Shown here: piece after piece, positions 1 through 64,000 of the stretch
Layout: each line of letters starts with the position of its first letter
Position numbering within the stretch: the stretch's first letter is position 1
Source of the DNA: Opitutales bacterium
GTDB taxonomy: Bacteria; Verrucomicrobiota; Verrucomicrobiia; Opitutales; UBA2987
Length of the DNA stretch: 64,000 nucleotides
Reading direction: 5' to 3'
Assembly: GCA_965226885.1 (NCBI GenBank)
Contig: CBDDEL010000016.1
Location: 1-64,000 of the forward strand
Position numbers and translations under genes: made by a program
The notes under the pieces: generated by a model
Told to the model about the DNA's origin: nothing
Database searches by the model: none
What the model saw: only the letters and a program-made list of their open reading frames with translations

Positions 1-613
1 GATTCGTGGCGATGGCTGCGGTTGGTCATCCATAAAGCCGAACACACCGCACAGGGGTCCAACCCGCGCTTCGTGGTGACGAACCTGCCGGGCGATCCCC
101 AGGAGCTTTACGACAAGGTATACTGTGGCCGCGGTGAAATGGAGAACCGAATCAAGGAACAGATGCAATTGTTCAGCGAGCGCACCAGCGCCCATCAATG
201 GTGGGCCAATCAGTGCCGATTGCTCTTGTCGGCGCTGGCCTACACCTTGATGGAAGCCATGCGCCGGTTAGCCTTAAAAGGGACGAAGTGGGCGCGGGCC
301 CAATGCCACACCCTGCGCCTCAAATTAATCAAGATCGGAGCGGTCATCGTGCGCAACACCCGAACGATTCACTTTCACCTAAGTGAGAGTTATCCTTGGG
401 CCAGTCTTTTCAACCATGCGGCCCGCCGATTGGTGCCAACCTAAAGGGTGCATTGGTGCTGCCCCCGGCACTACCGAACCAATGGGGGAAAGGGGGCAGT
501 GTCTCTACACCCTGAAAAACACCTAAAAATCAAGACGATCTGCTCAAAATACAAAGAAATCCATCTCCAATAGCAATAACGAGCCAAACTTTACCCTTCA
601 TGAAATATCCGGG
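1..613 (+). mobile_element. IS1380-family element, 3' part (cut by window edge)
   Basis: Transposase C-terminus (RGEMENRIKE...TLRLKLIKIGA) at 22..444. Right IR GAAATATCCGGG ends at 613, followed by target CTAA. Confidence 0.95.
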
Positions 614-1252
614 CTAAGATGAGTGTCCAGGTTAAACGAATTCCCGAATTTAAGGAAGAAACCGCACCTCTGGCCTATTACCGCCCGCCCGCAATGGACG
701 GTTCACGGCCCGGCATTTTTTATGTCAACCTACGCGACATCAAAGAACTGCCCAAGTTTAGCATGCGCACCCTGGTCTATCATGAAGGCACTCCCGGACA
801 CCATTTTCAACTGGCTGTAGCGCAGGAAATTGAAGGAGTGCCCACATTTCGCAAGATCCTTCCATTTACAGCCTACACAGAAGGTTGGGGCCTATATGCC
901 GAACTCCTGGCCTGGGAACTCGGTTATCAAAAAGATCCTTACAACAACTTGGGGCGCCTACAGGACGAATTGCTGCGCGCCGTTCGGCTGGTCGTGGATA
1001 CCGGCATCCATTACAAAAAATGGACCCGCGAAGCGACTATCGAATATATGTTGACCAACACCGGAACGCCAGAAGGCGAAGTCATATCCGAAGTCGAACG
1101 CTACATAGTCATACCCGGCCAGGCCTGCGCCTACAAAATCGGCATGTTAAAAATACTGGAATTACGCGAAAAAGCGAAAAATCAATTAGGCGACCAGTTC
1201 GATCTAGCCGAATTCCACGATGCCGTCCTAAAAAACGGAGCCATGCCCCTAA

Positions 1253-2716
1253 CCCGGATATTTCGTAAAAAAAGTATCGTTGATATGCTTAACTGCTGAT
1301 ATACAGCAGGATAGATCAATAATTAAAGCAATATCAGCGATGACAAAAGGTAAACAATTAAAGCTACAGTTGACAAGGGTAAAAGGCCGCCGTGTGCGGG
1401 TTGATTTCAAGGGCGGAGAGGTTACTTCGGATGCCGGACTGCTTTTGATCCGGGAAGTGGATCGGCAGTTGGGCTTGACCGAACGAGCGGCCCGACAGTT
1501 AGTGGACAAACGGCAGAAGGGCAAAGTACGCCATGAGGTATTGGGGATGCTGCGGCAGCGCGTTTACGGGCTGGTGGCGGGCTATGAGGATTTGAACGAC
1601 TTTGATACCCTGCGCCACGATCCATTGTTGCAAACGGTAACGGGGCGCATTGAAACGTTGGCCAGCGCGCCGACTTTGTGTCGTTTTGAAAACGGGCAGG
1701 ATCGGCGGGCGGCCTTTGCGGTAAACGAGCTGTTGGTCGAACAGTTCATGGGCTCCTTTGCCGAGGAACCCGAAGAGATCATCCTGGACTTTGACGCCAC
1801 CGACAATCCGGTGCACGGGCTCCAGGAGGGACGTTTTTTCCACGGTTATTATGATCATTACTGTTTTCTGCCGCTATATGTTTTTTGCGGTGATCAGCTG
1901 CTGGTGGCCTACCTGCGGCCGAGCAAGATCGATGCCAGCAAGCATGCCGGGGCCATCCTCAAATTGCTGGTTAAACGGATTCGCCAAAGCTGGCCCCGTA
2001 CGCGGATTATCTGGCGCGCCGACAGTGGATTTTGTCGAGACCGGATACTCTCTTGGTGCGACCGCAACGAAGTTAGTTACATCGTGGGGATGGCTCGCAA
2101 TGCACGCTTGCAGCAAGACGCCCAGCAGTTGCAAAAGCAGGCCAAAGAATGGTTCGAACTAAGGGGTAAAAAACAACGGTTATTCCAGGACTTCGTCTAT
2201 GCTGCCGATTCGTGGCGATGGCTGCGGTTGGTCATCCATAAAGCCGAACACACCGCACAGGGGTCCAACCCGCGCTTCGTGGTGACGAACCTGCCGGGCG
2301 ATCCCCAGGAGCTTTACGACAAGGTATACTGTGGCCGCGGTGAAATGGAGAACCGAATCAAGGAACAGATGCAATTGTTCAGCGAGCGCACCAGCGCCCA
2401 TCAATGGTGGGCCAATCAGTGGCGATTGCTCTTGTCGGCGCTGGCCTACACCTTGATGGAAGCCATGCGCCGGTTAGCCTTAAAAGGGACGAAGTGGGCG
2501 CGGGCCCAATGCCACACCCTGCGGCTCAAATTAATCAAGATCGGAGCGGTCATCGTGCGCAACACCCGAACGATTCACTTTCACCTAACACCCGAACGAT
2601 TCACTTTCAACTAAGTGAGAGTTATCCTTGGGCCAGTCTTTTCAACCATGCGGCCCGCCGATTGGTGCCAACCTAAAGGGTGCATTGGTGCTGCCCCCGG
2701 CACTACCGAACCAATG
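1253..2716 (+). mobile_element. IS1380-family element, right end replaced by IS3; transposase frameshifted near its end
   Basis: Left IR CCCGGATATTTC at 1253. Transposase from ATG 1340 with a 26-bp duplication at 2561-2612. Confidence 0.95.
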
Positions 2717-4041
2717 TGACGTGTACTGGATTTGTTGGACACGGGATTCTCTTATATTCATTGTTTATTGATTAGTGTGTCAGGCGGCTTGTTTTGGTAA
2801 AGGGTTTTGTTTTCTCGTTGCCCCCCATGGGGGGCAAATATTTTCCTCGAATTGGACTGGGCTTTGGTAACTCAGAGAGGAATGTTTGCGATATCGGTTG
2901 TAGAAGATTTCCACGTATTCGAAGACAGTTGATCGCAGTTCGCGCTCGTCGGCAAAGTGGCGGCCTCGAATCGTGCTGGTCTTGAAGCGGCCGTAGAACG
3001 ATTCCATGGCCGCGTTGTCGTAGCAGTTGCCTTGGCCGCTCATGCTCGGCTTCATGTCTAGTTCAGAGACCAGCCTCTGATAGTCGTCGCTGGCGTAGGG
3101 GCTGCCCCGATCGCTGTGATGAATAATCCCGGTGCGCAGTGTGCCGCGGGTCATGGCCGCGGCTTTGAGGGCCTTGCCAACCAGCTTCGCGTCGTTGTGG
3201 TTGGAAACGCTCCAGCCCAGCAGGCGTCGGCTGAACAGGTCCATCACCGTGGCCAAGTACATCCAACCGGCCAGGGTCCGTAGGTAGGTCGTGTCCGCCA
3301 CCCAGACCTCGTCGATATGGGTCGGCTGGCCATGCTTTTTAAGCACATTGGGGCTGTAACCATAGGGATGGTTACTGTTGGTTTTTAATGGCTTAAAGCG
3401 TTTACTCTGGGTGCTTTTGATTCCCATTTCACGCATCAGACGCAGAGCCCGGTCACGGCCGCAATCGATGCCCTCATCATCCTTCAGATGGCGGTGCATT
3501 GGCCGATGCCCATAGCGGCCCTTGGCCTCTTTGTGTACCTTCAGGATCGCCCCCTTGATTCCCTCGTCCTCGATCCGCCGGGCCGAGGGCGCTCGGGGCC
3601 TCCAGCAGTAATAGCCACTGCGACAAATCCCCATCGCCGAGCATATTTCCTCGATCTTGAAGCGCCCCTCGTTGTCTTTGACAAACTGGTACTTCATTGT
3701 TCGTCCTTGGCAAAGTAGCCCACCGTTTTTTTTAGTATCTGGTTGATCCGCTCCGAGCGGCGCAGCTCTTTGCGAAGACGATCTATCTCGGCCGCCATCT
3801 CCTTCGGACTGCTCTGTCGCTTTGAGGTGGCTTCGCCCTGCTGATCGTCCAGATAGAGCCTCTTCCACCTATACAATTGGTTGGTGTTGACCCCAAGTTT
3901 GGTCGATACCTCGGTGGCGCTCAGACCATCGAGTATCATCAGTTGAACTGCCTCATTTTTGAACTCTATACTGCGTCTTCTTCCCATGCTTCGATTCTCC
4001 ATTTAGGAGAATCTCGTGTCCACTTTTTCCAGTGCACATCA
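2717..4041 (-). mobile_element. IS3-family element type A (orfA 3694-4002; orfB ends 2780)
   Basis: Termini TGATGTGCACTGG / TGACGTGTACTGG. rve integrase motifs WVADTT, HSDRGS, DNAAMESF. A-run frameshift site at the end of orfA. No target duplication. Confidence 0.95.
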
Positions 4042-6154
4042 AGGGCAAAGTACGCCATGAGGTATTGGGGATGCTGCGGCAGCGCGTTTACGGGCTGGTG
4101 GCGGGCTATGAGGATTTGAACGACTTTGATACCCTGCGCCACGATCCATTGTTGCAAACGGTAACGGGGCGCATTGAAACGTTGGCCAGCGCGCCGACTT
4201 TGTGTCGTTTTGAAAACGGGCAGGATCGGCGGGCGGCCTTTGCGGTAAACGAGCTGTTGGTCGAACAGTTCATGGGCTCCTTTGCCGAGGAACCCGAAGA
4301 GATCATCCTGGACTTTGACGCCACCGACAATCCGGTGCACGGGCTCCAGGAGGGACGTTTTTTCCACGGTTATTATGATCATTACTGTTTTCTGCCGCTA
4401 TATGTTTTTTGCGGTGATCAGCTGCTGGTGGCCGGTAGTGTATTAAGTAGGAATGGTGGCTAATTCTTGATTATATTGATGAATGAAAAGTCTCAGACAG
4501 GTTTCATGCATACTCTTAAGCTTGGAAAAGGAGAGGGTTTTGCGTGTGAAACGACCCAGTCGTTGGCGCAGGGTATTGTTCCATCGTTCCACATGGGCCG
4601 TTTCACCGGTTTCTTTTCCCACGGATCGGTTATGAGGAAAGACTTCATCATAAGTGCTCCAAAAGTCGCTGTAGGTGGCACATCTTTTGTAGGCCCGTGG
4701 CAGACGCTCGTAAAGTTCCCGGCAACGATACCAATCCCGAGGCCCAATGGCATAGGAGAGGATTTGACGGGTGCGTCGGCAAAGAGCGATCCAAACCCAT
4801 TGGGCATCGCTCTTGCGCCCCACAAAAGACCACAGTTCGTCCAGTTCAATGACATCATGGCGGCGGGCCGCAAGAATCGTGCTTTTGAGCGGTCGCAGCG
4901 ATTGTCGTTTTTTTTAACCAACTCAAAACGGTGTTGGGACTCACCCCGAAGGCGCGCTGTAAACCGCGTAGACTGCTGCGTTCCTGATAGACTCGAAGGA
5001 TCATTTCTTTTTGCTCTTCGGTGTATTTCACTGTGGGGTTTTCGCGGCTTTGTTTACCACAATCATGGCAGCGGTAGCGCTGCTTATGGTTGGGCGTCTT
5101 GCCAAATTTAATGATATTTTCACTTCCACAGTGCCGACAATTAATAATTTTAGTAACCATGCACTAAGAATAAACTGCCTAACGCTATTTGTACAGCTAA
5201 AAATACAAAATAACATTCTTTTTTTATACACTACCCTGGTGGCCTACCTGCGGCCGAGCAAGATCGATGCCAGCAAGCATGCCGGGGCCATCCTCAAATT
5301 GCTGGTTAAACGGATTCGCCAAAGCTGGCCCCGTACGCGGATTATTTGGCGCGCCGACAGTGGATTTTGTCGAGACCGGATACTCTCTTGGTGCGACCGC
5401 AACGAAGTTAGTTACATCGTGGGGATGGCTCGCAATGCACGCTTGCAGCAAGACGCCCAGCAGTTGCAAAAGCAGGCCAAAGAATGGTTCGAACTAAGGG
5501 GTAAAAAACAACGGTTATTCCAGGACTTCGTCTATGCTGCCGATTCGTGGCGATGGCTGCGGTTGGTCATCCATAAAGCCGAACACACCGCACAGGGGTC
5601 CAACCCGCGCTTCGTGGTGACGAACCTGCCGGGCGATCCCCAGGAGCTTTACGACAAGGTATACTGTGGCCGCGGTGAAATGGAGAACCGAATCAAGGAA
5701 CAGATGCAATTGTTCAGCGAGCGCACCAGCGCCCATCAATGGTGGGCCAATCAGTGGCGATTGCTCTTGTCGGCGCTGGCCTACACCTTGATGGAAGCCA
5801 TGCGCCGGTTAGCCTTAAAAGGGACGAAGTGGGCGCGGGCCCAATGCCACACCCTGCGGCTCAAATTAATCAAGATCGGAGCGGTCATCGTGCGCAACAC
5901 CCGAACGATTCACTTTCACCTAAGTGAGAGTTATCCTTGGGCCAGTCTTTTCAACCATGCGGCCCGCCGATTGGTGCCAACCTAAAGGGTGCATTGGTGC
6001 TGCCCCCGGCACTACCGAACCAATGGGGGAAAGGGGGCAGTGTCTCTACACCCTGAAAAACACCTAAAAATCAAGACGATCTGCTCAAAATACAAAGAAA
6101 TCCATCTCCAATAGCAATAACGAGCCAAACTTTACCCTTCATGAAATATCCGGG
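4042..6154 (+). mobile_element. 5'-truncated IS1380 copy interrupted by IS1
   Basis: Matches the other IS1380 copies from ...KGKVRHE onward. Right IR ends at 6154. Confidence 0.93.
4434..5235 (-). mobile_element. IS1-family element type a (802 bp; insA/insB)
   Basis: GGTAGTGT termini and a 9-bp TSD CTGGTGGCC (4425-4433 / 5236-5244). InsA zinc ribbon CRHC...CHDC, A8 slippery site, InsB motifs ELDELW, YSDFW, HVERWN. Confidence 0.95.
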
Positions 6155-6307
6155 CTAAGCACCCTGGAAAAAGTCGTCGATGCCTACCTGATGCCTACCT
6201 GACTGAAAAGCAAAACTGAATCCTAATCCAAGGTGAACTGCGGATAATAGATTTCAAGTGCGGTAGAAGTGGATCTGCTTGGAAGCCATAGAGCGGCTTG
6301 ACCTCTT

Positions 6308-8296
6308 TTGGCAAAACCGGAAGATTACGGGCGAATCATGCCGCCAACCCACCATAAGGTCGCTCATCCTCCAAAGGAACGGCCTTTGATGATTTATGAC
6401 GGTGACTGCGCTTTTTGCAAACGCTGGATTGAAAGATGGAAAGCCTGGACTGGGGATAGCGTCGATTACGAAGAATCCCAATTAGTGGCGGAGCGGTTTC
6501 CAGAGATTACCCCCGAACGTTTTGCCCGTGCGGTGCAATTGGTGCAAACCAATGGCGAGGTGATTGAGGGAGCGGAAGCTGTTTTTCTATGCCTGAAAGA
6601 CACGCCGGGTAAAGGCTGGTTTTATAAAGTCTACGCAAAACGGCCCCTCTTTGCCGCCGTGGCGGAAGGCGCGTATGATATCGTGGCCCGGCGAAGAAAA
6701 TTTTTCTCGCTCATGACGCGCGTTTTGTGGGGAAAGAATGTCGAACCGCCGACCTACCGGTTTTCTAGTTGGCTATTTCCGCGATTGCTGGGTGTGATCG
6801 CCATTTGCGCTGTGGTCTCCTATTGGACGCAGGCCGATGGCTTGATCGGCAGCGGGGGCATCCTGCCGCTTTCATCCTATTTGGAAAACGTCGAAGCAAG
6901 TTTAGTTAAAAACGGTTTGCATGGGCCGGCGTTTTATTACCTCCCCAGCCTTTTCTGGTGGAATAGCAGCGATGCCGCGATTCAGTGGACATTGCTAACG
7001 GCCTGCCTGGCCGGTCTAGCCCTGATGTTTGGTTTATTCACCCCTCTGGCGGCGCTGGCCTTGTGGCTTCTATACCTTTCGCTGACCAATGCGGGGCAGG
7101 CATTCCTCACCTTTCAATGGGATTCCCTGCTTATTGAAATGTGTTTTTTAACGGTTTTCCTCTGCCCGTGGAAAATTCTGGACCGGTTGAAAGGACATGC
7201 GGAACCGGCCAAAATCGGGCGCTGGCTGCTCTGGTTTCTGCTCTTTCGGCTGATGTTCGAATCCGGCATCGTAAAATGGCAGAGTTTCGCCCCCGATGGA
7301 TCGAACACCTGGCGCGACTGGACGGCTTTGAACTACCATTACTGGAGCCAGCCCCTGCCCGCATGGACCAGCTTATATGCCCACCATCTGCCGTTTTTGT
7401 TGCAAAAGCTTACGCTGCAAGTGCTGTTGTTTATCGAACTGGCCCTGCCTTTTTTCATTTTGGGCCCAAGGAGAGTGCGCAATTTCGCCATTCTGGGGTT
7501 GGTTTTGCTGCAGGTTCTTATTTCTCTGACAGGCAATTACGGGTTTTTCAACCTGCTGACGATGCTGCTCTGCCTGTCCCTGCTGGACGACCAGAGCCTA
7601 CCTCGACGGTTGAAAAAACTACTGTTACATGGGCCGCAAAAATTATCTGAAAGCCAAATTACAGGGTACCCCAAAAGGTTTTTTCTTTATTTCGGCGCCA
7701 TGATCATCCTGCTGGTGGGCACTTATCAATTCATGCATAGCCTGGAGGATAACCGCGAGCCGAGTGCAACGCTAAATTGGCTCCAGGAAAAACCGTTCCT
7801 GCAAAAATTTTACAATCGCCTGCAACCTTTTCGCATCGTCAACGGTTACGGGCTTTTTCGAGTCATGACGACGACCCGCCCGGAAATTCAAATTGAAGGA
7901 AGCGTTGACGGCAAGGAATGGAAAACCTACACCTTCCACTACAAACCCGGCGATCCCAACCGAAAGCCGGTCTTCATGATTCCCCACATGCCGCGGCTGG
8001 ACTGGAGAATGTGGTTTGAAGGACTCAATTACGAGCGATCCCATCGATTTTCACGCTGGTTTGTAAAATTTCTGCGGGAACTATTTGATGGAAACCCCAA
8101 GGTAATGGCCTTGATGGAAAACAATCCGTTCCCGGACAATCCGCCCAAATTTTTTCGTCTCACGCTCTCTCATTACACTTTCCCCGACATGGCAACCCAT
8201 AAGGAAACCGGTCTATGGTGGGAGGTCAAACCACTGCCCTCTTACACGATTTCCGGTCCGGTCGAAAATTTAAACCGAAGAAGTAAAAAGGAATAA
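6308..8296 (+). CDS. Lipase maturation factor (LMF1) family membrane protein with an N-terminal DCC1-like thiol-disulfide oxidoreductase domain
   Basis: N-terminal IYDGDCAFCKRW (DxxCxxC). LMF1 motifs FQWDSLLIE, HYWSQPLP, TGNYGFFNLL, NGYGLFRVMT, PHMPRLDWRMWF. Exact start uncertain. Confidence 0.9.
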   Translation: MAKPEDYGRIMPPTHHKVAHPPKERPLMIYDGDCAFCKRWIERWKAWTGDSVDYEESQLVAERFPEITPERFARAVQLVQTNGEVIEGAEAVFLCLKDTPGKGWFYKVYAKRPLFAAVAEGAYDIVARRRKFFSLMTRVLWGKNVEPPTYRFSSWLFPRLLGVIAICAVVSYWTQADGLIGSGGILPLSSYLENVEASLVKNGLHGPAFYYLPSLFWWNSSDAAIQWTLLTACLAGLALMFGLFTPLAALALWLLYLSLTNAGQAFLTFQWDSLLIEMCFLTVFLCPWKILDRLKGHAEPAKIGRWLLWFLLFRLMFESGIVKWQSFAPDGSNTWRDWTALNYHYWSQPLPAWTSLYAHHLPFLLQKLTLQVLLFIELALPFFILGPRRVRNFAILGLVLLQVLISLTGNYGFFNLLTMLLCLSLLDDQSLPRRLKKLLLHGPQKLSESQITGYPKRFFLYFGAMIILLVGTYQFMHSLEDNREPSATLNWLQEKPFLQKFYNRLQPFRIVNGYGLFRVMTTTRPEIQIEGSVDGKEWKTYTFHYKPGDPNRKPVFMIPHMPRLDWRMWFEGLNYERSHRFSRWFVKFLRELFDGNPKVMALMENNPFPDNPPKFFRLTLSHYTFPDMATHKETGLWWEVKPLPSYTISGPVENLNRRSKKE

Positions 8297-8355
8297 CGGC
8301 CGTCAAGTATCAGCATGTTTAGTCCCTCATTCTGCATCTTGCAAAAAAACACCGG

Positions 8356-8778
8356 TCAATCTTTCATTCCGGGTTGGTAATACCTGTCCCTGTAGAAGCG
8401 GACTTTCCAGGACGAATGATGGGAAACCATGGTGACCTGCAAATTATTAATAATCTTTTCCGTGCCCCAGAATGAATCCTGGCCTGGACGATCCAGCCTG
8501 ATGACCTGATTAATATTCAGAGTTGTCGATTTTTCTCCTCTGCGGATATCCTTGATTTTATAACTCACCCATCGAATTTTTCCTCTAAAGGCTTCATCGC
8601 GCTTTTTTCTGTTGGAGAAAGGTTTGAGGGCTTCGGTACCGCTGACCATATTTCGCGCGGCCTGTGCATCTTTATCCAGCAACGCCCGCGAGTATTTCTT
8701 AATGGCAATCACTTCCTGCGTGGTATGTACCATGACAAGCTTGAAAAGGTTCAGCCCAACCAAAACGAGGATAACTAG
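8356..8778 (-). pseudogene. Hypothetical exported protein, 5' end cut by IS1380
   Basis: 135-aa ORF whose hydrophobic N-terminus runs into the IS1380 end at 8779. Confidence 0.5.
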
Positions 8779-11700
8779 CCCGGATATTTCATGAAGGGTA
8801 AAGTTTGGCTCGTTATTGCTATTGGAGATGGATTTCTTTGTATTTTGAGCAGATCGTCTTGATTTTTAGGTGTTTTTCAGGGTGTAGAGACACTGCCCCC
8901 TTTCCCCCATTGGTTCGGTAGTGCCGGGGGCAGCACCAATGCACCCTTTAGGTTGGCACCAATCGGCGGGCCGCATGGTTGAAAAGACTGGCCCAAGGAT
9001 AACTCTCACTTAGGTGAAAGTGAATCGTTCGGGTGTTGCGCACGATGACCGCTCCGATCTTGATTAATTTGAGCCGCAGGGTGTGCCATTGGGCCCGCGC
9101 CCACTTCGTCCCTTTTAACCCGGATATTTCATGAAGGGTAAAGTTTGGCTCGTTATTGCTATTGGAGATGGATTTCTTTGTATTTTGAGCAGATCGTCTT
9201 GATTTTTAGGTGTTTTTCAGGGTGTAGAGACACTGCCCCCTTTCCCCCATTGGTTCGGTAGTGCCGGGGGCAGCACCAATGCACCCTTTAGGTTGGCACC
9301 AATCGGCGGGCCGCATGGTTGAAAAGACTGGCCCAAGGATAACTCTCACTTAGGTGAAAGTGAATCGTTCGGGTGTTGCGCACGATGACCGCTCCGATCT
9401 TGATTAATTTGAGCCGCAGGGTGTGGCATTGGGCCCGCGCCCACTTCGTCCCTTTTAAGGCTAACCGGCGCATGGCTTCCATCAAGGTGTAGGCCAGCGC
9501 CGACAAGAGCAATCGCCACTGATTGGCCCACCATTGATGGGCGCTGGTGCGCTCGCTGAACAATTGCATCTGTTCCTTGATTCGGTTCTCCATTTCACCG
9601 CGGCCACAGTATACCTTGTCGTAAAGCTCCTGGGGATCGCCCGGCAGGTTCGTCACCACGAAGCGCGGGTTGGACCCCTGTGCGGTGTGTTCGGCTTTAT
9701 GGATGACCAACCGCAGCCATCGCCACGAATCGGCAGCATAGACGAAGTCCTGGAATAACCGTTGTTTTTTACCCCTTAGTTCGAACCATTCTTTGGCCTG
9801 CTTTTGCAACTGCTGGGCGTCTTGCTGCAAGCGTGCATTGCGAGCCATCCCCACGATGTAACTAACTTCGTTGCGGTCGCACCAAGAGAGTATCCGGTCT
9901 CGACAAAATCCACTGTCGGCGCGCCAAATACTCCGCGTACGGGGCCAGCTTTGGCGAATCCGTTTAACCAGCAATTTGAGGATGGCCCCGGCATGCTTGC
10001 TGGCATCGATCTTGCTCGGCCGCAGGTAGGCCACCAGCAGCTGATCACCGCAAAAAACATATAGCGGCAGAAAACAGTAATGATCATAATAACCGTGGAA
10101 AAAACGTCCCTCCTGGAGCCCGTGCACCGGATTGTCGGTGGCGTCAAAGTCCAGGATGATCTCTTCGGGTTCCTCGGCAAAGGAGCCCATGAACTGTTCG
10201 ACCAACAGCTCGTTTACCGCAAAGGCCGCCCGCCGATCCTGCCCGTTTTCAAAACGACACAAAGTCGGCGCGCTGGCCAACGTTTCAATGCGCCCCGTTA
10301 CCGTTTGCTAACAATGGATCGTGGCGCAGGGTATCAAAGTCGTTCAAATCCTCATAGCCCGCCACCAGCCCGTAAACGCGCTGCCGCAGCATCCCCAATA
10401 CCTCATGGCGTACTTTGCCCTTCTGCCGTTTGTCCACTAACTGTCGGGCCGCTCGTTCGGTCAAGCCCAACTGCCGATCCACTTCCCGGATCAAAAGCAG
10501 TCCGGCATCCGAAGTAACCTCTCCGCCCTTGAAATCAACCCGCACACGGCGGCCTTTTACCCTTGTCAACTGTAGCTTTAATTGTTTACCTTTTGTCATC
10601 GCTGATATTGCTTTAATTATTGATCTATCCTGCTGTATATCAGCAGTTAAGCATATCAACGATACTTTTTTTACGAAATATCCGGGTTAAGGCTAACCGG
10701 CGCATGGCTTCCATCAAGGTGTAGGCCAGCGCCGACAAGAGCAATCGCCACTGATTGGCCCACCATTGATGGGCGCTGGTGCGCTCGCTGAACAATTGCA
10801 TCTGTTCCTTGATTCGGTTCTCCATTTCACCGCGGCCACAGTATACCTTGTCGTAAAGCTCCTGGGGATCGCCCGGCAGGTTCGTCACCACGAAGCGCGG
10901 GTTGGACCCCTGTGCGGTGTGTTCGGCTTTATGGATGACCAACCGCAGCCATCGCCACGAATCGGCAGCATAGACGAAGTCCTGGAATAACCGTTGTTTT
11001 TTACCCCTTAGTTCGAACCATTCTTTGGCCTGCTTTTGCAACTGCTGGGCGTCTTGCTGCAAGCGTGCATTGCGAGCCATCCCCACGATGTAACTAACTT
11101 CGTTGCGGTCGCACCAAGAGAGTATCCGGTCTCGACAAAATCCACTGTCGGCGCGCCAAATAATCCGCTTACGGGGCCAGCTTTGGCGAATCCGTTTAAC
11201 CAGCAATTTGAGGATGGCCCCGGCATGCTTGCTGGCATCGATCTTGCTCGGCCGCAGGTAGGCCACCAGCAGCTGATCACCGCAAAAAACATATAGCGGC
11301 AGAAAACAGTAATGATCATAATAACCGTGGAAAAAACGTCCCTCCTGGAGCCCGTGCACCGGATTGTCGGTGGCGTCAAAGTCCAGGATGATCTCTTCGG
11401 GTTCCTCGGCAAAGGAGCCCATGAACTGTTCGACCAACAGCTCGTTTACCGCAAAGGCCGCCCGCCGATCCTGCCCGTTTTCAAAACGACACAAAGTCGG
11501 CGCGCTGGCCAACGTTTCAATGCGCCCCGTTACCGTTTGCAACAATGGATCGTGGCGCAGGGTATCAAAGTCGTTCAAATCCTCATAGCCCGCCACCAGC
11601 CCGTAAACGCGCTGCCGCAGCATCCCCAATACCTCATGGCGTACTTTGCCCTTCTGCCGTTTGTCCACTAACTGTCGGGCCGCTCGTTCGGTCAAGCCCA

Positions 11701-11917
11701 ACTGCCGATCCACTTCCCGGATCAAAAGCAGTCCGGCATCCGAAGTAACCTCTCCGCCCTTGAAATCAACCCGCACACGGCGGCCTTTTACCCTTGTCAA
11801 CTGTAGCTTTAATTGTTTACCTTTTGTCATCGCTGATATTGCTTTAATTATTGATCTATCCTGCTGTATATCAGCAGTTAAGCATATCAACGATACTTTT
11901 TTTACGAAATATCCGGG
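8779..11917 (-). mobile_element. IS1380 with a second IS1380 nested in its transposase 3' region
   Basis: Outer IRs at 8779 and 11917. The flanks differ (CTAG vs CTAA) and belong to different genes. Confidence 0.93.
9119..10686 (-). mobile_element. Inner IS1380 copy (1-bp frameshift near 10309)
   Basis: Both IRs present. TTAA TSD at 9115-9118 / 10687-10690. Confidence 0.95.
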
Positions 11918-14900
11918 CTAAAAGCCTCACTAAAAATAATCTTCTATCTGACCGAGGATACTTATTTGAAAAATCCAAATATATCTTCCTCGACCCACTC
12001 CAAACTGCACTGGCATTCATTGCTATTCTTTCTTTTAAAAGAGGATGAACATTAACCAGAGCCTCGCAAACATTGGGGACTTTCTTTAAATTATATTTTT
12101 CTAACAAAGAAAAATAAAAGTAAGCATCTGTAAACGCCGGGGAAAAACCGGTACGGTAAAGAGGGCGCTTTAAAACCGGTACGCTTATCCTAGAAAGGAG
12201 GAGTGTATCGAGATATGAAGCAATGGACAAGAGTGCGGCACAAAGTGCTGCGGGACAAGCAGAGCAAGCGCTCTGTAATGCGAGAAGAGGGACTGCACTG
12301 GGAGACCCTGGGAAAGATGCTGGCCTATTCCCAGCCGCCGGGATACCGGCGCAAGAAGAGGCGAGAGCGCAAGATCGATCCGTATGTGGGCTGGATCGAG
12401 GAGGTGCTCAAAGCGGACCGGAACGTGCCCAAGAAGCAGCGCCATACGGCCAAACGGATCTACCAGCGTTTGGGTCGGGAGAAGGGCTACCAAGGGGGCT
12501 ACACGGCGGTCAAGGAGGTGGTGGCCGAGCTGCGAGCGAGGCGGCGGGAAGTGTTCGTGCCGCTGGAGCACCGCCCCGGGGAGGGACAGGTGGACTTCGG
12601 TCATGCCCTGGTGAAGGAGGCGGGGCAATTGCGTAGGCGGCCATTTTTTGCCATGAGCCTGCCCTACAGCGATGCCTTTTTCGTGCAGGTGTTCGAACGG
12701 GAGTGCACGGAGAGCTTCTGGGAGGGGCACCTGCGAGCTTTTGAGTTTTTCGGGGCGGTGCCCCGGCGCATCAGCTATGACAACTCGAAGGTGGCGGTGG
12801 GTAAGATTATCGGTTCGCGTGAACGCAAGCTGACCGACGGGTTTCTGCAGCTACAGAGCCATTACCTGTTCGAGGAACACTTCTGTCTGCCCGCCCGGCC
12901 CAACGCGAAGGGCGTGGTCGAGGGGATCGTGCGTTATGCCCGGGCCAACTTCCTGGTACCGGTACCGCAGGTTCGGGACCTGGAGGAACTCAACGCAAAG
13001 CTGTTGGAGGCATGTGAGCGGGACATGGAGCGTAAATTACGCGGGAAAAGGGCGGTGAAAAAGGAACTGCTGGCCGAGGAGCGCGCCGTCATGCTGGCGT
13101 TGCCGCCCATACCCTTTGAAGCGAGCCGCAAACGCTCGACCTGCGTCAGCAGCCTCTCGCTGGTGCGCTTCGAGTGCAACGACTATTCGGTGCCGGTGCG
13201 CTGCGCCCACCATCCGGTGGTGGTGGAAGGGTCCTGTCGGCAGGTGGTGATCTTCTGTGGGGGCCAAGAGGTGGCCCGGCACCGCCGCATTTGGGATAAA
13301 GAGCAAGTCTCTTTCGAGCCGGTGCACTACCTGGCTTTGCTGGAGAAAAAACCGGGCGCTTTGGACTTCGCCCGCCCACTCTCGGGCTGGCAGTTGCCGC
13401 AGTGCCTGCAGGTCCTCAGACGCCGGCTCGAAAGCCAATGCGGGGGCGAAGGCACCCGGGAGTATATCCGGGTGCTGCGGCTGTTGGAGAAACACCCCAT
13501 GGCGGCCTTGCAGCAGGCCGTCGTCTCGGCCCTGCGGGTGGGGGGACTGACTCGTGAGGCCATCGCCCAGTATCTCTATCCTCAGGAAGACTACGGGAGC
13601 AGAACCTTCCGGCTGGGGACGGCCATCCACACCTGCGTCACGTCCGTGTGGCCGCCCCTGACCTCGGTGCCTACAGCGAACTGCTCAAGATTCCAGGAGG
13701 GGCTTTATGAAGGAAGAAAAAAACCAGCTGCTGTTACACCATCACCTCAAGAAACTGAAGTTGCCCACCATCCTGCGCGAATGGCCGGCGGTGGCCGCGG
13801 CTTGTTCCCGGGACCGGCTCGATTACGCCGCCTTTTTGTTGCATCTGGTCGAACGGGAGCTCATTGAACGCGAACAGCGGGCCGCCCAGCGGCGGATCAA
13901 AAACGCCCGTTTCCCCGTGCTCAAGACCCTCGAGAGCTTCGCCTTTGAAGCGCAGCCCTCGATCAACGAAGCGCTCATCCGAGAGCTCATGCGCGGGGAG
14001 TATGTCGACCAGCGCGAAAACGTGCTGCTCCTCGGTAACGCCGGTACCGGTAAAACGCACCTGGCCACCGCCCTGGGCTTTGCCGCCTGTGCCCAGGGCC
14101 GGCGGATCCGTTTCTTCGGGGTCACCGCCCTGGTTACCCATATGCTCGAGCAACGCGACAACCACGACCTGCAGCGCTTCATGAAGCAACTCGAAAGGCT
14201 CGACCTACTCATCCTCGACGAACTCGGTTACGTCCCTTTTTCCAAGACCGGTTCCGAACTGCTCTTCGACGTGGTCAGCCGCGCTTACGAGCGCACCAGT
14301 CTCATCGTCACCACCAACCTGCCCTTTGAGAACTGGATCGAAGTGCTCGGTTCCGAACGGCTCACCGGAGCTCTGCTGGACCGACTCACCCATCGGGTGC
14401 ATATCCTCGAAGCCAACGGGCAAAGCTACCGCTTGCGCGATGCTCGACGCCGTCGCCGTGGCACAAAACAATAAACGCCTTGGGCCCGGCTCGTCGGCCT
14501 CCGGCCTCCTCACCGACCCCAAGCCAATCCCCAAAACCAACTCCCAAACCCTAAACCTTGACGTACCTGCAATTACTAACCTAAACCTTATTCCAAGCGT
14601 ACCGGTTTTACCCCGACCCCCGTACCGGTTTCATCCCGGCGTTTACAAGCATCCTCATTCGCATGAAGCTCTTCATTAAATCTTATATGATCATTATTTA
14701 AATGAAAAAAAGTAGGCGTCGCGAAATATACATTAAGCAATAGCTCCGATCCCGAAAATATATATTTATCTATCTGCTTTCTTCGAGTTCTCCAACCTAA
14801 ATGATAGATTAAACCACAAAGTACAAGCGGCGATTGAGTTTTTTCAGCCAACTCCCATTGTCTCAGCAGTTTATTCGGCAAATAAGAATCGTCGTCATCA

Positions 14901-15172
14901 AGATAAGTAATGTATTTTCCACTAGCAAATCGAAGACCAAAGTTACGCGCTGGCGCCGCATTTTTCGGAGAGTTGTGTTCTAAAAGCCGCACCCTAGGAT
15001 CTTCAATTAATTTCATGAGACTACAATCACTTTCAATCCGAATATTTTTTGGATTATCGTCGACAAGAATGATCTCGAAATCGGTAAAGCTCTGCAAAAT
15101 CAAACTATTCAGCGCTCGCGGCAATAGGTCGTGACGTTCCTTTGTTGGAAGAATAATGGAAGCAGCTGGCAA
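11918..15172 (-). pseudogene. GT2 family glycosyltransferase split by IS21 and truncated by IS1380
   Basis: SIILPT..R, EIILVDD, ARNFGL, YLDDDD motifs. The frame NEDA|YFYF rejoins across the IS21 TSD AGCATC. Confidence 0.88.
12129..14647 (+). mobile_element. IS21-family element (istA frameshifted near its 3' end; istB 13707-14474 intact)
   Basis: TGTAAACGCCGGG termini with internal AAAACCGGTACG repeats. 6-bp TSD AGCATC. IstB Walker A GNAGTGKT and Walker B LILDE. Confidence 0.95.
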
Positions 15173-15189
15173 AATAATATATATTATCT

Positions 15190-16520
15190 CACTAGTGTCC
15201 AGTTAAAAGCCCTTGAGCATCAACTGGTTGTGTAATGCTAAGTTTGGCTTTCTTGTTTCGAACTTTGCAAGTAGTTGATATACAGGATCTTTTTGAAAGA
15301 CGTTCACACTCAAAACTTGCAGAATCCGACTCAGACTTTCAGTGACTCCATGCACTTTTTTCAAACAGGCGACCATGAGATAAACGCATATGGCTACCCA
15401 AATTTGGGTCTTCACGGCGTTTTCGGTGGTGCCGTAGAAAGCCTTGATGCGGAGGTTTTGCTTGATCCACTTAAAGAACAGCTCAATGCGCCAGCAGAAC
15501 AGCTCAATGCGCCAGCGGCTTTTGTAAATGGCCGCGATAGTCAAGGCGGGCAAGGTGAAGTTGTTGGTGAGGAAGACCAGCCTCTGGCCAGTTGCGCCAT
15601 CGCGGTAGCGAATGCGCCGGAGCTTGCCGGGGTATTGGCTTTTGCTTTTGGCGACTTTCAATCCGATGATCTGGTCGCAACTGATTCCGCTGGATCGGTC
15701 CACGGGTTGGGAAGCACTAACGTAAAAACTCATATTGCTTTTGGCGCGGGTGACGAAGAAGGCAGCAGCCAAATGGATGCGAAAGAGCCGCTGAAAATCG
15801 ACGTAACCACGATCCATTACGTAAATGCTTGCGGGTTCAAAAGCCAGTTCATCAAGGATGTTCACGTCATGCACGCTTGCGTCTGTAATACTGATGAATA
15901 TAGGGATGGAGCCACGCAAGTCCATCATCGTATGCAGTTTGATGGCCGCCTTGGTGCGGCGAAATGTTGCCCACGAAAACAACGACAGGCACAGGTCTAT
16001 GGTCGAGGCATCCAGGGCATAAACCATCTCGTCTACATTCAATCCAATCGCGTCTTGGGCATACAAACGGCGCGCCTTGGCGATGAGCACTTGAGCCAAT
16101 GCTTCGTAAAGGCGCCAGTTGCGATGCTCGTTGGCGTAGGCCAAGTTCGTGCGTGTCACATTGCCCCGGATTCCCATCGCATACAAGTGAGGACTTCCCC
16201 GCAGACACGCCTCGATGTCACGCAAACTCTCACGGAATGTCATTTGCGCAAAGGCCATGCTCAAGAACTGATCACGGGCACTGAAACTACGACTGGTTCT
16301 TGGCATGGGATAAAGACTAACGCAGCGTTCGAACTGTTCGCGATGGAGCAAATCCATCGCCTGCGTGAATGCAAGGCGGCCTTCGTTCATGCTGCCCAGT
16401 CTCAAAAAGGGTGCGGAAAGCGCCAGCTAACTTCAAATGCGTCACATCCATGTGGCTACTCAACAAACACATCATCAACGAAATACGACTTTAGACTGGC
16501 CGCTTAACTGGACACTAGTG
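15190..16520 (-). mobile_element. IS4-family element (transposase 15203-16405)
   Basis: Perfect 17-bp IR CACTAGTGTCCAGTTAA. 9-bp TSD ATATTATCT. Motifs LDAST, MDRGY, YKSRWRIE. Confidence 0.93.
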
Positions 16521-16698
16521 ATATTATCTGTTAAATTTTTATTTAAAAAACTCTAACTCTTATTTTGTATAATATATTATCAGTTTCATGTCAAACATAA
16601 TTGGGGCATTTATAATTCAATACTTTTCGAACTTTTATTAATCGACGTGCAAATTAAAGCTTTAATTCAATACCAAGGTTAAAAAGGGAGGTATTTTT

Positions 16699-16980
16699 TT
16701 GCAAAATCCAAGTTTCTTTATCGTGGGGTCACCCAAATCTGGGACAACAGCAATGTATTGCTATTTAAAAAGCCATCCAGATATTTTCATGCCTCCTTAT
16801 AACAAAGAACCTCACTACTTTGCAACTGACCTTCACCACTACGAAGGGGTTAAGCAACCACATATTGGATAACCGATTTAAACTCATATCTTGATCTTTA
16901 CATTAAAACGATACCTGCGCAAGTTACGGGAGAAGCCTCCGTATATTATCTTTTTTCAGATAGAGCAGCTAAAGAAATTT
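16699..16980 (+). pseudogene. Sulfotransferase 5' fragment, frameshifted and truncated by IS1
   Basis: Hand translation from TTG 16699 (GGGAGG upstream) gives FFIVGSPKSGTTAMY..L..HPDIF..KEPHYF (PAPS-binding loop). A second frame gives GEASVYYL..S..AAKEI. Not in the ORF track. Confidence 0.8.
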
Positions 16981-18630
16981 GGTAGTGTATAAAAAAAGAA
17001 TGTTATTTTGTATTTTTAGCTGTACACATAGCGTTAGGCAGTTTATTTTTAGTGCATGGTTACTAAAATTATTAATTGTCGGCACTGTGGAAGTGAAAAT
17101 ATCATTAAATTTGGCAAGACGCCCAACCATAAACAGCGCTACCGCTGCCATGATTGTGGTAAACAAAGCCGCGAAAACCCCACAGTGAAATACACCGAAG
17201 AGCAAAAAGAAATGGGTAGTGTTAACATGACATAAATGGGTAGTGTTAACATGACATGGGTAGTGTTAACATGACGAATGTTTGATATTGCTGTTGTATT
17301 CCCAGATGAACAAGCACAGGACGCGAAAATGCATGACCAAAGACTTCGAGAATGACAGCGTTTTACGCACATAGCGTGACAGGGACTGTCGCAAGGTATT
17401 GTTCCAGCGTTCGATATGGGCGGTTTGGCCGGATTGTTTCCCGCTGGCGCTGTTGTGAGGGAAAACCTTGTCGTAGCTTTCCCAGTAATCGCTTACGGTG
17501 GCACAGTCGCGATAGGGCTGGGCGATGTTGTGATACAACTGCCAGCACGTTTGATCGCTACGATCACCCAGAGAAAACCCGACGACCTGTCGGGTACGTC
17601 GACACAAGGCTACCCATAGCCATACCTGCCCCGAACGCTTATCGCCCCAGAATGACCACACCTCGTCCAGTTCCAGCACATCACTACACTGGCGGGCAAG
17701 CAGAGTGGACTCCAGCTTCGGCAAACTCAGGACTTTTTTTTAATCCATTCGATGACCGTCTTTGGGGCTACCCCGAAGGTACGGTAAATGGCACGCAGGC
17801 TCATCCGGTTTTGGTGCGCACGGAGCACCTGCTTGACCAGCGCCGGAGGATGCTCACGACTTTTGGGGTGAAGCCGAAACTGATAACCACACCCCTTGCA
17901 TCGATACTTCTGAACCCCTTTCGGATCCTTGCCGTGCTTGATGATGTGATCGCTTCCGCATTGAGGACATTTTACTGTGATATGGACCATTCCCAGTTCA
18001 CAACATAATCACGCTAAAAAGTACAGCTTAAACATTCAAAATGTTAACACTACCCAGGAACGCAGCAGTCTACGCGGTTTACAGCGCGCCTTCGGGGTGA
18101 GTCCCAACACCGTTTTGAGTTGGTTAAAAAAAACGACAATCGCTGCGACCGCTCAAAAGCACGATTCTTGCGGCCCGCCGCCATGATGTCATTGAACTGG
18201 ACGAACTGTGGTCTTTTGTGGGGCGCAAGAGCGATGCCCAATGGGTTTGGATCGCTCTTTGCCGACGCACCCGTCAAATCCTCTCCTATGCCATTGGGCC
18301 TCGGGATTGGTATCCATTGGGCCTCGGGATTGGTATCGTTGCCGGGAACTTTACGAGCGTCTGCCACGGGCCTACAAAAGATGTGCCACCTACAGCGACT
18401 TTTGGAGCACTTATGATGAAGTCTTTCCTCATAACCGATCCGTGGGAAAAGAAACCGGTGAAACGGCCCATGTGGAACGATGGAACAATACCCTGCGCCA
18501 ACGACTGGGTCGTTTCACACGCAAAACCCTCTCCTTTTCCAAGCTTAAGAGTATGCATGAAACCTGTCTGAGACTTTTCATTCATCAATATAATCAAGAA
18601 TTAGCCACCATTCCTACTTAATACACTACC
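16981..18630 (+). mobile_element. IS1 type a interrupted by IS1 type b
   Basis: Termini at 16981 and 18630. 15 bp missing at the junction. 23-bp duplication in insB. Confidence 0.92.
17215..18054 (-). mobile_element. IS1-family element type b with triplicated right end
   Basis: GGTAGTGTTAACA termini. InsA (CPQC..CKGC) at 17727-17990, InsB at 17266-17724. Confidence 0.92.
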
Positions 18631-19135
18631 AGGAGCCCATGAACTGTTCGACCAACAGCTCGTTTACCGCAAAGGCCGCCCGCCGATCCTGCCCGTTTTC
18701 AAAACGACACAAAGTCGGCGCGCTGGCCAACGTTTCAATGCGCCCCGTTACCGTTTGCAACAATGGATCGTGGCGCAGGGTATCAAAGTCGTTCAAATCC
18801 TCATAGCCCGCCACCAGCCCGTAAACGCGCTGCCGCAGCATCCCCAATACCTCATGGCGTACTTTGCCCTTCTGCCGTTTGTCCACTAACTGTCGGGCCG
18901 CTCGTTCGGTCAAGCCCAACTGCCGATCCACTTCCCGGATCAAAAGCAGTCCGGCATCCGAAGTAACCTCTCCGCCCTTGAAATCAACCCGCACACGGCG
19001 GCCTTTTACCCTTGTCAACTGTAGCTTTAATTGTTTACCTTTTGTCATCGCTGATATTGCTTTAATTATTGATCTATCCTGCTGTATATCAGCAGTTAAG
19101 CATATCAACGATACTTTTTTTACGAAATATCCGGG
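18631..19135 (-). mobile_element. IS1380 5' fragment
   Basis: Left IR ends at 19135. Truncated by IS1. Confidence 0.9.
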
Positions 19136-19209
19136 CTAAAGCGTCTTCTTCCCATGCTTCGATTCTCCATTTAGGAGAATCTCGTGTCCACTTTTTCCAG
19201 TGCACATCA
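19136..19209 (-). mobile_element. IS3 type A left-end remnant, cut by IS1380 at CTAA
   Basis: Matches the IS3 type A left IR and orfA start. Confidence 0.85.
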
Positions 19210-20294
19210 TTTTAACCCCATCCGTTTTACCAGCCTCAAAATCGGGTAGTGTTAACATGACGAATGTTTGATATTGCTGTTGTATTCCCAGATGAACAAG
19301 CACAGGACACGAAAATGCATGACCAAAGATTTGGAGAATGACAGCGTTTTGCGCACATAGCGTGACAGAGACTGTCGCAAGGTATTGTTCCAGCGTTCGA
19401 TATGGGCGGTTTGACCGGATTGTTTCCCGCTGGCGCTGTTGTGAGGGAAAACCTTGTCATAGCTCTCCCAGAAATCGCTTACGGTGGCACAGTTGCGATA
19501 CGGTTGGGCGATGTTGTGATTCAACTGCCAGCACGTTTGATCGCTACGATCACCCAGGGCAAAGCCGACGACCTGTCGGGTACGTCGGCACAAGGCTACC
19601 CATAGCCATACCTACCCCGAACGCTTATCGCCCCAGAATGACCACACCTCGTCCAGCTCCAGCACATCATTACACTGGCGAGCAAGCAGGGTGGATTCCA
19701 GCTTCGGCAAACTCAGGACTTTTTTCTAATCCATTCAATGACCGTCTTTGGGGCTACCCCGAAGGTACGGTAAATGGCACGCAGGCTCATCCGGTTTTGG
19801 TGCGCACGGAGCACTTGCTCGACCAATGCCGGGGGATGCTCACGACTTTTAGGGTGAAGCCGAAACTGATAACCACACCTCTTGCATCGATACTTCTGAA
19901 CCCCTTTCGGATCCTTGCCGTGCTTGATGATGTGATCGCTTCCGCATTGAGGACATTTTACTGTGATATGGACCATTCCGAGTTTACAGCATAATCACGC
20001 TAAAAAGTACAGCTTAAACATTCAAAATGTTAACACTACCCAAAATCGGGATGGGCTCTTTCCTTTTCAGGTAGGTATTTTTGGAGCAAGGATACGGTCA
20101 ACTGGCACAATCCCAGGACTATCAAAAAGATGAGAAACCCGAACCATCCATGAACTATGGAACCGGCTTTTTGGCCAAACCACTCGGCCGCCAAAATAAT
20201 AGCAAAAATGCGCAATACATTGCCAATGAAGGCATAAGGAAAGGCTAGAATCAAAATTAACCCTCGCCGCCAAAATTCATGAAAACTCAGGTAG
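19210..20294 (-). pseudogene. Exosortase middle fragment (inverted), split by IS1 type b
   Basis: GNVLRI and H..FG motifs carry the exosortase Arg and His catalytic residues. Continues the fragment that ends at 24206. Confidence 0.85.
19245..20040 (-). mobile_element. IS1 type b, diverged isoform (796 bp)
   Basis: Termini plus 8-bp TSD CAAAATCG. Many substitutions relative to the copies at 17215 and 38033. Confidence 0.93.
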
Positions 20295-21622
20295 TGATGT
20301 GCACTGGAAAAAGTGGACACGAGATTCTCCTAAATGGAGAATCGAAGCATGGGAAGAAGACGCTTTAGTATAGAGTTCAAAAATGAGGCAGTTCAACTGA
20401 TGATACTCGATGGTCTGAGCGCCACCGAGGTATCGACCAAACTTGGGGTCAACACCAACCAATTGTATAGGTGGAAGAGGCTCTATCTGGACGATCAGCA
20501 GGGCGAAGCCACCTCAAAGCGACAGAGCAGTCCGAAGGAGATGGCGGCCGAGATAGATCGTCTTCGCAAAGAGCTGCGCCGCTCGGAGCGGATCAACCAG
20601 ATACTAAAAAAAACGGTGGGCTACTTTGCCAAGGACGAACAATGAAGTACCAGTTTGTCAAAGACAACGAGGGGCGCTTCAAGATCGAGGAAATATGCTC
20701 GGCGATGGGGATTTGTCGCAGTGGCTATTACTGCTGGAGGCCCCGAGCGCCCTCGGCCCGGCGGATCGAGGACGAGGGAATCAAGGGGGCGATCCTGAAG
20801 GTACACAAAGAGGCCAAGGGCCGCTATGGGCATCGGCCAATGCACCGCCATCTGAAGGATGATGAGGGCATCGATTGCGGCCGTGACCGGGCTCTGCGTC
20901 TGATGCGTGAAATGGGAATCAAAAGCACCCAGAGTAAACGCTTTAAGCCATTAAAAACCAACAGTAACCATCCCTATGGTTACAGCCCCAATGTGCTTAA
21001 AAAGCATGGCCAGCCGACCCATATCGACGAGGTCTGGGTGGCGGACACGACCTACCTACGGACCCTGGCCGGTTGGATGTACTTGGCCACGGTGATGGAC
21101 CTGTTCAGCCGACGCCTGCTGGGCTGGAGCGTTTCCAACCACAACGACGCGAAGCTGGTTGGCAAGGCCCTCAAAGCCGCGGCCATGACCCGCGGCACAC
21201 TGCGCACCGGGATTATTCATCACAGCGATCGGGGCAGCCCCTACGCCAGCGACGACTATCAGAGGCTGGTCTCTGAACTAGGCATGAAGCCGAGCATGAG
21301 CGCCCAAGGCAACTGCTACGACAACGCGGCCATGGAATCGTTCTACGGCCGCTTCAAGACCAGCACGATTCGAGGCCGCCACTTTGCCGACGAGCGCGAA
21401 CTGCGATCAACTGTCTTCGAATACGTGGAAATCTTCTACAACCGATATCGCAAACATTCCTCTCTGAGTTACCAAAGCCCAGTCCAATTCGAGGAAAATA
21501 TTTGCCCCCCATGGGGGGCAACGAGAAAACAAAACCCTTTACCAAAACAAGCCGCCTGACACACTAATCAATAAACAATGAATATAAGAGAATCCCGTGT
21601 CCAACAAATCCAGTACACGTCA
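20295..21622 (+). mobile_element. IS3 type A (1328 bp)
   Basis: Complete IRs, orfA 20334-20645, orfB ending 21559. Confidence 0.95.
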
Positions 21623-21897
21623 AAACCGCGTAGACTGCTGCGTTCCTGATAGACTCGAAGGATCATTTCTTTTTGCTCTTCGGTGTATTTCACTGTGGGG
21701 TTTTCGCGGCTTTGTTTACCACAATCATGGCAGCGGTAGCGCTGTTTATGGTTGGGCGTCTTGCCAAATTTAATGATATTTTCACTTCCACAGTGCCGAC
21801 AATTAATAATTTTAGTAACCATGCACTAAGAATAAACTGCCTAACGCTATTAGTACAGCTAAAAATACAAAATAACATTCTTTTTTTATACACTACC
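21623..21897 (-). mobile_element. IS1 type a left fragment
   Basis: insA 5' part plus left IR. Truncated by IS3. Confidence 0.9.
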
Positions 21898-22099
21898 AAA
21901 AAAAGTATATTAATGAGAAACATTTTTTAAGCTGAAACCGACCTATTTCCCCAATATCTTCGGAAAATTTGAAATTGATATGGATGACTTCAATTTCCCG
22001 TTCCAACCCCGGCTCCGTAAGGCTGTCCAAAAAAAGTTGCACCATTGCGCTTTGACCGTGCATGGGCGGAGGGGTTTGAGCCATAACCAGGATTTTCAT
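21898..22099 (-). pseudogene. GT4-type glycosyltransferase, N-terminal fragment
   Basis: MKILVMAQTPPPMHGQS is a typical GT4 start. Truncated by IS1. Confidence 0.72.
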
Positions 22100-22219
22100 A
22101 AACTCCCTGCCTGAAAACTAAAGACCAAGATAAGATTGAAAAGGAAAAGGTTGTCAGTAAAGGTGAAAGAATTGTCTTTCGCCAATTAGCTTCAGGCATT
22201 TCAATTCATTTTCTTCGTT

Positions 22220-24206
22220 ATGAACAATCTTCAAAAAGAGCGGATTCATAAATATTTTCCTGGGTTCATGGTCGTTCTTTGCGGGTTTGTTCTATTTCAG
22301 TTTTTTGGCAATTCGACAAGAGGGTTTTTGGAAACCCGTTCCATGTTTCATTGGTGGGTCGCGGATTGGTTTAATTTTGAGGGCGAAACTACCCACGGTC
22401 CTTTGATTTTGATTCTTTCGGGTTGGATCCTATGGCAGAACCTTAAAATTGCAATACCCGCAAGCAATCAGCCGCGCTTTATGCTTGGCCTGGTCCTGGT
22501 TTTGGGGGTTTTGATGTGCACTGGAAAAAGTGGACACGAGATTCTCCTAAATGGAGAATCGAAGCATGGGAAGAAGACGCAGTATAGAGTTCAAAAATGA
22601 GGCAGTTCAACTGATGATACTCGATGGTCTGAGCGCCACCGAGGTATCGACCAAACTTGGGGTCAACACCAACCAATTGTATAGGTGGAAGAGGCTCTAT
22701 CTGGACGATCAGCAGGGCGAAGCCACCTCAAAGCGACAGAGCAGTCCGAAGGAGATGGCGGCCGAGATAGATCGTCTTCGCAAAGAGCTGCGCCGCTCGG
22801 AGCGGATCAACCAGATACTAAAAAAAACGGTGGGCTACTTTGCCAAGGACGAACAATGAAGTACCAGTTTGTCAAAGACAACGAGGGGCGCTTCAAGATC
22901 GAGGAAATATGCTCGGCGATGGGGATTTGTCGCAGTGGCTATTACTGCTGGAGGCACCGAGCGCCCTCGGCCCGGCGGATCGAGGACGAGGGAATCAAGG
23001 GGGCGATCCTGAAGGTACACAAAGAGGCCAAGGGCCGCTATGGGCATCGGCCAATGCACCGCCATCTGAAGGATGATGAGGGCATCGATTGCGGCCGTGA
23101 CCGGGCTCTGCGTCTGATGCGTGAAATGGGAATCAAAAGCACCCAGAGTAAACGCTTTAAGCCATTAAAAACCAACAGTAACCATCCCTATGGTTACAGC
23201 CCCAATGTGCTTAAAAAGCATGGCCAGCCGACCCATATCGACGAGGTCTGGGTGGCGGACACGACCTACCTACGGACCCTGGCCGGTTGGATGTACTTGG
23301 CCACGGTGATGGACCTGTTCAGCCGACGCCTGCTGGGCTGGAGCGTTTCCAACCACAACGACGCGAAGCTGGTTGGCAAGGCCCTCAAAGCCGCGGCCAT
23401 GACCCGCGGCACACTGCGCACCGGGATTATTCATCACAGCGATCGGGGCAGCCCCTACGCCAGCGACGACTATCAGAGGCTGGTCTCTGAACTAGGCATG
23501 AAGCCGAGCATGAGCGCCCAAGGCAACTGCTACGACAACGCGGCCATGGAATCGTTCTACGGCCGCTTCAAGACCAGCACGATTCGAGGCCGCCACTTTG
23601 CCGACGAGCGCGAACTGCGATCAACTGTCTTCGAATACGTGGAAATCTTCTACAACCGATATCGCAAACATTCCTCTCTGAGTTACCAAAGCCCAGTCCA
23701 ATTCGAGGAAAATATTTGCCCCCCATGGGGGGCAACGAGAAAACAAAACCCTTTACCAAAACAAGCCGCCTGACACACTAATCAATAAACAATGAATATA
23801 AGAGAATCCCGTGTCCAACAAATCCAGTACACGTCAGTTTGACGCTGCATTTCATCGGTTATCTGGTGCAGCAAACCCGGTTTTCCATTTTTGGATTTTT
23901 ATTTTTTGTCAATGGGGCAGCCTATATTCTTGGGGGTGAGCGGTAGGGGAAGGCTATTTGCTTTCCCTGTATTTTAATGGTTTTTTCCGTTCACTGGACA
24001 GTCATTACCCATGAGATCGGTTTTGTTTTGCGTCTTTGGGTAATCAAGAATTCTTATTTCCTGGCAAACCTCATGGGGATCGATGTCTTGCGCAGCGGAA
24101 CGCAATTGTTCTCCGCAGACGGTTCCTACCAGTATGATGTGGCTGCTGCTTGTTCGGGCATTCGGTCTCTGGTGGCTCTTTCCTCACTTTCTCTGGTGAT
24201 TGGCTA
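22220..24206 (+). pseudogene. Exosortase N-terminal part (pieces 22220-22511 and 23837-24206)
   Basis: E..HGPLI and the catalytic-Cys motif VAAACSGIRSL. Internal TAG stop near 23944. Confidence 0.88.
22512..23836 (+). mobile_element. IS3 type A (1325 bp)
   Basis: Complete element with 4-bp TSD GTTT. Confidence 0.95.
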
Positions 24207-25531
24207 TGACGTGTACTGGATTTGTTGGACACGGGATTCTCTTATATTCATTGTTTATTGATTAGTGTGTCAGGCGGCTTGTTTTGGTAAAGGGTTTTGT
24301 TTTCTCGTTGCCCCCCATGGGGGGCAAATATTTTCCTCGAATTGGACTGGGCTTTGGTAACTCAGAGAGGAATGTTTGCGATATCGGTTGTAGAAGATTT
24401 CCACGTATTCGAAGACAGTTGATCGCAGTTCGCGCTCGTCGGCAAAGTGGCGGCCTCGAATCGTGCTGGTCTTGAAGCGGCCGTAGAACGATTCCATGGC
24501 CGCGTTGTCGTAGCAGTTGCCTTGGGCGCTCATGCTCGGCTTCATGCCTAGTTCAGAGACCAGCCTCTGATAGTCGTCGCTGGCGTAGGGGCTGCCCCGA
24601 TCGCTGTGATGAATAATCCCGGTGCGCAGTGTGCCGCGGATCATGGCCGCGGCTTTGAGGGCCTTGCCAACCAGCTTCGCGTCGTTGTGGTTGGAAACGC
24701 TCCAGCCCAGCAGGCGTCGGCTGAACAGGTCCATCACCGTGGCCAAGTACATCCAACCGGCCAGGGTCCGTAGGTAGGTCGTGTCCGCCACCCAGACCTC
24801 GTCGATATGGGTCGGCTGGCCATGCTTTTTAAGCACATTGGGGCTGTAACCATAGGGATGGTTACTGTTGGTTTTTAATGGCTTAAAGCGTTTACTCTGG
24901 GTGCTTTTGATTCCCATTTCACGCATCAGACGCAGAGCCCGGTCACGGCCGCAATCGATGCCCTCATCATCCTTCAGATGGCGGTGCATTGGCCGATGCC
25001 CATAGCGGCCCTTGGCCTCTTTGTGTACCTTCAGGATCGCCCCCTTGATTCCCTCGTCCTCGATCCGCCGGGCCGAGGGCGCTCGGTGCCTCCAGCAGTA
25101 ATAGCCACTGCGACAAATCCCCATCGCCGAGCATATTTCCTCGATCTTGAAGCGCCCCTCGTTGTCTTTGACAAACTGGTACTTCATTGTTCGTCCTTGG
25201 CAAAGTAGCCCACCGTTTTTTTTAGTATCTGGTTGATCCGCTCCGAGCGGCGCAGCTCTTTGCGAAGACGATCTATCTCGGCCGCCATCTCCTTCGGACT
25301 GCTCTGTCGCTTTGAGGTGGCTTCGCCCTGCTGATCGTCCAGATAGAGCCTCTTCCACCTATACAATTGGTTGGTGTTGACCCCAAGTTTGGTCGATACC
25401 TCTGTGGCGCTCAGACCATCGAGTATCATCAGTTGAACTGCCTCATTTTTGAACTCTATACTGCGTCTTCTTCCCATGCTTCGATTCTCCATTTAGGAGA
25501 ATCTCGTGTCCACTTTTTCCAGTGCACATCA
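24207..25531 (-). mobile_element. IS3 type A (1325 bp)
   Basis: Complete IRs. Flanks do not match. Confidence 0.95.
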
Positions 25532-27350
25532 TTCAGCAGGCAGACACCCATTCGCATAAGTGATTTTGGTCAGGCATTCGCACGTCCGGTGGTTCTCGGT
25601 CTTCTCTTTTTTGGCGTTCTTCATCTATCGCGTCTCCTAGCCCGGATATTTCATGAAGGGTAAAGTTTGGCTCGTTATTGCTATTGGAGATGGATTTCTT
25701 TGTATTTTGAGCAGATCGTCTTGATTTTTAGGTGTTTTTCAGGGTGTAGAGACACTGCCCCCTTTCCCCCATTGGTTCGGTAGTGCCGGGGGCAGCACCA
25801 ATGCACCCTTTAGGTTGGCACCAATCGGCGGGCCGCATGGTTGAAAAGACTGGCCCAAGGATAACTCTCACTTAGGTGAAAGTGAATCGTTCGGGTGTTG
25901 CGCACGATGACCGCTCCGATCTTGATTAATTTGAGCCGCAGGGTGTGGCATTGGGCCCGCGCCCACTTCGTCCCTTTTAAGGCTAACCGGCGCATGGCTT
26001 CCATCAAGGTGTAGGCCAGCGCCGACAAGAGCAATCGCCACTGATTGGCCCACCATTGATGGGCGCTGGTGCGCTCGCTGAACAATTGCATCTGTTCCTT
26101 GATTCGGTTCTCCATTTCACCGCGGCCACAGTATACCTTGTCGTAAAGCTCCTGGGGATCGCCCGGCAGGTTCGTCACCACGAAGCGCGGGTTGGACCCC
26201 TGTGCGGTGTGTTCGGCTTTATGGATGACCAACCGCAGCCATCGCCACGAATCGGCAGCATAGACGAAGTCCTGGAATAACCGTTGTTTTTTACCCCTTA
26301 GTTCGAACCATTCTTTGGCCTGCTTTTGCAACTGCTGGGCGTCTTGCTGCAAGCGTGCATTGCGAGCCATCCCCACGATGTAACTAACTTCGTTGCGGTC
26401 GCACCAAGAGAGTATCCGGTCTCGACAAAATCCACTGTCGGCGCGCCAAATAATCCGCGTACGGGGCCAGCTTTGGCGAATCCGTTTAACCAGCAATTTG
26501 AGGATGGCCCCGGCATGCTTGCTGGCATCGATCTTGCTCGGCCGCAGGTAGGCCACCAGCAGCTGATCACCGCAAAAAACATATAGCGGCAGAAAACAGT
26601 AATGATCATAATAACCGTGGAAAAAACGTCCCTCCTGGAGCCCGTGCACCGGATTGTCGGTGGCGTCAAAGTCCAGGATGATCTCTTCGGGTTCCTCGGC
26701 AAAGGAGCCCATGAACTGTTCGACCAACAGCTCGTTTACCGCAAAGGCCGCCCGCCGATCCTGCCCGTTTTCAAAACGACACAAAGTCGGCGCGCTGGCC
26801 AACGTTTCAATGCGCCCCGTTACCGTTTGCAACAATGGATCGTGGCGCAGGGTATCAAAGTCGTTCAAATCCTCATAGCCCGCCACCAGCCCGTAAACGC
26901 GCTGCCGCAGCATCCCCACTCATGGCGTACTTTGCCCTTCTGCCGTTTGTCCACTAACTGTCGGGCCGCTCGTTCGGTCAAGCCCAACTGCCGATCCACT
27001 TCCCGGATCAAAAGCAGTCCGGCATCCGAAGTAACCTCTCCGCCCTTGAAATCAACCCGCACACGGCGGCCTTTTACCCTTGTCAACTGTAGCTTTAATT
27101 GTTTACCTTTTGTCATCGCTGATATTGCTTTAATTATTGATCTATCCTGCTGTATATCAGCAGTTAAGCATATCAACGATACTTTTTTTACGAAATATCC
27201 GGGCTAGTGGGGCAGTGGGCTCCAGCGGCGCTTTTGTTCGGAGGTTTGGCCTGTGGAGGATTACCCATAATTTTGCTTTTGATTTTTTGGACCAACCTCA
27301 GAGATGAAATCCTTTATTTTCCAAAATTGATCTTAAACCTGAGGAATTGA
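25532..27350 (+). pseudogene. C-terminal fragment of a polytopic membrane protein, probably a Wzx-like flippase, split by IS1380
   Basis: Hydrophobic frame ...HLSRLL|VGQWAPAALL... rejoins across the CTAG TSD. Lies directly upstream of the O-antigen ligase-like gene. Confidence 0.5.
25641..27203 (-). mobile_element. IS1380 (4-bp deletion frameshift near 26918)
   Basis: Both IRs present. CTAG TSD. Confidence 0.95.
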
Positions 27351-28313
27351 TTTGTACGACCTGCGGCTCAATCAAATTCTGATTATTCTTTGCTGTGCTC
27401 TGTTTGCCATTTTTATGGGAACATGGATCGTCGATGACAATTGGAAGCTGCCCCTGGTTATCTTACTAATTGGCGGTTACCTGCTTTTAACCAAAGCGAC
27501 GCAAGTTACTCCGGAAACTTATATTCTCAGTTTTCTTGTCTTTGGATACATAGTAGGCAATCGGGGTTTTGCCCAAATAACGCCTCTTGGGAACCTCCCT
27601 CTTTTCATCGGGGAAATTGGATTACTTATCGGAGCGGTTTTTATGGCGCTTCATATTTCTCTGAAAAAAGAATTTCCATTCCGACTGGATGCCTTGGGAA
27701 TCGCAATATTATTTTGGATAATCGTGGGAACTATTCGCGTAGTTTTCGATTACCCTAACTATGGAATATTGGCCCTAAGAGACTTCGCCATGGTGTATTA
27801 TGCAGCCTTTTTTTTCATCGCTCAATCAATGGCCAAGCATCTTTACTCTAGAAAAATATTCGAAACTTTTTTACAGGCAGCCCTTTTACTGCTCATTCCC
27901 GGATTTTTACTATTTAAAACATATCCAGAATTTTTTTATCAAACCCTTATATTCGATGGCACGCCGTTGATCATTTATAAGGGAGATTTAGCAGCCACTT
28001 TCTTCGGGATTGGATTTGTTTATTATTATTGCAAGTACGGTTCAACAAAAAAGTTGCTATTCTTGATACTCGCCTATTTGTATTTTTACCTAACAATATC
28101 TTTAACAATGAGGGCAGCGTGGGTTGGACTCGCTTTTTCTTGTAAACGCCGGGATGAAACCGGTACGGGGGTCGGGGTAAAACCGGTACGCTTGGAATAA
28201 GGTTTAGGTTAGTAATTGCAGGTACGTCAAGGTTTAGGGTTTGGGAGTTGGTTTTGGGGATTGGCTTGGGGTCGGTGAGGAGGCCGGAGGCCGACGAGCC
28301 GGGCCCAAGGCGT

Positions 28314-29081
28314 TTATTGTTTTGTGCCACGGCGACGGCGTCGAGCATCGCGCAAGCGGTAGCTTTGCCCGTTGGCTTCGAGGATATGCACCCGATGGGT
28401 GAGTCGGTCCAGCAGAGCTCCGGTGAGCCGTTCGGAACCGAGCACTTCGATCCAGTTCTCAAAGGGCAGGTTGGTGGTGACGATGAGACTGGTGCGCTCG
28501 TAAGCGCGGCTGACCACGTCGAAGAGCAGTTCGGAACCGGTCTTGGAAAAAGGGACGTAACCGAGTTCGTCGAGGATGAGTAGGTCGAGCCTTTCGAGTT
28601 GCTTCATGAAGCGCTGCAGGTCGTGGTTGTCGCGTTGCTCGAGCATATGGGTAACCAGGGCGGTGACCCCGAAGAAACGGATCCGCGGGCCCTGGGCACA
28701 GGCGGCAAAGCCCAGGGCGGTGGCCAGGTGCGTTTTACCGGTACCGGCGTTACCGAGGAGCAGCACGTTTTCGCGCTGGTCGACATACTCCCCGCGCATG
28801 AGCTCTCGGATGAGCGCTTCGTTGATCGAGGGCTGCGCTTCAAAGGCGAAGCTCTCGAGGGTCTTGAGCACGGGGAAACGGGCGTTTTTGATCCGCCGCT
28901 GGGCGGCCCGCTGTTCGCGTTCAATGAGCTCCCGTTCGACCAGATGCAACAAAAAGGCGGCGTAATCGAGCCGGTCCCGGGAACAAGCCGCGGCCACCGC
29001 CGGCCATTCGCGCAGGATGGTGGGCAACTTCAGTTTCTTGAGGTGATGGTGTAACAGCAGCTGGTTTTTTTCTTCCTTCAT
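28314..29081 (-). CDS. istB: IS21 helper ATPase IstB
   Basis: Walker A and B, TTNLPF, LLDRL. Confidence 0.93.
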   Translation of the reverse strand: MKEEKNQLLLHHHLKKLKLPTILREWPAVAAACSRDRLDYAAFLLHLVERELIEREQRAAQRRIKNARFPVLKTLESFAFEAQPSINEALIRELMRGEYVDQRENVLLLGNAGTGKTHLATALGFAACAQGPRIRFFGVTALVTHMLEQRDNHDLQRFMKQLERLDLLILDELGYVPFSKTGSELLFDVVSRAYERTSLIVTTNLPFENWIEVLGSERLTGALLDRLTHRVHILEANGQSYRLRDARRRRRGTKQ

Positions 29082-30583
29082 AAAGCCCCTCCTGGAATCT
29101 TGAGCAGTTCGCTGTAGGCACCGAGGTCAGGGGCGGCCACACGGACGTGACGCAGGTGTGGATGGCCGTCCAGCCGGAAGGTTCTGCTCCCGTAGTCTTC
29201 CTGAGGATAGAGATACTGGGCGATGGCCTCACGAGTCAGTCCCCCCACCCGCAGGGCCGAGACGACGGCCTGCTGCAAGGCCGCCATGGGGTGTTTCTCC
29301 AACAGCCGCAGCACCCGGATATACTCCCGGGTGCCTTCGCCCCCGCATTGGCTTTCGAGCCGGCGTCTGAGGACCTGCAGGCACTGCGGCAACTGCCAGC
29401 CCGAGAGTGGGCGGGCGAAGTCCAAAGCGCCCGGTTTTTTCTCCAGCAAAGCCAGGTAGTGCACCGGCTCGAAAGAGACTTGCTCTTTATCCCAAATGCG
29501 GCGGTGCCGGGCCACCTCTTGGCCCCCACAGAAGATCACCACCTGCCGACAGGACCCTTCCACCACCACCGGATGGTGGGCGCAGCGCACCGGCACCGAA
29601 TAGTCGTTGCACTCGAAGCGCACCAGCGAGAGGCTGCTGACGCAGGTCGAGCGTTTGCGGCTCGCTTCAAAGGGTATGGGCGGCAACGCCAGCATGACGG
29701 CGCGCTCCTCGGCCAGCAGTTCCTTTTTCACCGCCCTTTTCCCGCGTAATTTACGCTCCATGTCCCGCTCACATGCCTCCAACAGCTTTGCGTTGAGTTC
29801 CTCCAGGTCCCGAACCTGCGGTACCGGTACCAGGAAGTTGGCCCGGGCATAACGCACGATCCCCTCGACCACGCCCTTCTCGTTGGGCCGGGCGGGCAGA
29901 CAGAAGTGTTCCTCGAACAGGTAATGGCTCTGTAGCTGCAGAAACCCGTCGGTCAGCTTGCGTTCACGCGAACCGATAATCTTACCCACCGCCACCTTCG
30001 AGTTGTCATAGCTGATGCGCCGGGGCACCGCCCCGAAAAACTCAAAAGCTCGCAGGTGCCCCTCCCAGAAGCTCTCCGTGCACTCCCGTTCGAACACCTG
30101 CACGAAAAAGGCATCGCTGTAGGGCAGGCTCATGGCAAAAAATGGCCGCCTACGCAATTGCCCCGCCTCCTTCACCAGGGCATGACCGAAGTCCACCTGT
30201 CCCTCCCCGGGGCGGTGCTCCAGCGGCACGAACACTTCCCGCCGCCTCGCTCGCAGCTCGGCCACCACCTCCTTGACCGCCGTGTAGCCCCCTTGGTAGC
30301 CCTTCTCCCGACCCAAACGCTGGTAGATCCGTTTGGCCGTATGGCGCTGCTTCTTGGGCACGTTCCGGTCCGCTTTGAGCACCTCCTCGATCCAGCCCAC
30401 ATACGGATCGATCTTGCGCTCTCGCCTCTTCTTGCGCCGGTCTCCCGGCGGCTGGGAATAGGCCAGCATCTTTCCCAGGGTCTCCCAGTGCAGTCCCTCT
30501 TCTCGCATTACAGAGCGCTTGCTCTGCTTGTCCCGCAGCACTTTGTGCCGCACTCTTGTCCATTGCTTCATATCTCGATACAC
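29078..30583 (-). CDS. istA: IS21 transposase IstA
   Basis: 501 aa with QVDFG, YDN and KGVVE motifs. Confidence 0.92.
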   Translation of the reverse strand: MYRDMKQWTRVRHKVLRDKQSKRSVMREEGLHWETLGKMLAYSQPPGDRRKKRRERKIDPYVGWIEEVLKADRNVPKKQRHTAKRIYQRLGREKGYQGGYTAVKEVVAELRARRREVFVPLEHRPGEGQVDFGHALVKEAGQLRRRPFFAMSLPYSDAFFVQVFERECTESFWEGHLRAFEFFGAVPRRISYDNSKVAVGKIIGSRERKLTDGFLQLQSHYLFEEHFCLPARPNEKGVVEGIVRYARANFLVPVPQVRDLEELNAKLLEACERDMERKLRGKRAVKKELLAEERAVMLALPPIPFEASRKRSTCVSSLSLVRFECNDYSVPVRCAHHPVVVEGSCRQVVIFCGGQEVARHRRIWDKEQVSFEPVHYLALLEKKPGALDFARPLSGWQLPQCLQVLRRRLESQCGGEGTREYIRVLRLLEKHPMAALQQAVVSALRVGGLTREAIAQYLYPQEDYGSRTFRLDGHPHLRHVRVAAPDLGAYSELLKIPGGAL

Positions 30584-30927
30584 TCCTCCTTTCTAGGATA
30601 AGCGTACCGGTTTTAAAGCGCCCTCTTTACCGTACCGGTTTTTCCCCGGCGTTTACATTTTTCTCTATTACTACTATATCTTACGAAAAAATATAATGTA
30701 TTTAAGGATATTTTCATTTCCATTCTTATTCTAATCCATTCTTATTCTAATAATCCCCCTCGTAATATATTTAAGTTTTTTTACAGAAGATATCAGACAG
30801 ACTGGTCCGTACGCGGTTTATGAGCATATGTTATCATTGGTCGATATTTCGGGCACAGGTATTTATAAAAATAAAGATAGCATCGGATCCGGAGCCAATA
30901 ATCGCTTCCGAATTGTCTGGTGGAAAT

Positions 30928-32134
30928 TGATGTGCACTGGAAAAAGTGGACACGAGATTCTCCTAAATGGAGAATCGAAGCATGGGAAGAAGACGCTTTA
31001 GTATAGAGTTCAAAAATGAGGCAGTTCAACTGATGATACTCGATGGTCTGAGCGCCACCGAGGTATCGACCAAACTTGGGGTCAACACCAACCAATTGTA
31101 TAGGTGGAAGAGGCTCTATCTGGACGATCAGCAGGGCGAAGCGATCAGCAGGGCGAAGCCACCTCAAAGCGACAGAGCAGTCCGAAGGAGATGGCGGCCG
31201 AGATAGATCGTCTTCGCAAAGAGCTGCGCCGCTCGGAGCGGATCAACCAGATACTAAAAAAAACGGTGGGCTACTTTGCCAAGGACGAACAATGAAGTAC
31301 CAGTTTGTCAAAGACAACGAGGGGCGCTTCAAGATCGAGGAAATATGCTCGGCGATGGGGATTTGTCGCAGTGGCTATTACTGCTGGAGGCACCGAGCGC
31401 CCTCGGCCCGGCGGATCGAGGACGAGGGAATCAAAAGCACCCAGAGTAAACGCTTTAAGCCATTAGAAACCAACAGTAACCATCCCTATGGTTACAGCCC
31501 CAATGTGCTTAAAAAGCATGGCCAGCCGACCCATATCGACGAGGTCTGGGTGGCGGACACGACCTACCTACAGACCCTGGCCGGTTGGATGTACTTGGCC
31601 ACGGTGATGGACCTGTTCAGCCGACGCCTGCTGGGCTGGAGCGTTTCCAACCACAACGACGCGAAGCTGGTTGGCAAGGCCCTCAAAGCCGCGGCCATGA
31701 CCCGCGGCACACTGCGCACCGGGATTATTCATCACAGCGATCGGGGCAGCCCCTACGCCAGCGACGACTATCAGAGGCTGGTCTCTGAACTAGGCATGAA
31801 GCCGAGCATGAGCGCCCAAGGCAACTGCTACGACAACGCGGCCATGGAATCGTTCTACGGCCGCTTCAAGACCAGCACGATTCGAGGCCGCCACTTTGCC
31901 GACGAGCGCGAACTGCGATCAACTGTCTTCGAATACGTGGAAATCTTCTACAACCGATATCGCAAACATTCCTCTCTGAGTTACCAAAGCCCAGTCCAAT
32001 TCGAGGAGAATATTTGCCCCCCATGGGGGGCAACGAGAAAACAAAACCCTTTACCAAAACAAGCCGCCTGACACACTAATCAATAAACAATGAATATAAG
32101 AGAATCCCGTGTCCAACAAATCCAGTACACGTCA
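30928..32134 (+). mobile_element. IS3 type A, defective (17-bp duplication; 138-bp deletion)
   Basis: The deletion lies between GGGAATCAA direct repeats in orfB. Confidence 0.92.
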
Positions 32135-32496
32135 TGCGGGATTTTGAGTTGCCGGGCATAAATGGGGGCAAGCTGCCCGCCACGGTCCTGAAAATTGAAA
32201 AAGTGCCCCTTTCCACGAAAGCGGAGGGCAACACCGAAGCGATCCCGGGCTTGTTCGCCTACTGGTTCGTGAGTGGCGACTCCATCATGGCATCCACCTG
32301 GGAGCGTCACATTAAATTGGCCAAGGACCGTCTTTTTGGTTTTAAAACTCACCGCTGGGCTTATGTGTTTGCGCAGACTACGACGGAGGATGGCGAAGAG
32401 GCCGGTCTGGCCAGATTGCAAGAGGTGATTGCTCTGACGGTTCCGGAATTTCCAATTGTCGGTTTTGAAGATGGAAAGGCGAATCCCGACGATTAA
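32135..32496 (+). pseudogene. C-terminal fragment of an exosortase-associated EpsI-like domain
   Basis: LFAYWFV...DRL...HRWAYV pattern. Begins at the IS3 end. Confidence 0.72.
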
Positions 32497-32606
32497 TTAA
32501 TGAGAAACATTTCTACCATCTGCCGCATATAAAATGGTTTGCCCCGGCCGGGCAACCGAGGTATTAAATTGAGCCCTTTTTACAATTCCATCAGTTTGAA
32601 GTCGTA

Positions 32607-33326
32607 ATGAGAATTTTATCCGTATTCCTGTTTTTATTCGTTATTTTTGAATCCCCTATTGCCGCTGCTTCTCTTTTAAAAAAAAAGGATGCGGCTGAAA
32701 AAGAGGCCAAACAAGATGCTCGCCTGGAAAAGCGAATGGAAAAAATCAGCGATTATTTTGAACAGGTCATGGATAGCCCGGAATCGAGAATACCGGCCGG
32801 CCTTTTACGCAAAGCCAATGGCATCATCATCATGCGCCAATTCAAGGCCGGCCTCGGCATTGGGGTCAAGGGGGGCGGTGGGATCGCCATGGCACGAAAC
32901 GGCAAGACCGGCCAGTGGAGCGCCCCGGCCTTCCTCAAAGCCGGGGAGGCCAGCATCGGTCTGCAAATAGGCGGCCAGGTGCTCGATTCGGTTTTTTTAC
33001 TTATGAATGAAGAAGGGATGAGTATTCTTTCCCAAACCCAGTTCCGCATCGGGGTGGACGCGGCGGCCACGGCGGGTCCGCACGGGGTTGAGGCGGAGGC
33101 CAAGTATTCCGGCGATGTGCCTATCCTTGTTTATTCCGATATCGGCGGTCTTTATGCGGGAGCTTCATTCGAAGGCGGTTTTCTACTCCCGGATAACAAA
33201 GCCAATGCCGCCTATTATAATGATGAGGCTATCCTCATGGGAGAAATTCTTTTTAAAAACAAAGTGAAAAAAACGGCTGAAGCTAATGAATTGATCGAGC
33301 TGATCGAGCGGCGCAGTGAAAAATAA
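32607..33326 (+). CDS. Lipid-binding SYLF (Ysc84) domain protein with signal peptide
   Basis: IP..LL..A.GI, KAGLGIG..GGG, WSAPAF, SIGLQIG, GLYAGASFEG. Confidence 0.9.
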   Translation: MRILSVFLFLFVIFESPIAAASLLKKKDAAEKEAKQDARLEKRMEKISDYFEQVMDSPESRIPAGLLRKANGIIIMRQFKAGLGIGVKGGGGIAMARNGKTGQWSAPAFLKAGEASIGLQIGGQVLDSVFLLMNEEGMSILSQTQFRIGVDAAATAGPHGVEAEAKYSGDVPILVYSDIGGLYAGASFEGGFLLPDNKANAAYYNDEAILMGEILFKNKVKKTAEANELIELIERRSEK

Positions 33327-33361
33327 GCGATTGGGATTGGGTTAAAATAATAAACTCACGC

Positions 33362-33832
33362 ATGATTGAAACGAATTACGAAGGGCTCAATGCTGGCCAA
33401 AAAGAGTTGCTGGACGAGGCGGCCAGAGTCATGGAGACCGCTTATAACCCCTACTCCGGGTTTTTTGTGGGAGCGGCCCTGCGATTGGCGGACGGAAAGA
33501 TTATTAGCGGTTCCAATGTGGAAAACGCCGCTCATGGGTCCATTTGTGCGGAACGGTCGGCCATAGTCCGTGCCAATGCCAAAGGGTGCCGCCATTTTAC
33601 GGCTTTTGCGGTCATTGCCCGGGGAAGCGATTTTGACACGTCCGCGGTTACGGCTCCATGTGGAGCATGCCGGCAAATGCTTTATGAATTCGCTCAATTG
33701 GCTAGCGAAAACATGGAGGCGATCCTTTCCACGACGAAAAAGGACAAAATAATCCTCACCAATATCGAGGAATTGGTTCCACTCGGCTTCGGCCCGCGCG
33801 ACCTCGGCATCGACCTGGAAAAATTTCGCTAA
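33362..33832 (+). CDS. cdd: Cytidine deaminase
   Basis: AYNPYSGF.VGAA, GSNVENA, ICAER, PCGACRQ. Confidence 0.93.
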   Translation: MIETNYEGLNAGQKELLDEAARVMETAYNPYSGFFVGAALRLADGKIISGSNVENAAHGSICAERSAIVRANAKGCRHFTAFAVIARGSDFDTSAVTAPCGACRQMLYEFAQLASENMEAILSTTKKDKIILTNIEELVPLGFGPRDLGIDLEKFR

Positions 33833-33837
33833 CCTAA

Positions 33838-35028
33838 TTAATAAACGAGGATTTCTTCGTTATCGAAATCCGCTTCTCTGGAAGCAGCCCCTTGGCCGGG
33901 TTTCAATGGGTAACGGTAGGTCTTGCCCTGGTAATTCCGCAGGATGATTTCCGTATCGGTGATTTTCTGAACGAATTCGGGATTGAGGGGAATTTTTCCA
34001 CCGCCGCCGGGAGCGTCGATGACTAGTTGAGGCAGTGCATAGCCGGTGGTGTGGCCGCGCAATCCCTGGATGATCTCAATGCCTTTGCTCACCGCTGTGC
34101 GAAGGTGGGCGCTCCCGGTTATGAGATCGCATTGATAGAGGTAATAAGGCTTCACCCGCATCAAAAGGAGCCGGTGCAGGAGCGAGCGCATCGTTTCCAC
34201 GTCGTCGTTAACGCCGCGCAGGAGCACAGACTGATTGCCCAAGGGAACTCCCGCAAAAGACAAGCTCTCACAGGCTTCCTTCAATTCCAGGGTGCATTCC
34301 TTGGGATGGTTGACGTGGATACTCATCCAGACAGGGCCATGTTTGCGAAAAATTTCGCATAATTGCGGAGTGATCCGTTGGGGCAGAAAAATCGGTATTC
34401 TGGAACCGATGCGGATAAATTCCACATGGGAAATAGCCCGCAGGCGTCCCAACAGATGGTCGATCTTGCGGTCGGAGAGCAGCAGGGGGTCGCCCCCGCT
34501 GATGAGGACGTCGCGGATTTCGGGGTGCTCCTCAATGTATTTGAGGCCGCTCTCGAACTCGGGATGAAAATTGTAATCCTGGGCATTGGAAACCAGGCGG
34601 CTGCGGGTGCAATAGCGGCAATAGGCGGCGCACCGGTCGGTCACCAGAAAGAGCACGCGATCGGGATAACGATGAACGAGGCCCTCCACCGGCATTGATC
34701 CCTCCTCACCCACAGGGTCGAGAAGCTCCTCCGGTGAAGTTGTGAGTTCCTCCCCTCTTGGTATTACCTGACGTCGAATGGGGCAATCGGGATCGTTGCC
34801 ATCAATAAGATTGAAGAAATACGGAGTTATTGCCAAAGCCAGTTTCTGATTGGCAAAGCGGCAGCCAGCGATTTCCTCGGGCGTTAAATCGATGAATTTT
34901 TCCAGTTGGCTAGCGCTGGTGATCCGGTTTTTCAACTGCCACCTCCAGTCGTTCCACTGTTCGGCCGGGGTATCGGCCCAAAGCCCCTGGCCTCGATGCC
35001 AATTTGAAATCTGATCTTGAGGATACAT
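33838..35028 (-). CDS. kamA: KamA-family radical SAM enzyme (lysine 2,3-aminomutase-like)
   Basis: LVHRYPDR, CAAYCRYCTR, SGGDPL, NQSVLLRGVND, DAPGGGGK. Confidence 0.88.
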   Translation of the reverse strand: MYPQDQISNWHRGQGLWADTPAEQWNDWRWQLKNRITSASQLEKFIDLTPEEIAGCRFANQKLALAITPYFFNLIDGNDPDCPIRRQVIPRGEELTTSPEELLDPVGEEGSMPVEGLVHRYPDRVLFLVTDRCAAYCRYCTRSRLVSNAQDYNFHPEFESGLKYIEEHPEIRDVLISGGDPLLLSDRKIDHLLGRLRAISHVEFIRIGSRIPIFLPQRITPQLCEIFRKHGPVWMSIHVNHPKECTLELKEACESLSFAGVPLGNQSVLLRGVNDDVETMRSLLHRLLLMRVKPYYLYQCDLITGSAHLRTAVSKGIEIIQGLRGHTTGYALPQLVIDAPGGGGKIPLNPEFVQKITDTEIILRNYQGKTYRYPLKPGQGAASREADFDNEEILVY

Positions 35029-35093
35029 AAATCGGGAAACGAAAAGAGCCCGCAGGCGCTCTCAATCCTTGAAATTAATAAACAACCTAAAGA

Positions 35094-35190
35094 ATTGACA
35101 TATATAAAATTGTCAATACGTTTTTATGAAATAATAATCAATCAAAATAAGGTCAAAAGATTGACCCGATTCCATCTCGATTGTTATATT
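35094..35190. promoter_or_regulatory. Divergent kamA/arsR promoter region
   Basis: ATTGACA-N10-TGTCAAT palindrome at 35094-35117. TTGACC-N18-TATATT with TG extension at 35161-35190. Confidence 0.55.
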
Positions 35191-35211
35191 TCAATTAAAC
35201 CGAAAAATAAA

Positions 35212-35574
35212 ATGGCGGCAACGGATGAAGAACTGGCCAAGCAGCTTTGGGCGCTGGGGGATATCGCGCGCCTGAACATCCTGCGTCTGCTACCCCGCGC
35301 GACCAATTGCGAGCACGGCAACAATGTCTCCCAACTGGCGGAAAAGCTGGGTATGACCCAACCGACTGTTTCCCATCACCTGCGGGTTTTGCGCCAGGCC
35401 GGCTTGGTCGATAACAAGAAAATGTGCCGTGACGTGTTTTACTGGGTCGATCCCGAACAGGCCGAAATAGTCCTCACCCACCTGGCCTCGGTTTTCCAAA
35501 TCAGGGAAAGCGGTGGCAGCCAAGACCGGGCCGAGCCCCAACTATCCCAAAGCAAACCTGAGATTCGGTCTTAA
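35212..35574 (+). CDS. ArsR/SmtB family transcriptional regulator
   Basis: ALGD..RL.IL, VSQLAE.L.MTQPTVSHHLRVLRQAGLV. ATG 35212 preferred as start. Confidence 0.9.
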   Translation: MAATDEELAKQLWALGDIARLNILRLLPRATNCEHGNNVSQLAEKLGMTQPTVSHHLRVLRQAGLVDNKKMCRDVFYWVDPEQAEIVLTHLASVFQIRESGGSQDRAEPQLSQSKPEIRS

Positions 35575-35652
35575 GCTGCGGCAAAAATACGCTCGCAGTA
35601 AACAAAAACGGTCCCCTGAGGCCCTTTCTTTATTTTTTTTAAATAAAAATCC

Positions 35653-35684
35653 TTGACCCTGTTGTAGGGTACGGGGGTTAAACT
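35653..35684 (+). promoter_or_regulatory. MerR-type long-spacer promoter/operator
   Basis: TTGACC, a 19-20 bp spacer with an imperfect dyad (CCCTGT...ACGGGG), then TAAACT. Confidence 0.72.
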
Positions 35685-35692
35685 TTGAGAAA

Positions 35693-36103
35693 ATGGAAAC
35701 AATGACCATAGGGAAAATGGCCTCTAGGGCGGGCGTAGGTATTGAAACGGTGCGGTATTACGAGCGTAAGGGTTTGTTAAATCAGCCAACCCGGTCATAT
35801 ACCGGCTACAGACAATATCGCCAGGAGGCAGTGCAACGCATCCGGTTCATCAAAAGAGCTCAGAAACTGGGCTTTACACTTCGGGAGATTTCCGGGCTAC
35901 TGTGCCTTAGCAGCGATTCCAAAACTACTTGCGAGGACCTGCGCCAGGAAGCTGAGGGAGAAATTAGGAATGTTGAGGAGAAAATCCGAGATTTGGTTAG
36001 GCTGCACGACACGCTTAAAAGTTTGGCCGAAGCATGCGCCTCCGCTGATGGAATTGGCGAATGCCCCATCCTGGATTTTCTGGAAGAAGAGGATATAAAT
36101 TGA
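35693..36103 (+). CDS. merR: MerR-family heavy-metal regulator, Hg(II) MerR-like
   Basis: IETVRYYER.GL, FIKRAQ.LGFTL.EI. Three Cys (TTCE; AC...ECPIL) placed like the MerR metal ligands. Confidence 0.85.
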   Translation: METMTIGKMASRAGVGIETVRYYERKGLLNQPTRSYTGYRQYRQEAVQRIRFIKRAQKLGFTLREISGLLCLSSDSKTTCEDLRQEAEGEIRNVEEKIRDLVRLHDTLKSLAEACASADGIGECPILDFLEEEDIN

Positions 36104-36828
36104 AAAAAGTAGAGCTAATATATGAATCTGGTTGCCCGAACGTATTAGAGGTACGGGTTCAATTAAGGAATGCCTTTAAGGAGGCTGGTGCTCCTGGGCA
36201 ATGGATTGAGTGGGAGCGCAGCGATCCCGATGCCCCAGCTTACGCAAAGGATTACGGATCGCCGACGGTTCTTGTGGACGGAAAGGATGTCGCCGGGGTA
36301 TCACCGGTGAAAGAAACCTCCTGCTGTCGTCTTTACGGCGATGGTTCGGGAGGCTTCCAAGGCATGCCCGCCGTATCCTTGATTGTATCCGCATTGCGGC
36401 AATTGGATCACGCGGGCATGGGACATAGGGGAGGTTTATGGGGAGCTTTAGCCAGTGGACCGGGAGCATTGGCCGCATTGGTTCCCGTTGGGTTTTGCCC
36501 ATTGTGCTTGCCCGCCTATGCGGGATTGGTCAGTTCCCTTGGAATCGGGTTCGTGGTAGAAAGCCGATATTTGCTGGCTGCCTTGATTGTGCTCCTGCTG
36601 CCAGCATTATTGATGCTGATATTTCGGGCTTCGTCGAGAAGGGGCTATGGCCCATTTTTTGTGGGAACTATAGGTATCTGCGGAATTTTTTTAGGGAAAT
36701 TTTATTTTCTAAATCCAATGGTGACAACTATCGGTGTTGCTGTGTTGGTTGCCGCCTCTCTCTGGAATGCATGGCCCCAGCGCAAAGATCGCTGCCCCAA
36801 TTGTTCCCCTTTAGAGAATATTCAATAG
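36100..36828 (+). CDS. Thioredoxin-like domain fused to a MerC-like mercury transport membrane domain
   Basis: TTG start overlaps the merR stop (TTGA). GCPN...GSPTVLVDG...CCRLY, then CPLCLPAYA..SSLGIGF with about 4 TM segments and C-terminal CPNC. Confidence 0.72.
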   Translation: MKKVELIYESGCPNVLEVRVQLRNAFKEAGAPGQWIEWERSDPDAPAYAKDYGSPTVLVDGKDVAGVSPVKETSCCRLYGDGSGGFQGMPAVSLIVSALRQLDHAGMGHRGGLWGALASGPGALAALVPVGFCPLCLPAYAGLVSSLGIGFVVESRYLLAALIVLLLPALLMLIFRASSRRGYGPFFVGTIGICGIFLGKFYFLNPMVTTIGVAVLVAASLWNAWPQRKDRCPNCSPLENIQ

Positions 36829-36833
36829 ATCTA

Positions 36834-37798
36834 TTAATCCGGCAATTGAATAGTAACAGTTAAGCGGCGTATTGAACATCCCGATGATGGAAGAGTTTTT
36901 TAATCAAAATTGGTTTTCGTTGCCTGCTGCGCAGGTGGGTTCGCAGACTTCCCTGCAACTCAATTTGGCTGCGCGGGGCCGGCAGGTTCTTCAAGTTCGC
37001 TTTGACCGTGTTATTCAAATACTCATCGGGGTTCAATTCGGGACTGTAAGATGGTAGATAAAAAATCCCGATCCTATCGCGGTGGGCTTCAATCCAACCG
37101 ATTACTTTTTTAGCATGATGCACTCTCAGATTGTCCACAATGAGAAAGATTTTCCGTTTGGCTCCTTTGATCAACTGGCGCAGAAATTTGATAAACAGTT
37201 CCACATTCAAGGCTCCCTTGTAAACCATGAAACGCAGCTTTCCACGGTTGGTTATAGTCGAGATCATGCTCGTGCTAAAACGACGCGCACTGCGTTTGGC
37301 AACTGGCGTTTTACCGCGCGGAGCATAACCTCTTCCCCGATGATCTTCGCTACTGATGCCGGTTTCATCTCCCCAGTGGATTTGGGCCTGTTGCGCTTTG
37401 GCTCTGGCTTCGATGGCCGGGTAAGTTTGATCAAGCCACTTCTTAATCGCCTCAGGCTGCTGCTCATAGGCTTGTCTTCGAGGTTTTTGTGGAGTGAAAC
37501 CCCAACGGCGAAGATACTCGCCCACCGTGCGGATCGGCATCTTCAAAGCAAACTGCCTTTCAATCAACTCTTGCACCGCTTGGCGCGTCCACAGGGCAAA
37601 GGGCATCTTAAGCTGGTCGGGTCTCTTATCGGTAATCATTCGGCACACCATGCGCTCTTGTTGGGAGCTCAATCTTCGACATTGGCCCTGCCGACGGCCC
37701 CGTTGTCCAAGCCGCAGGGCTTTTGGCCCTCCATTTCGGTAAAGGGCCCACCATTTGCGCACAGCGCTGATCGATACCTTTAAAACCACGGAAACCTC
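36834..37798 (-). mobile_element. IS630-family element, 5' truncated by IS1
   Basis: WGDETG, VDNL.VH, LPSYSPELNPDE. TA at the right boundary (boundary approximate). Confidence 0.88.
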
Positions 37799-38032
37799 GG
37801 TAGTGTATAAAAAAAGAATGTTATTTTGTATTTTTAGCTGTACAAATAGCGTTAGGCAGTTTATTCTTAGTGCATGGTTACTAAAATTATTAATTGTCGG
37901 CACTGTGGAAGTGAAAATATCATTAAATTTGGCAAGACGCCCAACCATAAACAGCGCTACCGCTGCCATGATTGTGGTAAACAAAGCCGCGAAAACCCCA
38001 CAGTGAAATACACCGAAGAGCAAAAAGAAATG
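37799..38032 (+). mobile_element. IS1 type a left fragment
   Basis: Left IR plus insA up to ...QKEM. Confidence 0.9.
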
Positions 38033-38828
38033 GGTAGTGTTAACATTTTGAATGTTTAAGCTGTACTTTTTAGCGTGATTATGTTGTGAACTGGGAATGG
38101 TCCATATCACAGTAAAATGTCCTCAATGCGGAAGCGATCACATCATCAAGCACGGCAAGGATCCGAAAGGGGTTCAGAAGTATCGATGCAAGGGGTGTGG
38201 TTATCAGTTTCGGCTTCACCCCAAAAGTCGTGAGCATCCTCCGGCGCTGGTCAAGCAGGTGCTCCGTGCGCACCAAAACCGGATGAGCCTGCGTGCCATT
38301 TACCGTACCTTCGGGGTAGCCCCAAAGACGGTCATCGAATGGATTAAAAAAAAGTCCTGAGTTTGCCGAAGCTGGAGTCCACTCTGCTTGCCCGCCAGTG
38401 TAGTGATGTGCTGGAACTGGACGAGGTGTGGTCATTCTGGGGCGATAAGCGTTCGGGGCAGGTATGGCTATGGGTAGCCTTGTGTCGACGTACCCGACAG
38501 GTCGTCGGGTTTTCTCTGGGTGATCGTAGCGATCAAACGTGCTGGCAGTTGTATCACAACATCGCCCAGCCCTATCGCGACTGTGCCACCGTAAGCGATT
38601 ACTGGGAAAGCTACGACAAGGTTTTCCCTCACAACAGCGCCAGCGGGAAACAATCCGGCCAAACCGCCCATATCGAACGCTGGAACAATACCTTGCGACA
38701 GTCCCTGTCACGCTATGTGCGTAAAACGCTGTCATTCTCGAAGTCTTTGGTCATGCATTTTCGCGTCCTGTGCTTGTTCATCTGGGAATACAACAGCAAT
38801 ATCAAACATTCGTCATGTTAACACTACC
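38033..38828 (+). mobile_element. IS1 type b (796 bp)
   Basis: Both termini present. insA 38097-38360, insB ending 38821. Confidence 0.94.
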
Positions 38829-39112
38829 CGCTCGACCTCGGTGCCGGCAATATCAAATCCAATCTGACTCGGTGACCACCAAAGCCGCATGGGCTGGATT
38901 CCTCGAGCAGTTTGCGCTTCGAATTCCAAACCATTCAGTCCAATTTGCTTCTGCATTACACGGAAGGAAATACGGACCCGTTTACTCGCAGGAATGAGAC
39001 GCTCCACCTTGGCATAATCATAGGGTTCTTCATCCACGATTTGCAGGACCTGATTTTGGTCATCCCAAGGGTCGCTCACCAGAGATACAGGTGCCCATTG
39101 AGGCAAGTAGAG
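38829..39112 (-). pseudogene. Internal fragment of a host gene (possibly a glycosidase-like exported protein)
   Basis: Open frame LYLPQWAPV...DEEPYDYAKVER between two IS elements. Family assignment is from memory only. Confidence 0.4.
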
Positions 39113-40397
39113 TGATGTGACCGCCGAAAACACTACCATTGCCAGTGAGAGTCTTTCTGGAGAAATTACCGGAAAGACCTATGAAGCAAAAAAGATACAC
39201 CCCTGAACAAATCATAACGATACTGCGCGAAGTAGACGCAGGCAAAGGCATTCAGGATGTCTGTCGGTCCCACAATATCAGTCCTCAAAGCTACCATCGT
39301 TGGCGTAAAAAGTATGGCCGCATGGAGCTGCGTGGCGCCAAGCGGCTGAAGGAGCTGGAGCGCGAAAACACGCAGCTTAAGAAGATAGTAGCCGAGCAGA
39401 TGCTGGAGAACCGTGTGCTCAAGGAGGTGAACGCAAAAAAATGGTAGGCCCGAAGCAGAAAAAGGAAGCGGTGAAGCATGTATTGGCCCAAGGGTCGTGC
39501 TCGCTGCGTCGGGCCTGTCAGTATTTTGGGTTGCACCGCTCAACCTACCTGTATGAACCCAAGAAAGCTACTGAGTATAGGCATAAACTGGTGGCACGCA
39601 TCATTGCCTTTTCGAAGAAGCATCCGCGCTATGGCTATCGTCGGATCCGCGCTTTGTTGGCCCATGAAGGTTGGCCCGTGAGTCGCAAATTCGTCCAAAA
39701 AGTGCGTCGTTTCGAAGGACTGGGTGTGCGCCCGTCTGGCAAGCGCCGTCGCCGGCAGGGCCAATCCACGGCTACCCCGACCCGAGCAGTGCAGCCCAAC
39801 CATGTGTGGAGTTGGGACTTCGTGGCGGATCGCACCGACCGGGGCGGTCCGCTCAGGCTCTTGACACTGATCGATGAACATACCCGTCAATGCCTGGCCA
39901 TTAAGGTTGCGCGCTCACTGAAAAGTGCCGATGTGGTAGAGGTATTGAACGATGCCATAAGAGAGAACGGCAAACCTCAGTGCATCCGCTCGGACAACGG
40001 ATCGGAGTTTATAGCCCACCAAGTCAAAGAAGAACTGCAGCGACAGGAAATTGCCATCGCATACATTGATCCAGGAAGCCCTTGGCAGAATGGACATATA
40101 GAATCCTTTCATAATCGTTTGCGCGATGAATGCCTTAACCAGGAACTGTTCCTGAGCGTGACCGAAGCGCGTGTGGTGGTCGAACAATGGCGACACAAAT
40201 ACAACGCGAAACACCCCCACAGCCGATTAGGCTTTCTCTCCCCAAATACATTTGCCAGACTCTGGCGAACAATCAACAAAGCAGCGGCTGGCTCCATTCG
40301 GCCTACGGCCTCATTGCGCCACCCGCTGCAAAACCTACAATACCAAACCTACGGAAATACTCTCACTTAAAGTGGTAGCAAAGATGGGGTCCGATCA
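39113..40397 (+). mobile_element. IS3-family element type B (IS407-like); orfA 39181-39447, orfB 39441-40370
   Basis: Imperfect IRs TGATGTGACC..CTACCA / TGATCGGACC..CTACCA. A7 slippery site. WSWDF, RSDNGSEF, PWQNG.IESF motifs. Confidence 0.92.
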
Positions 40398-40820
40398 GGT
40401 TCGGAAAGCAATTGAGTCGGGGGCAAAGCCAGGAATATCAAGGCGAATAGAATCATAGCGCCTCCAAACGGGCCTTCGTTGATGTTGGGCGGGTGGTATA
40501 CTTTTTTTTCACTCATGCTGGTTAATTCTCTAATTTTATCTCATCCCTGGGAAAATTCAGGATTTCGAGGTTTGGGTCTAAATCTAAAAAGATATCAAGA
40601 ATAGAATCTGTCAGGTGTTCGTCGGGGTTGTTTTCAATTAATACGGTTCACCCTCCGAAATATTAGAAAATATCGGATAATAGTTCAATTTTTGGCCTTA
40701 ATGCTTACGCTAACTCCAGGTTGATCGTTGCCCTTTTCAAGGATCAGCACCTAATGGAAAATCCTCGTCACACTGGGAAAACTACGCTTTTATCTATCAA
40801 ATCTAGCGGGACTCTTGTAA

Positions 40821-43192
40821 ATGGAAAGCGACCACCAGAGGCATATCGCCGTAATTATGTTCACGGACATCGTGGGCTACAGCGCGCTGGCTCAAAAGAA
40901 CGAAGCCCTCAGCCTTGAACTGCTGGAGGAACACCGGGGATTGCTGCGTCCAATATTCGGACGGTTCGGGGGTAAGGAAATCGAGACCATCGGCGATGCA
41001 TTTTTCCTGGAGTTCACCAGCGCCCTGGAGGCCGCGCCCTGGAGGCCGTAAAGTGCGCCTTCGAAATTCAAAATGCTCTTTTTGGCCGCAACTCCCTGGA
41101 ACCCGGGGAGCGAAAGATCATCCTTCGCATCGGCATCCATCTCGGGGATGTCATGCAAATGGGGGAAAAGGTGCTTGGCGATGGGGTCAACATTGCCTCC
41201 CGCATTCAAACCGCAGCCAGACCCGGTGGCATTTGCATCTCCGACCACGTTTACATGCAGGTGCGCGACAAACTGGAGATGCAGTGGCAATCGCGAGGCG
41301 AGTTGAAACTCAAAAACATCGAGAGACCCATGGAGGTTTTCGATATTATTTTCCCTTGGGAAAAGGAGCAGGCAGCACCACCCAAAAGCAGAGCGAAAAC
41401 AAAATTCGCAGCAGGCAAATACCTTTGGCCCATAATAGCCGTCGCGGCAGTAGTCCTCATAGTGGGTTATTTTTGGAAATTCCCTTCCCGCGAGAGCGCT
41501 CCAACTTACGTTTCCCCTCCCGTCACGGCGGCGCCCGAGTTGCCCCATTACGACTCCATCGCCGTGCTTCCCTTCGAGAACATGAGCAATGACCAGGAAA
41601 ATGTCTATTTCGCGCGAGGCATTCACGAGGATATTTTGACGAGTCTTGCCAAGGTCAAAGCCCTCAAGGTGATCTCCCGAACCTCCGTCATGGAATATGA
41701 GAACAAGACCCGCAATCTGCGAAAAATTGCAGAGGATCTGGGGGTTTCCACTATTCTCGAAGGTAGCGTGCGACGGTCCGGTATGCGTGTTAAAATTACG
41801 GCTCAGTTGATCGATGCGAAGACGGACGAACATCTTTGGGCGGAAAGTTACGACCGGGACTTGACGGATATTTTCGCCCTCCAATCCACCATCGCCGAGG
41901 AAATCACTGGCGCTTTGAAAGCGACTCTCAGCCCGGAAGAAAAAGAAAACCTGGAAAGGCTGCCGACCCAAAGCGGAGAGGCTTACGACATCTATTTGAG
42001 GGCGCGGGACTATCACCTCCAGGCCGTGGCGGATGAAAATGCTGCCGGACAGGCCGAGAGGCTCTATGGACAAGCTATTGGGCGAGATCCGAGTTTCGCG
42101 CTGGCTCATGCTTGGCTGGCCCATTTGCACAGCGAAATGTATTGGCAGTTATCTGTGGACCGCAGTGAGGAGCGATTGCAGAAATTGAAATCGTCGGCGG
42201 ACCGGGCGCTGCAATTGCAACCGGATCTTCCCGAGGGGCAGACGGCCCTGGCCAACTATTATTACTACGGGTTTCGCAATTATGGCCGTGCCCAGGGAAT
42301 TCTGGAGAGAGTACGTGAGTCTCTGCCCAACAACGCCGAAGTGCTTGCCATTCTCTCCTATATCGAGCGCCGCCAGGGCCAATGGGAATTGAGCACGAAC
42401 CATCTTGAAAAAGCGGTCGGCCTGGACCCGCGCAATGTGGATTACAAGTTGCAGTTGGCATTAAGTTACTACCAAATGCGTGACCTTGAGGCCGCCATAC
42501 CTTTATTGGATGAAGCGCTTGAAATACAGCCCGACGCCGTGGGTCTCGCCGTCATAAAGGGCCGTATTTATTTAGGTTTGACCGGGGATACATCTGTAAT
42601 GAAAAAAATCCTGGATGAGATTCCACCTAACCTGGATCCCTATGGCCGGATTAGTAATGGCCGCTTCGTTTTAGATATCTGGGAGCGGGATTTCGAGGGC
42701 GCCCTCCCCTTTATTGAGGCTTTTGCTCAACCTGTCGATGATGGGCAATCATTCGTCAGACATCGGGATCAATACAGGGGCATGCTTTACCACTACATGG
42801 GTGATAAAGAAAAATCCCGCCGGGCCCTGGAGTCGGCTCTGGCCTTTCTGGAACCCGCTTTGGCCGAACATCCAAAGGATGCCCGCTACCATGCATCTAT
42901 CGGGTCTACTTATGCTCTACTGGAACGCAAAGAAGAGGCCATAGAGGCGGGGATCGAAGCGGTGAAACTGATGCCCCAAACCAAAGACGCCTTGGTAGGA
43001 AATGATTACGAACGGAATTTAGCTGGCATTTATGCGAATGTTGGTGAGCCCGACAAAGCCATCGACCTGCTTGAGGATTTGCTCTCCAAACCTGGCAGGT
43101 TGGCCGTACCCGCGCTGCGAAATCTTTGTTATTGGGATCCACTACGCAGCCACCCAAGGTTTCAGGCATTGTTAGCCAAAGACGGCGGATAA
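40821..43192 (+). pseudogene. Class III nucleotidyl cyclase + TM + TolB-like + TPR protein, frameshifted by a 14-bp duplication
   Basis: [45 protein letters not shown] repeats. Removing 41034-41047 restores a single ORF. Confidence 0.88.
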
Positions 43193-43299
43193 ATTTTCTC
43201 CATTAAAAGAATGCTATAATCGAGATAAGTCGCACCGACCCATCGGTTGGGGCGGGATCCCCAAATGTTTTCACCCAAAATTAATCACACTGGAAGGTA

Positions 43300-43854
43300 T
43301 TGGTAATGAACTATAAGAGAAAATATCTATCGTTTTACGCAATAATTCTGGTAAGCGTTAGCTTGCACAATAATGTTTCCATTGCAGAAGAAGAGGCAAT
43401 GTCTGATTATAATCTAGACACCTCTATTAAGAAAACTGTCGAGAATGAATTGGGTAGTTTCAAAAATAAACTGCTTGAAAAGAGACATATTAACAAAAAA
43501 GCGGTCTATCCACTGCTTAAAAAATACCTCCGGGATAAACCTCGAATCTACGGCGCGGCTTTTGCTTTCGGGCCCGATATAAAAAATAAGCAGCAAATAA
43601 AATCTTCACCATACGTTTATAGGGACGGCAAAAAGTTGATCGAGAAAGATTTGCTTGATAGCTATGATTATACAACGCAGGGCTGGTACGCCATTCCTGC
43701 AAATTTAAAGAAACCTGTTTGGAGCAAACCCTATTTCGATGAAGGTGGAGGCGAAGCCTGGATGATAACTTATTCCATACCGTTATATTCCGACCGAAAC
43801 AAAACAAAACTCATTGGAGTTCTCACAAGCGACGTTTTAATACCCAAGGAATGA
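43300..43854 (+). CDS. Exported stand-alone Cache (PDC) sensor domain protein
   Basis: Signal-like N-terminus. YDY....WY..P.....PVWSKPYFDEGGG...MITYS.P. Confidence 0.82.
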   Translation: MVMNYKRKYLSFYAIILVSVSLHNNVSIAEEEAMSDYNLDTSIKKTVENELGSFKNKLLEKRHINKKAVYPLLKKYLRDKPRIYGAAFAFGPDIKNKQQIKSSPYVYRDGKKLIEKDLLDSYDYTTQGWYAIPANLKKPVWSKPYFDEGGGEAWMITYSIPLYSDRNKTKLIGVLTSDVLIPKE

Positions 43855-43984
43855 TTACCTTACCGGTCTTTGACCATATACGACATGGGCATTGGGGGCA
43901 TCGATTCTGGGATTTCCGGCCTTGTAGCCAGAGGTGCGGGCAGGACTGCTCTTTGTTTTGACAGCAATGGATAATTCACATTGG

Positions 43985-44786
43985 GGTAGTGTATAAAAAA
44001 AGAATGTTATTTTGTATTTTTAGCTGTACAAATAGCGTTAGGCAGTTTATTCTTAGTGCATGGTTACTAAAATTATTAATTGTCGGCACTGTGGAAGTGA
44101 AAATATCATTAAATTTGGCAAGACGCCCAACCATAAGCAGCGCTACCGCTGCCATGATTGTGGTAAACAAAGCCGCGAAAACCCCACAGTGAAATACACC
44201 GAAGAGCAAAAAGAAATGATCCTTCGAGTCTATCAGGAACGCAGCAGTCTACGCGGTTTACAGCGCGCCTTCGGGGTGAGTCCCAACACCGTTTTGAGTT
44301 GGTTAAAAAAAACGACAATCGCTGCGACCGCTCAAAAGCACGATTCTTGCGGCCCGCCGCCATGATGTCATTGAACTGGACGAACTGTGGTCTTTTGTGG
44401 GGCGCAAGAGCGATGCCCAATGGGTTTGGATCGCTCTTTGCCGACGCACCCGTCAAATCCTCTCCTATGCCATTGGGCCTCGGGATTGGTATCGTTGCCG
44501 GGAACTTTACGAGCGTCTGCCACGGGCCTACAAAAGATGTGCCACCTACAGCGACTTTTGGAGCACTTATGATGAAGTCTTTCCTCATAACCGATCCGTG
44601 GGAAAAGAAACCGGTGAAACGGCCCATGTGGAACGATGGAACAATACCCTGCGCCAACGACTGGGTCGTTTCACACGCAAAACCCTCTCCTTTTCCAAGC
44701 TTAAGAGTATGCATGAAACCTGTCTGAGACTTTTCATTCATCAATATAATCAAGAATTAGCCACCATTCCTACTTAATACACTACC
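43985..44786 (+). mobile_element. IS1 type a (802 bp)
   Basis: Complete element, no TSD. Confidence 0.94.
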
Positions 44787-44963
44787 GCCAAGTGTTGGGT
44801 AGAAGCCCTGGAAAAAGGAGGTGCAAAGGTCGATATTTATGACTTTTCAGGACTGACCACCGACACAGGGGAACCGGTCAATGATTTCAGGGATTTCCTT
44901 CGGGTTTCAGTGGACGATTGGGAAGCAGACCTAGAGGTAAGGGAGGCCATCCCCTATGAGTAG
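44787..44963 (+). pseudogene. C-terminal gene fragment, possibly primase/Toprim-like
   Basis: Hand translation AKCWVEALEKGGAKVDIYDFSGLTTDTGEPVNDFRDFL... The next ATG overlaps its stop. Confidence 0.35.
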
Positions 44964-45004
44964 AATCAAAACGAATATTAAAGATCATAGCCTCGCCCAC
45001 AAGT

Positions 45005-47523
45005 TGTAAACGCCGGGATGAAACCGGTACGGGGGTCGGGGTAAAACCGGTACGCTTGGAATAAGGTTTAGGTTAGTAATTGCAGGTACGTCAAGGTTTA
45101 GGGTTTGGGAGTTGGTTTTGGGGATTGGCTTGGGGTCGGTGAGGAGGCCGGAGGCCGACGAGCCGGGCCCAAGGCGTTTATTGTTTTGTGCCACGGCGAC
45201 GGCGTCGAGCATCGCGCAAGCGGTAGCTTTGCCCGTTGGCTTCGAGGATATGCACCCGATGGGTGAGTCGGTCCAGCAGAGCTCCGGTGAGCCGTTCGGA
45301 ACCGAGCACTTCGATCCAGTTCTCAAAGGGCAGGTTGGTGGTGACGATGAGACTGGTGCGCTCGTAAGCGCGGCTGACCACGTCGAAGAGCAGTTCGGAA
45401 CCGGTCTTGGAAAAAGGGACGTAACCGAGTTCGTCGAGGATGAGTAGGTCGAGCCTTTCGAGTTGCTTCATGAAGCGCTGCAGGTCGTGGTTGTCGCGTT
45501 GCTCGAGCATATGGGTAACCAGGGCGGTGACCCCGAAGAAACGGATCCGCCGGCCCTGGGCACAGGCGGCAAAGCCCAGGGCGGTGGCCAGGTGCGTTTT
45601 ACCGGTACCGGCGTTACCGAGGAGCAGCACGTTTTCGCGCTGGTCGACATACTCCCCGCGCATGAGCTCTCGGATGAGCGCTTCGCTGATCGAGGGCTGC
45701 GCTTCAAAGGCGAAGCTCTCGAGGGTCTTGAGCACGGGGAAACGGGCGTTTTTGATCCGCCGCTGGGCGGCCCGCTGTTCGCGTTCAATGAGCTCCCGTT
45801 CGACCAGATGCAACAAAAAGGCGGCGTAATCGAGCCGGTCCCGGGAACAAGCCGCGGCCACCGCCGGCCATTCGCGCAGGATGGTGGGCAACTTCAGTTT
45901 CTTGAGGTGATGGTGTAACAGCAGCTGGTTTTTTTCTTCCTTCATAAAGCCCCTCCTGGAATCTTGAGCAGTTCGCTGTAGGCACCGAGGTCAGGGGCGG
46001 CCACACGGACGTGACGCAGGTGTGGATGGCCGTCCAGCCGGAAGGTTCTGCTCCCGTAGTCTTCCTGAGGATAGAGATACTGGGCGATGGCCTCACGAGT
46101 CAGTCCCCCCCCACCCGCAGGGCCGAGACGACGGCCTGCTGCAAGGCCGCCATGGGGTGTTTCTCCAACAGCCGCAGCACCCGGATATACTCCCGGGTGC
46201 CTTCGCCCCCGCATTGGCTTTCGAGCCGGCGTCTGAGGACCTGCAGGCACTGCGGCAACTGCCAGCCCGAGAGTGGGCGGGCGAAGTCCAAAGCGCCCGG
46301 TTTTTTCTCCAGCAAAGCCAGGTAGTGCACCGGCTCGAAAGAGACTTGCTCTTTATCCCAAATGCGGCGGTGCCGGGCCACCTCTTGGCCCCCACAGAAG
46401 ATCACCACCTGCCGACAGGACCCTTCCACCACCACCGGATGGTGGGCGCAGCGCACCGGCACCGAATAGTCGTTGCACTCGAAGCGCACCAGCGAGAGGC
46501 TGCTGACGCAGGTCGAGCGTTTGCGGCTCGCTTCAAAGGGTATGGGCGGCAACGCCAGCATGACGGCGCGCTCCTCGGCCAGCAGTTCCTTTTTCACCGC
46601 CCTTTTCCCGCGTAATTTACGCTCCATGTCCCGCTCACATGCCTCCAACAGCTTTGCGTTGAGTTCCTCCAGGTCCCGAACCTGCGGTACCGGTACCAGG
46701 AAGTTGGCCCGGGCATAACGCACGATCCCCTCGACCACGCCCTTCTCGTTGGGCCGGGCGGGCAGACAGAAGTGTTCCTCGAACAGGTAATGGCTCTGTA
46801 GCTGCAGAAACCCGTCGGTCAGCTTGCGTTCACGCGAACCGATAATCTTACCCACCGCCACCTTCGAGTTGTCATAGCTGATGCGCCGGGGCACCGCCCC
46901 GAAAAACTCAAAAGCTCGCAGGTGCCCCTCCCAGAAGCTCTCCGTGCACTCCCGTTCGAACACCTGCACGAAAAAGGCATCGCTGTAGGGCAGGCTCATG
47001 GCAAAAAATGGCCGCCTACGCAATTGCCCCGCCTCCTTCACCAGGGCATGACCGAAGTCCACCTGTCCCTCCCCGGGGCGGTGCTCCAGCGGCACGAACA
47101 CTTCCCGCCGCCTCGCTCGCAGCTCGGCCACCACCTCCTTGACCGCCGTGTAGCCCCCTTGGTAGCCCTTCTCCCGACCCAAACGCTGGTAGATCCGTTT
47201 GGCCGTATGGCGCTGCTTCTTGGGCACGTTCCGGTCCGCTTTGAGCACCTCCTCGATCCAGCCCACATACGGATCGATCTTGCGCTCTCGCCTCTTCTTG
47301 CGCCGGTATCCCGGCGGCTGGGAATAGGCCAGCATCTTTCCCAGGGTCTCCCAGTGCAGTCCCTCTTCTCGCATTACAGAGCGCTTGCTCTGCTTGTCCC
47401 GCAGCACTTTGTGCCGCACTCTTGTCCATTGCTTCATATCTCGATACACTCCTCCTTTCTAGGATAAGCGTACCGGTTTTAAAGCGCCCTCTTTACCGTA
47501 CCGGTTTTTCCCCGGCGTTTACA
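45005..47523 (-). mobile_element. IS21-family element (istA frameshifted in a G/C run near 46105-46112; istB 45178-45945)
   Basis: Both termini present, no TSD. Confidence 0.94.
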
Positions 47524-47857
47524 GCCCGACCATCAACAACGCTCCCAACAATGAAAAAACCGGCGCTCGATTAATCTTTGGCGCCTGGTAGGAACGGTGG
47601 AAGTGCTTCTCCTCTGTCTTCTTGCCTGGCAATCTCGCCGATCCTTCTTCTTGATTTTGAAAATGCTGTGGTTTCTCACCTTCAATCTCGAAGGATTCGA
47701 TATCGCCAATTCCGTTGAAGTCTCTGTTTCGACCCACAGACCCCAACCCAAATGCCTGTTTCTCATTACCGGGGTTCCAAAAAGTGGCGAACTGCCTCAC
47801 CCCAGTATGTTCGAATGAATCCTTATTATTTGGTAGATAATCTTTTTTGATGTGCAT
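47524..47857 (-). pseudogene. Hypothetical protein, 3' truncated by IS21
   Basis: ATG with an AGGAGG RBS upstream. The ORF runs into the IS end. Confidence 0.45.
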
Positions 47858-48414
47858 TTCAGCCTCCTATTGAAGATTTCAAATATACTATAAACCAGGA
47901 TTGCCAGTTTATCAACTAATCTAATAATATAATTATTTATTATTAGATATATTTATCTATTAATTGAGTTTTGAATTGCAGTGATAATCAGCGAATTTCT
48001 ACTGCGCCTTCTATTATTTTCTGTTCTGATTTACAAATTTAGTGATTCAGAAAGAGACAACCGACATGGTGTCAACCATCCATCAATGGAAAGCATTTCA
48101 TCGGTGAATGTATCAATAAATTTTTACTTATTAGTATTTCTTAAAAAATAAATTCGTAAAAATAGTAATTCTTATTAGATATTTCCTCATAACTGTGTAG
48201 TCTTACAACAAATGAGCAATGGAAGCCGGTCACATCAGTCATAACGCGATTATCGGATGGCCCGAACACTGAAATATTGAGCAATTGGCAATATGAAATT
48301 TGAAAGTTGATTCCCTTTTTCTTTACGATTAGACGAAAATCGCTTGCTGAGTGTGACAAAATTGCACAACATAAGAAGATATGTGGGAATTCTGTCTATG
48401 ATCCACAATATTTC

Positions 48415-48517
48415 TTTTAACCGCAGTTTACGCAGATAAGCGCATATGGATGTTTGATTAAGTGCAGATTAATGTTTACGAGAAATCTGTGCCCATCTGT
48501 CTAATCCGTGGTTAAAA
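48415..48517. repeat. Imperfect ~34-bp inverted repeat (REP/MITE-like hairpin)
   Basis: TTTTAACCGCAGTTTACGCAGATAAGCGCA vs reverse complement TTTTAACCACGGATTAGACAGATGGGCACA. Confidence 0.6.
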
Positions 48518-48560
48518 AATTAGGGAATTGAAGGATTTTTTCCTGGAATCTTTAAAGATA

Positions 48561-49964
48561 ATGCCGGCCTCTATTTTAATTGTCGATGATGAGAAGCATA
48601 CCCGTGACGGCCTCATGCAAGCGCTCATGGATGATTATGAGGTCTATCCGGCGGCCAATGCCGAAGAGGCTTTCAACCTGATGGAGTCGGAGGATTTCGA
48701 CGTCATCCTGACCGACCTCAGAATGGCCGGCAAAAGCGGCATGAAAGTCATCGATAAATCCATTTCCATGCCACGCCAGCCCATCACCTTGATGATGACT
48801 GCCTACGGCAACGTGGAAACCGCGGTCGAGGCCATGAAACGAGGCGCCCACGATTTTCTAACCAAACCGGTCAATTTGGAAAAGCTGGAAATTCTAATCA
48901 AACGGGCCCTGCAAACCCGCCGCATCGAGACCGAAAACGCAACTTTGCATAAGCGGCTGGACCGCAAGTTCAGTTTCGAGGGAATTGTCGGCAACTCTTC
49001 CGCCCTGCACGAAGTGATCGATGTTATCAAGAGGGTAGCCCCATCGAAGGCCACGGTTTTGCTGGAGGGCGACACCGGCACTGGAAAGGAACTGTTCGCC
49101 CAGGCAATTCATCAAAACAGCGACCGGGCCCGCGGGCCGTTTATCGTCGTGCATTGCGCCGCCCTCCCATCCAATCTTCTCGAAAGCGAATTATTCGGGC
49201 ATGAAAAAGGCGCCTTTACCGGCGCTATGGAACGCAGAATAGGCCGGTTCGAAGCGGCCGATGGCGGAACCCTTTTCATTGACGAGATCGGTGAAATAGA
49301 TTCCTCCACCCAGGTTAAATTACTGCGGTTCCTGGAGTCCCGTGATTTCGAGCGTTTAGGCAGCCATAAAACGATCAAAGTCGATGTGCGGTTGGTGGCG
49401 GCGACTAACAAACCGTTGGAGGGACTTGTCAAGAAAGGTAAATTCCGGGAAGATCTTTTTTACCGCCTCAATGTGGTGCCCATTCAACTGCCCTCCTTGA
49501 GCCAGCGACCCGACGATATTCCCCTGCTGCTGGATCACTTTATCGCCCAATTTACGGAGGAAAACGGAACCGACCCGATAGAGTTAAACCCGGATGCTCT
49601 AAATATCCTGAAACGTTACCGATGGCCGGGAAACATACGCGAATTACGCAATTTCGCTGAAAAGATTGTCGTGCTTAACCGCGGCGGCCTGATAACCGCC
49701 TATGACTTGGACCAGCGGTTCCTGCAATCGCGGTCCGACTTCGGAGGCGAGAGCCCGGAACCATCCGCCAATCCCCTTTCGGTGGAAGAAAATGAAAAAC
49801 GGCTCCTGCGCGGAGCCCTCACCGAAACCGACGGCAACCGCACCCGGGCCGCTCAAATCCTGGGCATCAGCCGGCGCACCCTGCACCGAAAATTACAATT
49901 ATGGCCCGAATTGGATGTACCTCCCGGCAACGCCCCCAGAACCCGTTTGGGAGACAGGAGCTAA
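48561..49964 (+). CDS. Sigma-54-dependent response regulator (NtrC/AtoC family: REC-AAA+-Fis HTH)
   Basis: ILIVDDE, TDLRM, GDTGTGKE, ELFGHEKGAFTGA, WPGNIREL, AAQILGISRRTL. Confidence 0.95.
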   Translation: MPASILIVDDEKHTRDGLMQALMDDYEVYPAANAEEAFNLMESEDFDVILTDLRMAGKSGMKVIDKSISMPRQPITLMMTAYGNVETAVEAMKRGAHDFLTKPVNLEKLEILIKRALQTRRIETENATLHKRLDRKFSFEGIVGNSSALHEVIDVIKRVAPSKATVLLEGDTGTGKELFAQAIHQNSDRARGPFIVVHCAALPSNLLESELFGHEKGAFTGAMERRIGRFEAADGGTLFIDEIGEIDSSTQVKLLRFLESRDFERLGSHKTIKVDVRLVAATNKPLEGLVKKGKFREDLFYRLNVVPIQLPSLSQRPDDIPLLLDHFIAQFTEENGTDPIELNPDALNILKRYRWPGNIRELRNFAEKIVVLNRGGLITAYDLDQRFLQSRSDFGGESPEPSANPLSVEENEKRLLRGALTETDGNRTRAAQILGISRRTLHRKLQLWPELDVPPGNAPRTRLGDRS

Positions 49965-50934
49965 AAAGCGGAACAATTTATTCTCATGGGATCATTCAGG
50001 TTACAGCGGCTGGTTCATTGGCTGGAATTCGGACAGGGGAAACGAGGCATCCTGTTCATTGGCCTGCTCGTTTTCATCGGCCTTTTCACCTGGTATCACG
50101 GTTATAAAAGATTCGCCGGGCCCTCCTCCGAGAATGTCATCGAGTATGCCCTGATCGGAAAAAATTTGTCCGAAGGGAAAGGGTTCACCACGCCGGTCAT
50201 CTACCCCCAAACACTCGCCTTCCTCGAAAATCGGGAGGAAGGGTATGTATTCTCTGCCGACACACCCTTGCCCGATCTTTATCATGCCCCATTATATCCA
50301 ATGGTGTTGGGTGGCGTTTTAAAGATATTACCCAAAAGCGTCAGGGAACTGGTCTGGTCCGATCCCGTTTCCGAGCCAGGGCTGCCCTACCCGGCCTTCA
50401 ACGGCGATTACTTCCTCCTGGCCGTCAACGTGTTCTTTTTTCTCCTTAGCTGCCTCATGACCTACTGGTTGGGCCGATTCATTTTCTCCCCCATTGCCGG
50501 TTTGATCGCCATGTTGGGAGTATTGTTTTCGGTCGCCCTATGGGACAGCGTGCTCGCCCTCAACGGCATTTCCCTTCTCCTTTTTCTAACCCTTCTCCTG
50601 TTTCAACTCTGGTCCGTGCTGGAACGATGGTTCCTGCAAAACCCATTGCTGCGGGAGACAGGCGCTCGCTCTATCCTCCTGTGCCTGATTACCGGCGTCA
50701 TCGGGGGTCTCCTTTTTTTAACAGAATATACGGCCGGTTTTATATTTCTGGTTTTTGCAGGTTACCTCGTGGTTCGCTTTCGCGGGTCTTATTGGTTAAA
50801 AATGCTCAGCCCTGCATTGCTGGGGTTTCTATTTGTAACCTCTCCCTGGTGTTGGCGAAATATCACCTGGACCGGCCACCCCCTGGCCCTGGCCAGCCAG
50901 AACCTCGCCTTGAAAGCGGGCGATAGCACGGCCG

Positions 50935-51739
50935 GGTAGTGTATAAAAAAAGAATGTTATTTTGTATTTTTAGCTGTACAAATAGCGTTAGGCAGTTTAT
51001 TCTTAGTGCATGGTTACTAAAATTATTAATTGTCGGCACTGTGGAAGTGAAAATATCATTAAATTTGGCAAGACGCCCAACCATAAACAGCGCTACCGCT
51101 GCCATGATTGTGGTAAACAAAGCCGCGAAAACCCCACAGTGAAATACACCGAAGAGCAAAAAGAAATGATCCTTCGAGTCTATCAGGAACGCAGCAGTCT
51201 ACGCGGTTTACAGCGCGCCTTCGGGGTGAGTCCCAACACCGTTTTGAGTTGGTTAAAAAAAACGACAATCGCTGCGACCGCTCAAAAGCACGATTCTTGC
51301 GGCCCGCCCGCCATGATGTCATTGAACTGGACGAACTGTGGTCTTTTGTGGGGCGCAAGAGCGATGCCCAATGGGTTTGGATCGCTCTCTTTGCCGACGC
51401 ACCCGTCAAATCCTCTCCTATGCCATTGGGCCTCGGGATTGGTATCGTTGCCGGGAACTTTACGAGCGTCTGCCACGGGCCTACAAAAGATGTGCCACCT
51501 ACAGCGACTTTTGGAGCACTTATGATGAAGTCTTTCCTCATAACCGATCCGTGGGAAAAGAAACCGGTGAAACGGCCCATGTGGAACGATGGAACAATAC
51601 CCTGCGCCAACGACTGGGTCGTTTCACACGCAAAACCCTCTCCTTTTCCAAGCTTAAGAGTATGCATGAAACCTGTCTGAGACTTTTCATTCATCAATAT
51701 AATCAAGAATTAGCCACCATTCCTACTTAATACACTACC
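50935..51739 (+). mobile_element. IS1 type a with small insertions (805 bp)
   Basis: 8-bp TSD CACGGCCG. Confidence 0.94.
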
Positions 51740-51826
51740 CACGGCCGAACCGGAAACCTTTAAAAAGAGCCTCCAAGCAGCCGGCCCCGAAACCAGCATC
51801 CGCAAAATCGCTAACAAGGGCCTTAA

Positions 51827-53589
51827 CCCGGATATTTCATGAAGGGTAAAGTTTGGCTCGTTATTGCTATTGGAGATGGATTTCTTTGTATTTTGAGCAG
51901 ATCGTCTTGATTTTTAGGTGTTTTTCAGGGTGTAGAGACACTGCCCCCTTTCCCCCATTGGTTCGGTAGTGCCGGGGGCAGCACCAATGCACCCTTTAGC
52001 CCGGATATTTCATGAAGGGTAAAGTTTGGCTTGCTATTGCTATTGGAGATGGATTTCTTTGTATTTTGAGCAGATCGTCTTGATTTTTAGGTGTTTTTCA
52101 GGGTGTAGAGACACTGCCCCCTTTCCCCCATTGGTTCGGTAGTGCCGGGGGCAGCACCAATGCACCCTTTAGGTTGGCACCAATCGGCGGGCCGCATGGT
52201 TGAAAAGACTGGCCCAAGGATAACTCTCACTTAGGTGAAAGTGAATCGTTCGGGTGTTGCGCACGATGACCGCTCCGATCTTGATTAATTTGAGCCGCAG
52301 GGTGTGGCATTGGGCCCGCGCCCACTTCGTCCCTTTTAAGGCTAACCGGCGCATGGCTTCCATCAAGGTGTAGGCCAGCGCCGACAAGAGCAATCGCCAC
52401 TGATTGGCCCACCATTGATGGGCGCTGGTGCGCTCGCTGAACAATTGCATCTGTTCCTTGATTCGGTTCTCCATTTCACCGCGGCCACAGTATACCTTGT
52501 CGTAAAGCTCCTGGGGATCGCCCGGCAGGTTCGTCACCACGAAGCGCGGGTTGGACCCCTGTGCGGTGTGTTCGGCTTTATGGATGACCAACCGCAGCCA
52601 TCGCCACGAATCGGCAGCATAGACGAAGTCCTGGAATAACCGTTGTTTTTTACCCCTTAGTTCGAACCATTCTTTGGCCTGCTTTTGCAACTGCTGGGCG
52701 TCTTGCTGCAAGCGTGCATTGCGAGCCATCCCCACGATGTAACTAACTTCGTTGCGGTCGCACCAAGAGAGTATCCGGTCTCGACAAAATCCACTGTCGG
52801 CGCGCCAAATAATCCGCGTACGGGGCCAGCTTTGGCGAATCCGTTTAACCAGCAATTTGAGGATGGCCCCGGCATGCTTGCTGGCATCGATCTTGCTCGG
52901 CCGCAGGTAGGCCACCAGCAGCTGATCACCGCAAAAAACATATAGCGGCAGAAAACAGTAATGATCATAATAACCGTGGAAAAAACGTCCCTCCTGGAGC
53001 CCGTGCACCGGATTGTCGGTGGCGTCAAAGTCCAGGATGATCTCTTCGGGTTCCTCGGCAAAGGAGCCCATGAACTGTTCGACCAACAGCTCGTTTACCG
53101 CAAAGGCCGCCCGCCGATCCTGCCCGTTTTCAAAACGACACAAAGTCGGCGCGCTGGCCAACGTTTCAATGCGCCCCGTTACCGTTTGCAACAATGGATC
53201 GTGGCGCAGGGTATCAAAGTCGTTCAAATCCTCATAGCCCGCCACCAGCCCGTAAACGCGCTGCCGCAGCATCCCCAAGACCTCATGGCTTACTTTGCCC
53301 TTCTGCCGTTTGTCCACTAACTGTCGGGCCGCTCGTTCGGTCAAGCCCAACTGCCGATCCACTTCCCGGATCAAAAGCAGTCCGGCATCCGAAGTAACCT
53401 CTCCGCCCTTGAAATCAACCCGCACACGGCGGCCTTTTACCCTTGTCAACTGTAGCTTTAATTGTTTACCTTTTGTCATCTTTTGTCATCGCTGATATTG
53501 CTTTAATTATTGATCTATCCTGCTGTATATCACTGCTGTATATCAGCAGTTAAGCATATCAACGATACTTTTTTTACGAAATATCCGGG
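51827..53589 (-). mobile_element. IS1380 with an extra 173-bp right end; transposase 52169-53479 intact (436 aa)
   Basis: TTAA TSD flanks the whole unit. A second right IR starts at 52000 after TTAG. Confidence 0.93.
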
Positions 53590-54449
53590 TTAAGGGGCTG
53601 GAAATCAACTTGAAGGAGCGTCTGTGGTCGGGCGGGGCCTACATATTCACCGCCTTTTTACTGGTCGGCTGCCTTTACCGTTTTCGCAACAACCTGGCTG
53701 CAACAACCTGGCTAACAGCATGCGTTGGTGCGCTGTTTTAACCATACTCATCGTTCTGGTCCTGCAGCCATTTTTCAACAGCGGCCTATCGCAAAGACTG
53801 CCCGCCATTTATCTGGCACCCCTCATCATCTTATTTGGGGCCGGCTTTGTCATCATCATGCTGGAGAGCACCGGCCGGCGATTGCAAATGGAACGTATGG
53901 TCTGGATTTCGGCCTTGCTGCTATTCCAGGCCATACCGATGGTCCACAATTTGATGGAGCCCAAAAGAAATCCATTTACATATCCACCCTATATCCCCTC
54001 TCTGCTGGCCCGCACACGCACCCACCTGTCCGATCGGTTTTACCCCGGTTATGGGTTCATGTCGGATGTGCCCGCCGGGATGGCCTGGTATTCCCAGCAA
54101 CCGGTGTGGGCACAACCCGGCGAATATTCCGATTTTGTGGAGACCCTCCTACGTCAGGAAATCGGGGCTCTCTTTCTTTCCCCAAAAGTGCTCGACCGCC
54201 CTTATTTTTCCCAACTGCTGCAAGCGGACCTGGAACTGGGAGACGATTATAAAAAGAAAAGATATTGGGGCGCTGTCTACGGTAGCCTGCAGCAGGGCTC
54301 TCTACCGCGGTTTTTTCCCTTGAGTCAGGTCCAGCAAATTTCCACCAACATGTATGTGCTTTCCAATCCCCTTGCCTGGCGTCAGGAATAAAAAAAATTG
54401 TATTGACCCTGGTAGGTTTTGCCTGCACCTTTACCGGCGCTTAATACAG

Positions 54450-56543
54450 ATGAATAAAGCCACACCACTACTCCTGCTTGTTGCATTGCAAACCACGCTA
54501 TTTTCGGCGTTTACGCTCCCATCCCGGAGCAGGAACAAGGAAAGGCGATCGTTTTGAGCCTCGAAGGCGGCTACCATTACGACAGTAACATTCTGGGCAG
54601 CCCCAGTAACGACCCGGACAGACCGGTTCAGGACAGTTCCGTCTTCACCGTTACCCCCGGCATCAAGTACAACGCCTCCATTGAGGAACAAAGCTTTATC
54701 CAGGCCTCCTACCTGCTGAACGCCCTCCTTTATTCGGAACGACCCACCGAGGACAAGCTCTACAACCATTTTTTCAACGTCAGGTTTTCGCACACCTTTA
54801 CGCCCACTCTAATTTTGGAAGTGTCCGACGCTTATTCATTAATCGACAGCCCGGAATCTTCTTTAGATCTTCCTTTTAATGAAGGACAATTGCAGACCAA
54901 TCAGTCCAACAACATTAATCAATTCGATTTCAGTTAATCAATTCGATTTCAGCCTGGCTGCGGAATTGAGCCCAAAAACCAGCATGGTCTTTAAATACCG
55001 CAATTTTAACTTTGCTTACGATGATACCCCAGTAGCGTTTCAATTGGATCGCAATGACAATCTCTTTGGCATCCAGGCAGGCTACAACTGGACTCCGGAA
55101 GCTTCATTGGTCTTCGAATATCGATCCCAGGACCGCGCCTACGCCTTCGACGGTGGTGCGAAGAACAGCGATTCCAGCTTTTTTCTATTCGGGGTGGACT
55201 GCGGGGTGGACGGGGTGGACTGCGGGGTGGACTGGATTCCAAGCCCCACCTTTCAGATAAATGGGCGCCTTGGCGTGGACGACCGTGAACGGGAAATCGG
55301 CGCAGGCGACACCAATTTTTGGTAGTGTATAAAAAAAGAATGTTATTTTGTATTTTTAGCTGTACAAATAGCGTTAGGCAGTTTATTCTTAGTGCATGGT
55401 TACTAAAATTATTAATTGTCGGCACTGTGGAAGTGAAAATATCATTAAATTTGGCAAGACGCCCAACCATAAACAGCGCTACCGCTGCCATGATTGTGGT
55501 AAACAAAGCCGCGAAAACCCCACAGTGAAATACACCGAAGAGCAAAAAGAAATGATCCTTCGAGTCTATCAGGAACGCAGCAGTCTACGCGGTTTACAGC
55601 GCGCCTTCGGGGTGAGTCCCAACACCGTTTTGAGTTGGTTAAAAAAAACGACAATCGCTGCGACCGCTCAAAAGCACGATTCTTGCGGCCCGCCGCCATG
55701 ATGTCATTGAACTGGACGAACTGTGGTCTTTTGTGGGGCGCAAGAGCGATGCCCAATGGGTTTGGATCGCTCTTTGCCGACGCACCCGTCAAATCCTCTC
55801 CTATGCCATTGGGCCTCGGGATTGGTATCGTTGCCGGGAACTTTACGAGCGTCTGCCACGGGCCTACAAAAGATGTGCCACCTACAGCGACTTTTGGAGC
55901 ACTTATGATGAAGTCTTTCCTCATAACCGATCCGTGGGAAAAGAAACCGGTGAAACGGCCCATGTGGAACGATGGAACAATACCCTGCGCCAACGACTGG
56001 GTCGTTTCACACGCAAAACCCTCTCCTTTTCCAAGCTTAAGAGTATGCATGAAACCTGTCTGAGACTTTTCATTCATCAATATAATCAAGAATTAGCCAC
56101 CATTCCTACTTAATACACTACCCAATTTTTATGGCCAGCTAACCGGAATTTACCAGTACCATCCCGATTCGTTTATGGCTTTCAGCATCACTTACGAAAC
56201 GGTCGAAACCTCGGCTCCCGTTGCCTTTTCCGGTGAGGAAACCTTCTCCTTATTGCTCAATGTTCAACATGCCCTCACGAGCAAGATATTCCTGGCCGGT
56301 TCCATTTATTACGATACGGCGGACCTAATTAAACAAAATGCTCTAGCAAATATTAGCGACAATACCGTTCGCCTCGGTTTAAGCGCCATCTACCAGCCTA
56401 CACAAAACTGGTCGATCATCTTCAGCTACGATTTTGACGACACCGATTCGGATGATCCCTCTTTAGCCCCGGGGGCCATTAATTCTCGCACGGAAACCCG
56501 GTCCCGGGTAGGAATCAGCGCCCGTTACACCTTTGGTCTGTAA
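54450..56543 (+). pseudogene. Outer-membrane beta-barrel protein of the EPS export locus, frameshifted and split by IS1
   Basis: Signal peptide, Y.YDSNI, alternating aromatic beta-strands, C-terminal ARYTF. Lies directly upstream of wzc. Confidence 0.75.
55321..56122 (+). mobile_element. IS1 type a (802 bp)
   Basis: 8-bp TSD CAATTTTT. Confidence 0.95.
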
Positions 56544-57993
56544 GCCTGGAAAATATTTTTATCCGGTCGTCCAGTCGACAATCACAAATTTGAACTGGAG
56601 AATCTTGGCGCGGCTAACAGATTTATCCTCGTTCCACCTCAATTGAAGCAATAATTGCTCACCCATGGAATCCAATCTAAAAAAGACGGCTGCCGGCTTT
56701 TCACTCGGCGACTTCCTTAAAGTCCTCAAAACCCGTTGGCCCCTGATTACGCTTTTACTCCTTCTGGTGCTCAGTTCCACAGTTCTTTTTACCTATTTCA
56801 TGCCCAGATGGTACCTGTCCATAGCCGGGATACGGGTGGAAAAAGCTGAAGGGCAAGTTTCAGTTTTCGAACGCCAGAGGACCGGTAGTTTCGATCCCTA
56901 CTTCAACAAAGAGCAGTTCGAGATTATTCAGAGCAAAAAAATACTCCGTCAGGTGATCCGGAATCTCGACCTCGTCAATTATATCAGTCGAGACCTCGGC
57001 GCGCCCATAGACGAGGAATATGCTTACCAGTATATGGTTAAACAAATGCTCCTGGTAGAGTCCCGACCCGGCACCTCCCTTATCGACATCGGCGTGATGG
57101 TTAAAGGAAACCGCGATAAAGCCGCCGAAATTGCCCACGAAATTGCCCGTGTTTATGCCGAAGACCGCATTAAATTCGCTACCTCTGCCCAAACCGAGGG
57201 CATCGTGAGACTCAAGCAGGAACTTTTGCGGCAGGAAGTTTCCGTCTCTCAGGAACGCGACAAGGTGGAAAAATTGCGTCAGGAACTAGGGATCTCCGGA
57301 GTGGACCTAAATGCCCAGACGACACAACTGGATATCGACAACCTGCGGCAACTCGAACGCACCTACATCGCCGTAAAAGTCGATTCCATTGCTCGAAAAA
57401 CCCGCTGGGAGCAATTTAAAGCCGTTCCGGTCGAAGAGCGAATCCGGTTGATCAATTCCGAACTCATTCCAGACGTTAACCTGCAAAACCTCATGCAGGC
57501 CTACATGGTAGCCGAGCAGCAGCATGTCCGCGCCAAAGGGCGCCTGGGCCAAGCCCATCCCGATTTCTTGGCGGTGGAAAATACCCTCAAAAAAATCCAC
57601 GAACAATTGCTGAACCAATTGCTGAACCAGTTGATCGGATTCGAAAAATCCCTCGAAATATCCTATATCGAATCCAGGGCGCGAACCGATGAAATGAAAA
57701 ACCAGCTCAAGCTAGCCCGGGTCGATCAGATTCTGGATGCCCAAAGCAAAATGCGACCCTTTGAGGAAGCCGTGGATCGTTTGAGGGATGAGGAAAACCT
57801 CCTGCAAACCTTTCGATTGACCCTGCGCCAAAGGGAGATCGATTTCCAGGCCCCCAAACGAACCATTGAAATGCTCAACCAAGCGGTACCCTCGCTACGC
57901 CCGCACAAACCAAACTGGCTCCTCAATCTGTTTCTGGCCATCTTTGGAGGAATCCTTCTGGGCGTGGGGGCGGCTTTTATGGTCGAATTTTTC

Positions 57994-60000
57994 GACACCA
58001 GTTTTTGTTCCATCGAAGAGACACCAGTTTTTGTTCCATCGAAGAGACACCAGTTTTTGTTCCATCGAAGAGACACCAGTTTTTGTTCCATCGAAGAGAC
58101 ACCAGTTTTTGTTCCATCGAAGAGACACCAGTTTTTGTTCCATCGAAGAGACACCAGTTTTTGTTCCATCGAAGAGACACCAGTTTTTGTTCCATCGAAG
58201 AGACACCAGTTTTTGTTCCATCGAAGAGACACCAGTTTTTGTTCCATCGAAGAGACACCAGTTTTTGTTCCATCGAAGAGACACCAGTTTTTGTTCCATC
58301 GAAGAGACACCAGTTTTTGTTCCATCGAAGAGACACCAGTTTTTGTTCCATCGAAGAGACACCAGTTTTTGTTCCATCGAAGAGACACCAGTTTTTGTTC
58401 CATCGAAGAGACACCAGTTTTTGTTCCATCGAAGAGACACCAGTTTTTGTTCCATCGAAGAGACACCAGTTTTTGTTCCATCGAAGAGACACCAGTTTTT
58501 GTTCCATCGAAGAGACACCAGTTTTTGTTCCATCGAAGAGACACCAGTTTTTGTTCCATCGAAGAGACACCAGTTTTTGTTCCATCGAAGAGACACCAGT
58601 TTTTGTTCCATCGAAGATGACGTGTACTGGATTTGTTGGACACGGGATTCTCTTATATTCATTGTTTATTGATTAGTGTGTCAGGCGGCTTGTTTTGGTA
58701 AAGGGTTTTGTTTTCTCGTTGCCCCCCATGGGGGGCAAATATTTTCCTCGAATTGGACTGGGCTTTGGTAACTCAGAGAGGAATGTTTGCGATATCGGTT
58801 GTAGAAGATTTCCACGTATTCGAAGACAGTTGATCGCAGTTCGCGCTCGTCGGCAAAGTGGCGGCCTCGAATCGTGCTGGTCTTGAAGCGGCCGTAGAAC
58901 GATTCCATGGCCGCGTTGTCGTAGCAGTTGCCTTGGGCGCTCATGCTCGGCTTCATGCCTAGTTCAGAGACCAGCCTCTGATAGTCGTCGCTGGCGTAGG
59001 GGCTGCCCCGATCGCTGTGATGAATAATCCCGGTGCGCAGTGTGCCGCGGGTCATGGCCGCGGCTTTGAGGGCCTTGCCAACCAGCTTCGCGTCGTTGTG
59101 GTTGGAAACGCTCCAGCCCAGCAGGCGTCGGCTGAACAGGTCCATCACCGTGGCCAAGTACATCCAACCGGCCAGGGTCCGTAGGTAGGTCGTGTCCGCC
59201 ACCCAGACCTCGTCGATATGGGTCGGCTGGCCATGCTTTTTAAGCACATTGGGGCTGTAACCATAGGGATGGTTACTGTTGGTTTTTAATGGCTTAAAGC
59301 GTTTACTCTGGGTGCTTTTGATTCCCATTTCACGCATCAGACGCAGAGCCCGGTCACGGCCGCAATCGATGCCCTCATCATCCTTCAGATGGCGGTGCAT
59401 TGGCCGATGCCCATAGCGGCCCTTGGCCTCTTTGTGTACCTTCAGGATCGCCCCCTTGATTCCCTCGTCCTCGATCCGCCGGGCCGAGGGCGCTCGGTGC
59501 CTCCAGCAGTAATAGCCACTGCGACAAATCCCCATCGCCGAGCATATTTCCTCGATCTTGAAGCGCCCCTCGTTGTCTTTGACAAACTGGTACTTCATTG
59601 TTCGTCCTTGGCAAAGTAGCCCACCGTTTTTTTTAGTATCTGGTTGATCCGCTCCGAGCGGCGCAGCTCTTTGCGAAGACGATCTATCTCGGCCGCCATC
59701 TCCTTCGGACTGCTCTGTCGCTTTGAGGTGGCTTCGCCCTGCTGATCGTCCAGATAGAGCCTCTTCCACCTATACAATTGGTTGGTGTTGACCCCAAGTT
59801 TGGTCGATACCTCGGTGGCGCTCAGACCATCGAGTATCATCAGTTGAACTGCCTCATTTTTGAACTCTATACTAAAGCGTCTTCTTCCCATGCTTCGATT
59901 CTCCATTTAGGAGAATCTCGTGTCCACTTTTTCCAGTGCACATCAAGAGACACCAGTTTTTGTTCCATCGAAGAGACACCAGTTTTCGTTCCATCGAAGA
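57994..60000 (+). repeat. 26-bp tandem array GACACCAGTTTTTGTTCCATCGAAGA, 26 copies (24 + IS3 + 2)
   Basis: 57994-58617 is 624 bp = 24 x 26. Two more units at 59949-60000; the last has C instead of T. Confidence 0.97.
58618..59945 (-). mobile_element. IS3 type A (1328 bp) inserted in the tandem array
   Basis: 3-bp TSD AGA. Confidence 0.95.
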
Positions 60001-60248
60001 TATGGAACGAATACTCCAACTGCCTATTCTGGGAGTTATATCACGCAAACTAATATTGCTCGAGAAAAACAATTTTTCTAGTTTCGAGGCAGAACCCTAC
60101 CGCGTCATCCAGACAAACATGGAATTGGCCCGGGAAGGCAAAAAAGGCGGGGTGCTGGTTGTGCAATCCGCCGGCCCGGGAGAGGGGAAATCAACTACCC
60201 TCTACAACCTGGCTGTAGCCATGGCATTAACCGGCCAAAAAGTGCTAG

Positions 60249-61799
60249 CCCGGAAATTTCATAAAAAAAGTATCGCTGATATACAGCAGGATAGATTAAA
60301 CATTAAAGCAATATCAGCGATGACAAAAAGTAAACAATTAGAACTACAGTTGACAAGGGTAAAAGGCCGCCGTGTGCGGGTTGATTTTAAGGGCGGTGAG
60401 GTTACTTCGGATGCCGGGCTGCTTTTGATCCGGGAAGTGGATCGGCGGTTGGGCTTGACCGAGCAAGCGGCCCGGCAATTAGTAGACAAACGGCAGAAGG
60501 GCAAAGTGCGCCATGAGATGCTGGCCATGATCCGGCAGCGCGTTTACGGGCTGGGGGCGGGCTATGAGGATTTGAACGACTTTGACACCCTGCGCCGCGA
60601 TCCTTTGTTGCAAACGGTAACGGGGCGCACTGAAGCGTTGGCCAGCGCGCCGACTTTGTGTCGTTTTGAAAACGGGCAGGATCGGCGGGCAGCCTTTGCC
60701 CTGAACGAGTTGCTGGTCGAACAGTTCATGGGATCCTTTGCCGAGGAACCCGAAGAGATCATCCTGGACTTTGACGCCACCGACAATCCGGTGCACGGGC
60801 TCCAGGAGGGACGTTTTTTCCACGGTTATTATGATCATTACTGTTTTTTGCCGCTGTATGTTTTTTGCGGCGATCAGCTTCTGGTGGCCTACCTGCGGCC
60901 CAGCAAGATCGATGCGAGCAAGCATGCCGGGGCCATCCTCAAATTGCTGGTTAAACGGATTCGCCAAAGCTGGCCCCATACGCGGATTATTTGGCGTGCC
61001 GACAGCGGATTCTGCCGGGATCGGATTCTCTCGTGGTGCGAGCGCAACGAGGTTTATTTTATAGTGGGAACGGCCCGCCATGCACGCTTGCAGCAAGCGG
61101 CCCGGCAGTTGCAGGAGCAAGCCAAACAATGGTTCGAGGGTAGCGGCAAAAAGCAACGGCTGTTTCAGCACTTCGAGTATGGGGCAAAATCGTGGCGGCG
61201 CCAACGCCTTATCATCCACAAAGCCGAACACACCGCACAGGGGTCCAACCCGCGCTTCGTGGTGACGAACCTGCCGGGCGATCCCCAAGAGCTTTACGAC
61301 AAAGTATACTGTGGCCGCGGTGAGATGGAGAACCGGATCAAGGAACAGATGCAATTGTTCAGCGAACGCACCAGCGCGCATAAATGGTGGGCCAACCAGT
61401 GGCGATTGCTCTTGTCGGGGCTGGCCTACACCTTGATGGAAGCCTTGCGCCGGTTCGCATTAAAAGGGACGAAGTGGGCGCGGCTCCAATGCCACAGTCT
61501 ACGGCTAAAATTAATCAAGATCGGAGCGGTCATCGTGCGCAACACCCGAACGATTCACTTTCATCTAAGTGAAAGTTATCCATGGGCCAGTCTTTTCAAC
61601 CATGCGGCCCGCCGGTTGGTGCCAACCTAAAGGGCGCATTGGCGCTGCCCCCGGCGCTACCGAACCAATGGGGGAAAGGGGGAAGTGTCTCTACACCCTG
61701 AAAAACACCTCAAAATCAAGACGATCCGCCCAAAATACAAAGAAATCCATCTCCAATAGCAATAACGAGCCAAACTTTACCCTTCATGAAATATCCGGG
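60249..61799 (+). mobile_element. IS1380 diverged isoform; transposase 60320-61630 intact
   Basis: Left IR CCCGGAAATTTC, right IR GAAATATCCGGG. Many substitutions relative to the main isoform. Confidence 0.93.
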
Positions 61800-63421
61800 C
61801 TAGGCCGCCGCTTTGGTTTTTAGTTCGTCTTGCTGGGCCAGCATCTTGGCTACTTTCCATAGGTTGTGCGAGAGTACCGACCAGGCTACGCTGATCGAGC
61901 GGTTGGCAAAGCCTTTGCTGCGCAACCGCCCGGCCTGCCAGCGATTCTTCAATACCCCGATCCGCCCTTCGGTGCTGGCCCGGCGCTTTTGCAATTGTCT
62001 GAACAGTGGTTCCTCCATCCGTTTTTTCAACTGCTTCGGATCGCGTGGACAGAGCGCGTCGTAGATTCCCTCCTGGGCTAACTGCCGGCGGGCCCGCTGG
62101 GAGGCAAATCCCCGGTCCGCGCACATGGCCGCTATGGGTTCTTCCAGGTTGAAGCGGTTCTGTCTTTGCAAACTCTCTTGCATTTGTTCATTTTCGCTTG
62201 GAGTTCGGCTGCCGTAGAGTTTCCAGTCCAGCAGGTACCCTTCAACGCTTTCTCCCAAAAAAAGGGTGTTGCCGAACTCGACCTCTTGGCCCGCTTTACC
62301 TCGCACAATCACCTGCCCATCGAGTTCGTAAACACTCAAGACTTTCTCTGCGTTTTTCACCTGGCGGCCGCCAATGATCCGCTCGTGCGCCTGTTTGATG
62401 ACCACCGGGATTTGCTCGCTCATGCGCTCCATCCGGGCGAGGATCTGTTGGACCTGTTTTTCGCTGTAATCGCTTTGCTCCCAGCAGGCTTGCAATAATT
62501 CCCGGTGACTGCGGGCATGCTCCCCGATCCGTTTGAGCAGCTTTTTCATCTGCCTCAAGATACCCTTGCGCTGCCGCGCGCTGTCCTTTCGCCGCCGGCT
62601 GTGGGTCATCTGTATGCACAGCCGATTCATCTGCCGAGCCAAGGGCTCCGGTTCGATCGGCATGCGATGGCGCAAACCGGCCTTCTCGCGGATCAGCCGG
62701 ATCGCTTTGAGCAACGTGCCGGCTACATCCTTGAGTAATACCCAGTCCGTCGGCCAATGAATGTTAGCCTCCAAACAGGTGCCGTCGATCAGGCAAATGG
62801 TGGGGTCAATCGGCTTGTCCAATCCCACCTGCCGGGCCAGAAGGGCATCGGCCACCACCTCAGTCAAGGTCCGGTGCAAGGCCCTCAACTGCTCTTCGCT
62901 GAAAAACTTCGAGGCCCGCTCCAGGGTGCTTTTGGAGATGCCCCTGATGCCATCGATCTGCCGGACACGGCAAAAGTCGGCCAACAGATCGCTGCTGCCC
63001 AGAGCCCGCGACAAATGCCGAAACGAAATCCCTCCGAGCAGACGGCCCAGCGTATCCATGCGCAGTGCCTTGATGGCAAAACTGGCCCGCTGCCGCCGGG
63101 CCTTTAGACCCATTGGCGGCCACCCCTCCAAGGCCAGCTCAATGGCCTGCGATTCAACCTCCGAGTCGATCAGCAGCCGATCGATTCGATCAATGGTGGC
63201 GCGGAAGTTATCGTAATCGAGGCACCGGTCGACCACAGTTAAAGCTGGACGCAGGAGGCATTGGATGGCTATATTTTTCATAGAAAGGGCTATATTGATT
63301 TTCGCTAACTCAATTATAGAACCCTTTTTTGGCCGGATCGAGCAAAAACTTGCTCTTTCCGGCTCTTTTTATCAACGTCATCCAGTTGACTATAAAATCT
63401 TTATATTTTTGGGACAGCCTC
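61800..63421 (-). mobile_element. IS5/IS1182-like DDE element (transposase 61800-63281); right end lost
   Basis: IDGTCLE, GKAGQEVEFG, ADRGF, RRASTEGRIG. Probable left end GAGGCTGTCCC near 63421. Family uncertain. Confidence 0.75.
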
Positions 63422-64000
63422 TAGGTAAAACCAGGGGAAGGTCTTTCCTTCTGTTGGAGGTTTCCACAGCACTGATTCCTTTTGTATCGAAAAATCTTCT
63501 TACTCACCCCGTATCAGGTGCGAGTCGCAGTCGCTCTACTCGCTTCAGCATGGTTCGAAACATTTCTCTTGGGATGGCCACCTCAGCCATCTGGAAAGTG
63601 ATATACTTGGCATGGTGGATCACCTTTGCTCCGATTTTGATGAGTTTCTCCCGTAAAGAGCTCAGCATCCAGTGCTTCACCTTTGGGGGAAGGATCAACC
63701 GGCGCATGAAGTTACCCAGATTGTAGGCTAAGCCGAAGAGTTGAAGCCGAACGGCGTTGTCCTCAAAGTCATGGCAGGACAAGCGGGTCCAGTGGATGGC
63801 ATGTTTGCCCTCTTTGATCCACTGCTCTGCGGTGCTCCGGTGGTTGTAAAATTTCACTACCTTCCTGGGTGGCCAGTTCAGATTTGTCACGATGAAACCG
63901 ACCCGCGCAAATAACTCTCCGGCCTGCCACTCGACCTTGGCCACCACCCGGCGAGCTCTCTGCCAACTGGCGGCTTGATACTAAAAGCTCGCATAAAACA
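63422..64000 (-). mobile_element. Third IS1380-family type, 3' part (cut by window edge)
   Basis: GFIVTNL, FYNHRSTAEQWIKEGK, RLSCH.F..N.VRLQL, LREKLIKIGAK. Confidence 0.85.

Follow-up and report, generated by a model that had tools for sequence, protein, structure and literature searches.

How do tandem repeats originate in DNA that is not yet repeated? The question is an open one, and its one experimental lead, a set of point mutants of topA in E. coli, came with neither a sequence motif nor a mechanism (PMC6954433). The question is raised by a 64-kb stretch of DNA, referred to throughout as ‘the window’, from a transposon-laden marine bacterium whose genome is labelled G000 in comparisons. 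TRF, an exact scan and direct reading of the sequence together recovered every tandem duplication listed in the original prediction. The window holds 16 exact events with a period of at least 10, versus 0.08 expected by chance per 64 kb, the chance level being set by five third-order Markov surrogates of the contig. Exactness, which had been claimed for all of the listed units, fails only for the 26-bp unit at 2561, and the array at 57994, previously counted as 26 copies, comprises 24.0 exact copies of 26 bp, with 2.3 more beyond an IS3-type insertion. The features are as follows; the mark that some lines mention, a C five bases from the junction, is described below.

2561–2614, unstranded: 26-bp unit in 2.1 copies, at an IS1380-type end; the copies differ by one mismatch.
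6179–6202, minus strand: exact 11-bp duplication in unique DNA; microhomology 2; right flank G at +5.
15475–15516, plus strand: exact 21-bp duplication within a DDE transposase gene; microhomology 0; both boundaries with C at -5.
17210–17275, unstranded: two exact duplications that overlap, one of 24 bp at 17210 and one of 20 bp at 17236.
18291–18337, unstranded: exact 23-bp duplication within an IS copy; microhomology 1.
30719–30751, unstranded: exact 16-bp duplication; microhomology 1; without the mark.
31125–31159, unstranded: exact 17-bp duplication in an IS3-family copy; absent from the sister copy at 20356.
31426–31434, unstranded: junction of a 138-bp deletion, with a 9-nt overlap, in the IS3 copy that also has the duplication at 31125; it contrasts with the duplications.
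41020–41048, plus strand: exact 14-bp duplication in unique DNA directly upstream of a TPR gene; left flank C at -5.
53470–53490, minus strand: exact 10-bp duplication in an IS1380-type copy; missing from the IS copies of an independent sample.
53520–53545, plus strand: exact 13-bp duplication close to the end of the IS1380-type copy that carries 53470, and in that IS copy only.
53686–53713, minus strand: exact 14-bp duplication that shifts the frame of a conserved gene; G004, G003 and sample S20 have one copy; bridged by a contig of run X19.
54915–54952, unstranded: exact, frameshifting 19-bp duplication; G004 and G003 have one copy; a contig of run X19 bridges it.
55190–55234, plus strand: exact duplication of 21 bp at 55190, nested with another of 12 bp at 55211; only one copy aligns with the congeners.
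57604–57629, unstranded: exact in-frame 12-bp duplication in a Wzz-like gene; single-copy in G004, G002, G001 and S20.
57994–58617, unstranded: 24 exact copies of a 26-bp unit, in the Wzz-like frame; single-copy in G004, G002 and G001.
59941–60000, unstranded: a further 2.3 copies of the 26-bp unit of 57994, with a 94% match, beyond the IS3-family insertion that splits the array.

The duplications are not an assembly artefact. Two contigs of run X19 (1782 and 1926 nt), from an independent k-mer assembly, have 0 differences to the window and bridge 53686, 54915, 55190/55211 and 57604, reproducing five duplications exactly. The check was made on Logan contigs over one 4.6-kb stretch, and X19 and X20 are probably the source sample; even so, an artefact of assembly or polishing is extremely improbable, as an assembler would not be expected to produce the sequence mark and hotspots described below, lengths that are multiples of three are enriched within ORFs, and a related population carries a duplication of its own. 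Sample S20 comes from another study; it carries a 9-nt tandem duplication of its own, at 56242–56250, and the single-copy state at 53686, 57604 and 53470; its contig at 57604 (320 nt) is single-copy and otherwise identical to the window. The single-copy state was also seen in four congeners (G004, G003, G002 and G001, varying by site).

What had been described as a window-wide signature is real, but it is not specific to the window. The genome-wide repeat scan that the original prediction had proposed yields 602 events in 5.48 Mb, versus about 7 expected, and the density per contig is 7–24 events per 100 kb everywhere except in the 10-kb contig C3, which has 0. Among periods of 20–40, the copies match exactly in 177 events, differ at one base in 12 and at two in 7. 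Across five IS families, 72 insertions of at least 4 nt occur in a single copy only, the sister copies being unduplicated, just as had been noticed in the window; duplications of at least 4 nt account for about one in eight of the changes in IS copies, and duplications stand to deletions at about 3:1. Long ORFs hold 5.2 events per 100 kb and the DNA outside them 39, and lengths that are multiples of three make up 41% of the events within ORFs versus 23% of those outside (Fisher p = 2e-4). These data support the view that the duplications are genuine mutations, recent and specific to single copies, on which selection has acted as a filter. The accompanying statement that intact genes contain none is only roughly right: the duplication at 57604 lies in frame in the open Wzz-like frame, and 165 of 527 unique events genome-wide fall within ORFs of at least 150 aa. 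Duplications are common in IS copies and break conserved genes (e.g. the frameshift at 53686), and are relevant in this respect to genome decay.

The duplications differ from deletions in what they require of the surrounding sequence. Junction microhomology, given as 0–2 nt in the original prediction, is 0–2 nt in the window and in 533 of 577 events genome-wide (92%): 0 nt in 323 (56%), 1 nt in 142 and 2 nt in 68. At least 4 nt is present in 24 of the 577, and flanking repeats of several nucleotides are not the rule. The 31 IS deletions of at least 4 nt, in contrast, mostly use 3–10 nt of microhomology, and the 138-bp deletion with its 9-nt overlap, at about 31426–31434, was confirmed. Deletions obey a different, microhomology-dependent rule, and the duplication process would be one in which 6–40 bp of one DNA strand are copied, with no need for a pre-existing repeat.

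The duplicated segments also carry a mark. On one strand, the start and the end of the segment both lie five bases downstream of a C in an A/T-rich patch, with a consensus of roughly T-T-N-C-A-A-T-N immediately before the junction. C occurs at -5 on one outer side in 230 of the 289 unique events without microhomology, versus 46% of random pseudo-events (p = 1e-31). Marks on the two outer sides exclude one another (odds ratio 0.30, p = 1e-6), and the inner mark accompanies the outer mark of the same strand (odds ratio 2.7, p = 7e-5). With orientation set solely by the upstream C, 52% of 186 events have C at -5 of the downstream boundary, versus a background of 26%. The C is found at -5 of both junction partners; at position -4, A accounts for 50% and C for 16%. 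Each event, in other words, has polarity. The same boundaries are, moreover, reused by independent events: hotspots in IS family F6 have one boundary in common and differ in length, at position 62 (20 and 24), 155 (7, 8 and 9), 799 (9 and 13) and 1479 (6, 7, 9, 11 and 14). Low-power tests for strand bias found none, with 38:36 for the sense versus antisense strand of ORFs and 23:30 for the G-rich versus C-rich strand.

Is this genome unusual in accumulating such events? Their density per 100 kb is 11 in this genome, 5.1 in its closest congener, G004, and 1.3 on average in 12 other relatives. Insertions of at least 4 nt and substitutions in IS copies number 72:341 here versus 6:132 in G004 (Fisher p = 6e-5), a duplication rate per substitution about 4.6-fold that of the congener. 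A lineage-enhanced duplication bias is supported by these comparisons. The idea of a lineage-specific mutator is borne out as far as the excess goes, but not in its exclusiveness: G004, which is also IS-rich, shows a moderate excess with a weak mark (16/29), so the process is not strictly confined to G000.

What enzyme might leave a mark of this kind? The mark resembles a type IA topoisomerase site. Like type IA cleavage sites, it consists of a single C in an asymmetric A/T-rich patch, upstream and on one strand (PMC9352719, PMC3467081, PMC13476441); such a C is needed by E. coli topo I upstream of its cut (PMC9352719). In E. coli topo III it is arginine R178 that reads the -5 base, although the enzyme is described as weakly sequence-selective (PMC13476441), and R178 is conserved in the enzyme of this genome. 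The genome has one Topoisom_bac match, the only type IA enzyme found, and by its NCBIfam and PDB matches it is topo III-type (NF006032, 1072 bits; E. coli topo III at 5e-86 versus topo I at 4e-35). Unlike the published rule for bacterial topo I and reverse gyrase, by which the C lies 4 nt from the cut (PMC3467081; PMC7587558; PMC9352719), the C here lies 5 nt from the junction, the putative cleavage site. No type IB topoisomerase was found in the genus. Across the order, 30 of 31 genomes have one type IA match each, and four further relatives that were aligned have E. coli topo III-like N-termini; the topo III-type enzyme is order-wide, yet duplications are few in most sampled relatives, which counts against the topoisomerase as the explanation. 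Only one residue, A14T, departs from a column in which at least 95% of homologues agree (114 of 120 have A). As a cause it is disfavored: 4 of the 120 naturally have T at this position, and two genomes of this kind do not show the duplication phenotype, with 5 events in 200 kb and 0 in 160 kb.

We give about even chances to the reading that the events are real, young mutations arising from a one-strand duplication process in which a topo III-type enzyme cuts, a polymerase extends, and the enzyme reseals. The sole type IA topoisomerase would cut one strand at the mark and stay on the 5' end. A polymerase would then extend the freed 3' end, copying the next few bases, and the enzyme would rejoin its 5' end to the lengthened 3' end once its preferred sequence recurred there. 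The resulting loop would become a tandem duplication at the next replication. A fuller version of this proposal, in which the cut falls 5 nt after the C, extension and resealing take place at a second site, and the reaction is unleashed by loss of exonuclease VII in a genus in which no SbcD, Ku or Pol I polymerase domain was found, is possible but decidedly more tentative. If true, new tandem repeats would have a general, site-marked source in topoisomerase ‘extend-and-reseal’.

In several respects the events recall the E. coli topA mutant R168C, which produces repeat-independent tandem duplications of 2–19 bp at hotspots (PMC6954433, Bachar et al., Nucleic Acids Res 2020): in both, short head-to-tail duplications arise independently of repeats, hotspots occur and a type IA enzyme is implicated. 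In others they differ. This is a wild, uncultured lineage; its enzyme is topo III-type rather than TopA, with all strictly conserved residues unchanged; and its duplications extend to about 40 bp, and its arrays to 24 copies. A mark is found at both ends here, whereas no motif was found in the topA study, and the deletions given by the topA allele R35P are without counterpart here (PMC6954433). The literature searched yielded no report of a natural topo III-linked duplication mutator. This genome supplies several hundred natural events with base-exact junctions, displaying polarity, a two-end mark and hotspots, with deletions as an internal control, and the catalogue turns the question of origin into concrete assays on defined oligonucleotides.

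Loss of exonuclease VII (ExoVII) is a candidate, and unproven, cause of the raised rate. Its large-subunit gene, xseA, is split in G000 by an IS of about 1.55 kb together with a frameshifting 1-nt deletion, and is intact in G004, G001, G002 and G005; by our own reading, no other xseA copy among the order's 151 genomes is split. Searches of the genus found no SbcD and no Ku. The substrates of ExoVII include DNA whose 5' end bears a protein-derived tyrosine, and the enzyme also degrades single strands (PMC7929499, Huang et al., Sci Adv 2021). The role shown in that paper concerns gyrase adducts; tandem duplications are not reported there, and loss of ExoVII in E. coli caused no sensitization to a trapped type IA enzyme (PMC7929499). 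Among 584 sampled orthologues, 43 are clearly broken and 26 more partially so (7–12%), such that one broken gene among the dozen or so repair genes tested is about what chance would give. xseA was not found in G011, G015 and G026, which have 1, 5 and 2 events in 120–140 kb, mostly multi-copy arrays; these genomes are reduced and gene-dense, which makes the comparison weak. Of the other repair genes inspected, mutS, mutL and recJ are intact; Ku was not found in the genome.

The same extend-and-rejoin chemistry might be performed by another strand-specific nickase (HUH/relaxase-type, RAYT-like or some unknown nuclease), although we consider this rather unlikely. The 5-nt register, one nucleotide off the type IA rule (PMC9352719), would suit such an enzyme, one 370-aa frame that weakly matches Y1_Tnp persists in G000, and the link between topoisomerase and mark, drawn from sequence, makes the former a candidate only. 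The weak Y1-like frame is, however, common to G001 and G002, both of which have few duplications, and G004 has 55 IS200/IS605 TnpA copies yet fewer marked events than G000, with its 2 weak matches. All IS families examined in the window are of the DDE type, and the single C in its asymmetric A/T-rich patch is the published type IA signature.

Faulty maturation of Okazaki fragments, in which, for want of a Pol I polymerase, displaced 5' flaps would be ligated back and the mark would reflect primase starts, is unlikely. The Pol I polymerase domain was not found in five of five genus genomes, which have only a stand-alone 5'-nuclease of 317 aa, and C/AA might be read, by our own inference, as a primase start after a cryptic base. 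But the domain was likewise not found in 20 of 31 genomes of the order, several genomes without it have few duplications, and relatives with few duplications have the same gene set. The loss of flap nuclease or Pol I that the original prediction had proposed also fails on its other count: the nuclease gene is an intact 5_3_exonuc_N frame, stand-alone as in the congeners. Okazaki processing gives no reason to expect the mark again at the downstream boundary, and there is no lagging-strand bias (23:30). Duplications of the flap type, as in yeast rad27, are flanked by repeats of 3–12 bp, and the events here are not.

Ordinary slippage or microhomology-mediated duplication, seen through relaxed selection and drift in a decaying, IS-laden genome, is more improbable still. 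Such a route would also yield a short tandem duplication able to grow into an array later, but it needs flanking microhomology (bioRxiv 10.64898/2026.02.28.708716), which 56% of the events here do not have. In its favor are the concentration of events outside long ORFs, the proportion of broken orthologues, the 24 events with microhomology of 4 nt or more, and the intermediate density in IS-rich G004; against it are the 533 with only 0–2 nt, a position-specific, strand-exclusive mark and hotspots that retention bias leaves unexplained, and the 4.6-fold ratio to G004, which was obtained from IS copies, taken as near-neutral.

Staggered nicks in opposite strands, filled in and joined, or an element with long and variable target duplications, both of them also put forward originally, are very improbable. 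In their favor are the very heavy IS load, with 31.6% of the genome repeated, and paired nicks, which are cited as a source of tandem duplications in plants (PMC6954433). Opposite-strand nicks, however, predict opposite-strand marks, whereas the outer marks here exclude one another and marks pair on the same strand. Same-strand marks do not fit an element of that sort either, and in the window the IS families examined are all DDE. Ku was not found, and at a single hotspot, F6 1479, the lengths are not fixed but vary from 6 to 14.

The window opens a 951-kb contig of an assembly that comprises 17 contigs and 5.48 Mb (52% G+C, 96% completeness). Every tandem duplication that the original prediction read in it is confirmed by TRF, by an exact scan and by direct reading, and with them the observation as a whole. 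Two need correction in detail: the duplication at 2561 is present, but is not exact, having one mismatch in its unit; and the 26-bp array at 57994, also present, consists not of 26 copies but of 24 exact copies, with 2.3 more past an IS3-type insertion. Exact events—short head-to-tail duplications—of period at least 10 number 16 in the window, against 0.08 from Markov surrogates. The signature extends beyond the window: the whole genome contains 602 events of period 10–60, against ~7 expected, of which 577 have two copies and 25 have three or more. Their density is 7–24 per 100 kb on every contig except the 10-kb C3, which has none. The window is an IS graveyard, whose IS families occur in ~320, 212, 165, 140, 80 and 47 copies genome-wide, and repeated DNA accounts for 31.6% of the genome. 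Longer tandem repeats (340 bp ×2 and 173 bp ×2, 98–99% match) occur at 8779–9458 and 51823–52172. These adjoin IS1380-type ends, have sequence in common, and may represent IS ends stacked on one another, outside the class of short duplications.

Run X19 is probably the source sample, and its Logan contigs agree with the window at every position across 1782 nt and 1926 nt, bridging the events at 53686, 54915, 55190/55211 and 57604. A related population, sampled in another study (S20), has a copy fewer at 53686, in three contigs, and likewise at 57604, where a 320-nt contig is identical elsewhere; its IS copies are without the 53470 duplication, and it has a 9-nt tandem duplication of its own (56242–56250). 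X21 and X22 have no coverage at 54915 or 55190. Congeners are single-copy at 53686 (G004 and G003), 54915 (G004 and G003) and 57604 (G004, G002 and G001), show just one aligned copy at 55190, and carry one copy of the 26-bp array unit (G004, G002 and G001). Among events of period 20–40, 177 have no mismatch between copies, 12 have one and 7 have two; the duplications are therefore young or short-lived. The 802-bp IS at 55312–56121, one of ~213 copies genome-wide, is missing from the orthologous site in G004, the closest congener. One S20 contig joins 55311 directly to 56122, and the insertion is therefore polymorphic.

Unique DNA outside long ORFs has 39 events per 100 kb (n = 222), against 5.2 inside ORFs of at least 150 aa (n = 165), and lengths that are multiples of 3 are commoner in ORFs (41%) than outside (23%; Fisher p = 2e-4). 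The multi-copy ISs provide a mutation spectrum. In five families (~1.07 Mb aligned, distinct variants counted) there are 756 distinct substitutions, together with the following changes in length.

Distinct length variants in five IS families
Insertions: 49 of 1–3 nt, 32 of 4–9 nt, 59 of 10 nt or more
Deletions: 21 of 1–3 nt, 5 of 4–9 nt, 26 of 10 nt or more

Simple tandem duplications made up 148 of 173 insertions in a count that predates the removal of a mirror-image family, and the remainder were mostly triplications or nested duplications. Microhomology at the 577 two-copy events is 0, 1 or 2 nt in 323, 142 and 68 cases, respectively, whereas the IS deletions of at least 4 nt (n = 31) mostly show 3–10 nt of it. 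The 138-bp deletion that the original prediction set against the duplications likewise uses microhomology. Because they differ in this way, duplications and deletions arise differently, and this argues against reciprocal exchange; sister-strand exchange of this kind is disfavoured, too, by the scarcity of microhomology-free IS deletions of at least 4 nt (4/31).

Junctions carry a mark: a C, 5 nt upstream, within an A/T-rich patch on one strand. Of the 289 events that remain after de-duplication and have unambiguous junctions, 47% have C at 5 nt before the left boundary, and 48% have G at 5 nt past the right one. The two outer marks are mutually exclusive (odds ratio 0.30, p = 1e-6), and each tends to occur together with its same-strand inner counterpart (odds ratios 2.7 and 1.7). 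An outer C is present at 230 of the 289 events, against 46% of random pseudo-events; in relatives, it is present at 16 of 29 events in G004, and at 5 of 17 when the first 500 kb of G004 is pooled with nine other relatives. The upstream consensus is approximately T(-8) T(-7) N C(-5) A A T N | G. With 186 events oriented on the upstream C and nothing else, the downstream boundary, which is independent of that choice, has C at -5 in 52% of cases against a background of 26%, and A-rich positions come after it. Some sites are hotspots: at positions 62, 155, 799 and 1479 of one IS family (F6), independent events of differing lengths have one boundary in common. No bias of the mark with respect to ORF sense or GC skew was seen, in a test that had little power, given a weak skew and the unreliable strand assignment of ORFs where a genome is decaying.

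With its lone C, set in asymmetric A/T-rich sequence upstream of the point where one strand is joined, the mark resembles the signature of type IA topoisomerases as PMC9352719, PMC3467081 and PMC7587558 describe it. The register differs from that given there for topo I: the C is 5 nt from the junction here, against 4 nt in topo I. A single Topoisom_bac match is present in the genome:

G000:C16:753081-755537 (L001:1045-3537), topo III-type topoisomerase, 830 aa, with two Toprim_Crpt repeats

The search of this genome yielded no canonical TopA, leaving the topo III-type protein as the sole type IA enzyme found; of 31 genomes in the order, 30 have one type IA match each. By the names of its closest homologues, the protein places the genome among Verrucomicrobiota/Opitutales. 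Its topo III-like N-terminus is common to 20 aligned relatives, and it conserves the arginine equivalent to R178 of E. coli topo III, the residue that, according to PMC13476441, reads the -5 base. We infer that a topo III-type enzyme makes the duplications by cutting, extension and resealing. It would cut at the upstream site and keep hold of the 5' end; the released 3' end would be extended; and the enzyme would reseal once the new 3' end again fitted its groove. Such a cycle would explain why the marks share a strand and a register, why the downstream one is weaker, why hotspots occur at either boundary, why duplication is favoured and why microhomology is lacking. We give a topoisomerase-type origin, the best reading of the duplications, about an even chance of being correct.

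Other nickases fare less well. The TnpA of IS200/IS605 is disfavoured, for G004 has 55 copies (G000, the genome under study, has 2 weak matches) yet fewer marked events. The IS families common to these two genomes are 99–100% identical, while their unique DNA is only 84–86% identical. The mechanisms originally put forward (loss of a flap nuclease, fill-in of staggered nicks, and an element with long variable target-site duplications) are not supported: the 5'-nuclease gene is an intact frame, the same-strand marks do not fit the other two, and Ku was not found in the genome. A type IB topoisomerase is disfavoured because none was found in the genus.

There is good support for a mutational process that favours duplication and is enhanced in this lineage. 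Events per 100 kb number 11 in G000 and 5.1 in G004 (66 in 1.3 Mb), against 1.3 for a further 12 relatives (19 in 1.46 Mb). Among IS variants found in single copy, insertions of at least 4 nt and substitutions stand at 72:341 in G000 and 6:132 in G004 (odds ratio 4.6, p = 6e-5). A sample of 73 IS copies in G004 gives 7 insertions of at least 4 nt per 261 substitutions, superseding 1 per 152 from only 27 copies. The enhancement might stem from loss of exonuclease VII (ExoVII), whose large-subunit gene, among the relatives compared, is broken in G000 only:

G000:C11:253518-256446, xseA, broken by a ~1.55-kb IS1380-type element and a 1-nt deletion

The partner gene, xseB, is intact, and none of the five genomes examined (genus g1 and G005) yielded a match to SbcD. 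Against this explanation, 7–12% of sampled orthologues are broken in G000 anyway, relatives in which xseA was not found have no excess of duplications, and the E. coli data in PMC7929499 make no link between ExoVII and type IA adducts. Our literature search found no directly usable paper tying single-strand exonucleases to tandem repeats. Two reduced genomes for which the search found no xseA, G011 (L114-L120) and G015 (L121-L127), contain multi-copy exact arrays (units of 18 nt × ~18 and 15–19 nt × 4–5, respectively), and not two-copy duplications.

The topoisomerase itself has one unusual residue, A14T, beside the TOPRIM glutamate. As a sufficient cause this is rejected: 4 of 120 homologues have T there naturally, and two genomes of this kind show no excess (G039, 5 events in 200 kb; G088, 0 in 160 kb). 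Pol I polymerase, SbcD, RNase HI and Ku were not found either, but their absence is not lineage-specific, since congeners or a large part of the order lack them just as G000 does. The Pol I polymerase domain (PF00476) was not found in 5/5 genomes of the genus, nor in 20/31 of the order, where full-length PolA occurs only in genus g2 and G025; the PF00476-negative genomes retain a stand-alone 5'-nuclease (294–402 aa). RNase HI (PF00075) was not found in 5/5 genomes (genus g1 and G005). Of the genes that the original prediction proposed to inspect, mutS and mutL are intact, as are recJ, a recQ-like gene, the genes for RNase HII/HIII, and uvrD-like genes.

In a survey covering ~30% of G004, G000 has clear breaks in 43 of 584 single-copy orthologues (~7%) and partial versions of 26 others. 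Pfam searches of 40 other broken orthologues from this survey revealed no additional repair nuclease of the classic kind; the broken genes do include a ComM-like ATPase and an HrpB-type helicase. Several of the breaks add 7–41 nt, which fits duplications, and others add 0.8–1.6 kb, which fits IS insertions.
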